From: Protoeuglena noctilucae
Taxonomy: Eukaryota
Reading direction: 5' to 3'
Length of the DNA stretch: 64,000 nt
NCBI GenBank assembly: GCA_958009085.1
Contig: OY253676.1
Coordinates: forward strand, 62,001-126,000
In this document: in pieces, positions 1-64,000 of the stretch
Layout of the letters: each line of letters starts with the position of its first letter
How positions within the stretch are numbered: position 1 is the stretch's first letter
Notes under the pieces: generated by a model
Databases searched by the model: none
The model's input: only the letters and a program-made list of their open reading frames with translations
What the model was told of the DNA's origin: nothing
Position numbers and translations under genes: made by a program

Positions 1-2974
1 GGCGACGTGCTTCTTGGGTGCGGCAGTGTGCCGCTCCGCGAGCATCGTGCAAAGACCCAGCAAGGGTGCAAATGTGATCCATGCACCACCTCTTTAGTGC
101 ATCACGGCCCCTTGTGCGCCACTGCACCCCTGTGCACGGGTGCTGACCAGCACCCCTTTTGAACATGCATGCCAACATGCACCCCATCGCACAACCATCG
201 ACTCGCCTCGATGTCGAACAGGTCCTGGTCGACGGGGAATCCGTCCTGCAGCGTCCACTTCTTCGCGGGACTCCACTCCTTGGGGGGCATGGGCTGGAAC
301 CCGATGCGGCGGGCGTGGTCGGGAGCCCAGAAGTCGCGCTTCTCGAAACGCCACACCTGGGGAGAGAGCAGGGAGGGGACTGGATGTCAGGACACAAAAC
401 CTTGCAAGCTTGCCTGCTGTTTGACTGTTATACAAAGGGACAGCCAGTGGTGGTAGCCAAGGACCGCTTAACATCTCCAGCACCCAGGCCCCCAAACCCT
501 CGCCGCTTGACCCGCACTCCACCAGCACCCCTTACCTCCGGCCCGTATTTGAACTTGATCTGCTCCAGGACGTCCTTAGACCCCTCGTACTTGGCCGTCT
601 CCTGCCTCCGCTCGTTGTCGAACCACAGCGCGCCCCACGTGTAGTGCAGCATGGACGCCACCCCCATCACGCGGTCGTTGGGGGGTTGGGAGATGAGGCG
701 GTTGTCGGGGGTGCGCTTCAGGTCCAGCTTGACGCCCTGGGGGTGGCAGCGTGGGCGGCGGTGTGGGTGGCAGCGTGGTGATAGCGTGGGTGGCAGCGTG
801 GGTGTGGAAACACAAGGTAATCAGCCAACTGCTCGCTGCTCGCTGCTCTGCCCCTGTGCCCCGTCTATGTCATCGCCTGGCCCTCGCCTGCAGCGCCAGT
901 GCGATGCTGAAGGCGTACATCTCCCGCACCCACCCCAGCTGCTCTCGACAAGCCTCGTCGTTCTCAATGTGCAGGGTCAGGCGCTCCCAGTCGGGGGTCA
1001 CCCGCGCCCACTCGCCCGCACGCGCCAGCACGGGGGCTGGGCCACTGCGATACATGCGACATGACGAGCATTTTAGCTGTGCTTGTCAACTGGCGATAGA
1101 CTGGCATGGGCCTGGCTGGTCATCTCAGCCACCCTTGCACGCGTGTGATGCCCGCCTCTGTTACTATGGTCATTCATCTCAACCTCCCTCCCTCACATGC
1201 AATGCTCAGCTCTGGTTAGTCATTTCACCTGGGTGGTATGACGGAGAGCGCGCCCTTGGATTCGGGGAACATGGGCCTCATGAGAGTGGGGAAGGCGCCG
1301 GGGTTGATGTAGAAGAAGGGGAAGCCCTCGCTGATGGCAGTCGACTCCGCGGCGGGGGCGGACACGGGTTTCAAAAACACGTAGTCGCCCTCGATCATCA
1401 ACAGCCACGGGGCCTGGATGAGAGACGGGTCCTTCTCTGCAAGGGCGTGGGGTTGTGGGTGAGGGATGTTGAAGAGGGGCGGATGAGCACAGAGGTGCTG
1501 TGGGCTGACCCTCATGCTCCACACCCAGGGCGATGCGTTTGCATGGCATATAACGAAGCATATCACGAAACAAACATGTGGGCATGTGCCACGAGGTCCT
1601 CACCGGCTGCTTGGAGGAACTGGCGCACGGAGTTGGGCCTGTCCGCCACGGGGAAGGGGCACCACTTGTCGCAGGCGGGGGTGACGGGGTCGGCGCGGAA
1701 GGTGGGCACCTCGTGGGAGATGTCGTCGTGCTCTGACGTGGCAGAAAACAGAACAGAAATGTCGGATAGGAAATATCTAGGAAATATCGAAGACTGTGCA
1801 TGTGCTGCCCGCATGTGCCATGTATGCAACCCCAGCTCGCTCACCGGCACGGCTGAGGATACGCGTGAATGCGACCATCTTGTCCCCTCCCGGCATGGCC
1901 CTGGCGCGGAGGTAGGTGCGGTAGAGGATGCGCGTCTGGAAGTTCAAATAGGGCGTGCCGTTGCTGGTCACGAGCACGTGCACCGCATCGCCCCGGCTGG
2001 GCCATTGCGATGCGTCGATCGACATCCGCAGCAGCTCCTGGGGCGACGCATGAGGGGCAGGAGATGAGGGTCAGAGAATGCGGCTGATGATGGGCGATGG
2101 CAGTGGGGGTGGGGTGCTGCGGGGGTGGCAGTCAGAGCAGTGGCGACGTGCTCAGGCAGTCCGCGAGTCTAATGTGCATGGCATGCGTGCCCCCAAGCAC
2201 CAATGGGTCTGGGGCAGCACCACGCAATCCAAACAGCTCCAGAAAGCTCCCTCACCGCCGGCGACGCGCTGTGCTTGCCCCCGCATCCCCAATCGAAGTC
2301 GCACGTCGCGCCCGACAGCGTGGCCGCAGCATCCCGGGGAGCCCGCGTGGCGCGCGGGGTCTCCACGGGGCGCCCCTTCTTCGGCGGCGGTGTCCCGGCG
2401 GGCGTCTGCTTGGAAAGGGAGGCCTCAAAGTCCGCGCGGGGCACGGATCCCGAAAACTCATGGCGCACGTACTTGCCGCGGCCCGACGTTGCGGGAACGA
2501 CCTCCGCCACGCTGTCTGCGGCCTTAGATGGACTCTTCGCAGCCGCCGTGGGACGCGAACGGGGCGGTGGGGCGCGGGGAGCCGGCGTTGCGCGCGGCGG
2601 GGGGAAGCGAAGGCGGAGCTTCGACGCTGACGACCCCCGGCGTGCGCTCGGCGAACGGGGTGGCCGGACGGCGCACGACGGGGGCGGGGACGGCGATGGA
2701 GTTCCCCGGTGACCGCTGTACGAGGGCGTCCGAGAAGGTCATGAGGAGATATCCGCCGAAGAAGCCGACCAGGGCACCTGCCAGGAGAACCATGGCGATG
2801 ACATCCCCCGTGATCCTACGCAAGCGAGAGGAGAAGCGATCACTTGACACGTGCGGTAAAGGGAATGCGCCCAAATGCCCAGGTCAGCCACAACGCGCCT
2901 CACCCGCGCCGCAGCATCAAGAAGTCGTCGAGCAGGCCGCCATGGCGGGGCCGCGCGACCCTGGGAAGCCGCAT
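1..2974 (-). CDS. Hydroxyproline O-arabinosyltransferase (HPAT)-like type II membrane glycosyltransferase, multi-exon, 3' end runs off the window
   Basis: ATG at 2974 (MRLPRVARP...), then a TM helix (VIAMVLLAGALVGFFGGYLLM) and a Pro-rich stem. HPAT-type segments follow: VHVLVTSNGTPYLNFQTRILYRTY..MVAFTRIL, FPVADRPNSVRQFL, LLMIEGDYVFLKP, GPAPVL..W..LT..IE..LGWVREMYAFSIA, MLHYTWG, VWRFEKR. There is an unresolved frame change near 2600. Confidence 0.8.
741..808. repeat. Intronic 12-bp minisatellite (GGGTGGCAGCGT)n, degenerate
   Basis: About 5 units in an HPAT intron. Confidence 0.75.
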
Positions 2975-3382
2975 TGTATCTAAACTGAACAATGCGCGTG
3001 CTGCCTCCCAGAATCCCTGGGCTCCCGTCGCACAATTGGGTCCGCTGAGCAAACACTCTTTGCTCGCCCCCCCTCAGGCGTAATCAGGCGCTTCGCTGCC
3101 CGCCATGCCCCATGGCAGCAAGAAGAATAGCGCCAGTGCCAAATGCAACCGAACTCAAAAGCCAGCGGACAGATCCCCTGCTACACGAGAGCGTAGTGTG
3201 TTGCACTGAAAAAGTGTGTTGCACGGTCCAACTTTCTTCCCAGCACGGGATGCTCAGCGAGTGCCATTGGTTTTCTTGTCACCGCGCATGCAAGTAAGAT
3301 CAGATCCGCTTCAAGCGTAGGAATCGCGCCAGTAAAGAGACGCTAGCAAAGCAGTGTTGCTAAAGAAAGAGGCCAGGATCGC

Positions 3383-6300
3383 TCAAATGACGACGTCGAG
3401 GAACGCCGCGACGCCCGCGAGGATCCACTTGAGCTGCCCGACCTTGGACTTGAGCTGCGCCGTGAAGACCTCCTGGCGGAAGCGTGCCTCGGTCGTGTAG
3501 ACGGGCGTCTGGTAGGCGTCCTTGATGTCGGCGCGGTCGACCTGGACGGCCTTGACGAGGATGACGGGCAGCGGGCAGAAGAGCTGCTTGGGGAGCGAGT
3601 CGTCCAGGCACCCGCCCTTCTCGTCCCACCGCGCGCCCTCGAGCGTCAGCCCGTGGATGTACGCCCCGTCGCGCGCCGCCGCGTCGACCTGCTCCCGCGT
3701 GGCCTTTTTGGTCACCTCCGTCACCACCTCCGTCTTGTCAAGCGGCCACTCGTTGCGCCTGGCCGTGGTCTGCTTGACGGCCGTGAGGAAGGACTGGGGA
3801 TTGAAGAGGCCCGAAAGCCACACCGAGTTGGGCACCTGCAGCTCGTTCGTCCACCCGACGAGCTGCTCGTGGCGCTGGAGCAGGTTGAGGGTCCAGCTGG
3901 ACAGCGGGCGCAGGGATGGGTACGCGCGGATGGCCCAGGACCCGGGCGTCTGGTTGGCGGCCAGCGCGCGCATGAGCGTCTCCATGGGCCCGGACATGGT
4001 GAGGTCGCCGTTGAGGCCCAGGTCGAGCTCGATCAGCGAGCGGCGCATCTCGGCCACCAGCACGTTCATGCGCTCGGCCTCCTGGATGGCCACCATGGTG
4101 TAGGGGGAGAAGTCCCCGTCGCAGCGCCCGCGGATCTCCTCCATGTCGAACAGATCCGGCATCTTGTCCATGATGTCGTCCAGCGTCTGCAAACAATGCG
4201 ACGGGGTCAGGGTCGGAATGCGCATGGGTGGGCGGGGGCGGCAGCAACGTCAGCAAAGCGGCGGCGGCGTCACAGCGGGCGGCCAGCTGCAAGGACGAGT
4301 AAGGAAAACATCAAAGAGGCGCAGCTGTACCATCTAGCATCCCCAGCGACTCACCAGCTTGGCGCGCTGCTCCTCGCTCTGCCCGCCCTCGGCCCCCGCC
4401 GACCGCGGCTGCAGGTTGAGCACGGAGGCGCAGAATGCCTCGGCCTCTCGGAGCTTGAACCCAATCTCCGCGTTGGGGTGCATCCCGAAGGCCACGGGGC
4501 TCTCGGCCTTCATGAGCTCCTCGATGTGCTCGATGACCTCGCGGTGCGTGCTCGTGTTGGGCGGGATGGGGAAGCCGGGGTACATGTCCATCCCCTCGAG
4601 CAGGTCGTCGTTGAAGTATCGAACCAGGTACCCGTTCGACAGGCGCCGGTCCCAGTCCTCCACCACGTGGCCCCCGTACATGATCTCCCCGATCACGTAT
4701 CGCAAGTCGTCCCAGGGGACCTTGGTGGACTGCTCGAGGAAGTTGACGGCCACCTGCCCGCAGCAGAGGAGGTCGCCGGTGTTGAAGGGGTAGTTCATGT
4801 TCCACCCGATGCCGGACGTGGCGTTGGGGAGGTTGCCGACGCCGAACTTCTTTCGTTCCAAAATGACGGCGTGGTAGTAGCAGAGCGCGAAGAGGATGGA
4901 GCGCAGCTCGGCCTGCTTGGAGCAGTTCTCGATGACTTCGTCGCTGAACTGGCCCCAGGCGCGCAGCAGGTTGGCCTTGAGGCCCTCGGGCGGCTCGTTG
5001 GTGAGCTTGATCGACGCCTGCAGGATCGAGATGGGCAGGGGGCGCTCCAGGCTGGGAGGCGGCTCCGCGGAGATGAAGAGGCGGAAGTCCTCGTGCGTGT
5101 CCTCGGCCAGCTTGTCCACCACCTTGACCAGCTCCCCACTGGTCCAGTCGATGGTGAGGTGCACGTTCTGGAGCAACACCCAGCCGCCCTCCTTGCGCGC
5201 GCGCGCCAGCGCCTTGCTCGCGATCTCCTCCTGCCCCTGCCCCAGCGAGATGGTGGCGTACTTGCCGCTGTCGGCCGTGAAGCCGCCCTTGGCCCCCAGC
5301 GCCTCGACCGAGGCCGCCACGTCCACCCCGGGGGAGAGGAACACGAAGATGGGGATGTGGGGCGCGGCGTCCTCGAGCGACCGCTTGAGGTTGTAGGCCT
5401 GCGACACCACGTACCTCTCCCCGATGATCTTGGCCACGAACGTGCGCATGGCCGCGGTGAGGCGGTCGGGACGCAAAGCGCGGAAGAGGAGCAGCCGGTC
5501 GAACTCCCCCATTCGCTTGTAGTCACCGGGGGGGGCCTCCTCCTCGGGGCGCTGCAGCTCCATCCACTCCTTCCACCTGCAAGGGGGGGTGAGGGGGCAC
5601 AGGGGTGAGATGAGCACCACGGTCAAACAATCCAGAGACAGGCGACAAGCGGAACGGCATTGCGCAGCTGGCATTGCGCGAGTCCGCACAGCGCTACTCA
5701 ACAACGCTTTCCCTAACAGGCATGCAGCAGCCCGGCGCAGCACGAAACACTCAGTACACCCCTCAGCACACATCCCGCTCCTCGCCTCTTCTGGGATCCC
5801 GCGAGCTCCGATGGCAGCCCCGCGAAGTCCCCGATCTGCTCGAGGGCCATGACGGCGGCCCAGGAGCTGTCGGAAACGAACTCGGACACCGGGTTGGGCG
5901 TGCCCTCGACCTTGGGCCCGCGAAGCAGGTACTCGAACTTGGCCACGTCGAGCTCGTTGCGCTGCTTGAGGATGGCAATGGCCAGCTGCGTGGCCACGAT
6001 GAGCTTGTGCGGCTCGAACAGCCCCTGGGCCACGTACGCAAACACGGTGTGGGTGGTGGTCTCGATGAGGGAGATCACGCGGCGCCCCAGCCGCTCCTTT
6101 TCTCCCAAATTGTCGTCCGGCTGCTCGGCGACGTCCATGCCCTTGGACAGCACCCGCACGAAGTTGGCCATGGAGTAGTGGTAGACGCGGTCGAGCGCGT
6201 TGAGGTTGTCGATGAGGAAGTAGACGAGCGATCCTCGCGTCGCCACGGGGCGGTACACCTCGCGGGCCTGCTGGATGGACCGGGACGTCTCCTTGGCCTC

Positions 6301-9300
6301 TTCGACCCGGTGGGCGATCTCGTTGGCGGTCACCTTTGTCTGCTCCAGATTCTCCACCAACTCGACGTCCTCCAGGATGTCGCCCTGCACCGACGCCAGG
6401 CGCGCCAGCAGCGAGTCCTCCAGCTCCGCCAGCTGGATGCTGAAGCTGTTGAGCGACTCGACCAGCTCCGCCGCCTGCCGCTGCATGTCCGGCCGCTCCT
6501 TCGCCACCACCAGCGCCAGCAGCTGGTCCTCCAGGCCCTTCTCCGTGACCGTGAAGTTGACCAGCGTCGTCTGCGCGGCAATCTCCGGCTTGTAGTGCGG
6601 GTTGGCCAGCTTGGTCTGGAGGTACAGCCGGAACTTGGGGTTGTACTCAACCTCGTCGTCCCCGATCTTGACGATCAGGTTGCGGCCCTTCTTGATCGTC
6701 TGCCGCGCGATGACCGGGCTCAGCACCGCATCGATGCTGTCCTCCAGCTTCTCGATGACCAGCGGCAGCCCCGTCTCGATGCAGGCCTTGACCGTGTCGA
6801 TGTACTTGCTCTGCGTGAGCTGGATGACCTTGACGCCGAACTTCTCCTCGCGGCGCAGGATCCACGTGATGCCCTGCAGCTGCGGGTCGATCATGAGCGG
6901 CCACCGGGACGAGTTGGTCATGATGGCGCCGTTTTCCATCGACAGAGGGTCGCTCGGCAAACCCTCCGAGTTCCACTTCGCCTTCTTGGTGTCGTTGGAG
7001 ATGGAATCCATGGGCCGCGCGCCCTCGCTCATCGGCACCGCGCGCTCGATCAGGTCCGGCAGCCATTTGGTCTCGACCAGCTGCGTGCGCATGGGCATGT
7101 TGAAGGGGCCGGCGTAGGAGACGAACGCGGCCGAGAGGAGCACGTCGCCCACCAGACGCCCCTCCTGCGCGATGAAGCGCTGCACCGTCTCGCCCCACCG
7201 CTGCCGCTCGCTGGCCAGGCCGTTGATGAGGCGGTCGGCCAGGTCCGCCTTGCGCTGCGTCTTTTCCGCTTGCGCAATGGCCTTGTTCTTCTCTTCCGTG
7301 GCCTCCTCGAACTGCTCTTCTAAAGCAGCAACCTTCTCCTGCAGGGCCTTGACGCTGGGGGGGAGGGGAGGGGGGGGAGGGGTGAGCAAGGTGCGAGCGC
7401 AAGTGTAGTGCAGGAGAGGGGGCGAGTGAGAGATGGGGCACTTGTCAAGGGCAGCAACGACAAGAAATTGGAACTGGTAAGTGATCGCGCGGTAAGAGTC
7501 GCGGGGACCGCACAAAGCATGGGCATCCATCTATGCAGCAAGCAGGGCAGGCTACCCTACCCCGGTCGCGCCTCACCGGGCACGCACGCCGGCCAGCTTC
7601 TTGTTGGCCGCCTCGAGCTGCGAGTTGGCGGCCTCGAGGGCCTCCCGCATGGGCTTGACCTTCTGGAAGACCCGGAAGTACTTGCAGATGTTGACCACCC
7701 ACGCGGCCAGGCCGGCGGCCGCAAAGGACTTGCGCTTCAGATCCTCCATCGCCACCTCCTCGGTCCCCGGGATGACCATCGATTCCTTGAACTTGGTCTC
7801 GACCATGGCCACGTTGGGCTCCTTGGACAGGTTGTTCTTGTCGAACGCCAGCAGGTTGTTGAGGAAGGTCGTCGCGTCGCCCATGAACTTCTGCGCGTTC
7901 TGCCACACCAGGTCCTTGTCCTTCGGGAGCTTCTCCGGGGGCGCGAACAGCAACATGACCGAGTACACGACCTGCTCCACGGCGGCCGCGGGCGTCTTGA
8001 GGGACTTGAGCTCGGTGAGCGCAGACTTTTCGAGGGAGTTGAGCGCCTCCTCGGCCGACTTGATGAGGGGCTCCGCGGCCTCCAGTTCCTTCGAGCAGAT
8101 CGCCTGCTGCTTGGAGACCTCTTCCTGGATCGCCGTGGCCTTCTCCTCGTCCTCTCGGGAGGCCTCCATCGTCTCCTCCACCACGGCCTTCTCGCGGCCA
8201 ATCGACTCGATCAGCGCCTTCGTCTTCGCCTGCTTCTCCTCCACCACGATCTGCTCCTGCTTCAGCATCACTTGCAGGTCCGCCACCTGGGGGTGGGGGG
8301 GTGGGGCTGGGTTATCGACGCAGTCACGGGCACCGCGAGGGCATGCTGTTCTAAACCGCGCATTATGTGAGATCAAATGTGCGGGATGGGTGACGTGACT
8401 GCGTATGACTCGATCAAAGACCTGCCACTGCCACTGCCGAGCCCATGAGTCGAGCCACCCATCAGCCCCCGTACCCCATCATCGCCCCTCACCCACCCAC
8501 CCACCCACTCCCCATCCCCCCACGCACCTGGTTGGCGGCCTGCTGGATCTTGTCGAGCCCGTTCTCCAGCCTGTCCCTCGCCCTCCTCAGCTCGCTCCTC
8601 TTCTGGTCCAGCAGCGACTTGTAGAGCGCGATGAGCTCCAGGTACGACTTGGGCGTCACGTAGTTGTAGCGGCGGTAGATGCGAAGGCACTCAATCGAAG
8701 CCTCGGTCACGCTCTGCAAGGGGGGACAGATGCATTCGACGATATTATGACGATAAAACATGACCAAGCGCGGCATTGCATGGCATTGCGGGAGGCAGAG
8801 GCAGGCGGAGAGGGTACGCTATCCCCACCCTGGCCACCCCGCACATGCGCACTACCCACCCACCCAGCCCACTGCCCCACCCCACCCCACCCCACCCCCC
8901 CATGTTACACTCACCGTGTGCGCGAATGCCATGTGCAGCGCGATGTTCTCGCGCACGTCGGCGTCGATGTCCGGGACCTCGGTGAGGAAGCGCTGGGCGA
9001 CCGACACGAGCGCCTCGTGGGGCCAGGGGTGGAACCAGTCGAAAACAGTGCTGGACACCAGCGCCGGGAACTGCCTGGCGCGGATGCGGAACTTGTCGCC
9101 CGTGGGGCTGAAGCACAGCACGATGTGCAGGTTGCGCCGGACCTTGTCGATGAAATAGTCCCAGAGGTTCTCCGGGGTCTCCATGACGCCCGCGGCGCGC
9201 GCCTCGTTGCGCACGGCGTTGCAGAAGTTGTCCTTGTCCTCCTGAGAGCAGAGATCCGCGATGAAGCCGGACGACAGGAGGTCGTTGATGTAGACCAGGA

Positions 9301-12300
9301 AGCGCTCGTCGATGATCTGGTTGTCCGTCATCAAGAACATGACGGGCGTGCCCTTCATGCCGCACTTGGTGTACAATCCCATGATGGCCTCCTTGAGCTG
9401 GTCGACGCCGTAGCTGGCCGTCACGGAGATCTGGAAGACATCCAAACCCGAGCAGCAGTAGGCCGCCAGGCGTGCGAGCGACTGCCGGCCCGACCCCCCC
9501 ACCCCCACAAGCATCGCGTTGCCCCGGGGCAGGTCAATGATGCGGGAGATGCGGCAGACGTGCTCCATGGCCTGCTGGAACAGCACCAGGTCCATGATGG
9601 CGTTGCTCTCGTTGTACTCGCGCAAGCTCTCGTCCAGCACACGCTTGAGCTTGTCGTAATCAGGCACGGGCACGTACGGCGTGTAGTCCTCGACCGCCCC
9701 GGCGACGAAGCTGCAGAAGATGTTGGGCCGCGCCTCGACCTCGTCTAAACTGAGGTCGGCAAAGTACTTGCGCGTCATGGACCGCCGCATGTCCTCGAAT
9801 TGCTGCATGTCCGAGGTGGACACCATGCGGTCGAGGAAGACGCGCTCGCACTCGTGGATGAGGAGGCGCACGGCGCGCGCGGGGGAGTTGAAGACGTCGC
9901 GGCGCATGCGCGTCAGGCCCTGGGTGACGTTCGACAGCTCGCGCAGATTCCACTGGTAGTGGAATTTGACGGCGGAGGGCATGAAGGCGTTCATGACGTT
10001 CTTGTGCAGCTCGATCATCGCGTCGACGAGCTTGGGCGCCAGCGCGGCCACGTCGGGCTCGAAGTCCGCGACGTGCGCCTCCACGATTTGCGCGTAGATG
10101 GACCGCACGATGTCGGCGGGGGGCATCTGGACCGCAAACGTGGCGAAGTGCCGCTGCATGCGCGGGGTGATGTTGAAGGACCCGGCCGTGGGGTTCATGC
10201 ACGCCGACAGCAGGCAGTTGCTGATCTTGCGCTCGATGATCTTGGCCTTGTCGTACCAGCCGCCGTAGTCGACGTACTGGCGGACCAGCTCGATCGCGGA
10301 CTGCGTGTCGTACTTATCGACAAAAGGCATGTTGAGGTCGTCGAGAAAGTAGACCATGTGCTTGGTGCCCGGCGGGCCCCACCGGACGTTCGTCTTCTGC
10401 AGCGGCTGCTCCATGATGACCTGCAGGGCCGGCCCGTTGAGGAAGTAGTTCATGTTGACCGTCGTGAAGGTCATGGCCTCGCTGTTGACCGCCTTGAGCT
10501 TGTCGCGCATGATGGCGGTCTTGCCGGTGCCCGAGTTGCCCACAAACATGACGTAGTGCTTGTTGCCGACGAGGTTGTCGAGGAAGTAGGTGAGCCGCGT
10601 CGTGTCGACGGTGGGCACAAAAATGTTGGCGTAGTTGCCGTCGTTGGCGTAGGCAAAGGGCTTGACGCGCGCCGACCAGGGCGCCATCGCGCAGGCCTTC
10701 TCGTCGACGTAATAGTCGAACACCAGGCCCCCGTCCGGGAACTGCACCGTCTTGAAGTTGCTTGTCCACCACCGCGAGAACTCGGTGCGGTGATCCGTGA
10801 CCTTGTCCACCAGCAGGCACCCCCCGAACGCCCAGATGCACGCAAACACGAAGTTGTACTCGAGGAGCTTCTTCTGCCGGTCGTCGGGGGCGGGGACCTT
10901 CTCGGACGGCAAAATACCCTCGAGGATCTTGCAGATGGTCTGCACCATGTTGATGGGCTCGATCGGGACCACCGTGCGCAGGTTGCGCCGGACGTGCTCC
11001 AAGGGCTCCTCGACGTACTTGTCGAACGGGGCCATCAGGGGGGCGCGGAGCTGGTCCGCGTCGAGTTTCTCGATCCACGAGTCCTTGGCGGGCTTCCAGC
11101 CGATGTCGTCCTGGTTGACGAAGATCACGCCGCCTGGGGGTGGGGGCGGTGGGGTGGGGTTGTGGGTGCGGGGTGGGGTGCAGGGTGGTGTGGGGTGGTA
11201 TAGAGGGTGGGGTTGTGGGTGGGTGTAAGGGGATAGGAGGGGTGGACAGAGAGCAGGGTCAAGCATTCATCAGATTAGATGGCAGGCGAGAGCAAGTGGG
11301 TAGTGCCTTGACTGCAAGTGCCACCAAGTCATCGCGTGCGTCACGATCCCCCTCTCCCGCACTCTTCCACTCTCCCAAAGCCAGTGCCAATGCCTCAGCC
11401 CCTCACCTCGCGACACGGTGGCGGGGGAGCAGTGGTTCATGTGGTTGATCTCCAGCAGCAGCCGCATCGAGTCCGTCAGCGAGATACGCTCGTTGGATGC
11501 CAGCGTGAGCATCTTGTTGTCGTCCATGACCGTGTTCATGCTCTCGATCCACTCCGCATCGATATCCCCATCCAAGACGATCCACTGGTGCTTGTAGGTG
11601 CGCTCGCCCTCCTTGGCCATGTTGCGGAACGTCGTGCTGATCAAGCCCTCCTTCCACTCGCGCGTCTGCTCGTGCAGGTACCCGTACAGCTCGTTGCGCG
11701 TGACCGATTTGGGGTTGATGGGCTTCGTGTCGGTGCGCTCGTGGTACATGTTCTGGGCATGCTTGAGCGTCTTCCACACCGCCGACTTGCCGCAGCCGGC
11801 GGGGCCGAGAAGGAACACCGACCAGCGGACCTGGGGGGGTTGGGGCGGGGAAGGGCGTGGGTGAAATGGCACGACACTGCCTGGCTAAGCAGTCAAGTGT
11901 TGGCAGCACAGCATTGATCGACAGCACTGTATTGCTGTAGATGGCGTGGCAGGTCGAGTGCGAGATGCAGAGACAAACAATCGGCGCCAAAAGGCAACCG
12001 CTTGTGTAAATACTAGTACGAACGACACTCTCCCTGTCATACAAACACTCATCCGGCCACGCGCACCGACACCCCCCCGCATGCGCACCCCACCCCCCTC
12101 CCAACCCCCCATCTCCCCACCCCCTCACTCACCTCAAAGATCTCCCTCAGCTGCGAAATCTTGAGCCCGAAGTTGGAGTTCTCCGACTGCAGGCCCATCT
12201 CCTTGGCCGCCTTCTTGATGTAGGGCTCGAAGTCGCGATCGACGGCCCGGGCCACCTCGTCGACCTTTTTGGGGAATAAGTCGTTCAGCAGACCCATGAA

Positions 12301-15300
12301 GATGCCCGTGTCGTCGACGGTGAGCTTGCCGAGGTTGAAGTCGCGGAGGGCGCGGAGGAGGACCTGTGTTGGGGGGTGGGGGGTGAGGTTGAGAGTGAGG
12401 GTGGGGTGAGGTTGGGGTGAGGGTGCAAGGGGTGCAGCCCAGTATCAAGCACCGGGCATGCACAGCAGTGAGTGTATCAAGCGCTTGTATGCCACCCACG
12501 TCACACATCGCATCCGCATCCAGCCTGGTGGCTGGTACCAGCATTAAGCATAGCGCACCCCCGCCCACGCCACATACTAGAAAGTACTACTAATCGACCC
12601 CACCCCATCTCGCCTTCTCCTCGGTCATGTCCCACACCAAGCATGCACCCATGCACCCCATCGCCCATACCCCACACTATTAGATGCTACTAATCACCAC
12701 CCCCCAATCCCCATCTCGCCTTCTCCTCGGTCATGTCCGGCTCCTCCTTTTCGGCGATGCGCTTCATCCCCCCCGCGACGTACAGCGTGGTCTTGATGGC
12801 GCGCAGCTTCCAGTCGTAGTGGCGAGACTTGGACAGCAGGTCCTCGCACAGCTTGTACAAGATGACGAACTTGCGGGAGAGGATCTTGGAGGCCTGGAAC
12901 CCCTCGGCCATCAGCATGATCTCGCAGATGAGGCCCAGGTCGGGCACGACCATCGACACGGGGCGGAAGAGGGCTTTTAGGGACTCGGGCAGCTCGGCGC
13001 GCCCCGGGTAGCCAGGGTTCATGGTGATGAAGGCCATGACAGCGCGCTGGATGGGGATCTCGACTTCCTCGAACACGAAGCGTTCCTTCTGGCTCCTGGG
13101 GAGGGGGGGTGGGGGGGGTTGAGAGGTGAGGGGGGGTGAGTGGTGTGGGTGAGAGAGGGGGTGAGAGTGGGTGGGGTGGCAACGTGTGCGTGTTGACAGT
13201 TGACGGTGCGGCTTTCTAACCAAGTTCAGACAGTAACAGGATAGTAACTACAGCTGTACCCATTCCGCACATCATCGCCAACCTCCCCGCTCATCCCACA
13301 CCCCACAACACAACACATCCCACACCCCACATCTCTCCCCATCTCTCGCCTGAGCGCGTCGAGCACCGTCTTGTACTGCGTGGAGCACACCGACAGCACC
13401 GACACGGGGATGCGGTTGAACTCATCGAAGCACCCCCACGCCCCCGTCTGCGCCAGTCCCTTGTAGATCTGGCCCATGGCGCGGAAGTCCATCTGATCGC
13501 TGCAGTTGAAGACGTAGATCATAGTGGCCAAGTGCCTGGCCAGGTCCTTCACCGTCTCGGTCTTGCCGGTACCCGCGGGGCCGGCGGGGGCGCCGCCCAG
13601 CACCAGGCGCTGGGCCTGGGGGGATGGAGAGGGGGGTGGGGGTAAGTGAATGGGGGTGGGGAGTTGAGAAGAAAGAAGTAGAAACAGCAAGGGAGATGGG
13701 GTTAAGGTGCGGCAGCCACATGCCGCGTCAACACCCACACACACGCGCCCCATCCGCCATGATATAGATCCCGATACCCCCCTCGCCTGGGTGAGTGTGA
13801 TGTAGCAGCGGTCGGTGAGCGGCGTGATGCACAGGCACCCGGGGATGCCGATGTACTCGTAGTTGTAAGGGGCGTCGGCATCCACGATGTTGACCTGCAC
13901 CTCGCCCGTCTTGTCGTGGCGGTAGTATCGCAATTGCGACTGCCACTGGAAGCACGTGCCGTTCTCGACGCGCTCGTCGATGAGGCGCTGCACGACGTCC
14001 CGGCCGTGCACGTCGATGGTGCAGAGCATGATGAGCCGGCGGCGCTCGATCTTGGAGAGCGAGGGGCTGTTGATGACGTCGATGATGTCCGACAGCTGGT
14101 CGATCTGTGGATGGGAGAGGGGGGGGGGGGGGAGAGGGTGGGTGAGAGATGATCGAGGGTTGGTGAGCCAAGGGACTGCGCTCTTAGATGAATGGCGCAG
14201 GGGCTGCCCCGGACACTGTGCCTGTCAGCACCCCTTCCCACTCTCTTCCCACTTAATCTTAATCATCTTACCTGTCTCTGCAGCTCCACCTTGAGCGCCT
14301 CCTCGTTCCCGTCCTCCAACTCCGAGAACGCCTCGTTGATCTCCTGGGTCAAGTAGACGCGCGACACCACCACCGTCATCTGCACCGACATCTTGTTCGA
14401 CTCGCGGATCCAGTCGCGCCGCTTCATCTCCTCGTAAGAGGGCATCGCGCGCTCCTTGAACTCGTAGGAGACGGCTGGGGGGGGTGGGGGGTTAGGGGGA
14501 GTGGGGTGGCTGCGGGATGGGTGCGGTGGGGGCGGCACACGAGGGGGGAAGGATGGAGTGGGTATGTGGGAAGAGTGATGGGGTTGTTTGTCATATCATC
14601 AATTGCCATGTCAACTGCCATGCCACCACCCCCACTATCGGTTACATCCTCACCCTTGCGCATCCAGTCACCATCAACTACCATGCCACAACTCCCATTC
14701 CCACCCTCCGTCACCCCCTCACCCTTGCGCATCGAGTCGACGACCGTCTGCAGCCACACCTCCACCGGCCCGTCGCACAAGCAAGGAGGGGCGAACTCGG
14801 CGGGCGCGAACGGCATGACCTCCCCCTCCTTGCTGGTCATCTGCGTGGCCAGCTTGGTCAGAGCGCCCTTCTCGTCCTCCGCGTAGTCGAGCTTTGCGAT
14901 GTTGTCGAAGCACTTGGGGAGGTGGTCCTGGATCGCCTGGGATTGGGAATGGGGGAGAGGAGAGGGGTGGGTGTATGATATCATAAGGTCCGGGATGGCG
15001 TGTGATTGGGAATGGGGGAGAGGCGAGAGGTTTGGAGTTGTAGTCGGGGAGTGGGGGGGGGTCAGGTGCGGGTGCGACAGGGCCGGGCTTCTGGGCAGTA
15101 ACGGAGATACCACAGCAGCAGTCGAGAGCACACACGTATTTCGCCCGTGAAAGCGCAACACGTCTCGCTCTCTACCCCCACCCTACCCCCACCATCACCC
15201 ACTCACCAGTGGGTTCGACCCCTTGCTGAGCAGGTCCAGCAGCTCGGCGGCCGCCACGAAGTAGAAGCGCGGGAATGCCATGCGCTTCGTCTCCAGATAG

Positions 15301-18300
15301 TCCTGCAGCGCCTTCTCGCACGTCTCTAACTCCTTGTGCATGTTCTCCAGTCTCTCCTGACGGCCCTCGAGGTTGCACGCCTCGACCACGTTGGTGATGT
15401 CGGGGGCCGAGCGCATCAGGTCCTGGGGGGGGGGGGGGGGGGGGTGTAGGGGTGGTGGTGGTGGTGGGGGGTGAGGTGAGGTGGGGTTGGGTGGGTGGGC
15501 GCTAAAACGCAGCAAGACTGCAAGGTGGGAGTGGAAGAAAGCTAAGGTACGATGTGGTTGATGCCGGCACTAGCAATGAACCATATGCGGAATCGCAGGA
15601 GTAGGCAGTTGCTTTGCTGCATTGTCTCCCTCCCACCAATCGCTGACCTGGTAGTCGGTGTTGATGGCGTCGAAACGCTTTGAGTCCTCCGGCAGCTGCA
15701 CACGGATGTCCTGGGACCCCACGAAGATGCTCTCCAGATTCTGCCACTTCTTCTGCACCTCCAGCCACACCTGGGGTTGGGGAGAGGGGATGCGGTGTCA
15801 ATGCGACGCTTGCTATGATCAGCGTGGTCGGCATACGAAGGCATGCAAAGCCATGGGGAGCTAGCTATGAGTTGAGTAGCAAGCCACCATCTAACCGCCA
15901 TCTATCATGAACCCGCCCACCCACCCGATCGCAAGCGCACCCGACCGCACCCACGACCATTACCCCGCCCTCCACCCCTTTCTCACCTGCAGCGTCCCCT
16001 CGACGGTCCCGAGCTTCTTCTGCCACACGTTGACGATCTCCACGAACTTGGGGTTCCCCTGCACGTACTTGCCCCCCGCCATGCCCTGCAGTAGCATGTT
16101 GTCCTGCTCCAAAGCCTCGCGCACTTCGTCGGTCACTTCGACGCTGAAGGTGTCCGGGACGTCCGCGTAGGGCTTGAACTGCAAATCGTGGTTGTTCCAC
16201 GCCTCCTCGATCTTCCGCAGCTGCTTCTCGATCACCTCCTCCTTTTTGGCGCGATCGACAATGTCGCCGACCTCCTCCTGGAACATGTGCAGCTGCAAGT
16301 CCAGCAACGTCCCGAGCGTGAAGCTCTCGTCCATCACGAACTGCTTCCCCGTGGCCTTCATCAGCTGCTTCCAGTGCCGGTCGCGCATCGCGGGGTCGTG
16401 GAGGTCGGACACGAGCGGAAGGGACACCGACATGGCCTTCACCATGTCGTCCAGGTTCTTGTACACCTCGTACGTCCTCGCGGCCTTGCTGAGCGTCCGG
16501 ATGTCCTTGCTCAGCGCTTTGGTGCGCTCGGCGAGCATCTCCGTGTCGATGGACTCCCACTTGGTCGCGCGCCAGTCGTGGAAGATGAAGAACACGTAGG
16601 AGATCATGTCCCAGAGGGACTTCAGGTGCTCCAGCTCCTCCGCGCACCGCGTGAGGTGCACGTAGTCGACCACGTAGAGGTCAAACAGATCCTGGCACTC
16701 CTTCAGGTAATCGGCCTCTTTCATGAGCGCAGTCACGGAGTCCCAGCCGTCCACCTGTGGGGGGGAAGGGAGGATGGGGGGGTTGTAAGGTGGGTGGTGG
16801 ATGTTATTGAGATGTGGTGGGGCTAGGGAGTTGGGAAGCGTGCACCAAGCCGGGCAGCTGTGCATTGCAGCGCAACACTGTCACAGCATCGCGTCACCCC
16901 CATCACTCCCACTCAGTCACCTTGCCGTGGTGGAACTGGTCGAGCGTGCGGTACGCCTCCCAGATCCCCTCCAGCTCGATCTTGCCGCTGGGCGCCGTGA
17001 AGGGCGCGCGCTGCTGGAAGAAGCGCCGGAACTCCTCCACCTTCTGCCCGAATGCGTCGGCGCGGGTGCGGATCTTGGCGCCCTCGATCTGCTGCGCCAG
17101 GGCCACCTAGGGGGGGGGGGGAGGGGGGGAGGAGGGGTGTAAGAGAGAGAGGGGTTGTGTTGGGCTACTTAGGGGGGGGAGGGGTGTGGTTGGGAGGGGT
17201 GTTTGTTGTTAGGGAGAGAGGGGGTGGAGGTTGGTAGGGGCAGGGGAGCGCAGGTTGGTACAGGTGGGAGGAGGGCGAGGGAGTTAGATTGGGACGCAGA
17301 GCTGCATTGACCAAACATGAGTGCACCCTCACATTTACCTCGTTCACACCCCATCCACTCCCTCACCTCCCACCACACCCCATCCCCCACCACTCCCATC
17401 CACCCCTCACCTCCTCTTCCTTCGCCTCCATCTTCTTCTTCAAATTCTCAATCAATACCATCACTACCCACTCCCCATCTCTCACCTCCTCCTTCTTCGC
17501 CTCCATCTTCTTCTCCAAATTCTTCCACAGCCCCGGCACCTCCTCGAGCTTCTGCATGGCACGCTCGGGCACCACGTCGGCCGACGCGTGCATGTGCTGC
17601 CGGAGCAGGTCAACCGTGGCGGTGAGGGGCTCGAACATGGCGTCGGTGCGGTCCTTGCGCTTGCGGATGTCGCGCATGCAGCCCATGACCTGGGGGGGGG
17701 GGGGGGGTTGGGGGGGGGGGGTTGACGGTATGTGCGTGGGCCAAGTGGGTGAGTGAGTGATGAAGGGGTGGGTGGGCAGGTGGGTGGGTGAAGTGGGCAG
17801 GTTGTCCATCGTTACACACGTGATATTACAGATCCCATGACACCCCCACCACTCGCCTTGTACAGGCTCTGATTCATCTGCCACGACGCACCCATCACCA
17901 CAACCCCCCCCCCCCCCCCTTCCCAGTCAATATTGCTCATTGCACATGTGTCATGTACATAACAACTAACCTTGTACAGGCTCTGGTTCATCTGCGACGA
18001 CGCGTCGTTCTCCTCCTCCCCCTCCCCCTCCCCCTCCCCCTGCTCCTCCTCTCCCTCGCCCTCCTCAGCCTCGCCCTCGCCCTCCTCCTCTTCCCCGGAT
18101 GCCGGCTCCTGGGGGGCCGTGTCGTGCTGCGATGGGATAGATAGATGGAGAGAGAGATCATATGTTGTCACGACATGTGTTCACATGTGACGACATTTGG
18201 CGACATTGTACAGTACTGCTCGGGGGCCAGCAATGCTTGGGAACTACTAGGCAGCCCTTAAGGGTGGAAACAACAGCACAGGGTGTGCCAGCGGCGCTCC

Positions 18301-21300
18301 CCGCCCCTCCAACCACCCCCACCCCCACCCCAGCATTGCTCCTCGCCCCCCTCAGTCCCTCCAACCACCCCCACCCAAACAGCGCTCCCCGCCCCCCAAA
18401 CACCCCTAGCCACCCCATCGACAACAAGCAAACAACCACCCGTCCCCTTGCCTGCCCGACCGGGATGTCGAGCGTCTTGTCGGCCTTGTTCACGAAGTCG
18501 TAGAGCTCCTCGATGCTCTCCGTGACCCTGTTCTGCAGGTACCCGGTGAACTTGAACACCCACTGGGAGCACCGGTTGCTCAGCTGGGACTTGATCGTCT
18601 TGCAGGAGACGCGGAGCCAGCCGATGTCCTCCACCGCGCTCATGGCCGACAGCCGCTCCTGCACCGCCTTGTAGCCCAGGATCTGGGGAGGGAGGGGAGA
18701 TATGAGATGGGGTCTAGCTATAAATATATGTGGGTCTGGGCTAGGAGCTCTAAGCAGGGGTGGCGCTGGCGAGTGATGCAGTTGCACGTCAAACGCCAGC
18801 ACGCCCGACCAAAGCAGACTCTCATGCCCCGTCGTCACCACCGCAACCCATGCCGGCATTGAAATTCAAAACAAACCCCCGCCGCTGCAGTCACCTCCCC
18901 CACCCACAGCACATCGACCGCATCACACCCCGCACCCAGTCACCACCCCCATCGACCCCAACCCCCCATATCCTCACCTGTTTATCGAACTTCTCCAAAG
19001 GCGGGTCGTCGACCCTCTCCTTGGTCTCGGGACTGTACACCGCCTCGCGCGCCAGGAACGCCTCCAGCTCTGCCTGGGGGTTCTTGGCCCAGAGGTCCTC
19101 GTACTTCATCATGTCCTCGTAGAACTTGGCGCAGCGCTGCTCGTTCGCCATCACCATCTCCTGAGTGGGGGGGGGGGGGGTGAGCGAGCGTGGGCGATGG
19201 GCTTTGGGTGGGTGTGCGTTTCTCTGTTGCCACTGCTGCTTGAGACACGCACACACACCCCACAGCACACCTCCTTCTCTGTCACCCCTGCTCTCATCAC
19301 ACACACCACACACACAGCCCACACCACTCCCACACCCCTCACCTGCAGCCGCATGATGGCGTCGGCGACCACACACAGCACACACCCACTCACACACAAA
19401 CACCCACCCCCCTTCCGACAGCACGATCAACTCGCCTGCAGCCGTGTGATGGCGTCGGCGACCACGTAGTCGTCCTCGAGCTCGGCCGCGTACGTCCCCT
19501 CCCCGATGTCCAGCCGCTTCATCAGGTTGGCCACGTTCACGATGCGCCTCAGCCAGCCCGTGAACATGTCGCGAATACCGGAGCCGTCGGGCGCGGACCC
19601 GATCTCCGGCACCCATGCCACGCGCGCGCCCTCGTCGGAACCCGCGGGGGGGTCGAGCAATCGGATCTCCACCTCGAGCATCGGCGCGCGGTTGTTCTTG
19701 GCCATCGCGCGCGTGTCGAGCTCCTCCGCCATCTGCCGCAGCGTGGCGAGGATGCACGACGAGATGCCGTCCACCACCACGTTGCCAACATAGTCCACGT
19801 AGCTCTTCCAGGCAGCTGCCCCTTTCGAGACCTTGAGCGTGCGGTTGGAGTTGCTCAAAAGCGCGTGGATCTCGTTGGAGCCCTCCTCGATCTTGCTACA
19901 ACGCGCGTCGATGTGCTCGCGCACGAAGTCCTCCAGGTCGGTCTTGGCGAGGGGCTTGTCTTTGCGGGCGAAAAGCTTGTTGTCCTCCCACACCTTGAGG
20001 GTCGAAGACGTCTTCTTCACGTTGCCCTTGATGGTCGAGAGGATGTCCGAGAGCTCCTTCACCGACGCCAGGACCTGGGGGGTTGATGGGTGGGGGTGGA
20101 GGTGGGGGTGAAGGTGAGGGTGGCAATGGGGCTGGTGATGGGGGTGGGGATGGGGGTGGTGGCGAGCGTTGCATGTGCATGTAGTCATCCATCTGCTACC
20201 CCCCCATCACACACACACAAACACACACGCATCCACCCCCACACCTCCTGTATGTAGTCGCCCACCTCCTAACACACATCACCGCCACACACCCCCACCC
20301 CCTCACCTCCTGTATGTAGTCGTCGATCTTCTGGCTGTTCCAGTTGAGCGTGGTCAGCGCCTTCTGCAGCGTCTTGAGGATCGAGTCAAGGGACTTCTGC
20401 ACCAGCGGGCGCTCGATGTCCAACAGCGTCGTCTGGATGTTGTTGTAGATGCCGGAGATGAGGTCCAGGTTGCCCACCTGGCGGCTGGGGGGGAGAGGAG
20501 GGGGGGTGGGAGTGACGAGAAAGGGTGGGGGTGACGGGTGGTGAGCGACGAGGAAGAGAGGGAGTGTCGGGGGGTGTGTGATATGCGAAGCGATAAGCTG
20601 CGCTGGCTGTGTAGTGGTTGGGATCCCTGCATTGCGCATCTACCGAAGCCCGGCTGCAACCCTTGCTGTGTCACAGCCATCGCAGATCACCCACCGCCCT
20701 CTCACCGGTACACCTCGTTCTTCTCGTACACCTTGCGCGCCTGCTCCGGGATCTCCACCTCCAGAATCATGAAGTACTTGACCTCCCGCAGCAGCCGCAC
20801 GAGGGCCGGATCGAAGTTGACGCGGATGAGGACGGGGTCCGAGGGGTCCTTGACGAGCAGCGGCAGCTTGAGCTTGTCGTCGGAGGTTCGAGCCACCTCG
20901 GCGTACCACTTCTGAATCTTGCCCTGCTCGTACTCGGCCATCGCGCGCGTCAGCACGCCGTACATGAGTCGGATCTCGCCCACCAGCTCGTTCTCCACCC
21001 CGGCCTCCGCCATCGCATCGATCCGCTCCATGGGACCCGCCAGCCGCTGCTTGAGAGACCGCACCCACGCCACGGCCCCCGAGCAGGGCGCGGCGTTCTT
21101 GGGCAGGCTCGGGCTCTCCTTCGCACTGTGGAACATCAGGTACACCGCCTTGATGTCCTCGTGGAAGGCCGCGAGCAGGTCGTCGGTCTTCTTCTCCAGG
21201 TCGGCCTTGATGATGTCGCGATCGAGCAAGCCCTCAAACCCGTCGAGCAGTTTGAACGTGGCGTCGACCGTGTTGCAGTCGTCGAAGGCCTTGGTGATCA

Positions 21301-24088
21301 CCGACCCCAGCTGCCGCTCCAGCTCTCGCACCGTCGAGCGGAATCGGTAGAAGTCGGACTCGAACTGGCGCTCGTCCACGTCCATCAGGTTGTACTCCAC
21401 CTGGGGGGGGACAGAGGTATTAGGAAGTGAGTAATGGGTGTGGATTGGGACTGTAGCAGTCCCGACAGGGTGGGGAGGGGTTAACCGTGAGGGGTAAGGT
21501 GGGGGGGAGGGGGGGGGGTGGGGAAGTCGGAGAAACTCAGGGGGAAGTGAGCAGTGGGTGTGAATTGAGACTGTAGCAGTCTTGATAGGGTGGGGAGGGG
21601 TGGTCCCAACATGCATCGGAGGCTTGGCAGTGAGGGCAGCGCGACGGCATCGCCCCACACGCACAGCCTGGCTATCCAAACCGGATTACAGGGTTAGCCA
21701 ACCACAAACACATCCACCTAGACACTCAACCCACAATTCCTCGCCTGGCTCAGCTCCTCCCGGGCCTTGAGGAACTCGGTGTAGATCTGCTTGACCGTGA
21801 TGGTGAGCCCCTTGCCGTGGGTGCCGCCGATCTCGACGCGCTCCAGCCGCAGGAACTGCAGCATGGTCTCGGCCAGCTCGAGCAGGTCGTGCACGCGCTC
21901 GAGGAAGGCGTCGAGCCGCGCGAATAATGCCGAGTTCTGGAAGCGCCAGGGGTTGTCGGGGCACTCGTGCGCGGACTTGGACCGGTACTCGAAGTAGATG
22001 CTCTTGAAGGTGCCCAGGACGCGCAGGGCCATCTTGAGCTGCGTCACGGCGTCCTGGGGCTCGTCGGAGAGCACCTTGTCCGCCTCCACGTACTTGCACG
22101 CCTGGGCGATGAGGTCGTTGCAGATCTCGCGCATCAGGATTACCATGCGCTGGGGGGTGTTGTAGTGTTTCGAGTGCTTCCAGACCAACAGGACCTGGTG
22201 CATGAGCGGGCGGAACATGCCCGCCAGCTGCGGGAAGTCGTCCGAGAGCGACAGGCGCTCGAACCCTTTCTCCATCGGGCGTAAAAAGCGCAGGATGTGG
22301 TTGGCCTCGGCGCGCGCGTGCAGGACCTCCTTGAACAGCCGGCGGAAGGCCGTGTAGTACGTGCTCTTGGCCAGCTCCAGCACCCGCACCACCTTGGCGA
22401 TGCGCTCGCCCGAGACCTGCTCGTGGATTGAGTTGAGGTCCGCCGCACGGTGGCGCCAGAACTCGAGCTGCGAGGGAGAAAGAGGGTGTCATGTGCGGTG
22501 AGGAAGCAGCTATCGGAGCTCGCGTCGCTGTCGGCGACCGGAGCAGGGGAAGGCATTGAGTGGGACGGACGCTTGCGTGCGCAAGCGACCCTAGCGCCCC
22601 CCGGCATGGCAAAAGGCCCTCGCTGCTGCGCCCGGCCGGGGCTGTTAAAGCGACGCTCACCTCGGCGAGGGGTCCCGGGTGCTTGTCGGGCCCCTGAAAG
22701 ACCGAGTCCGGCTCCAGCTTGAGCACGTTCTTGATCTGGCGCGTCCACGTCACAACCGCCGACTCAATCACGTGGATAAGCTCCTTGTCGCCCACGTGGC
22801 TCTCGGGGGTGCCGTCGCCGCCCTCCAAGGGGGGCAGCGGCAGGAGCGTCTTGCCCTGCGGAGTGTATTACGAAGGGCGGGATTGATGGCGAGCATTGAA
22901 GCGGACACGCTGCACTCGCGGAGCGATCGGTGCGGGCCGCACCTGCGTCTGTCCGATGGTGACGTAGACGTTCGCCACGAACTTGTGCATGTTGTCCATG
23001 ACCTCGTGCGCGATGACCTCGGGCCAGCCGGCCTGGTTGCGCGGGTTGGTCAGGATGGGCAGGAAGACCTGCGGAGGGGCGGGGAGGGCCGCCGGTCGTT
23101 CGAGCGGGAGTATGGACTTACTTTCGAGCTTCCGCGGTGACTCGCGCGGAGAGCAACGCGTGCTCGTGGCCGTCACCTCCTGCGAGAGCGCATTGAGCTG
23201 GTCGAGCGGATTCTCGGCGAGCTCGCCGGCGATGACGTCCGACGCGATGTCCTGGCCAACCGGCTCGTGCCCATTGCGCTTGACGAAGTACAGGCTCTTG
23301 CGCCGGAGCTTGCTGGGGGGCTTGAACGTCAGCACGGGCTCCTTGCCGTCGCCCAGCACGAGGAGCAGGCGCGTCTCCGTGGTGTTGAGGAACGTGGACA
23401 GAGCCTCCCTGCAAGCGGGATGAGGGGACCGGGGGGGTCGCGCGGGAGGCGTCGCGGCAGCCCACCGATTCGGCCAAGCATGTCGTGGCAGCCCCGGCGC
23501 AGGGGGGCCACGCCGTGACCCGCGCGCCAAGCATCACAATGACAAGGACATTAGCAAATCATTGGGATGCGCCAGGGAGGCATCCGAGCTCCCTGGCCCG
23601 CGCCGCGGGCAACTTTAACGCGGCCACCCCACTCCGCCCCTCCGGCGCGCTGTGCGACCCCCGACTCACTTGATCTCGTCCACCTGCGAAAACAGCCTCT
23701 CCACCAACTCCTCCTTGTATCCCAGGTGCTCGACCGTCTTCTGCGGGTCGGGGAGAGCCAGGCAGGGAAGTTGAGGGGGCATGATCGTGAAAGCCGCGAT
23801 ACGTCGCATGAGATCAAATAAAGGGCCGGACAAAGGCTGCGGGGGGACCCGTCGTCGCCGAACGGGACCGGGCAGGGGAGGGGGCCACGAGGGTTCGAGC
23901 GTGGGCGCGCAATTGGCGTAGACTCGGCGTGGAGTGTCACCAGAATGTCGCCATCGAGCGGCGGGCGGAGAATCCGGCCCGGAGATGCGTCGGATGGGCA
24001 GGGTACGGGGCAGGCATGCGCGTCCCACCTGAGCGATCCAGTTGACCCTGTTGTCCACCTTGGCGATCCCTGCGTCGTCGTCCGCCAT
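3383..24088 (-). CDS. ODA4: Axonemal outer-arm dynein heavy chain beta; 30 exons / 29 introns by manual splicing
   Basis: Starts [20 protein letters not shown] and ends [15 protein letters not shown]. It has the tail domains, the linker (FPRFYFV), AAA1 GPAGTGKT and [11 protein letters not shown]2 [11 protein letters not shown]3 [11 protein letters not shown]4 GVGGSGRQS, a coiled-coil stalk/MTBD (7576-8287), AAA5 [11 protein letters not shown] and AAA6 SLGQGQ. The termini resemble Chlamydomonas beta DHC as recalled; no search was run. Confidence 0.93.
21423..21601. repeat. Intronic ~59-bp direct repeat (21423-21481 and 21543-21601), each copy with a small hairpin
   Basis: ggaagtgagtaatgggtgtggattgggactgtagcagtcccgacagggtggggaggggt versus ggaagtgagcagtgggtgtgaattgagactgtagcagtcttgatagggtggggaggggt. 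Confidence 0.9.
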
Positions 24089-24659
24089 TCCCTTCACGTT
24101 ATCGTTGCGCTGCCGGGGCCTCCGGCTGTCTGGACGTCCACAAACACCAGAGTAATTTCAACGCTACACGTCCAAGACAGGAAGTGATGCAGGCACACAC
24201 AGGTCCTCACGACAACGTACACAGGCAGCTACACGGTCAGGCATCTGTACAGCAAACGCCGGCCCGGGCGCTGGTGGCGGGGAGGGGGTGTCCCCACACC
24301 CCCTTTCTTGCAGGGCAAATCGCGTTAAGGCATTAGATGGCCCGCCGGCGAAGCGGTCGCTTGCCAAATGTCATACAATCAGCTCACGGAGGGTGGACGT
24401 TTTGGTTAAGTGTGCTCCGGTTTCGCTGCTGGAGCTGGCATGTCGCCGGCAGGGGCGGGAGCGTTCTAGCCCGTCTCGCCCGGCACGACGAGCTGTCGAA
24501 ACTGTTTGTTAGCATTTGCGGTATCGTCGGCTTGCAGGGGCGACATCGGCTTTGCGCCTGGGGTTCCCGGACCCCAGGCTCTGACCTGCCCACCGGGCGG
24601 ACCGCGACAGGACCTAGCAAAGAGGGTGACTCCGTTGCTGGGTCAGCGTGCCCGCGACA
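24089..24659. promoter_or_regulatory. Head-to-head intergenic region (5' UTRs and a probable bidirectional promoter) between dynein beta and the ARM-like gene
   Basis: 571 bp separate two divergent start codons (24088 on -, 24660 on +). No specific motif was identified. Confidence 0.5.
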
Positions 24660-27600
24660 ATGGCGGCCATGAAGTCCTCGGGGCTTCTGCCCGCGGCGTT
24701 GCGGGCAACCCTCGGCACCGAGAAGGAGGACGAGGGCAAGTCGCTCCGATTTGTCGCGGACTTTCAATTGAACGACACCGATGAGGTGACTGGCGGAGCG
24801 GCGGGGGCTGCAGAGGCCTGGCGCGGTCGCGGCAGCAGCACATGCACAGGCGCGTGGTGGGGCAGTGCTAGCGACGGTGCGAGGGGACGGGTGGCCGAGG
24901 CAGAGCACGACAATGTTGCTATTGCGTCCCTCAAACTTGCGCGCATGGGGACAGTTGCATCGCGGGTCCCTGGCGCCGCGGAGGGCCACGGGACGAGGCA
25001 TGCTGCCGTTGCCCGCCCGCCGTGCGTCCGCGACGGTGCCGTGTCCGCGCGCGTCTCCCGCAGGTCATGCAAATTCCCATCACGCGTCCGGGCCGCGGGG
25101 CCAAGGTGTGGAAACGGGCGGCGGCGAAGCTGTCGGAGGGTGAGTCGTGCAGTCAGGCACCCGGGAACGCGGCCCGGTCACACATAGGCGCTGTCCACTC
25201 GCTCACGTCTGTGTTTCTTGTGACGCCCTGCGTGGCTTGGACTTCCTCCCTGAGCCACTCAGCAGCTGAGCGCCCGCCCCCTTGCGCAGGGACAGGCAAG
25301 GCGATTGGCTCTCAGCACTCGGACGAGAATTTGAGCGAGATCCTCGTGCGCGTGGGGACTTATTTCGGCCGCGACCCGAACGTGTGGACGCGGGAGGGCG
25401 AGCAGCGCACGGAGGTGGTGGAGGAGGGCGGCAAGCGCGTCGTGAAGCGGATGCAGAAGTTTATGGGCTGGAAGCTCAGCCTCAAGCTGATGATGCCGCT
25501 TTACGACCCGCGGCTGAAGCCCGTCGAGGGGAGGCCCGAGCTGGACTTCTCCGTCGAGAGCATGATGATCGCAGGTGACCTGCGGGGGCGATGCTGTCGC
25601 GATGTCGCAACGACACGATCGGGCTCTGTCAGCTCCCGGCTTGCGAGGCATGTTGTCACGTCGCTGTCCCTTCGACATCTGCGTTGGCCCGACGAGGCGT
25701 GTGTGTGTGTGTGTGTGTGTGTGAGTAAGTGAGTCGCCCAGTCTTTTGTCGCAGACAATGACGTGTGGAATAAGGTCATCGCTGACCAGCCGTGGACGTC
25801 CCAGGAGGCCAGGCGGCGCGTGTGCCGACTCCTGGAGGCAAAGATGCTCAGGCGAGGACTCTCAACAGCACAGAGACGCTGCTCTGGGATGATGCATACA
25901 CCGGTGGACGCATGCCGTGGGTCATACGTGGCCGCCGTTGCGCGACACACCTCTCCCTTCATTTGTGTCTCTCTCACAAGCCCTCCCCTCCCCGGCATCA
26001 CCACACTCCCCTCTCACCCCCTCTTCACACACCACCCTCACCCACCGCATCCCCACCCCACCCCACCCCTCCCCCAGCCCCGAGGTCGACCTGCAGCTGG
26101 AGGGCCTCCACGGCGTGTGGGAGATGGTGGTGAACAAGGAACACCACGTGGACATCACGCCCTTGCAGATGCAAACTCTCTTAGACGCAGTCATGCACGA
26201 GGACATCCAGTGCGCGGCTGTGGCGACGGCTGCCATCTGGACCATGGCAGCGGCCCAGAAGGCCCGGGTGACGCTGTTGGAGAAGCAGGTGCTGGGGAAA
26301 CTGGTGCAGGCTGCCGAGAGGGCCATCCGGGCGGAGGACACGGGGAAGATGCCCGCGGGGTCGGCGCTCGGGTCGATGCGCGCGGTGAACCGGCCCCACC
26401 ACAACCTCTCGCGGCCGGCGACTGCCGAGGGGGCGGAAAGGCCAAACACGGGTGAGTTTGGGTGGCGGGTGACAACTTTTGCATGGTTGCTTGCACTGAC
26501 TCTTTGCAATGCACTCGCTCTGCGCACCCCCTCTGCATCGCACCCACTGTGTCATGTCGCATCTGCACCCTCAACTCACTCTCACCCCACCACCCCCACC
26601 ACCCCCGCCATCTCCACCACTCCCAACCCCTGCACCCCTTCCGCCCCTCCCCCTTACAGGCCCCACCCCCATGGCGCACCCCCCTCCGGTCGCCGAGGAG
26701 CCTTCCAACCCCGATGCTGAGCCCATGGAGGCCGAGGCGCCGCCAGAGCCCGAGGAGGACTTCAGCGTGTGGGCGCAGTACCAGGAGTGCGTGCTGGGGG
26801 CGTTCGGGGTGCTGTTTGTGGACCGTGCGGCCAGGGAGCGGTATGTGGAGCTGGATCCCGATTTGGCGGTGCTGGTGCGGCTGTCGCAGGGGGAGGTGCA
26901 CCCGGGTGAGTTTGGGGAAGGGGTGTGGGTGTGAGTGTGGGTGTCGATGTGGGATGGAGAGGTGCACCCCTGACTGGACGAAGCATAGTCATTCGTGTGC
27001 AGTAATTGCCCTGAGTGAGCCACAAGATAGCACTCGTAACCTCCTCCCTGTGTTGTATGCGCTGCAGAGTCCCCCAACGCGGGGTGGGTGGCGCACCGCA
27101 AGTCCCTGGCGGCCAGGAGCCTCTGCATGCTGGCCCACCGGGACCCGGCCGTCCGCATGCACATCGTCAAGCAGGCCGGGACCATGGCGAGTGGGGGCGG
27201 GCAGTTGGCAGTAGCAGATGCGACGAGCGGTTTTTGGTTATAATCCCCCTGGCTTTGACTCCTGTAACTACACGCAACTCACAAGCCCCTCGCCTGCATG
27301 CGCTCTACGTCCCTTGACCGCCACAGTCGCTCCCCTCATGTCGCTCCACGCTTACCCAATACAGCGCTTAGCACACCAGGATGTCATTCCATCTCCTCCC
27401 CTCCCCCCAGAACAACATCCTGAGCCTGATGGACATGCCTGCCACGCAGCCGGGCGCCGCGCACGTCAAGCTGTGCATGATCACGGTGCTGGCCATCATG
27501 GTACTGGACGACCCATGCATGGAGTACATCCGCACGTCACGCAAGGCGCACCCGGTGTTCTCCGCGTGCCTGCGGGTGCTGCAGGAGGTGCTGGACATGC

Positions 27601-30600
27601 TCACGCCGGGTACGGCCGTCTATCGCATGATCCCGGAACCCCGCGTGTGCCTGGCGATGGCCGAGGGCCTCGCGCAGGCCGTGTGGGGCGCCGCGTACGA
27701 TTGCTGCCTGCCCGGGGGCGGCAACATCACGGATGAGGAGGTCGGGAGGCTGTCGGCGCTGTCGTTCCAAGCGATGGCGCTGCAGAGGAGCGGCCTGGAT
27801 GCTGGCAGGGTCATTCGGTGTCTTACTTGTACCTTGGCCAACATGGCTGCCAACGAGGGCCTCGCGGGGGTCATGATGAGGTCCAGGGCCAAGACGCCGC
27901 CTCCACCGGACTCCAACGTGAGGCGCCATGCGATGATGTGTGGGGGGGTTGTGTGTGTGCATGTTTTCACATTCCCGCAAGTTCACATCACCGCATTCCA
28001 TGCCTGCCGGTGTGCCCTTCTCTGCTCTTCCTGTGCACCACCCTGAGATGTGACCGACTCTAAGCAGCCACTCGTCGTCGACCCCCCACACCCTCCCGCT
28101 CTCTCCTATTCCCCCAGGAGCCCTCGGACGCGGACGAGGACTACTACGGCTACGCCGGGCAGGCCTCTGTGAGGGAGAGGCCCCAGGCCGAGGCCCCCGC
28201 AGTGCCCGATGCCGAGCGAGACCTCGAGCCTGACCCATCTGGAGCGGGCGCCTTTCTTCTCTCCATGTTCGGGGACTTGGAGGCTTTCGAGGAGAAGGAC
28301 GAATGCGACGTCCGCACGAGTCTCATTACGGCCGTGGCGCTGCTGTCCGGGCACTCATTCGCTTCGCAAGGGGAGGAGTCCATGTGGGGCCCGTTCCGCG
28401 AGAGCCTGCTGCACATGGGGGCGTTCGAGAAGACGCTCCATGCGCTCAACAAACCCATCCGGGACCCCATCATCCGGGAGCTATGGTGAGGAGCGGGTTG
28501 GAGATGGCAGCGCGTGCACGCTGGCTGGCTGCTAACAACGCATGCTGCTGCGCGCGGCGGGGGCGCCCGCGATGCAACTGGGTTTGATCGTTGACGGTAG
28601 GGGCGTCTATTGCTTGTTATGATCGGGTGCAGGCGACGCGACAAGCGCTTGGCACGTCTGGCCGCGCATAGCATGCTGGTTCAACTGAACGACTTCTCCC
28701 CTGCGCTCTCTTTCCCCGCAGCGAGATCGCGGCTTCGTACGCGCTGATGCAGCTCTCGACAATGGTGGGCGAGGTCGATCCGGAGACGCTGCGGCTGTAC
28801 GTGCGCATCATGCACGACAAAAAGGCGAACGTGGAGCTGGTCGAGTACATGATGGCCGGAATGTGGATTCTGCTGCGGACGGACGCGAATCGAAGCACGA
28901 TGAACTCCATCGAGATGGAGAAGTCGGGGACGACGGAGGGGGCCGGGCGCGCGGTGGGCGGGGAAGGGTCCAAATCCACCGCCCGCCGCAACCAGGCGGG
29001 GTCCTTTTTGGGCGACCTGGACCAGCAGTTGGAGTTATCGGCTGCGATCCAGGAGAGCGAGGCCAGCCTGCAGAAGGCGGAGCAGGCCATGCGGTCGGCC
29101 GAGGCCAGCATCCAGAGCATGTCCATACGGCCCAGCGCCGAGCCCAGCATCCGGTGAGTGCGAAGTGGAGTGGGAGAGATGGGGTGTTGGATTGGTAGTG
29201 GTTACATGGCTTGGCCGCTGTGACATCCAATCCACGGCAGCGGTTGACTGCGACGGCCCGGCTCGCATGTAGCTGCCACTGTCAGTGTAAGCACAACTGC
29301 TGTCAGCACGTACATGGAGACAGCCCTCACAGACGATACAACTCTTAACCCCCACTCCCATCCCCCCACAGTTCCATCAAGCCCAAGAGCGGCAGCCCGG
29401 ACACCAGTCGCCGCGAGATGCCCACGACCGAGCAGTCGCTCGCATCGGTGCCCGAGGGTGGCAGCGAGGTCAGCGGCGCCAAGCACGACTCCCCTGCGCC
29501 CAGCGGCGAGGCCTCATTGGCCCGCGCGGGGGCAGAGGGGGCGGCACAGGGGCAGGGGTCGGCGGCGGGCGGTGGGGCCGATGGGGCGGAGGGCGGTGCG
29601 CGCAAGGAGGGTGCGATGGAGCAGGCGCTTAGCCTGGGCGCGGCGATGGCGTCGGGCGGGCAGAGCAAGGGCGAGTGGGGCCTCCAGGTCATTCTGGATG
29701 TGGGGTTCACGTGGGTGGGGAAGCTGCAGGGGGTGGGTTCGGATGGCGACGAGGACGCCCCCTTGGTGAAGCTGTTTGAGTTCCTCGTGTCTGGTCTCGG
29801 GCTGCTGATGACGGACGCGGACGTGGTGCCGAGGACGGAGGACGCGGAGGTGTACGAGGTGAGTGGGGGGTTGAGTGGGGGTTGCTGGGGGGAGTGGGAT
29901 GAGGCGTGCGAGGTGTGAGTGGGTCAGTGTGGTTGGGGCTGACGTTGAATGGAGGGGAACGAGGGTAGCAGTGAAATGACTCCCTTGCTGTTCGGTTCCA
30001 ACTCGCCAGTCACATGATTTGACAATGACGCCGGTCGTTGCATGTCGGTCGCATCGATGATGACACCCCCACACCACCCCACCCACTCCACCCTCCCAAC
30101 CCCCCCACCTGGCAGGTGGCTCGCTTCTCCCGGCCTCGCCCGCTGTACCGCGACCCCCGTGGCCTGCGCACTCGTCGCCAGCTGCGGGAAGACGAGGGGG
30201 GGGACGTGCCCGTCGGTTACATGGGCATGACCATCCACCCGCCCGAGCAGCAGGAGGAGCTGACGGAGGTGAGGGGAGTAATGGGACGAACAGTGGTTAG
30301 TCACTGAGGTTAGGGGAGTGGTGCGATGAGTAGTGGCGTGCGTGTGTGCAAACCCGACCACCGCGCACGATTCGCCACCGGCACCCTCGCCCTCATCCTC
30401 ACCCTTAACGTCACCCCCACCCACCCTCACCCACATCCCCGCCCTCACCCCTAACCTCACCCCCTTCCCCACCACCCCACCCACCCCCGCAGTCCTTCAG
30501 CAAAGCCCTGGAGCTGTTGGTCGAGCTCCTGGCCCTCAAAGAGCCCGTGACGGCCAAGATCATCCAGCTGACCATCAACAGCCTCTGGGGGGTGGTATTA

Positions 30601-33600
30601 GCCAACCAGTTCGCCGAGCGTCGCGTTTTGGACCTCGGCGCCACCCCGCGTTTGCTCGCCATCTGCCGCAACGCCGCGCTCCCACCCAAAGTCCGCGACT
30701 CATCGGCGGGCATGCTCTGCGATCTCTACGAGTACTTCCCCAACCACGCGCACATGGGGGGCATTACCCCCACGCTGCGCACCTTCGTGCATTTGGTGCA
30801 AACGGGGGTCCCTCTGTTGGAGCACAGGGGGGCGCTGTCGCTGGGGAGGGCGGCCTACCGCGCCCCCGCGCAGTGCGACGAGCCGGGGTTCCAGATCAAG
30901 GGTGAGATGAGGGGGGAGTGGGTGGTGTTTGATGGTGTGACCCATCACCCACCACGTGCATGCCTAGCACAGTACAGCACTGTTGTACTTACCAAAATTA
31001 CAGACCGGATCGCTCCACTCTCCCCTCCCTTACAGTCCGCCGCAAGGTGGCGCGCGTGGGCGGGGTGCGCGCCTTGGTGGGCCTGGTGCAGCACACGCAC
31101 AGCCGGTACCAGACGCTTTTGGAGATGGGCAGTCTGCAGCAGGAGCAGGTGGACCCCACGGAGGCCAACGCCAAGAAACTGGCGCGCATGTTCGACAGGG
31201 TGCAGGGGCAGCTGAAGGTGAGAGTGGGTATGCATGTTTGAGGAGATGGGGTGGGAGTGTTGGGCAGGGTGCAGGGGCAGCTCAAGGTGAGGGGGATGGG
31301 ATGAGAGTGTGCAATGGTGGCACGCATGTTCGACAGGGTGCAGGGGTAACTCAGTCCTCTACCATCCACAAGGCCCACATGAAGCAGCGATCGACATATC
31401 TGTGTGTCTCACTCCCTCGCAGACCATCCACAAGGCGCACAAGAAGCAGGGCCAGGACGGCCTGGGCGGCGCTCAGCAGATCGACTATGCGAATCGTGAG
31501 ATGACAATGATCAAGGCCCTGGTGGTTAACCGGAACAACAAGGAGGCCATGGGTGAGCGAATATGGCTGATGGTTAGCATGGATTGTAGTTAGTGAGACT
31601 ATGGTTGCCACCATTGCTTCTACTTATCCTGACTTATGGTCGTCAACAATAATAGTTACCATCACTGCTGATGACCGCCATTATCACTGATAATAATCAA
31701 CAACAATAATAACATATTCATCTCCACCCCCTTGTCCCTCCCCCAAGCCTCCGTGGATGCCGGGCTGGAGGTGGACTCGATGGACTTTTACGACGCGATT
31801 GTGGAGACGCAGGTCCTGGCACTCAAGGCGCTGCTCAACGTGTCCACATACCCCAAGAACCAGGCGAGGGAGGGGCAGTCGATGTGTTGGGGATGCATGT
31901 ATGGGTGTGCATATGGGCGATGCATGCATCCACATGCGTAATGAGCCCATGCAATACTGCGTCAGCACAACTACTGCTTCTTCACTCCTTACCCCTCACC
32001 AGTCCGCTCCCTCACTCCCTCTCTAACTCCCTCCCTCACCCCAACCCCTCCCTCTCCCTCCCCCAGGTCCGCATTGCCAAGGCCGGCCTCCTCACCCTGC
32101 TCGGCGTCAACAGCTTCTTCTCGGCCATGCTCCAGACGTCCCCACCGGGCACTCCCGAAGAAGAGATTCTCGTGCTTTCGTCTAAAGTGCTTCAGAACGT
32201 GGCTCTGCACCCGCTCAACCGCACCAGGCTATACCAGGCGGAGCTGGCTGGGGCCGTGCGCAAGGTGAGTGCGGGGGTGACGGGCATGCGACACGCGACC
32301 ACTAAGTTAGTAATGTTTTCACCACCGTCAGGGCCGTGTTCACCCTCAGCAGCTGCAACCCTCGACGCGCGTTGATCAACCAACACTTGTCCCCATCTCC
32401 CCATCTCTCTCCCCTATCCCAACTCTCTCTCTCCCCCTCCCAACTCTCTCTCTCCCCCACCCCTACCCCCCAGGTGGAGGTGATGGCGGAGGGCAAGCTG
32501 GCCGCGAAGGGCCTGGTGCCGATCTGGGGCCCGCTGGACAAAAAGCGCACCCCTTTGTTACGGTCCCCATCGCACGGCGGCAAGGCACTGCGGCGGGGCA
32601 AGGGCGACCCGCAGCACCGCAGCGCGCGGGGCTTGCACGGCGAGCAGAAGGCGCCCGTGCAGCCGGGCATGTCGAGCATGTCGCTGGGGGAGAGCCTGAG
32701 GGTGTACCTGCCGCTGACGGTGCCCAAGGGCAAAGCGCCCACGGACAGCATCCCACTCGCGGAGATACAGAGGCCCAAGGCGAGGAGATGGAGGGGGGGT
32801 GATACTGGTATTGATACTGATACTGATACTGATACCGATACCAATACTGTTACTGATACCGATGCGACTGCATTGGAGGCTTATCTCATCGCTGCATCGA
32901 CCGCGCTCATCAACACCCACTTCTCACCCCTCACTTACCCACTCCCTCGCACGTAAATCTCCTCACTCCCACTCACCCACTCACCCCTCTCCCACCCCAG
33001 GTCATGTTCCCCCCCATCGACACCCGCTCCCCCTCCGCCCTCGCCCCCACCGCCCCCGCCGTCTCCCAGCCCCGCGACCCCAGCCTGGTGCCCCAGGCAT
33101 GGCGCGGCACGGGGCCGACCAAGGACCGATTTGCCGACTGGGCCACGCAGACCTTCCCGGCCAGGAACGAGGACGGGAGGTCGATATTCTATGCGGACTC
33201 GTCGGACTCGGACGATGAGCTGGTGAGGGATGGGTGATGGATGTGGGTGCATGGGGAGTGGGAGCGTGTGTTTGGAGATGGTGGGGGGCTGCATGGGAGC
33301 GTGCGGGAAGGTGTGATGATTGAGGATATGAGAGGAGGAGACCTCGGCTAAGCTAGTGCAGCACGTCTGCTCTGTCACGCCACTCTCTCGCCCGTGCTGC
33401 AAGCATTTTTGCTTGTCAAGTTAACAATCGAATCCGCTCTCTGCACAGGGCAAGCTGGAGGAGGAGCGCGAGCTGCGCCTGCAGCTCCCCGCCCTCAACC
33501 AGTCCCTCCGCAAGCCCCTCTCGCACATGTGGGAGCTCCCGCCGGAGCACCCGCTGCGCCACGGCAAGGCCAGGTGGAACCCTCGGGTGTCAGAATACGT

Positions 33601-36600
33601 CCAGGCGAGCCGGGCGCGGATCGCTGCGGCGGGCCGCGCGCAAGAACTGTATTATTAGCACATATATTTAACGATTTCATGGTAAGCTTACCACGCGATC
33701 GCTCTCCGCGTCCGCAGTCGTCGACGTCTGACGCGCGCCCGGTGCACGACTCTGCCGTGCCCCTGCTGACGGTGAAGGACCCGAACCGCCACTCCCCGCA
33801 TCTGATGACGGCGTCGCTGGAGCTGAGCCAGACCGGGCAGCTGCCGGCCTTCCCGGACGATGCGGTGGTCACTGGTCGACCGGCCACGCCCGACCGAGGC
33901 AACGGCCGCGTGCCCCTGGTTCGATTCCTGCCGGAGAAGGAGCTGCCGTTGGCGATGGCGCTCAGCAAGCGCGGCAGGGACAACCGCAGGGCCAGGGCCG
34001 AGGCGGACAAGCTCGACGACGTCATGGTGAGGGGAGGGGGCAGTGGGGGGGGGGAGGGGAGCACTGCACAGCGACGGGGGCTGCGTGGCATGATCACATT
34101 CACAAACCACATTTCACCCCTTCTCCCTCTCAGCTCAAGGTCCAGCTGGCCCCCAACACCCCCCGCACCTGCATTGGCTTCGAGGCCACCGTCAAGGACT
34201 CCCGCGCCCCTTTGCGTGGCCGCCCTCGGCTGACCATGTTTGAGCACAGGCACGGGGCGCTGGTCTACGAGAGCCAGGTGGAGCCGTATCTGTTGCCCAA
34301 TGGGAGGAGCGCGTTTTTCTACTTCGACCCGGGCGACATGCACGACGAGGTGCCGGTCAAGGCGGGTGAGTGTGGGGGGGAGTGGCCTGGCGTGTGCGGT
34401 GGAGTTGGGTTGATGAGTGGTGATAGGTGAATGAGAGGGGAGTGGCATGCACGACGAGGTGCCCGTCAAGGCGGGTGAGTGGGGATGAAAGGGGTGAGTG
34501 GCACGCCCCCTGCATGGAGCTTTGGGCAGCAGCGCTCCCCACCCCTCTATTCCCCACGTACCACCGCCCCCACCCTTTCCACCCCCCCCAGGCGCCCGCC
34601 CCCAGCGCCCCAGCACCTTCCCCTCCGCCCTCCAGCGCCATATGCCCCTCGCCGCACTCCTCGACGTCATCTCCAAGCCCCCGGGGTCAGGGGTCGACAT
34701 CGTGCTGCTCAAGCCACTGCCGCAGGCGAGAGATGGGGGGGTCAGGATTGTAGGGAATGGGAGTACACTGTTGTGCTTATATGCAAACGTGCTTGGTGTT
34801 GCAAGACCGCAATACGCACGCATCTGCCCTTCCCCTGCCGCACCACCCCTGCCCCCCCCCCCCCCCCCCACACCCGCACATGCTCACCCCCCCCACCCCT
34901 CCTTACCCCCCCAGCTGGCCCGCCTGCCCTCCATGCACACCCTCCCCGTGCGCAACCCGGAGGTGCTGGAGGCCTGGGCGTTCGGCGACTTGGAGGAGAT
35001 CAACCTGCATTTCGTGCTCATGGTGGAGCGCACGGTTAGAGAGGACACGGACATCGCGGTGCATGAGGTGGAGGCCCCTCGCCCCAAGACGCCCTGGCGA
35101 CTGCCCGAGAGCATCTTCAAGCCCAGGCTCAAGGAGGCGGACAGCAAGGGGTTCTTCGACACACACCAGGTGAGGGGTTAAGCGAGCAAGGGGATGGGCG
35201 AGTGGATGGGCGGGGGAGGGGATGGGTGAGGGTGGTGACGTCGTGCGTGAGAGGGAGCATGTGTGGGAGCGAGCGAACAAACCTGCAAGCAAGCTAACGT
35301 GCTTTCGTTGGTGCAAATCACTATTCCTGCTTTTCTTCGTTTCCTCACCCATCAACCCCCCTCCCTCCTCCCCCCTCAGATCGAGGACCGCAACTTCGAG
35401 CGCAACTGGAAGCGCATGACCAGCAAGGAGAAGTTCATGTCATTCCTGGAACGAGAGGCACGCGGGCAGAAGGACAAGGACGTGAAGGCATTAGTGCGCG
35501 ATCTGCAGAAGCTCTTGCGCAAGCACTATGCGGTCATCAACGCGGTGTTCACCTACTACGCGATTGTCGGTGGCGGGTCGCCCTACACGATGGAGCTCAA
35601 CGACTTCACGAGTTTGCTCGAGACGTGCAATGTGCCTGACAAGGAGTCGGAGCTGTGCAAGAAGTCCGACTGCGACACAGTGTTCATCCAGTGCAACTTC
35701 CAGGCGAGGGGGGAAGGAATGGGATGTGGTGGGGGTAGGGGTGGGAGTGGGGTGCGGATGGTGGAAGTGGCTGGGTGGGTGTGGTGTAGGTGGCAGTGGG
35801 GGTGACGAGAGACACATGCGTACGCCACCCAACTCACGCACCCATTCCCCACCCAACTATCCACAGGAGAACAAGAACTCGATGGAGGCCAAGGTGGCCA
35901 CGGAGCACTCGATGCTGAGGCACGAGTTTTTGGAAGCCGTCATTCGCCTGGGCGTCAACAAGTACGGCAAGGGGCAGCAGACGACGGAGGTGGTGGAGGC
36001 CGTCGAGACGATTCTGGAGAACAACCTGCTCGCGTTGGTGCCCGAGGCGGCCAAGCTCGAGGCCAACCACTTCCGGTGAGGGCTTGGGGTTGGGGGTGGG
36101 TGGGGGTGTGGAGGTTGGTGTGCATGCGGGGCGATGAGAGGAAAAGGGTGGATGCGGAGAGCGCGGTGGCTGATTGCGGGGGGTTGCCGGGTTGCAACAG
36201 TGCTACCACCAAGAACCCTCTTTGCGATAATCGCTCATCGCTCATCGCTTGTCGCTCGTCACTCATGGTCACCCATCGCCCTCCGCAGCCGGGAGCGCCT
36301 GTACTTCGAGGAGGTCGACTTGCTGCTCAAGCGCTTCAAGAAAGAGCTCACGATGCTGTACATCCGCTACCGCCTGCCCCCCAAGGGCGGCGGCCTGCGC
36401 CCCAAGCTCTGGAAGCAGTACTGCTGGGAGGGATTCGTGAACGACGCGAACCTGATCGACGACACGCTCTCGATCCAGCAGTCGCTGCTCTCCTTCGCCC
36501 AGTCGCGCATGATGGTGGCCGACGAGATTGCGCAGTGGGCAAAGTACGAGACCATGACGTTCGTCGACTTCCTCGAGGCGCTGGGAAGGGTCGCCGACAT

Positions 36601-37043
36601 GAAATCGTGGCCATCCGTCGCCGACGTCAACGCCATGGTGAGTCCGCGTGGGCTTGGAAGAAGAGCAATGGCGATTGGCAGGCAGGTGTGCTGGTTGACA
36701 CCACGGCCGATTTCACAGTTGCTGATACATAAGCAGCGCATCGATGGTCCTCGCCGATACAATACATATTAATTCGCTCTTTCCTCCCATCGTCGCCCCG
36801 CAGGGTTACGACGACATGCTGCAGTGGCGTTTGGCGTGCGAGTCCGGGGAGGTGGTGCTGCAGCGTCGGCCGAGCATGGAGCTGTCCGCGCCCAAGACGC
36901 GGCCGCTGTGGGTGAAACTCGAGGCATTGCTCAACTACATCTTCCGGAGGCTCATGTACGTGCCGGGGGAGCCCATGGCCACCTTCAGCATGGACGCCTT
37001 CTACAAAAAGATGAAGAAGATCGACCACGACCTCGGGTCCTGA
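24660..37043 (+). CDS. Large armadillo-like/helical repeat protein with a conserved C-terminal domain, probably flagella-associated; ~28 exons
   Basis: Exons splice in frame from MAAMKSSGLL to KKIDHDLGS*. ARM-like helices include AVATAAIWTMAA, LTCTLANMAANE, MMAGMWILLR, TINSLWGVV, LKALLNVS and SKVLQNVALHPLNRTRLY. The C-terminal block (WRLPESIFKPRLKEADSKGFFD...CKKSDCDTVFIQCNF...LRHEFLEAVIRL...NHFRRERLY) resembles flagellar-associated proteins as recalled. Confidence 0.75.
25699..25722. repeat. (GT)n microsatellite in an intron
   Basis: About 12 GT units. Confidence 0.95.
32801..32863. repeat. (GATACT)n hexamer microsatellite in an intron
   Basis: gatactggtattgatactgatactgatactgataccgataccaatactgttactgataccgat. 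Confidence 0.9.
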
Positions 37044-37649
37044 TGCGCGATTGGCATGTCCTTGCGTGTCCATCCTAGCTACGGCAATGCGTGTTTGAAG
37101 CTTCGCAGTCTGCACGTGCTGGAAAGGGCGTGACGCTGCTGGGAAATGCTCAGGGCCTTGCGCTGGTAGCCACAAGGCCTATTAGCAGCATATCTCCGAT
37201 CGCTGGTCGCGCGTGAAATCCAGCGGTGCCTTGGTTGTTGCTGGGCGAGGGACTTTGGCAATTTGACAGGTGGGAGCAGGCTCGCGTCCAGCCGACAGGT
37301 CAGCGCGCATCTTGGTTCCAAAATCAGCTCTTCGTTGGCTTCGATGATTGCGGTGCTTGCGCCAAGCGCCAGTCTGTGCCGCATCCCTAACTTTGGAGTC
37401 GAGCGCGTTCCGAATCGCCACTCAGCTGTCGATTCGATCACGTCGCGCCAAGTTCGGTCACTGCTATCGTCCTCAGGGGCTCACGGTCCTCGGGCGACGC
37501 GGCGCAGGGCCCAACAGGCGGGGTGGCAAGGGATCCCTCCGCTTTCAATTGCGCGTCGAGGATGGGACAGGGCTGCAGCAGGGGCTCACAGGGCAGGTGA
37601 GGGCAGAAGCGCGGAGCGCGACTTCGCGCCGCGGCGTCCCCTTCCGCGA

Positions 37650-40600
37650 ATGGGCGGTGCGGCGGCCTGGGCCAAGGCCGTGCTCTCTTATCGGGAGGGC
37701 GCAGCCTTCGAGGCGCGATGCCCGAGGTCGGCCTTTGGTGCCCGTTAATCCGGTTGCGGCCTGGGGGTGTGTCGCCATCTGTCTCGCCGGCGGCGGCATT
37801 GGCAAGGAACCGGGGGGATGTGCGCGGGGCAGAGCAGCGCCGTTGCATCGCGCCGATCCGCGTCGACTGCACTGACGGTTCTTCTTCGCGAATCGCTTGC
37901 GACGACCCGTCTGTCGGCGCCGCTCGCGTGCCGTCGGCGCGGCCCGGCGGACATGGGCCTCAACTACCGCGGCTGCCCTGGGCTTGCTCGTTTGTCGCGA
38001 ATATCGCGCGCCTCTGACCGATTCCACCCCGCATCGCTTCGCATCGCAGAGCCAAGATCAGCTGGGGATGCGCGAGCGCGTCCAGCGCCGGTGCGGGCGC
38101 CTCGCTCACCGTGCGACCCGAGGGTGCGCTTGCCCGCGCGGCCGGCGCTCGCGGGTATCGGGTCCACGCCGCAAACGCGCGCGATGACCCGCCAATTCCT
38201 TTCCCGCTTTCCGCAGCCCTGCGAGCGGCGCACGTGGTCCTGCAGCGGCTCGCGAGGGAGTGCGGGGAATGCGGTCGTCAGCTCCAGCTGGCCCCCAGCG
38301 GCGCGGGTTTGCCCCTGTCGGAACCGGACGATGAAATGGACGTCGTGGATTCGCGAGGCGTGGGGCCTCCCCGGCTCCTGGATGCCTGCTTGGACCGTCT
38401 GGTCGAAGGCCTGGCCCACTTGAGGCGAGTCACATGCATGGGCTGAGGGGCTAAGCTATGGTTCTCATATGCACACGAGCTCTTGCATGTACACGCACCC
38501 GCACCCGCACCCGCACCCGCACCCGCACCTCCTTCACCCTGCGCATTCTCCCTCCCCACCCCTGCAGGCCCGCGTCCCTCGACTGCCTCCCCTGCGACCT
38601 GGCCCAGCTGCTCCTCGACCGCGTCATTGAGATGGGCACCCTCACGGAGGCCCACTTGCCCCTCTTCGCCTCACGATATGGGGTGCTGGAGCTGCACTTG
38701 GGGGGACCCAGGGGATACCCTGGAGTGACGGGTGAGTTTCTGAAACTGTGCATGGCTGGAGCAGGAGTGCAGATGCGCGATCGTGGGTACATCCACGCAT
38801 CCCTCGTTCACATCTTGCCAGCTACCGTCTACCCACTCCTCTCACCCCTTTCACCCTCCCCTCTCACCCTCTGACCCCTCTGACCCTCCCCATTCCCGCC
38901 CACCCCCAGACGCCTGGGTATGCCCCCTCCTGGGCCCCTCCCTGGTTCGCCTGGACCTCCACGGCTGCGCGGCCGTCACCGACACATCCCTCACCGCCGT
39001 CTCCACCTGCCGCTCTCTGACCGACCTCGACCTGTCCGGGTGCCAGACCCTGTCCTCCCGGGCCCTCGCACGGTGCCTGACGCACCTCCCCAAGCTGCGC
39101 TGCCTCGCACTCGCCGGCTGCCCCGGTGTCGACTCGGACGTCGTCGCTGCCATCGCCAAGCTCACCCGCCTGCGGTCGCTGAGCCTCGAGCGATGCCGGG
39201 GGACTTACGAGCGATGCAGGGGCGGGGGCGTCGAGCGACATGGGGGGGTCGCGAAGCCGGACCCGCGGGCGCTTGCAGACCTCGCGCACTTGCCTGGTGA
39301 GGTGGTGTTGTGGGGGATGAGAGCATGAGATTACTGCGTGAGATGCACTTGCTTGGTGACGCTGTGGATGCACTTCCCTAGTAACAGTAACGCTTGTATT
39401 CTCTTACTCTTCCCCACCCCACCCCATCCCGTCCCATCCCACCCCACCCCACCCCATCCCATCCAATCCCACCCCACCCCCAGCCCTGGAGCACCTCTAC
39501 TTGGGGTGGACGGGTGGCGCAGTCACAGGCATGCACCTGGCTGCGTTTGGGTGCATGAAGGGTCTCAAAATCCTCGACGTTTCCGATGCTACGATCGACG
39601 CCATGGACATTGGGGAGCTGGCGGGGCTGTCGGGGCTCACGGCGCTGTGCCTGGACCGGTGCATGAGAGTGACCGAGTCCACGCCCACACGGGGAAAGGT
39701 GAGGGAGGGGTGGGGCTGAGGGGTGGTGGTTGTGTTGTGTGGAACTGATGTGAGTCCTCGCCATCTTTTGGCAAGGCAAGATGGTGCGCAAGGATCGCGC
39801 TGTGAGGGTGCGTCGACTGTCAAGCGGGAGTCTAAGCGTGATGGGTGGATGTCGAGAGTAAGAGGGGCTGACTGTTAGTGACCATCATGATCGTGACTTA
39901 TTTCTTCTATCCCCAGAGCATCAGCAGCTCTGTGACGATGGACAACGACGACGTGGAGGGCCTTCAGGTGTTGCTGACCATGCCGCGGCTGGCCAGACTG
40001 GTGAGGGATGGGTGATGGAGGGTGGAGAGGTACAAAACGAGGCATAGTTACAGCACAGATGAGATGCAGAGACCGACATGATTATGCCATGCAGCCGCGA
40101 TCGACGATGAATGCGATGGATGCTGACGCTGTGACACATCGGCTGCGCATTGTGTGGGGCCATGCTTAGCGCGTCGCCTGTGCCACGGCCCCTCTCTCAC
40201 CTCCCTTCCCGCAGTCCCTCCGCGGTGTGTTAGTCAGCGGCGTGGATGTCCGAGACTACATCGCCCAGGTCTCTGAGCTGGAGAGTCTGTGGTGAGCGGC
40301 GGCTGCTGTTTGTGAACTGGCGGCCCGTGGTTGTGAGATGGTGTGCAATGGCGGGGCCTTGCTGGAGATAAGCACTCCGCGAGGAGATAAGGAAGCATTT
40401 GTAATGGGATGAGGATCGGGTTAGGGTCTAAGTGTCTTATATGCAGTGCCGTGCAATGCATGACCCACTTCACCCTATCTCTCCCCTTCTCTCCCCAGCC
40501 TCGCCGAGTGCGACATCGACGACGTCTGCTCCCTCTCGCATCTCTCTCGCCTCTCCCGCCTCTCTCACCTCGACTTGGAAGACACGGACGTGAACGACCA

Positions 40601-41890
40601 GGCGTGCATCGGCATCGCCAAAGTGGCCACGCTCAGGGAACTCAACCTGACCGGTGAGGGGGTGATTGCGGGATGTTTGATATCACAGTGTTACCATGTG
40701 CCGTCCGCTGTGGATCCCTCATGTTGCCCACGCCCACCCTCGCCACGCATCGCCCCACTACCTCACCCACCGTCACAGCCCCCACCCGCACCCCATCTCG
40801 ACTTACAGCACTCACTTCATCTCCATTCACAGACACGAAGGTCTCCGATGCGGGCGTGTCCAGCCTTACTCGCCTGGTGCATTTGGAGAGATTGGACCTC
40901 GGTCACTCGGATGTGGAAGACATGGCGTGTGACCACCTCTCGCACCTCACGTCGCTCACGGCATTGGGACTCGACTGTGCGAACGTCACGGACGCGGGCG
41001 TGAAGAGACTGGCGACACTTAAGGGGCTGCGGGTGAGGGTGGGGTGTGGTGTGGGTGTGGGTGGGGGTGAGGGTGAGGGTGTGGGTGCGGGTGCGGGTGT
41101 GCGTGGGGGCTGTGAAGGTGGGGTGAGGGTGTTACATGGGGTAACCCTGACATGTGTCGAGTGCGGGTGTAACACAAGTAAAGCCCCACCCTTCTCTCTA
41201 CCCCAGGAGCTGGACCTGTTCAGCGCCAAGCTCCACGACGAGTCGGTGCGCATTCTGGCACGCATGTCAGGCCTGACGCGGCTGGAGGTCTGCGGGGGAA
41301 AGCTGTCGGACGGGAGCGCGGTGCACCTGGCACAAATGAGGAATATGCGGGCGCTGTCGCTGGCACAGAACGGGAAGTGAGTGACTGAGGGTGTGGGTGT
41401 GCGTAGGCTCTGTCACTCTACCCAAATGCGCTGTAACTCTGCACCACCCATACCCATGTAAACACCCCGTCTATTATGTGCCCGCAGCATCACCAGCCGG
41501 ACCTGCGCCGCCCTCGCCACCCTGCCCTCCCTCACCGCCCTCAACCTCTCCCACACAAGTGAGGGGCGCATGCTGCATAGAGCGTGGCACTCTGCACACC
41601 ACGAGCGCACTGAATCAATGACCATCGCTGCTGGCCCTCTTCCGCAATCCGCACCCACCCATGCAGCCATCCCATTCCACCCCATCACCAACCCCACACC
41701 ATACACAGCCCCACCCACGCACCCATCCCACCCCATGTCACCCCCCCCAGGCATCGACAACGAGGGTCTCGCAGCCCTGGCCGCCCTCCCCGGCCTGGTC
41801 AGCGTGGCTGCCACCAACACATGTGCGGATGCGCGGGGGGTGGCGCGGCTGCGAGACGCATCAAAGAGCGTCGTCCAGATTGCCCTGTAA
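37650..41890 (+). CDS. Leucine-rich repeat (RNI-like) protein, plant At1g15740/FBXL14-like family; 5' exons uncertain
   Basis: N-terminal LLDACLDRL..SLDCLPCDLAQLLLDRVI..YPGVTDAWV segment, then many LxxLDLxGCxxVTD repeats (38910-41890). Stop TAA at 41888-41890. The candidate start MGGAAAW at 37650 is tentative. Confidence 0.8.
38495..38529. repeat. (GCACCC)n hexamer microsatellite in an intron
   Basis: About 6 units in the C-rich 3' arm of an LRR-gene intron. Confidence 0.9.
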
Positions 41891-43187
41891 GAGACGGACT
41901 GAGAGAGAGACGAGAGAGGTGCATTCCGGTTGGCTGTGTGTGAGGGGCGCGCTCACACCGATAAGCCCGCCCCATGCCGACCCGGGACTAAGCCTCTCAG
42001 GTCCGCCTGGCTGTGCGGCAAACCCATCGGCACCCACCGTGATAAACAGGAGAGGTCTTACAAACAACGAAGCCTTCCTTCTTTGCAAGCAATAGACTCT
42101 TGAGCATGTGCACCACATGCTAGCACTCACGCTCACACTCGCACTCGCCGCGTCCCTTCCCAGCCGCTCCCCCAGATGCAGCCGCTAGGTACTAGCTACA
42201 ACGTTCGTGCAGGACGTGTATTTGTCCAGTCATGCGCCCCTCGCTTTCTCCGCCACATTCCCACTCTCTTGCGCCCCCTTTCCTTCGCTCGCCAGCACAG
42301 CGCATAGGCCACGCTTTGAATCACTGTAAACCCCAGCACACGCTCACGAGCCTCGTCGCAAGTGGCCAGTTCGATTTTCATGTTTTCAAATATTGCTAGG
42401 AGAGCGGCACAGGCTCGGCGGTGCAGGTACATGCACTGAGGGCCAGGGGTGGTGCACACGCCCAGAAGCGCGACATGGGCGCAGGGGTGCAATGCAGCCT
42501 CACAGGCTCAACATGACACATGCGTGACATGCGATGGGCAGCAACGGACTCTCAGGGCATCGGCGGGTGATGCCCTGTGGCGTGCAGGGGTCCGGGTAAC
42601 AAAAGCGACCAGGGTGACAAGGGTGACGAGGTGACAAGGAAAGCAAGGGTTCGGCATCTATTGCGTGCTCTAAGCCACGGGGTGAGCTGCCCTGCCCTCT
42701 GCGACAACCTACCTCAATGCACAGTGGCAACCTCGGGGTATGGCGAGGGAGGGAGCAGGGGCGGCGCAACCCATAGCGTGAGAGGGGCGCAAGAGATGGC
42801 AGGAAAGGGAGCGCCAAGAGCGGTGTGTGACAAGGCTCAATCGTACAAGTAACAATGGCAAGCATTCCAAGAAAGAGCCACCCGGCTCGGAAAGGAGTCG
42901 CGCAAGGGAGTGGGGGTGACGTCGCAACTCGTTGCCGTCAGCCGGGTGCAGAGGCAGCACGCGGGGTCCGTGAGGGTCCGCGGAATCGATGGAGAACGAG
43001 GCGGAATGGTGAGAGAATTTCACAATGCGTCTGCGACCGGGGGGGGGTGCATTGGGAGCGTGAACTGCGGTGTAGGTGCGGTGGGGTGCATGACCCTGAG
43101 ATAGACCACGAGAGACATCAGAGACAATCGACACTAGTAGACTGACTACGTCTAGCTCCTCACAAGCTCCTCACCTGTGCTGCGTCC

Positions 43188-45051
43188 CTACTCCGGGCTC
43201 CTGGCCACGCCCACGCGCTGCCGCAGGTTGTCAGCCAGGCCGCCGAGCCCCTGTGCGCATCGCAAGAAACGCCGTTGTTGGACTTCCACTCGATTTGAGA
43301 ATTACACACAACCAACCGCTTCCCTCCCAAGCAACGTGACATCTAGGAATCTCATGATGTCAAGATTCCAACTCCTGACATCCCACATCAGATAACCCAC
43401 GACCCACAACCCGCAGACCCCTTCCCTCACCTCCCCCACACCCTCCTCGTCCCCATCCTCTTCCTTCGCTAGCATCGCCTCGAGCCCCGCCTCCATTCCC
43501 GATCCCTGTGGCGACAGCCGCGGCACCTCCCCAGATCCCCCACCCCTCTCCAGCTGCCCCATCCCACCACCACTCGGGTCCAGCCCCTGCAACCCCAACG
43601 CCGCACTCCGCTCCCGCCCGGCCCTCCGCGCCGTGACGCTCTTGTTGGCGTTATCTAAGGTGTCCCCGAAGTGCACGGGGGCCTCCCGTTTGAAATACTC
43701 CTCAATGTCAAAAGGGAGCATGGCCGTGCGGTCGCCCGTGGGCGCCGCGAACTCGATCTTTTTGCTCTGGGGATGGCGGGGGTGTCACAGGGTGTGTGGG
43801 AAGGGTGTGAGGTATGTAAGGGTTACAGGTACTGCAAGAGTGGTCAAGGGGCTGTGAGCGGGCGAGGGACTGCGCCGGGAGGCACAGGAGCGATGGGTGT
43901 GGCATGAACATAAACGTGGGTTCGTGTCTCATGTCAAAACAGCTTGGCTCTCACGTCCAAGTCCCAAAGCTCGAAGACGCAGTGGGGGACGTGGCAGCTC
44001 GCGGCCAGGGGGCGGATGATCGGGTAAACCCTCCAGACGGCGATCTGCGGGAGCGACCGGGGGAGCGGACGGGCGTGGGGCATGGCAGAAGCAAGGGCAG
44101 CGCACGATGCGAAGTTGCAGGGCGCCAGATGCAGCCATTCGTAGCTATGCTGCCAAGCAAAGCTCATGCTCACTTGGGCGGATAATACGCCTCCGAGTGT
44201 GAACTGCACGACGTGGGCGTCTTGGGCGGGGAGGACCGCCACCTTGTAGTGCCGCTCCCGCACCCAGTCGGCCTTGGCCCACTTGGCCTGTATAGAGCAA
44301 AAGAGGACCGTGTTTCCTAGCACTCCGTTAGGCAAAAAGGCGAGCTGCCGTGCTGACACAACCCTGGGCATCTCGGTGTGCATGCTCGAGCCCATGTGCA
44401 CTGTCCACGCACCTGGATCTGCGCGAGCCTGTCCCCCGGCTGCCCGCCCGACGTCCTGCGGAGCCTGGCCAGCGCTTCGGGGTCCAATCGGATGGCCACG
44501 CCGACCGCCTGGCGCTGGCGGTAGCTCTGCACTGCGTCCGTGTCGTCGAAGGTGAGGATGAAGGGACACGAGTCGGCCTCGGCGTCCACGGGGAAGGTAG
44601 CAGCTTCGGGACTGTCAAACCAAGCGACAAAAGCCTCCTCGACGCCCTCCACGGCGCGCAGGGCGCTCTCGTACGGCCCGACGTTGTCGCGGTAGACGAA
44701 GAGGAGCGGGCCCCAGGTCTTGCGCTCCGCCCGCACCCGACGCATTAATCCCAAGTGGTTCATCGCCCAAAGCGTCAACTGCGGCGGTCAACAGAGGCGG
44801 GTTCAGGCTCCTAGCACGAGGAGCGCCGAAGACCACCACCGCTTTGCGCTAGGAGCGCGCACCATGCTCGTGACGACGGCCACGGATACGAGAATGACGA
44901 TCGAGGTCCAGTCCTTGGTAAGGAGACGCCATATGGCCGCAGGGGTGAGCTCCAGCGCCTCGAGGTGAGCGTCAATGCGTGCCTTGTTGACCGCCGCGTC
45001 GAGAGCCGCCCCCGCATCTGCCGCGGCGGCGGAGGTGGCGACAGCTATCAT
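43188..45051 (-). CDS. TEX264-like protein: N-terminal TM helix, GyrI-like domain and disordered acidic tail; 6 exons
   Basis: Spliced: MIAVATS...SIVILVSVAVVTSM|LTLWAMNHLGL..LLFVYRDNVGPYESA..|AKWAK..VAVLPAQDAHVVQFTLGGVLSAQ|IAVWRVYPII..VFELWDLD|SKKIEFAAP..|GLGGLADNLRQRVGVARSPE*. The order GPY / LS..IA..RVYP / E...IEF..P matches TEX264 as recalled. Confidence 0.6.
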
Positions 45052-45340
45052 GGCGACCCGACCAGCTAAATGCCCTGTCATTTGGCCTTGCGTGGCGAAG
45101 CCCAGGCGTGGTCCATGGAACGCGAAGTGGACAGCAAGCGACGCCGAGCCCGTGCCACAGCGCATGTGTTTCACCTCCAAACGTCGTCACCCTGGACGGG
45201 AAAGTGCGGGCGGCGCGGTCAGACGCAAGTAAACATGTCAGGCTCTCTGTTGGAACCAGCCATGACCCAATGGCCGCCTGCGCCCTCTTACTGGTTAGCA
45301 TTCGCGTGATTGTGTAGCCGGCACCCAGCGCGCGCGCTTG

Positions 45341-47468
45341 ATGAGTGCCCGGCGCGCCTGCAGGGGACTGGGCGTTGTAGTGTGTCGTCTCGCTAATCGC
45401 CCCGCGGGGATTGAGTGCAGGAGGACGTCTTCCGCTGGGACCTCGACATCTTATGAATCAGGGAAGCCATCCAATCTCCCGTGGCACCGCGGATCCCACG
45501 CTGCACGCCTCCCTCCTCACCCGTTGTCCGTTTGGTGGGCGCGATGCTATGGCGGCGGTGGCACGGGGCCCTCCGCAAGCGACGATGACGGCATCGACCC
45601 CGCGGACGGGGCGGAGGTGACCCTCCCGGACCACCTCGCCGCCCTGGCCCTCCACCCGCGCCTCGGCCAGGCCCTCGCCGTGCTGCGCGAGGAATCGGAC
45701 GAGGATGCCTCGGCGCGCATCGACCGACTCGTGGACTACGGCGTGGTGTCCCCGACGGAGATGGACGTGCTCGTCAACATCCACCTGCAGGACGCCAGCA
45801 CCATTGCCCAGTCCCTTGCGTAAGCGCCACTGCATCACCGGGCGATGGCGCCTTACAGCACGGCCATGCCTGGGCCCGCACACGAGGTGGCGCTCCGCGA
45901 CAATCCCTTTCGCTCCTCCTGCACCCAGGCATGCTGCCCCCGGCCCCAAGCAGCCTTGGACTGCGCTGCCCAGGGTGCTCGTGGCGGGCGCTGCGCAGGC
46001 ATTCGGCGAGTTGAAGAGGACCATTTCGTGGAGGAGCCTCAGCCTCATGGTGAGACCGTGGTGACGTACGCGTCAGCGCGGCCGGGGCTGGCGTCGCTTG
46101 CTCTCAGACCTGCCGTGGAATGATGCCACTGAAAGCACGGCCTATGCTGGCGAGGAGCGCGCCATCAACGCGCGCCTCGCTCCCCTGCTCCCAGATCCAT
46201 GCGCTGGAGCGGCACCACTACCCGTTCGATGACCCCCACGTCGCGATGATCCTGGAAGAGGCCTTTCGGCGCATGGACATGGCCCTCGCGCTGCCCACCC
46301 ACCTCCTGCGCGTGGTGCTGGCATGCCTGCGGTCCGGGAGGCGCCTGGAGGGGTGGGAACTGGCGGCGGTGCTGCGCAACGCGGAGGAGGTCGCGCCGCA
46401 GTCCAACGTACAGCACATATGCAACCTCCTCTTCGCCCTGGGGTCCATGGGGCTGCAGGCCGGGCGGGACGTGCCGCACGCGTGGCTGGACCGGATGGTG
46501 GAGCACGTGAGGGCAGCGACTTGCTCCCGACGCAGTACTGCGAACGCTGCTGCCTATGCGCCCGGGACATCCTGCGAGATATGCCTTGGATGCTTTGCGT
46601 AAGGATATGGTCCGCGTGATCGTGACACGCCTCGTCTGCCCTCCCGTGGCGTGCAGGTGTCTGCGTGCTTTGACGACATGGTGGCTGCGGACGTGTCACA
46701 GGTGCTTCAGGGCCTGAACGGGCTGGGCTACGACCCAGGGCCGTCGATGATGAGGTCGCTGGAGAGATTGACACTGGCCAGGTGAGGCTGGAGAGGGCAG
46801 ACGGCTCAGGCCCGTGGCTGGGCTGCAGGGCTGGGTGTATCGACGAACGCTTGCTGAGGCGTCGCGAACGCACGCGTCTCGATTGCAGGCGCTCCGACAT
46901 GGACGCACCGCCCTTCCTCTTCGCGGTCGCTTCCATGGTGTCCCTCGGATGGCAGCCAGCTCCCGAGACGTGGGAGGTGTTGGAGGACAAGGTCCAGAAA
47001 ACGGGAGGTGAGTTGTTTGTTACAGTCACGAGTTGCGCCTTGCAGTCGAGGAGTCCGGTGCGACACCTCCCAAAAGCAGCGCGTGTTCTGCGCCGCAGAG
47101 TTCTTCACCCCTTCGCAGCTGGGGATGGCCTTGACTGCGTTCCATCGCGCCGGCGTCCGGCCGAGCCCAGATACCATGGCCGCGCTGGAGAGGGGCTGGG
47201 AGATGATCTGGAGCTCTGCATCGCGCGAGGCGCGCGTGCAGATCGCGGACGCCCTCGCCGCGATGCGGTGAGCGTGATGTAGCTGTGTACATGCACGCCG
47301 AGGGTCGCTGGCGATGCTGCCAAAGCCAACGCCTCGACTCGCTGGCACGAGCGCAGGTACATCCCCCGTCGCAGCGAGGTGAAGCAAACCGTCCGCGGGA
47401 GGATGCTCACGGAGGCTGCGCTTCGGACACGGGCGGCGAAAAACGAGAGGATGGCGAGGAGCCAGTAA
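45341..47468 (+). CDS. Organelle-targeted helical-repeat protein (OPR/HPR/FAST-like RNA-binding)
   Basis: Arg/Ser-rich transit-peptide-like N-terminus (MSARRACRGLG...WARCY). Degenerate repeats: QHICNLLFALGSMGL, DVSQVLQGLNGLGYDPG, FLFAVASMVSLGWQPAP, FTPSQLGMALTAFHRAGVRPSP. Stop TAA at 47466-47468. Confidence 0.6.
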
Positions 47469-47766
47469 GCTGCGGGGCCCCACGCACGCTGTCGGCCCCA
47501 TCTCCGCCTGGAAGGAGCGCTCTTTCTGAAAATGCAGTGCTGCCCTAACCCATTGCACGAAGGCCGGGGTCATACCCAGGGAGGGCAATGCCGTACCCGT
47601 CACGGCGCCGCACCACAAGGAGGACGCGGGGCGTCACGCTTGTTCACATAGATTAGCAAACTGAATGGCCCTTTGCGGGCTGTCACTCTGAGCCGATGCC
47701 TCAGAGAAAAGCATGAGCAGTCCGAGGCTTGGCCCCGCGGGCTCCTGAGCCCCGGGCTCGGAACAC

Positions 47767-50700
47767 ATGGAAGGGGGCGAGGAGATGGGCCGGCCGGCCC
47801 GCACGTTGTCGGAACGGGTGCGCCTCACGGCCTTGCCGATGTTTTGGCGACGGCGCGCGCTCTCCGAGCTCCTGCCGCCGGTCCGCGCCCCTGCGCGGGT
47901 CCGATCGAACATTTTCGATTGCTTCGTGCGCTGCCTCGGCCTCTCCGCCAGGAGAATTCCCGGCGCGGCCCGGCAAGGGCATCTCGCTGTCCTGGGCCAA
48001 CATTCGCGCCTGGCCGGGGATATGCGCCCTTGCCCCGCCTTGCTCGGTCCATGGGGTGGAGAGGCCGCGGCAGTGGCATCGCGCGCGCGAGATACCCAGA
48101 CCCCGTGTCGCATTCCCCCCGTGCATGGGGCTGCATGCGTGCGGGACGGGCAGCCGGGGTCCTCGTTGCTTGCGACGGGACCTGCGTTTCTCGCTTACAT
48201 AACTGCAACCCCTTCCACCTCTTGGCCCGCAGCTGGCGGAGATATTGGGGTCTAGGGCCTGGCTCGTTCTCCAGTGCGTGGCGGTGGCCGTCCTTGCCCT
48301 TCTGGATGTCTTGCTAGTGTACGCGCACTCCGATGATCAGTCTGTCAAAGTCGCCGTGTCCAGGTGCCAAGCGGGGGGCGGCGCGCCAGCGCAAACTGCA
48401 TCGAATGCCCCTGCCTGCCCAAACGCCTCCCCGCGCGGCGCCCGCAGCAACGACGTCGGCCTCGATCTGTTTGGACTCAGCTCGCCATTCGTCTTGCTCC
48501 TGCTCGCGGACACCACCCTCAACGTCTTTTTCCAGAGCGCCGGGACCGTGCGCTTTTTCTCCAGGCGAGCGACGCGCCCGCGGGCAGGGCGTCGCTCGCC
48601 AAGCGCGGTTGCGATGCACGCGGCATCGAACCCTGAGCGCGTTGCCGCTCGCAGGGACGTGCTTTACATGGACGCGCTCCTGGACATTGGCACGCTGGGG
48701 GGCTGCTACATCTCCATGGCAGTCAACACCAGCTACTGGTCCGACCCGCTCGCATTCCGGAGGTGCGGGGCCGCATGTCGGCCGCGTGCCCGCGTCGGCG
48801 AGTGCCCAGCGGCACCTGCACGTGCCCCCCGCTCCCCGCCCGCAGCGGCTCATTCGACGACTGGGCGGCGTGGACGACCCTGGCCAAGCAGCGGTCGGCG
48901 GGCGTCACGCACGCCGGGCTGATGCTCATTTTGTTCCGCGTCGGCATCAGCGCTTACCGCTACCACTGCTGGAGGGTGCGCAGGCCGCATGTGCGACGCG
49001 GGCACACCCGCAAGCGAGCGCCAGCCGAGCCCGTCGGGGTCGCAAGCGCGCTGACGTGGATGCCCTACCATTTCCCGCGCAGGCCGTGCTCCGTGGAAAG
49101 CTCCAGGACAAGGTCCAGACGTCCCGCAACATACGCGCGCTACTGCTGGGCATGACAATCATTTCCACCTTCATGTTCCTGTTCGTCCTGCAGGCGAGCT
49201 GCAGCAGCGCTGCGGGCTTCTGGCTGCGTCCGTGCCACGCGTCCATAGGCGCCCTCCAGGCTCAGCACGGGCAATCCGCAGCGTGCACATCGTGACGTGC
49301 CCACCGCCCGCCCTCGCAGCTCGTGGTCCAGCTGTCGGTCAAGGGGGCCTGGAGCGCCGTGCTGAGCGGCCCGCGCACCATCGCCGATGCCCTGGGTCAG
49401 ATCTCGGAAGGTGGGCCATTCGCGCGCGCGTCCGGTGCCATCCATCGCACCGAGCGACGCCCCGACACTCAGATTCAAACAGACCCTTCCCAGCAACCGC
49501 ACCGGATGACGCCCCACCCCCGCAGAGTCCGACTTCATGGCCGCCGCCCAGGCGACGGTGGCTGAGCTGGGCACGTCCGAGAACGCTGGGTCCTGCCACA
49601 CCATCCTCAGCGTCTCCAAGGGCCCATGGCGAGCCGACAGCCCCCTCCTCAGCCAGCTGCACTTCGAGCACGTGAGCAGACTGCATCGGGTGCTGCATGG
49701 GGTGCGATCATCACCCATCACTCCTGGGCTGTCCATGCACGGCCTGGGGCAGGGACCGACCGTGAGGTCAACCTCACCCTTTTGACGCTCATGGAAACCC
49801 TCTGGCCTCGCTTCGTTCCCTCCAGGATTGGGACGAGGTCAAGGACCGCATGCCCGTGGCCTTCCTGGTCCCGAGCGACTACGTGGTGGAGGTGTCGCAG
49901 GGGAGCGTCGACATGATGCTCATGCTCACGCGGTGCGACTGGGACTGGAGCCTGCACGTCGCCAAAATCGTCTTCACGGGCATCATCCTCCTGGTGAGGG
50001 ATTAACAGCCCGGACTATGGCCCGCCGGGCGCACTGCGACAGCTGCCATGTGAGCAAATGCTGCATGACACACTGTGCTTGTGGCACCGGCACCGTCACC
50101 CACCCCCGGCTGTTCCACCCCCGCAGACGGTGCTGGTGGTGCACATGCTGGGCCAGAGCGGCGTCCTGATGCCCCTCTTCTCCCTCATGGCCGTCATCAT
50201 CGCCGCCGGCTCCACCCTCAACGACGAGGGCATGCTGGTGGACGTGGGCGTGCGGCAGAACAGCGACCTGGGCCCCGAGCAGGCCGTGGCGCGCGTCGTC
50301 AAGGCCATCAAGCTCCTTTGGAAGGCGTCCCTGCGAGGGAAGGCCGTCGTCAACCGACTCCTGCTCGAGGCCAACCAAACCATGGTGAGGGGACAAGGGG
50401 AACACCCAAACTCATCGCAAGCAGATTTGACTGTTACGGTTTCACTGCTACTGTAATAGTCGAGTCGTGACTTCTTCTGCTCTCCGCGCTGGCTCCATGC
50501 CACGGAGCTCGTGCTATTGGTATGTGCGCAACCCATTACATGCGACCCCCGTCTGCAGAGCCGGCCGTACCAGGAGCTGGGCGTCATGGCCATCTTCGGC
50601 GCATCGGACGAACGCGACAGGACCACGAGGCCGTCGAGAAGGGTGAGGAAGCCTGGCTTGGTGTCTGCAAGTGACGATCGACTGTCGGTGCGACGCTCGA

Positions 50701-53700
50701 CACTTGACCCGATCGCTGCGCGTGCGATCCGAAGCAGTCCCCAGCACGGCAGCCCCACCCCACACCCACCCGCCCCACGCGCTCGACACTCTCCATCCCC
50801 CCGCTCCCCCAGGCGCGGCGCGCATCCAAGAGACCCACCTGACGGCCCAGGCCCGCCCGTCCCGCAAGCGCCTGTACGGCATCCCCAACGCCCGCGTCCA
50901 GGCCTACATCCACGGCGCGGCGTCCACCCCCGCCAGCCCCATCGCCTCCACGCCCGCGCGTGCCAGCCGCGGAACCATCGCTGAGCTGGGGAGCCTGGTG
51001 GACGGTGCTGGGCTGGGGCCGGGAACGATGGGCGCGGTCGGGCCGGGGCCTCTGTCACCCGGAAGGGAGCGGGACGCTGCGTCGCCGCGGTTCCGACGCA
51101 GCGCGACGACCGGGGTGCCGGGCATCGCGGGCAAGTCGGCGGTGGCAGAGCTGTCGTACGACCGGGAGCCATCGCGGGCGAACGGGCGGGGGCTGGACAG
51201 GGAGGCGTCGGGGAGGCCCCCCACGGGGCGCGTGCGGCGCAACAGCGCTCAGGTGAGCGTGCTGGGCGGCATGAGTGGTCATGAGAGAATCGGCAGCTTG
51301 ACACGCGCGCCCGCAGCGCCGTCTCATGTCATTCATTCTCCCCACCCCATTCGACGGCGTGCCTCGCACCCACTCACCACCCACTCCCTCTTCGCAGAAC
51401 GACGGCGTGACGACCGTGGCGGGCTCGTCTCCCCTGAGCAGCCGCAACCCCCGCACGACGCTGACGACGGCGGGGAGCCTACCCCGCGCGCACTCGCCCA
51501 CCACCCGCGAGCACAGCACGGGGCTGGGGATGGACGTGGGGGGTGCCAGGCGCGCGGCGCGGGGGTCCCGCGTGCACCCCTCGTCCCACAGCGTGGCGGC
51601 CCACACCCCGTCCGCACGAAGCAACCACGCCTCCGTGCACGGGGGAATGGGCGCCGCCCTGGCGTCGCGGCTCGCCTCGCAGCGCAGCGACGACGCGGAC
51701 CCCGCTGCGTCGCAGAGGGTGCCCCCTGTGCCTGCACTGACGTACTCCAAGTCCACAGCAGCGGTCCTGGGGGGGACGAGGCGCGTCGCGGAGCGGGGCG
51801 GGGAGGAGGTCAGCGCGAGCGACGGGGGGAGGCCCAAGGGACCCCCGCCGCGGTGGCTGTCCGCGGTGGTGGCGCCGGAGCCCGGCGAGGCGGGCGGGGG
51901 TGGCGGGGGTGCACAGGATGGGGACGCGGTGGTGGCGTTTGCTCATGAGGACAGCGAAGGCGAGGGTGGGAGTCGGGCGGACAGTGGGGGGCGTGGTGCC
52001 GCGTCGGACGGGGCTGGGGAGGCGGGGCTGATGGGTGGGAAGGAGGACAGCGGGGTGGCGGGGCGGACGGAGTTCTCTGGGGACGCAGTGGGCGCTGCGA
52101 TGGAGGCGCTGGGCCTAAAAGTGTTTCCCACGCACAGCATGGAAGGGTCGGCGGGGACGGGGACGGTGACGGTGTCTGGGGTGGGCGCGGCGGGTCCCTT
52201 GGGGAGCGACGCGGGGGCGGGCCTGGACCGGAGCTCGCAGGGCCGGCCGACGGCGGGGGTGGACGGGGTGAGCCGCGAGGCGCTGTCGGAGATGGCGGAG
52301 ATGGCGGCGTGGTCGTCCAAGCTGGGGACGTTCGATTGGGACGTGCTGTCGTTGAGTGAGGAAGGGGTCAAGGCGTCGGTCGTGCTCATGTTCGAGGCAC
52401 TGGGGCTGCTGGTGGAAGAGAAAGCGGCTGGGGAGGGGGAGCGGGACGTGGGGAGCCTGTGCGGGCGTGGGCTGGGGGCGGCGTCGATGGGGAGCGTGGT
52501 GGTGCGTGGGTCGACCGGGGCGGTCGAGGGCATCCTGGCACGGCGCATGAGCAACAAGGGGTCCCGCAGCGACAACTCGCGGTACGTCAGCGCGAGGAGG
52601 GACGCCAGCGTGGCCACCGGTGAGCGCGGGTGGGGTGGGGTGGGGTTGGTGGGAGCAACATGTGATACGAACCCACCCCATACAGCAGCAGAGCAAGCTA
52701 TGAGATATGAAACAGCGTGCGTGTGTACCGGGGCTGGTGCGTGCTGATTGCCGAGGCTCGTAAGCGTGTGTGTGGTCTTCGCAGGGGAGGTGGAGCACGG
52801 GGGCGGGGACGAGGTTGCCCAGCCGGGCAGTGAGAGGGGCAAGTCGAGGCTGGACGTGCCATCGCTGCCGGAGGTGAGAGATTACGTGAGCAGCGTCGAT
52901 GACGCAAAGTCTGCAATTTACACTCCATCTGCCATCTCATCAACGTATATGGTTGGTGCCACCACCTCTCCTGTCGCCGTTAATTTGTTCTCTCCCCTTG
53001 CACATGCCCACCCACCTTCCACCATTCCAACCCGCCCCTCCCCGCCACCCCAGGCCCAGGGCGTGGTGACCCGTGAGTCCTTGGAGTGTCTCATGGACTG
53101 CCTGCGTGCGTGCTACGACGACCACCCCTACCATTGCTGGCGCCACGCCGTGGACGTCACCCACTCGGCCTTCACCATCCTCACGCTCGCGTGGGGGTGG
53201 GTCGAGGAGCACCTTACCACCCTCGACGTCCTGTGCTTGATGGTGGCCGCGCTGGGACACGACGTGCGACACCGTGGTGTCAGCAACCAGTTCCTCACCC
53301 GCACGGGGGACCTCCTGGCCCTCACCTACAACGACCAGAGCGTGCAGGAGATGATGCACGCCGCCAGCTTCTTCCAACTCATCCGGCAGGCGAGGGGGTG
53401 GGGTATGGGGTAGCGATGACGGCGTATTGCATGCAGCGGGCGAGGAGCGGTTTCGAATTGCACCCACACCTTCATCCACACCCATCTACCCCACCCCTAC
53501 CCACACCCATACCCACGCCCACACCCCATCCCTCTCCTCCCCCCCAGGAACCCCGCGCGGACGTCTTCGCCCTCCTGGACCCCTCGGAGCGCCAGCAGGC
53601 CCGCCGCCTGGTCATCTCCCTGATACTCGACACCGACATGGCATCGCACTTCCGGCAGACGGGCACGCTCGAGATCCTGGCTGACGGGGTGGAGACGGGG

Positions 53701-54976
53701 GAGGAGGGGGGGGAGTGGACCACGGAGCGCATCGGGCAGGTGACGAGGGGTGCGAGGGTGTGTGGGTGTGTGGGGGTGGGTGGTGCATGGTTGGATCGGG
53801 CAGGTGACAAGGGGTGGACGGGTGGGTGTCAGCATGGCTGCACTGCGTCAACCCTCGCTTTGCTTATTTCCCCAACACCCATCCCACGCTTCATGGAAAC
53901 ACCCTCACCTCCCATCTCCCACCCCCCCAGTTCCTCTGCCCCACCCTCACCCATCCCACCTCAGCCCCATCCCACCTCACCCCATTCAAACACCCTCACC
54001 TCCTGCCCCCCCAGTTCCTCTGCGCCATCCTCCACGTCTCCGACCTCGGCCACGCCCTCAAGGGCCCCCACCTCCACGCCCGCTGGACCCGCCGGGCCCT
54101 GTCCGAGTTCTTTGCCGAGGCCGAGATGCTCAAGGAGATCGGATCCCAGCCGCTGCCCTTCATGGACCCCGCGAAGTGCTTCGTGCCGGCGGCGCAGATG
54201 GAATACCTCGATTTCGTGGTCCGGCCGTTCGTGGTCGCCATGGCCAGGATCGTCCCGGCCCTCGCGCCTCTACCTAGGGCCGTCGCCTGCAACTACACCG
54301 CATGGGTGGAGCTGCTGCGGGTCGAGCCGGGCGCGCCCGTGTCCAGCAGGGGGTCGAGCAAGGTGAGGGAGGGCGCGGGGTATGAGGTGGGGTGGGGTGG
54401 GGCTTTTGTGTTGCGCATGGCACACGCCGGATGTTCAAGCGTCGCAAGCAGCGCACCCACTCCTTGTTCTGCTCATCACATGTGCCGTGCAACACCTCAC
54501 AACACCCTTCGTTGGCCCCTGCAGAAAGGCGTGTCTCTCGCGTCCCCGCCCCTGGCCCCCCCCGCACGCACGGAGACGAGCGACTCGTCGGGTCTGGTGG
54601 GGGGAGACGGGGAGAGCGAGGGGGCGGAGGGGTCGGAGGCCGCGATGGCCGTCGCGCTCATGGGGCTGCCCAGGGCACCCGAGGTGAGGGCTGTGGGGTC
54701 AGGGTGGGTCACGGTGCGGTGAGAGTGGGCGAGGGTGGCGTGGATGGGGCTGCCCAGGTCACGCGTGGTGTACGAAATAGCCCATTCCATTCATCCTCGT
54801 CCACACTGACTCTTCCATCGCCCACTCTCGTACTCTGATCGTCTCCTACCTCCCCCCTTCATCGATTGCAGAAGGTCCGTGCGGCTGACCCGGACGACCT
54901 GCGCCGCGCCTTCCTCCAGAAACTGGGCCCCTTCGCGCCATCGGCACGGAGAGACACGCGACTGGACGCGCGATGA
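47767..54976 (+). CDS. Class I 3',5'-cyclic nucleotide phosphodiesterase with a multi-pass N-terminal membrane region
   Basis: Catalytic motifs in 53053-54360: PYHCWRHAVDV, ALGHDVRHRGVSNQFL, YNDQSVQEMMH, ILDTDMASHF, LHVSDLGH, W....LSEFF, PFMD and the invariant Q in AAQMEYLDFVV. About 6 hydrophobic segments lie in exons 48233-50385. Stop TGA at 54974-54976; the start is approximate. Confidence 0.85.
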
Positions 54977-56131
54977 CAGGCGCGACCGACGCCGCACGCG
55001 GTTCCCATGGCACGGCAACCTATCCCGGCCGAGGCGATGGGAGACGCATGCGATGCGAGCGGACCACACCGCAGGCGCCCTCGCCGCCACCCACCCACAC
55101 AACACCTCCCCGCCGCTCAGCATGCGATCCGCGGCCCAGCGCCGCGCGCCGGGCGAGCACCGCGCCGGCACCCAACACTGCATGCGACACGCGAACCTTT
55201 TCCCCTCGACCCGTGATTGCCACTTTGCTTTCCGACACCGGAGGCAGCAGCGCTCGTGTCACCCTCGCGGCCCCCGCGGCGCACAAGATCTGGCGTCTGG
55301 CATCGGACGGCCCCTGATCCCGGTACCCGCCTTAGACCCCCGCCGCCGCCCTCGGCCCAAGGGCCGCGTGACACGCACGCGCGCGCTGCCTCGCAGACCC
55401 ATTGCTAGGTAGACCAGCCTAGCTTAGACGCTCAGCCAGGCCGCGCGACCCAGCTGCGGTCGCAGCCCCTGCCCGGCGTTCGCGATAGCGCAGGCGCCCT
55501 CCGTGCGCCGCTGCTGTCCCGGCCAGCTCTGCCATAGCTGCGCCGTGTGCCATGCGCACCATATCTCCCCACCTCTCTCATCCGCCAGCGCTTGGCTCGG
55601 CCTGACACTGGGCCGTTGCTCGGGGCGACCACCCTGCCCGGGAGGCGCCTCTGCTGCTCGCCCATACTCCGCCATAACTTGCTGCCTGCCTGTCGCTTGC
55701 CCCATGGAGCCTGTGTATGGCTGCCCCCTTGCCGCACTCCAACAGTCCTCGTTCCATGTTACCCTAGCCACGCCGTAACACGTGATTGCCGTCACCTAGC
55801 GCCGGCCCTGCCCCACGTCCCGCTGCCTATCGAGCGTTCCGTTTTCCTGGCCCGGAATTTTGCCCTCGTAGCGGGTGTGCCAGTGCCGCGCTCTGTCAAT
55901 ACGTTGTCAACCGCGCCGAACCTAGCAGTCCAAATTTGAAAGTCTCCCTGTCCGTGCTAACAACCCCGTCATTCACGGCAAGCAAATCGTAATTGTCTAC
56001 ATTCTGGCCTCTCTGGTCGGCGTGTCCAATGGCACACCACTCGCAACGCCACTCGTGCCCCCCCGTGCTGCCCTTGACCCTCCTGGACCCAACACCCCAA
56101 CATCGCCAGTACCTAGCAGCCCCTCCTCTGC

Positions 56132-57446
56132 TCATCGCAGCCCCTCTCTTTCGCTCCCCACGACCCCTTCCCTCGCCCCCTCTGACCCCTCCACACCACC
56201 CCGCACCCCAGCCTCCACCCCCACACGCCCCTCCCCACCTCCCCCTCCCCACCCCGTGCCATAAGTGGCGCCATCAGCAGCGCCAGATGAAACGCCAGAA
56301 GAGGCAGTTTCTAAGCCCCGCCTTCGATGCTCCAGCCGCTCTGACAACCGGGCGCTGAAGTCCGGGTTGAAGTGTCGCTGCGGACACGGACGATGTGCAC
56401 GATTGAAATCAGCTCAGGTTACAGGCACAGGTGCATGGCATGGGATTGATTGCTTGGAGCGGAGCCGGGCTTCACGTACGCCAGCAAGCGAGAGCTGTGT
56501 GTGCACCACGTGTCTTTCTTTTCTACCATGCATGCCACCCCTCCCTCCCTGGGCAAGCACAGCAGAGCAGAGCAGAGCACGCCGATTGTGATACGGCCCT
56601 CCCCCTCACCGCCAGAGTCTCCTGCTCCTCCGCCGTGCCCCACAGTCGCGTGGGGTACAGCCCAGGCGCAATCACCATCCGCGGCTCCCGGGTGAGAGCA
56701 CGGTACGTTCCTGCCGCCGTGAGACCGACGCCGACGCCGAGAAAGGCAAGCACGAGAGAGGACTGCACGGCGCCGGGGTTACGCAGGGCCGCGCGGGCGA
56801 AGGCCGACCAGGAGAAGGAGTCAGAAGGGCCGCGATAATGGTGTCCGCCCGTCTGGGCCCACGCTTTGCGAGCAAAGGGGAGAGGAAGGCGTCGCGCACT
56901 TTGGCACTGCTATGGCAACCCGTCTCGTGACGCATCGCAGCTCGCCGCTACTCACCGACGTCCCGGGGATGCGCCCGCACGCCCCCGTGGCGCCCGCCGG
57001 GATCGAAGCCGTGCCTTGGAAAGCCGCCTGCGTACCGATGCGTGTCAAAAGCCAGCGCGCGCTCCGCCGCGTGCCTGTGACAGGCAGGCGCACGTGCAGT
57101 TGATGACAGATAGACATGGCTACGAATCGGTACCTGCGCCGGCGCGGCGCCTCACCGGAGAGCGCGGAAGCGGTCTGCGGCCAGGTGTTGCTCCCGGGAG
57201 CCCGCGGGATGCAGGTCGGGGTGTGATGCCTTGGCGAGCTCACGGAATGCGCGCTTTATCTCGTCCCTCGTCGCCCCTCGCTGCGTGAAAGACGCGGAGC
57301 ATCGCCTCGCTTCCCATCTCACGCAAGGCTACCCAGGGAGGCTCGTAGCCTCGTCGAGACGTCGCGGGGATGCAGCGCGACCCTACCTGGACGCCGAGTA
57401 TACGCCAAGGATCTTCCTCGGCCCCACCACTCCCAGCGTGACCCAT
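56132..57446 (-). CDS. DnaJ (J-domain) protein with one C-terminal-half TM helix; 5 exons
   Basis: Spliced: MGHAGSGGAEEDPWRILGVQ|RGATRDEIKRAFRELAKASHPDLHP..AADRFRAL|RHAAERAL..|..SSLVLAFLGVGVGLTAAGTY..|RHFNPDF..EGLR*. The HPD motif is intact and exon phases are consistent. The ORF track misses most of this gene. Confidence 0.85.
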
Positions 57447-57786
57447 GTCTCGGATGAGGCCGTGCGTTACCACGCACCTTGTGTTCGCATGGCGGGCGTC
57501 GAAGTCGCGCTCTCGTTGTCACACAGGGCTGCGGGTTACCCATGTCATACGTGCCTCGAGGCATTCTCGACGCAGTTTGTGAGACCCTGACATCGTGCGA
57601 GTTCGCTGTTTCCTGGCCTTTCAGGCATGGAAGCCACGGCTGCTCACTGATTCGGTATCTCTGAGTCAAGCAGTCATTCACAGTTGCGCGACGGCTGAGC
57701 GAGCCAAGCTAGCGCGAAGAACAGCTCAATACCCGCTACCCAAACGCTCGTGGCATTTTTGCCTGAGAAGCTCCGCGCCCCAGCGA

Positions 57787-58537
57787 ATGGAGGCGCCCGA
57801 GGAGAAGCCTCTGACCGGAGGCCATGGCGCTGCGGACGTGAGTCGTCGCGCGCGCTAGCCTCGCCGAGGCCTCGCGCGCATAGAAAAGGGCACCTCCGCG
57901 GCCGCACCCGCGCGACGAACGGCACACCTCGCTCTCGCCCCCCCGCAGCTGGAGGGCACGTCACGGACCGATGGGAGGCTCACGGCGGGCAAACATCCCC
58001 GAGCCAAGTGGATGGTCCTCGGGAGCGTGGTACGGGCGATGAACCGCTTCAAGAAGTCGCTGAATCCCGAGGTGGACTTTAGGACCAACATGGAGACCAA
58101 GCGCGTTTCCACGGTGGGGCTGGCTGCCGCCTCCGGGGTGCAACCGACTGCGCGTTTGTCATGATTCCTCGCGCCTCGCGCCTCGCGCACCGATTGCCTC
58201 GCATTGAGCGCCCTCGCAGGGGTCGGAAGAGTTCCCCGCGCTCTCGCCGGGGCTGTCCGTGGACCGCAGCTCCTTACGCCGCGGCGCGACCGTGCAGGGG
58301 TCCGGGGAGTTTAACCTGTCGTCGGTGCGCAGAGCCGGATGAGCAGGATACGCTGCGATGCTTCGCATTGCGTTTAGAACGTCAGCGCCCGGTCGTCACG
58401 CTCGCGCGTTGGGTGCAGAGACTGGGCCTGACCTAACTTGGGCCTTTGGTTGGTCGCAGGAGGACAAGAGGAGGAGGATGCTGGGAGGCCCGAGCCAGCA
58501 CCACGGCAAAAAGATGGCCATTCTCTTGGGGAAGTGA
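57787..58537 (+). CDS. Small (~130 aa) largely disordered protein with a 1-8-14 calmodulin-binding-like motif; 4 exons
   Basis: MEAPEEKPLTGGHGAAD|LEGTSR..KHPRAKWMVLGSVVRAMNRFKKSLNP..|GSEEFPALSPG..NLSS|EDKRRRMLGGPSQHHGKKMAILLGK*. All introns are phase-0 GT-AG. Confidence 0.6.
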
Positions 58538-59175
58538 CCCGAACGCCAGGCGCGCTCGGGCCGGGGCCAGAGCAGAGCACCTGCTACCCCGTGCCATGAT
58601 GCGCGGTGGCTCCCACGTCCCGTCCACAATGGGTGGTTTCCAACCCTTTTCCCCGTCTTTTACCAGGAGTGCCTAGGAGTAGTACCCAGGCGGCCGCGGG
58701 TGCTCTGTTCATTCCATGTTAGCAGTACATAATGCGAAGCTCCCTCAGTTCCTCGGCGGTTTCAAAAACGTATGCAAGACCCACCGGGAGGGCAGTGGCA
58801 AGTAGCCGATGCCGAGAGCGTGGCCCTGTCATCCTTTTAGCGCTTTGTCCCTCCTGTCCCTCAGCAGTGGCGGGTGTCGGTGTTGGGGCAGTCGAGCCGG
58901 GTCATGCTGGGTCACCGTGGCAGGGCAGTCCATTGCCGCACCGAGTCCCCGAGGCCCTTTCTCGTGCCCGGAGTGCCCAATTAGATGCCGGCGGCCTTGC
59001 CGTAGACGTCCTGGCACGCAGCTGCGAGCTCGAGACCACCCCTAACCTTCGCCGCCCTTGCCATGGAGGAAGAAGAATTGGTGTCTGCCCTGGGTCGTAA
59101 TCATCCAGCGGGCCTTCGCCATCGTTCAAGCCTGCACTTCATTCACCAGCCTTGCGAAGACTCTGCATGCCGCAG

Positions 59176-59397
59176 CTAGTCCTGTATCTGCCTCACGAAC
59201 CTCACGTTGTCCATTGGAAACGCAGTGGGATACTTGTATTCAAAGTCCTCGTCGCCATCAGAGTCGAGGTTGACCACGGAGACGTTGTCCAGGACTATAA
59301 ATGAGTCGTCGATAGCCACGAGCCTCCCTCGGTAGTCGAAGTCGTTGCGCAAGACCACCCTGACATTTGACCCGATCCATCCCTGGAGGTACTCCAT
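59176..59397 (-). CDS. Divergent Sm/LSm-fold protein (LSm6/SmF-like), intronless, 73 aa
   Basis: MEYLQGWIGSNVRVVLRNDFDYRGRLVAIDDSFIVLDNV..KYPTAFPMDNVRFVRQ fits the Sm1 pattern (L..iG..V.V.L..g.dYrG.L..iD...i.L) and a degenerate Sm2 pattern. Confidence 0.65.
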   Translation of the reverse strand: MEYLQGWIGSNVRVVLRNDFDYRGRLVAIDDSFIVLDNVSVVNLDSDGDEDFEYKYPTAFPMDNVRFVRQIQD

Positions 59398-60463
59398 GAT
59401 CCTGGACCAAAGATAAGTTCCTTATTTCACAGTGTGATGTGATCTGGGAATCAAGTCCCAGATTGTGCCTCAACATGCGCATCCGCTCGTCTCATGCACA
59501 CTCGCCTGCCACACCTTCCAGCCGCGCTTCTGTGCCGATGGCGCGAATGACAGGTAGATAATGATGAGATTTACGACAATTTGCTCACTGGCCGGTCTCT
59601 GCGGGGTGGGTAAAGGCGCAGGGTGTCGGCAATGCCGCTGTGCATGCGGTGGGCATGGACGCGTGCTTGCAGCTAAGATCGGGCTCCGGTGACTTACGCA
59701 GCCGAAAGATATTTCTTAAAACTGCATACTGGGCCTGATAGTGCTTGTGAAGCAGGTCGCGAGTTTGCTTGCCATGAAGAAAGCGCGATGACAGCAGCCT
59801 CTCAACGCACCTCGTCAGGCAGCCGCCCTTGATGCAGCGCTGGGCATGGTGTGCGCAGCAACGTGAGATCATAAATATGGCCGGCGTTCCCTTCTACCGC
59901 TGAGAAGTCAGTACCCTCCCCGCAAGAAGGTCCCTTCACTGCGGCACGGCGCAGGAGCATGGTCATCGGCACGTTGTCGGCCGGGTGGTGGGACAGTCCA
60001 CGGCTAGCGCAGCTGCTGAGGCCGCCCTGGCTCTGTGTGGGCGAGCACATGAAACACTGTGGCCCAGCGCAAGCGGGGTGGTAGTGGCGGGCACGGCGTG
60101 TGGGGGTGACGAAACGCGCACTTAGCTAGCCCTGGGTCGGGGCGGCCGACGCTGTTCGAGGTTAAGAACGCGTGGCAAGCAATGGCGGCAGGAGCGTGGC
60201 AGCCGCACAGGGGGCGGCGAGGGAGAGCAGGCAAGGGGCTGAAGGGGAGACGGGGTTGTGAGCTGCACGTGCGGCCGGGCATTCCGTGCAGGCGCACGCG
60301 TGGCCCTAAGCTTGCATGGGCATTACCTTGCCCATATGCGCCTCAGGGCAGGCAGGATTAGGGGGTAGAAAATATTCCTGCGCTCTCGCCAGCTCTTCAA
60401 AAGAGGGCAGCGGCAACTGACCAACACCGAGAGCGTAACGAAGCCGCCGCCATCCGCACTGGC

Positions 60464-61229
60464 TCACTTCTTGGCAGCAGCAGCAGCAGTAGGGTGCTGC
60501 TGCCCATCCACGCCGTACTTCTCTTGGAGCTTCCGCAGCTCCGCCTCCTCCTGCGCTCGGAGACCGAGAAGAGAACTCAGCCTTGCCAGGCGCAGGCGGA
60601 GCCTTGGGCGCCCGCTGCAGCGCCGCCCTGCCCGCACGCGCACCTGCTCGAGCGACTTCTTCTTGATCTCGCGCTGCATGTTGTAGAACAGGACATGGAT
60701 GTATCGATTATGCACGTTGTAGCCCGTCAGGTGCTCCTGAGCGTTCTTGGCGTCGTAGATGTCCTCGAAGACCACGAACGCCGTCCCCTTCGTGTCCTTC
60801 GCGTTCCCTCTGCGCGAGCAAAGCTAGGGAACGCCCGTCTGGCCGCGCAGAGCGCCGGGGAAACATTGTCAGCAAATGGGAAGCACCAGCGAGGGCTGCG
60901 CGGCTCGCCGCGGCCCACGACACGTCCGCGACTCACATCCGGACTTGACGAATGGCCCCGAACTTCCCAAAGAGCTCGTAAAGCTCATCCCCCTGCGTGT
61001 AACATAGCGTCAGTGCCAAGAAGTCATCCCGCGGTACGGAAGCGGCGGAAGAAGCCGACTCCGTGCGTCCAGGCCTCCTGCCGGCGGGGCCCGCACTCTA
61101 CGCGGCCCCGGGGGCCCTGCGGCGCTTCACCTTGATGTTGTAAGGTAGATTCCTTACGAGCAGTACCCTCGTGACGTCAGGCGGCAGCCGATGCATGGGC
61201 TGGCCCACGATCTCCGCCTTGGTCGCCAT
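60464..61229 (-). CDS. SF3B6: Splicing factor 3B subunit 6 (p14, branch-site RRM protein); 4 exons
   Basis: MATKAEIVGQPMHRLPPDVTRVLLVRNLPYNIK|GDELYELFGKFGAIRQVR|IGNAKDTKGTAFVVFEDIYDAKNAQEHLTGYNVHNRYIHVLFY..|EEAELRKLQEKYGV. Confidence 0.95.
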
Positions 61230-61576
61230 CGTGGCTCCCTACCCCCTCAGCCGCCCCTGCACCTGGGCACGGGTCGCGCGCACGCCCTTCTGCTCTCCAC
61301 AGTTAGTAGGAAGCGCACGCGGGCCTCGCAAGACCAGTAGCAGAAGCTCTCAGCTCGCTCAAAGGAGATGCAACAATGAGAGAGAAAGGGGAAGCTTGCG
61401 GGGTCGGCCGTCGTCAGCTTACTGGGTGCCGGGTTGCCAACATGAAGGGGGACGGCCTCGGGCTCAGCAAATGGCTTGTCGCTTGCCAGTACCTGGCACC
61501 CGCTGCCAGACCACCACGCGATGCACCCGCAGCAATGCACCCAGTCTTTCAAGCATCCTCCCCTCGGCACATGCCG

Positions 61577-62507
61577 CTAGCCCGTCCCCCGGCGCGCGGT
61601 CTGGCCCAGAGCTATGAGGATCCCGTTGGCGAGCTCTTGATGTGCGGACGGTGGCCCCGCACCCACCCGGCTGCCCCCGATGACAGGTTCGCCCCCAGGT
61701 GGGACCTCCACTGAGCCCGCAGTCCCCTGCGTTCGGTAACGCCCGATGCCATCATCCCCTGGTCTCCCAGCCCCCCCTGCCACGCCCGCCCCGGCCTGGG
61801 GCTCCAAGACCAGCCACGGTGCCGCGATGCCATCCCCCGCCATCTCGATCGGCCCCGCCCCTCCCGCCGCGCCTCGCTCCATCTCCCGCTCCTGGCGATC
61901 GAGGGCGTCCTGGAAGATGTTGCGCAGTGCCACCAGCAGGCACTCCCGCGTCAAAGCGTACGGGTCATCCCTGCTCGGGTCATCCCCCGACGGACCAGCG
62001 CCGACGTTGCCGGAACCCGCCAGTCGCTGTGCAGGCTCGGAGGACAGCGCCTGCAGCACCCCGTCCCCCGTCAGCCGGCACATCACCTCGCCGTGCTCGT
62101 CCCGCCACAGCTCAGCGCGCAGGGACCCTCCCTCGCGGAAAGACCCCGCGTGCTGCGCCTGTGGGTCCACACGTGGGCTAAGCATTGACTGCGAGTCGGC
62201 CTTTCCGCTTGAGCGACGCTGAGCAGCGCGGGGCCTCACCGGGCTATCTTCATCGGCCCCCTCCTTCTCCTCCCGCCGGCATTTTCCGTTCCGCGACGCG
62301 GAGCTCAGAAATATGTGACCGCAAGAGCACTTTTTCGAAGCGTTGCCGACCTGAGAGGGCAAAAAAGCATCGCATTCGCCTCAGCAGGGCAGCGTGGGCT
62401 CCACGAGGGTTGGAGCCAGCGCGCGAGCGTATCGCGGGTTCCGCGATACGCACCGAGGCATCGCATGCGGGGCAACGCTTCGATGGGTTACTGCCTCGCT
62501 TGCCCAT
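61577..62507 (-). CDS. UPF0547 (C16orf87-like) zinc-ribbon protein with a low-complexity C-terminus
   Basis: Spliced N-terminus MGKRGSNPSKRCPACDAS|VGNASKKCSCGHIFL gives the K.CP.C...V..A.K.C.CG..F signature. The frame stays open to TAG at 61577. Confidence 0.7.
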
Positions 62508-62982
62508 CTGGCTGCTGTAGCAAAGGGCCGGCAAATGCTTGCGATGGGGCAATGCTCGTGCGTTGGTCCGTGCCTTGCAACGATCCCCGGCTTCGTTGCC
62601 TTGGTGAAAGTGAGAAACTGGTGGTGCACTCTGGTTTAGATGGTGGCCTGGCTGTCGCTGCCTGCCACACGGTGCCAGGCACAGAAACGCAGTCGAAGTG
62701 TAAATACAAGAGAGGCCCGCAAGGCAAGATATTGATGCGAGTCCTGGGAATGGCCTCAGCCATGGCGCTGGACTGGGCCGTCCGGATGCGCTGAATGAAA
62801 TGAACGCAAGCGCAGGGCGTGCTCCACTGATGGGGAGGCAGGGCAGGAATGGTAGGGATGGGGCAATGGAATGGAAGTTGCGGGAGCATGGGGCAGAGAC
62901 TACTACTCGGCGCATGCAGTGCTGCTGCGCCGATTTTGATGCGTGGGTGAGCGCGGCACATCTACTGGGGCCAGCCGTGCGC

Positions 62983-64000
62983 CTACGCCTCTTGAGGGCG
63001 GGGCCCGCCCTTGCCGCCGCCCGCCCTCATCGTGATGGCCGGGGGCGACCCCCCGGGCTCCTGCCCGCGCGCGTTGCTCCGTGGCGCAGGCCGCTCGTCC
63101 CTCGCCTCCTCAATGTTCTCCGGCAGAGGGTGGTACGACGGCAACCCAAGCGTGGGCTGCGGGCAGGACACATGGGGCGGCGCTGAGGCAGCTGCCCTGC
63201 TCGACACTCGAGTCCTCGAGTAGTGGCCGGTAACAGAATAGATGCAACACAAGGCGCATCACCGCACCGACCCTTGACTCTCCGCAAGGATGCCTGATGC
63301 TATGAGCGGCCTCACCTCCAGGCCCTCCTCCCTGGCCATCCACGTGGCGAGGAAAGACGCATGCGGCACGGTCCCAGATGCGTCTCGCATGGCCCCCGCC
63401 ACCGAATCCCAGGGCACCGGGAAGTACATGCGATAGGCCATGAGCGAGACGACGAGGCCCAGGAAGAACCCGGCAGCCACGTCCGTGGGGTGGTGCCAGT
63501 CGTCCTCGATGCGCGTGAAGCCGACCCAGCCGGCCAGGAAGGTGGGCAGCAGCGAGAGGAGTGCGCGGCCGGCGCGGCCCTCGGGGGAGCTCACGGGGGA
63601 GAACTGCGGGGGCGAGGAGAAGCGGGCAGTTGCTAAACATAGCAGGGCTGGGTGGGCAGGTATGTGCAGTGAGGCAGTGAGGGGTGTGGCGAGCGCAGGC
63701 ACTGAGACGTCACAACAGCTGTTGGCCTCACCACGCCGAACCAGCCGAACATGTACCACGTGAGGTAGACGAGGCCGGCGGCGGCGTGGGCGGCGTGGCC
63801 GGACGGGAACGACGTGCGCGCGAGTTGCTCTCGCATGCGCCCGCCCGTGCACTTGGGAACCCCGTTGGCTTCGTCCGCCCACCGCGGCTCCGTGTAGGGC
63901 CAGCAGAGGTGCACGATGTTGGGCCTCAGGCGCCCGACGCAGACCCGGGTGACGTTCGCAATGGCCATGGTGAAGGCCACGGAGGCAGCCAGTCCGAGGA
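62983..64000 (-). CDS. PAP2-family lipid phosphate phosphatase, 5' end outside the window
   Basis: Motifs RVCVGRLRP (C1), SFPSGH (C2) and TRIEDDWHHPTDVAAG (C3), with TM helices. The last exon (PTLGLPSY..PQEA*) is inferred; an alternative stop lies at 63259. Confidence 0.9.

What the first reader, a model, noticed from the sequence alone, without database searches (positions are those of the whole stretch)
205..53391. Very high frequency of GC-AG introns (consensus AG|GCGAG)
Frame-preserving splicing points to GC donors at 206, 5785, 12719, 13349, 13786, 18451, 19435 and 21744 (minus strand) and at 25852, 27187, 31864, 32780, 33605, 34726, 35704, 38425, 48565, 49194 and 53390 (plus strand). 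That is 7 of 29 dynein introns and 7 of ~27 ARM-gene introns (~25%), against roughly 1% in most eukaryotes. Nearly all have AG at -2/-1 and GAG at +3..+5, consistent with compensation through stronger U1/U5 pairing. High GC-donor use is known in some haptophytes and dinoflagellates but would be notable in a green alga.
Basis: partly seen in the sequence, partly recalled or inferred. Interest (0 to 1): 0.7.

Follow-up and report, generated by a model that had tools for sequence, protein, structure and literature searches.

The report
GC-start introns common in green alga
In this small marine green alga and two of its relatives, roughly one intron in five begins with GC instead of the near-universal GT even though the splicing RNAs are standard, which makes the group a natural test case for how the splicing machine can relax its strictest rule.

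Summary
Confirmed and extended. All 19 listed sites are GC donors, and a 20th (887) was missed: 20 of 91 modelled window introns.

RNA contigs show the joints at 35704 and 21744 in two studies and indirectly support 19435 and 34726. Homology prefers GC over any nearby GT at 6 of 7 dynein sites; 18451 rests on motif alone.

The trait is genome-wide. A gene finder blind to base +2, run on 640 kb from all 23 large contigs, called 231 GT, 75 GC and 19 GG/GA donors. The strict count (AG|GCRAG) is 58 of 325 (18%, CI 14-22%).

The organism is a pedinophyte, and two metagenomic relatives also use GC donors often. U1, U2, U5 and U6 are canonical, and the introns are not a repeat family. GC occurs almost only where both AG at -2/-1 and AG at +4/+5 are present (89 GC vs 101 GT), so U+2 behaves as a tradeable position.

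High GC use is known in haptophytes (56%) and pelagophytes (14-17%). The highest green-algal annotation I found is 8.5%. Verdict: a new member of a known kind, cause untested.

The parts
1..206 (-). GC-AG intron (GAG|GCGAGT), last intron of the HPAT-like gene; 252 nt, acceptor 45 bases beyond the window start
   Evidence: frame closes with the neighbouring stretch L091; HPAT Pfam hit on another exon
737..887 (-).
   Evidence: read-through stops after 5 codons
3383..24088 (-). outer-arm dynein beta heavy chain gene, 29 introns, 7 GC
5577..5785 (-). GC-AG intron
   Evidence: homology score 287 vs best GT alternative 263, no gap near the junction in 10 of 10 homologs
12364..12719 (-). GC-AG intron; a second copy of exon end + GC donor sits at 12613
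   Evidence: 311 vs 237 (7 of 10 homologs carry a gap within 8 residues, a 4-residue one in those printed); copy
13096..13349 (-). GC-AG intron
   Evidence: 375 vs 358.5, no gap in 10 of 10 homologs
13616..13786 (-). GC-AG intron just before the AAA1 P-loop
   Evidence: 338.5 vs 325.5, no gap in 10 of 10 homologs
18127..18451 (-). probable GC-AG intron (CAG|GCAAGG); in-frame CCG|GTCGGG 9 nt upstream not excluded
   Evidence: homology tie, 94.8 vs 95.0; donor score 5.5 vs -0.4; no RNA shown
19161..19435 (-). GC-AG intron; a copy of the exon end with a GT donor sits at 19342
   Evidence: RNA contigs of two studies stop at 19435 (records 1 and 12); homology 138 vs 117
21401..21744 (-). GC-AG intron, RNA-confirmed
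   Evidence: X4 record 14 joins 21744-21827 to 21215-21399; the X1 loose end equals the next exon; homology 199 vs 183
24660..37043 (+).
   Evidence: 3' part transcribed and spliced
25852..26077 (+). GC-AG intron
   Evidence: open frame; best in-frame GT scores -1.5 vs 6.3; no RNA shown
27187..27410 (+). GC-AG intron with atypical TG| exon end (ATG|GCGAGT)
   Evidence: no RNA shown
31864..32066 (+). GC-AG intron
   Evidence: no RNA shown
32780..33000 (+). GC-AG intron
   Evidence: one X2 piece reads through the donor unspliced
33605..33717 (+). GC-AG intron
   Evidence: X1 record 3 begins at 33715, as expected from the shared CAG (weak hint)
34726..34914 (+). GC-AG intron, RNA-supported by length
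   Evidence: unshown middle of X1 record 3 is 387 nt and the model gives 387; GT alternatives give 402 or 363
35704..35866 (+). GC-AG intron, RNA-confirmed in two studies
   Evidence: 163-nt joint in X1 and X4; of five possible cuts only one is canonical, GC..AG
38425..38567 (+). GC-AG intron in an LRR-like gene (37562-41890; label read from the repeat pattern, not from a library hit)
   Evidence: open frame of 659 aa; no in-frame GT alternative
48565..48654 (+). GC-AG intron, PDE-like gene
49194..49319 (+). GC-AG intron, PDE-like gene
53390..53547 (+). GC-AG intron inside the PDEase_I domain

Best explanation
These are ordinary major-spliceosome (U2-type) introns. In this pedinophyte clade the U at intron position +2 has been demoted from near-obligatory to one of several interchangeable contributions to donor strength. 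A donor needs about five of seven consensus features (M-3, A-2, G-1, T+2, A+4, G+5, T+6) on top of G+1 and a purine at +3. Where the exon end (AG) and the +4/+5 AG are both present, a T-to-C change at +2 is tolerated. Such sites drift to a T:C ratio close to the genome's own, giving about 20% GC overall. SHOWN: the introns, their share, the context rule, canonical snRNAs, no intron family, one GT/GC flip between orthologues. INFERRED: recurrent point mutation as the route, U1 A7-C wobble plus U5/U6 pairing as the physical basis, and near-neutrality. UNTESTED: whether a protein change (U1-C, Prp8 or another factor) lowered the cost of C+2. I put that at about 40%, against about 40% for a normally tolerant spliceosome under GC pressure and weak selection, and 20% for other causes.
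For: RNA joints and ends. A spliced U1-C protein from a 2136-nt contig is identical to my model, including its GC intron. Homology-only calls: Prp8 11 GT + 2 GC of 13; kinase 4 GT + 3 GC of 7; dynein 6 of 7. A +2-blind gene finder, cross-validated at 28 of 29 dynein introns exact, gives 231 GT / 75 GC / 19 GG+GA in random stretches. By context (AG|..AG, AG|other, other|..AG, neither), GC:GT = 89:101, 9:97, 6:126, 5:19. In AG|GNGAG, T:C:A:G = 92:80:1:0, against intron-interior GTG:GCG = 1876:1673 (p = 0.88). The number of consensus matches has variance 0.56 against 1.09 in permutations (minimum 0.875 of 2000), and averages 5.07 for GT and 4.88 for GC donors. U1, U2, U5 and U6 are canonical. No second U1 was found. 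3 non-self hits among 533 introns. The same intron position is GC in L099 and GT here. PMC4383343 (passages): a +2C site binds human U1 snRNP better than +2A, presumably by an A-C wobble.
Against: RNA is thin: metatranscriptome contigs at depth 2-16. Of 10 GC donors in the laid stretch, 2 show a joint, 2 are indirect, 1 is a hint and 5 show nothing (tables were cut). X2 pieces read unspliced through 19435 and 32780, but also through GT introns at 23669, 24786, 33223 and 36638, so they are DNA or pre-mRNA. The gene finder errs: 17 of 27 exact on the second gene in cross-validation, 25 of 477 calls GG/GA, and false GC calls seen (34362; L099; L179). +2 is not simply neutral in strong sites: the C share is 12/56 after G-3, 32/47 after A-3 and 23/25 with T+6. 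The homology-only test on dynein paralogues was noisy (22 GT, 7 GC, 9 GG/GA of 38).
Confidence: 0.8

Rival explanations
1. Annotation artefact: transcripts use nearby GT donors and the true GC share is a few percent.
For: 18451 is a homology tie; the gene finder makes false GC calls.
Against: RNA joints at 35704 and 21744. Homology-only GC calls in Prp8, kinase and dynein. For all 20 window sites the best in-frame GT scores at least 3.5 below the GC site or is absent (the two HPAT sites were re-listed in the correct phase). Strict control: AG|GRRAG 1 against AG|GCRAG 87.
Confidence: 0.03
2. GC donors were spread by an introner (transposon-derived intron family), as in Aureococcus or Micromonas.
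For: Intron positions differ a lot between relatives: Prp8 has 13 introns here, 0 in L099 and 1 in L102, and the kinase shares 2 of 5 and 2 of 7 positions. Some dynein genes lie in 1700-2850-aa open frames. Recent intron gain is therefore likely.
Against: Only 3 weak non-self hits among 533 introns; no excess of terminal inverted repeats; lengths are broad and alike for GT and GC (median 149 vs 147); GT/GC flips at one position.
Confidence: 0.06
3. A variant U1 (G at position 7) or the minor spliceosome handles GC donors.
For: The RNA-family searches scored only 41 of 427 (U1) and 42 of 119 (U12) candidates, so absence is not proven.
Against: One U1 found by model, by DNA similarity and by loop pattern (the second pattern hit does not resemble the U1 locus between the two loop motifs, and the reversed control also gave one hit). 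GC donors follow the U2-type consensus with CAG acceptors (108 of 109). With a matching U1, GC donors would not need extra flanking matches.
Confidence: 0.04
4. Selection favours GC at otherwise too-strong donors (an upper limit on U1 pairing), or uses GC donors to regulate intron retention.
For: All seven consensus features together occur once against 26 expected. AG|GTGAGT is 2 of 92 and AG|GCGAGT 23 of 80 (p = 4e-7); a content-only filter without a donor model gave 4/81 and 22/59. The U1-C and Prp8 genes themselves carry GC introns.
Against: A lower threshold plus mutation also thins the upper tail, and the neutral T frequency at +6 is uncertain (6-9% after AGG[AG]GAG genome-wide, 18% after GAG in introns). 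The GC share is homogeneous across blocks (p = 0.64). No retention data.
Confidence: 0.2

Closest known systems
Emiliania huxleyi GC-AG prevalence (PMC4028052, passages read)
   Same: High-GC genome (65%), GC donors with AG acceptors, ab initio models miss them.
   Different: 56-64% GC plus some GA there; here 18-24% and no real GA/GG class; unrelated lineage. The passages I read give no context rule.
Pelagophytes Aureococcus anophagefferens and Pelagomonas calceolata (10.1101/2024.10.30.620910, passages read)
   Same: 14-17% predicted GC-AG, attributed to high GC content.
   Different: Intron-poor stramenopiles with introner-length introns (PMC9481584, passages). Here an intron-rich green alga with no intron family detected.
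Dinoflagellate GC/GA donors (PMC7789003 table and PMC12584245, passages read)
   Same: Large GC share at the donor, AG acceptor.
   Different: GA donors are also used there (GC|GA 25-74% in three table columns); here +2 is restricted to T or C.
Green algae with raised annotated GC-AG: Ostreococcus tauri 8.5%, Micractinium conductrix 7.0%, Micromonas pusilla 5.8%, Chlorella sorokiniana 5.7% (PMC6310983 supplementary file 7, two rows; computed)
   Same: Same phylum, same direction.
   Different: Two to three times lower; these are annotation counts that may under-call GC. The other ten of the 14 green algae are at 0-3.2%.
Ordinary U2-type GC-AG introns of plants and animals (about 1.2% in plants, PMC6310983 abstract and passages)
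   Same: AG acceptor and major spliceosome; the stronger flanking consensus of GC donors is recalled knowledge.
   Different: Here C reaches about 47% of donors in the strong context instead of staying rare.

Membership tests
U2-type GC-AG intron | Removed precisely between GC and AG in mature RNA | tested here: met
   35704 and 21744 in two studies; 19435 and 34726 indirect; U1-C protein
U2-type GC-AG intron | Donor complementary to the U1 5' end apart from +2; YAG acceptor with pyrimidine tract | tested here: met
   5.98 Watson-Crick matches excluding +2 for GC donors vs 5.14 for GT; CAG in 108 of 109; C-rich tract
U2-type GC-AG intron | Major snRNAs present with canonical pairing motifs | tested here: met
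   U1, U2, U5, U6; U4 not searched
U2-type GC-AG intron | Dependence on U1/U2 snRNPs shown by experiment | not testable with these tools
   needs knock-down or in vitro splicing
U12-type intron | RTATCCT donor (recalled) and U11/U12 snRNAs | tested here: not met
   donors are GYGAG-type; the U12 search found nothing but had no positive control
Introner elements | Families of similar introns, terminal inverted repeats, narrow length | tested here: not met
   3 hits among 533 introns, no inverted-repeat excess; the sample is about 3% of the genome
Genomes with high GC-donor use (haptophytes, pelagophytes, dinoflagellates) | GC share far above 1-2% genome-wide | tested here: met
   58 of 325 strict, 75 of 306 raw, in 640 kb from C1-C23; strict GC donors in 33 of 40 blocks with calls
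Genomes with high GC-donor use (haptophytes, pelagophytes, dinoflagellates) | Share measured from transcriptome-wide junctions | not testable with these tools
   one lay of 20 kb only
Pedinophyceae (Marsupiomonadales) | Phylogenetic placement with named pedinophytes | tested here: met
   Prp8 clade with Pedinophyceae sp. YPF-701, SH-like 100 (FastTree, one gene); plastid RpoA best named hit Marsupiomonas sp. NIES 1824, 44% over 99%

The most novel reading that the evidence does not exclude
A clade of marine pedinophytes has a spliceosome that no longer treats U+2 as special, because of protein changes around the U1/5' splice-site duplex. U1-C has Val and Leu where human has Ser19 and Arg28 (a related protein has Leu at both), and Prp8 has clade-shared substitutions at otherwise invariant sites. 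Selection holds donor strength inside a window, so that GC is favoured at otherwise over-strong sites. This would be an independent, recent origin of a GY donor rule in Viridiplantae that can be traced among close relatives.
Probability: 0.3. Interest if true: 0.72.

Novelty: new member of a known kind. Interest (0 to 1): 0.52.

Why it matters
Why GU is near-invariant at intron starts, and why a few lineages escape the rule, is open. The known escapees (haptophytes, pelagophytes, dinoflagellates) are explained only loosely by GC content. Here the shift sits in a small-genome green alga with canonical snRNAs. Close relatives share it, a sister pedinophyte genome is available for comparison, and other GC-rich green algae lack it, so cause can be separated from base composition. 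Practically, GT-only gene prediction would mis-model most multi-intron genes in this clade: at 20% GC, a gene with 8 introns has an 83% chance of holding at least one GC donor.

Tried and rejected
Nearby-GT artefact: rejected except at 18451. Introner origin: not supported in a 533-intron sample. snRNA variants: none found.

GA/GG donors as a real class: rejected, since the 23 calls listed have no consensus and low scores.

Prp8 as the cause: 33 substitutions at near-invariant columns were listed, about half shared with relatives. I could not map them to +2 contacts, so no claim is made.

U1-C as the cause: a lead only. PMC4383343 (passages) reports that single Ala changes at these residues had no growth effect in yeast, and one unrelated protein (P0365) also has Val at position 19.

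GC content alone: the 17 Prp8 introns called in eight GC-rich (62-66%) outgroup loci (L142, L152, L153, L173, L175-L178, some near-duplicates) were all GT. The numbers are small.

Earlier findings: none for this genome, none for the full word set; one search listed other genomes only.

Full report
OBSERVATION. All 19 coordinates are GC dinucleotides. Using them, the minus-strand dynein gene (24088 to 3383; outer-arm beta type by best named hits) reads 4575 codons to a single stop, with 29 introns of which 7 are GC. The plus-strand gene 24660-37043 reads 2346 codons with 27 introns, 7 GC. The total is 20 of 91; junctions whose frame I could not close were left out (see observation check). AGGCGAG occurs 30 times against 14.0 +/- 4.2 in shuffles.

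RNA. One lay of 18000-37990 was possible: three marine metatranscriptomes from two studies, plus one run that behaves as DNA. It holds 10 GC donors. 35704-35866 is joined in X1 and X4, and of the five equivalent cuts only GC..AG is canonical. 21744-21401 is joined in X4 record 14 and by an X1 loose end. At 19435, contigs of both studies stop exactly; X1 carries 110 further letters whose place is not shown. At 34726, the unshown middle of X1 record 3 is 387 nt, the model length; the GT alternatives give 402 or 363. 33605 has only a hint, and five donors show nothing in tables that were cut. X2 pieces run unspliced through GT and GC introns alike. The DNA run shows no other letter at the donors. 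Separately, a 203-aa protein from a 2136-nt JGI contig is identical to my spliced U1-C, whose second intron is GC-AG. That the contig is RNA-derived is my inference.

HOMOLOGY. For the seven dynein GC introns, the GC junction beat the best GT donor/AG acceptor alternative by 13-74 points in six; 18451 lies in an unconserved acidic loop and ties. With no splice model at all, Prp8 gave 11 GT and 2 GC of 13 junctions, and a kinase gene gave 4 GT and 3 GC of 7. All five GC calls are AG|GCGAG. Dynein paralogues, with distant references, were noisy: 22 GT, 7 GC and 9 GG/GA of 38.

GENOME-WIDE SHARE. I wrote a gene finder whose donor model was trained on GT sites only and ignores base +2, so that GA and GG calls measure error. 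Trained on one window gene and tested on the other, it got 28 of 29 and 17 of 27 introns exact. It was then self-trained and run on 640 kb of stretches chosen by round coordinates from C1-C23, plus 200 kb around dynein and Prp8 genes. Before filtering, the first 570 kb gave 490 GT, 174 GC, 67 GG and 21 GA. Keeping introns with both flanking exons well scored left 325 in the random set: 231 GT, 75 GC, 13 GG, 6 GA. Counting only AG|GCRAG gives 58 of 325 = 17.8% (CI 14.1-22.4), and the raw ratio is 75 of 306 = 24.5%. The share is homogeneous across 35 blocks (p = 0.64). A check with no donor model gave T 81, C 59, G 10, A 5 at AG|GNGAG sites with coding sequence upstream and intron-like sequence downstream.

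ORGANISM AND RELATIVES. The genome has 26.3 Mb in 27 contigs and a green-algal plastid. Plastid RpoA has Marsupiomonas as best named hit. In a Prp8 tree the genome and two metagenomic relatives (L099, L102) form a clade sister to Pedinophyceae sp. YPF-701. L099 has 3 GC of 5 introns in the kinase orthologue, each confirmed against this genome's orthologue, plus two predicted GT introns elsewhere. L102 has a GC intron in Prp8 and 2 GC of 2 in a neighbouring gene, by open frame only. One shared intron position is GC in L099 and GT here. Eight GC-rich outgroup loci gave 17 introns, all GT.

HOW IT WORKS. U1 begins AUACUUACCUG, and U5 loop 1, U6 ACAGAGA and the U2 branch-pairing region are canonical. 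Three searches found one U1. The introns are not a family. GT donors need either AG at -2/-1 or AG at +4/+5; GC donors need both (GC:GT = 89:101, 9:97, 6:126 and 5:19 across the four classes). In AG|GNGAG the T:C ratio is 92:80, the same as GTG:GCG inside introns. T+2 is negatively associated with each of the six other consensus positions. The total number of matches is tightly held (variance 0.56 vs 1.09 permuted) and nearly equal for GT and GC donors; the low tail of that distribution is partly trimmed by my detection threshold. The simplest reading is an additive threshold in which U+2 counts about as much as one other position, with point mutation filling tolerated sites. GC is still favoured by extra support (A or C at -3, T at +6), and AG|GTGAGT is scarce, which leaves room for an upper limit on pairing. 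Computed U1 duplex energies remain weaker for GC donors (median -6.3 vs -8.7 kcal/mol), so simple U1 pairing does not fully compensate; an A-C wobble (PMC4383343), U5/U6 contacts or a protein change must make up the rest. U1-C differs from human at Ser19 and Arg28. It also has Ser and Phe at positions 11 and 12, where PMC4383343 names Thr11 and Tyr12. This is a lead, not evidence.

COMPARISON AND NOVELTY. It works like, and is, a set of U2-type GC-AG introns. Genomes with a high share are known: E. huxleyi 56% of 241 curated junctions (PMC4028052), pelagophytes 14-17% (10.1101/2024.10.30.620910) and dinoflagellates (PMC7789003, PMC12584245). Among 14 green algae in the supplement of PMC6310983 the top annotated value is 8.5%, and such annotations may under-call GC. 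Ten searches of the open-access library listed no report of this in pedinophytes. The YPF-701 genome preprint (10.1101/2021.10.04.463119) has no occurrence of 'splice' in its main text (its supplements could not be seen). The passages shown from PMC12574857 (12 of 48) concern organelles and taxonomy. Subscription journals were not searched. All papers were seen as search listings and passages, not whole texts; others consulted by passage were PMC7072748, PMC4540971, PMC11347168, PMC9481584 and PMC3488318.

VERDICT. Real, genome-wide and shared by the clade; a new member of a known kind, apparently the highest in green algae so far, with a clear context rule and an untested cause. Interest 0.52.

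Noticed in passing
window 19435/19342, 17970/17856, 12719/12613, 20306/20244, 17485, 14722/14653, 31218/31287, 34366/34475; also about 53740/53804: Many introns hold a second copy of the exon end plus donor 50-260 nt downstream: 8 of 56 introns in the two long genes and 18 of 477 in the genome sample, against 1.45 in shuffled pairings. In three pairs the copies differ GT vs GC. RNA uses the upstream copy at 19435, 20306 and 34366.
   Followed up: partly
window about 31360 vs 31423, and about 53930 vs 54015: Copies of the next exon's start (the second with its acceptor) lie inside the preceding intron, suggesting local tandem duplication at both intron ends.
   Followed up: no
G000 C5, C9, C4, C11, C1 dynein AAA_6 matches: Six dynein genes have the motor region in open frames of 1715-2855 aa, while the window's dynein has 29 introns; intron density is very uneven between paralogues.
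   Followed up: no
L049-L050, L099, L102: Prp8 has 13 introns here, none in L099 and one in L102. Kinase and syntaxin-like genes lie next to Prp8 in both this genome and L099, in a different arrangement. This points to recent intron gain or loss.
   Followed up: partly
L029:1501-2662: U1-C gene with one GC intron; the protein has S11, F12, L18, V19 and L28 at or near RNA-contact positions.
   Followed up: partly
window 50385-50812: The PDE-like gene's frame does not close with the obvious donor at 50643; an alternative site, a micro-exon or an assembly slip is possible.
   Followed up: no
window 31747: AAG acceptor (CCCCCAAG) in a genome where 447 of 452 GT/GC calls end in CAG.
   Followed up: no
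window 37266-37474 and 37597-38049: RNA shows a GT-AG intron upstream of the LRR-like gene's ATG and confirms its first coding intron.
   Followed up: no
L005:1501-1620: The U5 Sm site reads AGUUUGUGG rather than the family's AAUUUUUGG.
   Followed up: no
window 45548-47468, 58011-58540, 59180-59420, 60470-61230, 63258-64000: Further genes seen but not modelled to closure. 59180-59420 looks like an Lsm/Sm protein, 60470-61230 like the splicing factor SF3b p14, and 63258-64000 like a PAP2 phosphatase (labels recalled from the sequence, from no call).
   Followed up: no
L091 (left of the window): A glycogen/starch phosphorylase-like gene (label from the translation) with 2 GC donors among its 8 well-formed predicted introns.
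   Followed up: no

What the first reader, a model, noticed from the sequence alone, without database searches (positions are those of the whole stretch)
12604..54776. 'Echo introns': introns repeatedly contain degenerate copies of their own flanking exon end plus splice site
Seen directly in four unrelated genes. Donor-side echoes (true exon end -> copy): dynein 12720->12614, 14723->14654, 17486->17411, 17971->17857, 19436->19343, 20307->20245; ARM gene ~26905->~26970, ~29858->~29913, 31217->31286 and ->31346, 34365->34474; LRR ~39296->~39356 and ->~39381; PDE ~53739->~53803, ~54683->~54767. Acceptor-side echoes: dynein ~14936->~15000, ARM 31423->31361, PDE ~54014->~53931. The copies are about 15-45 nt long, lie 55-130 nt from the original and usually keep a GT/GC donor or an AG acceptor. 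Each echo copies its own local exon, so this is not a transposon/introner family. Inference: a recurrent process duplicates splice-junction DNA locally (slippage or repair stimulated by G/C tracts, or RNA-templated events). This would build or expand introns and seed decoy or alternative splice sites. I do not know of this being described as a systematic genome feature.
Basis: partly seen in the sequence, partly recalled or inferred. Interest (0 to 1): 0.85.

Follow-up and report, generated by a model that had tools for sequence, protein, structure and literature searches.

The report
Tandem duplications straddling splice junctions
In this GC-rich marine green alga about one intron in eight carries a decaying nearby copy of its own exon end plus splice site, left by short local DNA duplications that lengthen introns and plant strong decoy splice sites.

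Summary
14 of the 18 claimed pairs are clear local copies; 4 are no better than chance (26905, 29858 and both 39296 pairs). A uniform scan found 16 direct-repeat clusters at offsets of 40-200 nt, against a mean of 0.3 in control offset bands. Counting the two clusters in intron 31218-31422 as one event gives 15 events. Ten straddle a donor junction, 3 an acceptor junction, 2 lie wholly inside introns, and none is exonic or intergenic.

Exon ends match their own intron in 9 of 105 cases, against 9 of 10,920 for other introns. An independent run holds the same sequence, and RNA contigs splice at the authentic donor, skipping the copy.

The copies are direct, mostly head-to-tail duplications of 62-138 nt. 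They decay neutrally, and 9 of 10 still carry a donor site of authentic strength.

Best reading: these are ordinary DNA-level tandem duplications. They survive because the splice site next to the true exon stays in use. The donor-side excess exceeds a uniform-duplication null (P about 5e-4), but it rests on one window and its cause is open.

The closest known case is the human F7 intron-7 minisatellite. My literature searches found no systematic description.

The parts
12555..12738 (-). Donor-side echo in the dynein heavy-chain gene. The unit is about 98-106 nt: 19 nt of exon end (12720-12738) plus the intron start. The copy lies at 12555-12632 inside intron 12364-12719.
   Evidence: The core is identical (19/19 exon nt). 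The echo donor scores 11.9 bits against 12.0 for the authentic donor.
14611..14738 (-). Donor-side echo with period 63-69. The exon end is 14723-14738 and beyond; the copy lies at 14611-14669 inside intron 14475-14722. A partial third copy lies just below.
   Evidence: An RNA contig joins about 14474 to 14723, so the authentic donor is used. One X1 contig piece holds both copies.
14924..15031 (-). Acceptor-side echo with period 63. It comprises 13 nt of exon start (14924-14936) plus the intron end. The copy lies at 14987-15031 inside intron 14937-15206. The AG has been lost in the copy.
   Evidence: 39/45 identical.
17390..17523 (-). Donor-side echo with period 75-78. It copies 38 nt of exon end (17486-17523). 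The copy lies at 17390-17448 inside intron 17107-17485.
   Evidence: The echo donor scores 15.5 bits against 15.0. My first gene-finder pass called the copy a 36-nt exon, and a tblastn HSP reads through it.
17848..18038 (-). Donor-side echo with period 114. About 68 nt of exon end are copied (17971-18038). The copy lies at 17848-17924 inside intron 17690-17970.
   Evidence: The echo donor scores 14.7 bits against 8.5 for the authentic donor. Not bridged by the listed X1 pieces.
19307..19465 (-). Donor-side echo with period 93. It copies 30 nt of exon end (19436-19465). The copy lies at 19338-19372 inside intron 19161-19435.
   Evidence: The echo donor scores 16.0 bits against 11.0. By eye, a 5-nt microhomology sits at the unit borders.
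20209..20322 (-). Donor-side echo with period 62-63. It copies 16 nt of exon end (20307-20322). The copy lies at 20209-20260 inside intron 20075-20306. A weaker third copy lies further in.
31180..31353 (+). Donor-side echo in 2.5 copies of a 69-nt unit (38 nt of exon end plus 31 nt of intron). The third copy (31318-31346) is truncated before the donor.
   Evidence: (TRF, period 69, 2.5 copies).
31361..31449 (+). Acceptor-side echo with period 62, in the same intron 31218-31422. The first 27 nt of the exon (31423-31449) are copied at 31361-31387.
   Evidence: 25/27 identical.
34337..34502 (+). Donor-side echo 109 nt downstream. The exon end 34337-34365 plus about 21 nt of intron are copied at 34446-34502. 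The 59-nt spacer is not duplicated.
   Evidence: RNA contigs of X9 and X12 join 34366 to 34593 and skip the copy. By eye, a 10-nt microhomology sits at the borders.
53731..53828 (+). Donor-side echo in the phosphodiesterase gene, period 64. It lies in intron 53740-54014.
53878..54051 (+). Acceptor-side echo with period 84-91, in the same intron 53740-54014. The copy keeps the C-rich tract and the AG.
54660..54770 (+). Donor-side echo 84 nt downstream. Only the last 24-27 exon nt are copied, and the donor in the copy has decayed (-5.0 bits).
21423..21601 (-). Wholly intronic direct duplication with period 120, in intron 21401-21744. It is one of only two non-junction events found.
   Evidence: 52/59 identical.
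18294..18417 (-). Wholly intronic, C-rich, low-complexity direct repeat (period 52-88), in intron 18127-18451.

Best explanation
These are short direct duplications of genomic DNA, 62-138 nt long and mostly head to tail, whose unit happens to span a splice junction. After such a duplication the splice site that adjoins the real exon goes on being used: the upstream one of two donors, or the downstream one of two acceptors. The mRNA is therefore unchanged. The inner copy is removed with the intron, which grows by one unit.

The inner copy then decays like any neutral intron sequence, while its exon parent is held by selection. This is why the exon-derived part stays recognisable longest.

Duplications lying wholly in exons are purged, so junction-spanning ones make up a large share of the survivors. 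The events are recurrent and of different ages.

Shown: the copies exist; they are direct and local; they decay neutrally; the authentic site is used in the two visible cases; the introns are longer.

Inferred: the molecular route (replication slippage, microhomology-mediated tandem duplication or break-repair synthesis), and the cause of the donor-side excess.
For: Local and direct only:
- 16 direct pairs with blastn score >=36 at offsets under 200 nt, against 0 inverted pairs.
- No dispersed family.

Tandem architecture:
- Under a strict criterion, homology covers 29-94% of the period.
- TRF reports 2.5 copies at 31180-31353.
- Gapped alignments extend over most of the unit in the events at 12555, 14611, 17390, 20209, 53731 and 53878.

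Neutral decay:
- The exon-derived part of the copies is 84% identical (198/236) and the junction core is 88% (140/160). These do not differ (p=0.39).
- The intron-derived part is 66% identical (204/307), roughly the doubled divergence expected when both copies drift.

Splicing:
- RNA contigs join 34366->34593 and about 14474->14723, using the authentic donors.
- In human F7 intron 7 only the most upstream of identical repeated donors is selected (PMC1557585, abstract read).

Intron growth:
- Median length is 261 nt with an echo and 180 nt without (p=0.0006).
- Summing the periods by hand gives about 1.1 kb of the 20.8 kb of intron.

A uniform-duplication simulation already predicts that 46% of detectable survivors are junction-spanning.
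Against: The simple model under-predicts the donor class. Among detected events it expects 24% donor, 23% acceptor, 28% intronic and 26% other. Observed: 10, 3, 2 and 0 of 15.
- P(donor >=10) = 5e-4; chi-square p = 8e-4.
- Among events with estimated per-copy divergence <=0.10, where the simulation detected at least about 90% of every class up to t=0.08, 7 of 10 are donor-side (P = 0.001).
- Microhomology density does not explain it. Exact 6-mers at 55-125 nt spacing occur at 0.59 per 1000 start positions for donor-spanning units, against 0.90 for intronic ones.

Several copies are not full tandem units. At 34337-34502, 54660-54770 and the third copy at 31318-31346, the spacer or the second intron part is missing.

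All of this rests on one 64-kb window. Six of the 10 donor events lie in one gene.
Confidence: 0.75

Rival explanations
1. A mutational hotspot at donor junctions. The G-rich tract that starts each intron on the coding strand promotes breaks or fork stalling, for example through G-quadruplex or R-loop formation during transcription. Repair synthesis then re-copies the adjoining 60-140 nt, which includes the exon end. This would refine the best explanation rather than replace it.
For: - Donor excess over the uniform null (10 of 15; P = 5e-4; 7 of 10 young events, P = 0.001).
- No event in the 11.2 kb outside gene models (P = 0.012).
- Echo introns have more G runs in their first 60 nt (3.7 vs 2.6, p = 0.03) and a higher G fraction (0.51 vs 0.43, p = 0.05).
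- Introns are strongly polar, with G-rich starts and C-rich ends.
Against: - Almost all introns here have G-rich starts, so the association barely discriminates between them.
- The sample is small and post hoc, and the events cluster in the dynein gene.
- No direct evidence exists for G4 structures, R-loops or breaks.
- Selection against decoy acceptors could account for part of the donor:acceptor asymmetry (10:3, p = 0.09).
Confidence: 0.35
2. The inner copies are kept by selection as functional elements: alternative donors giving in-frame insertions, back-up sites, or extra U1-binding sites that help define the intron.
For: - 9 of 10 echo donors score within the authentic range.
- In two introns the echo donor is stronger than the authentic one (14.7 vs 8.5 bits; 16.0 vs 11.0).
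- Three read-throughs are open and in frame (75, 114 and 69 nt).
Against: - The junction core of the copies is no better conserved than the rest of the exon-derived part (88% vs 84%, p = 0.39).
- Donor-to-echo distances are multiples of 3 in only 5 of the 11 measured, plus the 69-nt unit of intron 31218 (expected about 4 of 12), and 2 of those 5 read-throughs contain stops.
- RNA contigs use the authentic donor in both visible cases.
Confidence: 0.07
3. An RNA-templated event: pre-mRNA or a splicing intermediate is reverse-transcribed and inserted nearby.
For: - All events lie in transcribed gene bodies.
- In intron 31218-31422 a copy of the upstream exon end lies 14 nt from a copy of the downstream exon start, which loosely resembles a spliced junction.
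Against: - The copies contain exon end and intron start in one piece, so they are unspliced.
- They are head to tail with the parent, always in direct orientation, and carry no tail or spliced junction.
- The adjacency in intron 31218-31422 is forced, because the two echo sets fill that 205-nt intron.
Confidence: 0.03
4. Chance similarity in low-complexity introns, or an assembly artefact.
For: Introns are low in complexity. The window comes from short-read assembly, and two events are not bridged by the independent contigs.
Against: - 16 clusters against a mean of 0.3 in control offset bands.
- Pure exon sequence matches its own intron in 9 of 105 cases, against 9 of 10,920 for other introns.
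- The copies are diverged, which assembly errors do not produce.
- Contigs from another study match without letter differences across 7 of 9 tested events.
Confidence: 0.02

Closest known systems
Human F7 intron-7 37-bp minisatellite, whose first unit spans the exon 7 / intron 7 boundary (Borensztajn et al. 2006, PMC1557585; abstract read)
   Same: In both, a tandem repeat has a first unit made of exon end plus donor. The authentic donor is therefore followed by copies of itself inside the intron. The copies are competent sites, yet the most upstream one is used.
   Different: F7 is a single locus with several identical units in a mammal. Here about 12% of 105 introns, in at least 3 genes, carry 2-2.5 diverged units of 62-138 nt, each derived from its own exon. 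Acceptor-side versions also occur. Polymorphism in copy number was not testable here.
Intron gain by tandem genomic duplication of an AGGT-containing exon segment (reviewed in PMC3443670, section 8 read; Hellsten et al. 2011, PMC3265369, passages read; Rogers 1989 and Gao and Lynch 2009 known only from recall and from reference lists, as PMC2791625 is not held)
   Same: Both involve a short tandem duplication inside a gene, made harmless because duplicated splice signals let the extra DNA be spliced out.
   Different: In that model an exon segment is duplicated and a new intron of exactly unit length is born between the two AGGT copies. Here the unit already contains a working junction. The intron existed beforehand, is longer than the unit, and is only extended.
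Small tandem duplications from break repair or microhomology (Schimmel et al. 2021, PMC8355091; microhomology-mediated tandem duplication in S. pombe, bioRxiv 10.1101/2020.03.03.972455; both seen only in the search listing and abstract start)
   Same: Similar size class, direct head-to-tail copies, and short microhomologies seen by eye at two events.
   Different: No position bias toward splice donors is part of those descriptions, as far as the listing shows. Microhomology density does not predict the bias here.
Introners / introner-like elements (PMC9860276; listing and abstract start only)
   Same: Both add sequence to introns in algae on a genomic scale.
   Different: Introners are dispersed families of mobile elements. 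Here each copy matches only its own exon and no family exists.

Membership tests
Junction-spanning tandem repeat with repeated pseudo-donors (F7 IVS7 type) | The first repeat unit contains exon end plus donor, and the following units lie in the intron | tested here: met
   10 donor-side events. Full-unit homology is clear in 6 or more of them and partial in the rest.
Junction-spanning tandem repeat with repeated pseudo-donors (F7 IVS7 type) | The repeated sites are competent donor sequences | tested here: met
   9 of 10 echo donors score 9.2-16.0 bits. That is above the 99th percentile (8.5) of intronic GT/GC sites, and the authentic median is 11.0. Competence is inferred from sequence only.
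Junction-spanning tandem repeat with repeated pseudo-donors (F7 IVS7 type) | Only the most upstream donor is used | tested here: inconclusive
   Met in the 2 events visible in RNA contigs (34366 and 14722). Contigs drop rare isoforms, and the other 8 events were not seen.
Junction-spanning tandem repeat with repeated pseudo-donors (F7 IVS7 type) | Variable copy number between individuals (VNTR) | not testable with these tools
   Only contigs of one other run were laid, and they were identical.
Intron gain by tandem duplication of an AGGT exon segment | Intron length equals the duplicated unit. The intron start copies the downstream exon start, and the intron end copies the upstream exon end. 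| tested here: not met
   Echo introns are 188-379 nt against units of 62-138 nt. The copy of the upstream exon end lies mid-intron, followed by its own donor.
Introner / transposon-derived intron sequence | A dispersed family of similar elements in many introns | tested here: not met
   Exon ends match their own intron and not others. 12 of 14 strong self-hits lie within 200 nt.
Microhomology-mediated tandem duplication | A short identical sequence at the unit start and immediately after the unit end | tested here: inconclusive
   By eye, 5 nt at the 19161-19435 event and 10 nt at the 34366-34591 event. Older events are too diverged to judge. The class-wise microhomology density does not match the event distribution.

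The most novel reading that the evidence does not exclude
This alga has a donor-junction-targeted duplication process. The G-rich start of each intron acts as a transcription-linked fragile site, and its repair repeatedly re-copies the exon end plus donor. That would make junction duplication a systematic engine of intron growth. It would also be a source of the G-rich intron starts themselves: at 17848-17924 the intron's poly-G tract is a decayed copy of a GAG/GGG-rich exon end. And it would give a standing supply of strong decoy or alternative donors.
Probability: 0.3. Interest if true: 0.8.

Novelty: new variant of a known kind. Interest (0 to 1): 0.55.

Why it matters
If the pattern holds genome-wide, it gives a simple and directly observable route by which introns grow and acquire competing splice sites. 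It would also be a natural experiment on splice-site choice: dozens of introns with two near-equal donors 60-140 nt apart.

It is a practical hazard as well. My first gene-finder pass called two copies as small exons, 36 and 39 nt, and tblastn read through one of them. Such echoes can corrupt gene models of GC-rich algal genomes.

The donor-side bias, if confirmed, would link intron sequence composition to local mutability.

Tried and rejected
- Whole genome of the window: none is held, so no genome-wide test was possible.
- Close relatives: the single scan of metagenome contigs, using a dynein exon, returned only one distant locus (L001, 34% identity, GC 44%). It holds no local repeats by the same criterion. 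At 12.9 kb and from an unrelated organism, that says little.
- Full-length own protein for the dynein gene: not among the 120 listed hits of 1408-4020 aa. The best were 64-65% identical. I used P0005 and P0046 only to map exons.
- In-frame idea: distances are multiples of 3 in 5 of 11 measured, plus the 69-nt unit of intron 31218 (about 4 of 12 expected); dropped.
- Conservation or gene conversion of the echo splice-site core: not supported (88% vs 84%, p = 0.39).
- Templated insertions in both orientations (polymerase-theta style): no excess of local inverted copies.
- Microhomology density as the cause of the donor bias: rejected.
LRR and phosphodiesterase are confirmed.
- Earlier notes of this scan: three look-ups returned nothing that bears on this finding.
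In some searches some alignments hit the overlapping region itself and were redone.
Full report
**What the window is**

The window is 60-71% GC. It carries intron-rich eukaryotic genes with extreme codon bias: GC3 is 0.94 over 3,757 dynein codons.

A dynein heavy-chain gene lies on the minus strand (Pfam). Its best named relatives are trebouxiophyte green algae at 58-65% identity. Run searches place the DNA in marine metagenomes and in runs of a coded 'organism A'.

I trained a small Viterbi gene finder on the dynein exons mapped by tblastn. I retrained it with splice-site matrices and obtained models for nine gene stretches:
- dynein, 3386-24088 (-)
- an LRR gene, 37818-41887 (+)
- a phosphodiesterase gene, 47767-54973 (+)
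- smaller ones.

105 introns were kept. Their features in the training set:
- donors read AG|G(T/C)GAG followed by G-rich sequence, with 61 GT and 18 GC among the 79 training introns
- acceptors are C-rich and end in CAG
- median length is 203 nt.

They also agree with nine junctions seen in metatranscriptome contigs. Eight fall within the stated ambiguity and one is offset by 3 nt on both sides.

Yes. Pairwise alignments and a self-blastn show clear local copies for 14 of the 18 claimed pairs. The pairs at 26905, 29858 and both at 39296 score no better than the upper tail of unrelated exon-intron pairs.

Three controls show the signal is far above chance:
1. With raw score >=40 there are 15 direct pairs at offsets under 200 nt, against 0.31 per equally wide offset bin further away.
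2. With a uniform rule (24-nt window, >=21 matches, offsets 40-200) there are 16 clusters, against 0,0,0,0,2,0,0,0,0,1 in ten control offset bands.
3. The last 40 nt of an exon reach SW >=28 in their own downstream intron in 9 of 105 cases, against 9 of 10,920 exon-intron pairs from different junctions. For exon starts against their own upstream intron the figures are 2 of 105 against 8 of 10,920.

Below the threshold a slight donor-side shift remains. The own intron ranks among the top five for 21 of 105 exon ends, and the Mann-Whitney p is 0.0095. Older, faded copies are therefore likely.

Contigs of run X1 come from a different study. They match the laid 20 kb with no letter differences and three 1-nt indels (19166, 21509, 34045), none inside a copy. 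A single piece contains both copies for 7 of the 9 events in that stretch. The events at 17848 and 20230 are not bridged. Because the copies are diverged from their parents, an assembly artefact is unlikely in any case.

**Anatomy**

The two clusters in intron 31218-31422 belong to one locus, so the 16 clusters make 15 events:
- 10 span a donor junction, in introns ending or starting at 12719, 14722, 17485, 17970, 19435, 20306, 31218, 34366, 53740 and 54684
- 3 span an acceptor junction (14937, 31422, 54014)
- 2 lie wholly within introns (21423-21601 and 18294-18417)
- none lies wholly in an exon
- none lies in the 11.2 kb outside the gene models.

Other features:
- All copies are in direct orientation. 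Local inverted copies show no excess: 0 pairs with score >=36 within 200 nt, against 16 direct.
- Periods are 62-138 nt.
- In most events the homology runs over exon end, donor and the following intron sequence, so that two units lie head to tail.
- TRF.5 copies of a 69-nt unit at 31180-31353.
- A few events are partial. At 34337-34502 only about 57 nt were re-copied 59 nt further on. At 54660-54770 only the exon end was copied.
- Two introns (31218-31422 and 53740-54014) carry both donor-side and acceptor-side copies. In the first, most of its 205 nt consist of such copies.

**Behaviour of the copies**

They decay as neutral DNA. The exon-derived part is 84% identical to the exon (198/236). 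The 16-nt junction core is 88% identical (140/160), which is not different (p = 0.39). The intron-derived part, where both partners drift, is 66% identical (204/307).

Estimated per-copy divergence ranges from 0 to 0.25, so the events are recurrent and not a single burst.

All 10 measurable echo donors keep GT or GC. Nine score 9.2-16.0 bits on the donor matrix, where authentic donors have a median of 11.0 and intronic GT/GC sites a 99th percentile of 8.5. In two introns the echo donor is the stronger site. Only 1 of 3 acceptor copies keeps its AG.

RNA contigs from two runs join 34366 to 34593, and one contig joins about 14474 to 14723. In the two visible cases, then, the authentic donor is used and the copy is spliced out.

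Echo introns are longer, with a median of 261 against 180 nt (p = 0.0006).

**How it most likely works**

A short tandem duplication whose unit contains a junction leaves two splice sites in series. If the site that adjoins the true exon is used, the mRNA is unchanged and the extra unit becomes intron. This 'outermost site' behaviour is documented experimentally for the repeated donors of human F7 intron 7 (PMC1557585, abstract).

Duplications wholly inside exons add coding sequence and are mostly lost. So junction-spanning events should be common among survivors.

I simulated uniform tandem duplications of the observed sizes on the real annotation, removing exonic ones. Neutral sites mutated at 1-29% per copy and the same detection rule was applied. 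Among detected events the simulation predicts 24% donor-spanning, 23% acceptor-spanning, 28% intronic and 26% other. The bare existence of echoes is therefore expected from ordinary mutation plus selection.

**What is not explained**

The observed split of 10/3/2/0 departs from that expectation:
- P(donor >=10 of 15) = 5e-4
- P(junction >=13) = 0.0016
- chi-square p = 8e-4.

Restricting the count to young events (estimated divergence <=0.10; in the simulation all classes were detected at about 90% or better up to t = 0.08) leaves 7 donor events of 10 (P = 0.001).

The density of short exact repeats that could mediate slippage is highest for intronic units, not donor-spanning ones.

Echo introns have somewhat more G runs at their start (3.7 against 2.6, p = 0.03). 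A hotspot at the G-rich intron start is therefore a live possibility, but several points weaken the case:
- the sample is one window
- six donor events sit in one gene
- the tests were designed after seeing the data.

Selection against decoy acceptors may add to the donor:acceptor asymmetry (10:3, p = 0.09).

**Rejected readings**

- RNA-templated copying does not fit unspliced, head-to-tail, same-strand copies.
- A transposon or introner family is excluded because each copy matches only its own exon.
- A maintained function is not supported by the decay pattern, by the phase of the insertions (5 of 11 measured distances, plus the 69-nt unit of intron 31218, are multiples of three) or by the RNA contigs.

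**Comparison with what is known**

The closest precedent is the F7 intron-7 minisatellite.

The tandem-duplication model of intron birth (PMC3443670, section 8; PMC3265369, passages) shares the principle but not the anatomy. Here existing introns are extended, not created.

Gao and Lynch 2009 probably bears on partial duplications of exon-intron boundaries, but it is not held, so I could not check it.

Seven completed searches listed no paper that describes junction-spanning duplications as a frequent, donor-biased genome feature. The library lacks most subscription journals, so this is not proof of absence.

**Verdict**

This is a real, statistically solid pattern with an ordinary core mechanism, and it shows up at an unusually high frequency (13 of 105 introns). 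The donor-side excess is unexplained and worth a genome-wide test.

Noticed in passing
window 3386-24088 (-): In the dynein heavy-chain gene the 3' half has very long exons (2219, 1569 and 1222 nt) and few introns. The 5' half (11.1-24 kb) is intron-dense. This is the pattern usually ascribed to intron loss from the 3' end through reverse-transcribed mRNA.
   Followed up: no
all 105 modelled introns; e.g. 17690-17970: Introns are strongly polar: G-rich after the donor and C-rich before the acceptor. In intron 17690-17970 a 22-nt G run and a C run 206 nt apart are complementary (95%), so the two intron ends could pair.
   Followed up: partly
whole window: GC-AG introns are frequent: 18 of 79 training introns and 22 of 105 modelled introns start with GC, nearly all as GCGAG.
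   Followed up: partly
17411-17446 (-) and 34436-34474 (+): My first gene-finder pass called two echo copies as small in-frame exons of 36 and 39 nt, and tblastn reads through the first. RNA contigs skip the second. Echoes are a trap for automatic annotation.
   Followed up: yes
17848-17924 and 17971-18126 (-): The exon end here encodes a GAG/GGG-rich repeat (TRF 18010-18096). Its intronic copy has decayed into the long poly-G tract of the intron. This suggests that some G-rich intron starts derive from exon sequence.
   Followed up: partly
31218-31422 (+): This 205-nt intron is made almost entirely of copies of its two flanking exon ends. A copy of the upstream end lies 14 nt from a copy of the downstream start.
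   Followed up: partly
14599-14640 and about 20186-20200 (-): Weaker third copies of the exon-end motif lie further inside introns 14475-14722 and 20075-20306. They hint at repeated rounds of duplication.
   Followed up: no
window 17504, 16119, 23183 and others: Several loose ends of RNA contigs from runs X10 and X12 continue into sequence that is absent from the window. They could come from other strains, from alternative exons outside the stretch, or from other organisms in the metatranscriptome.
   Followed up: no
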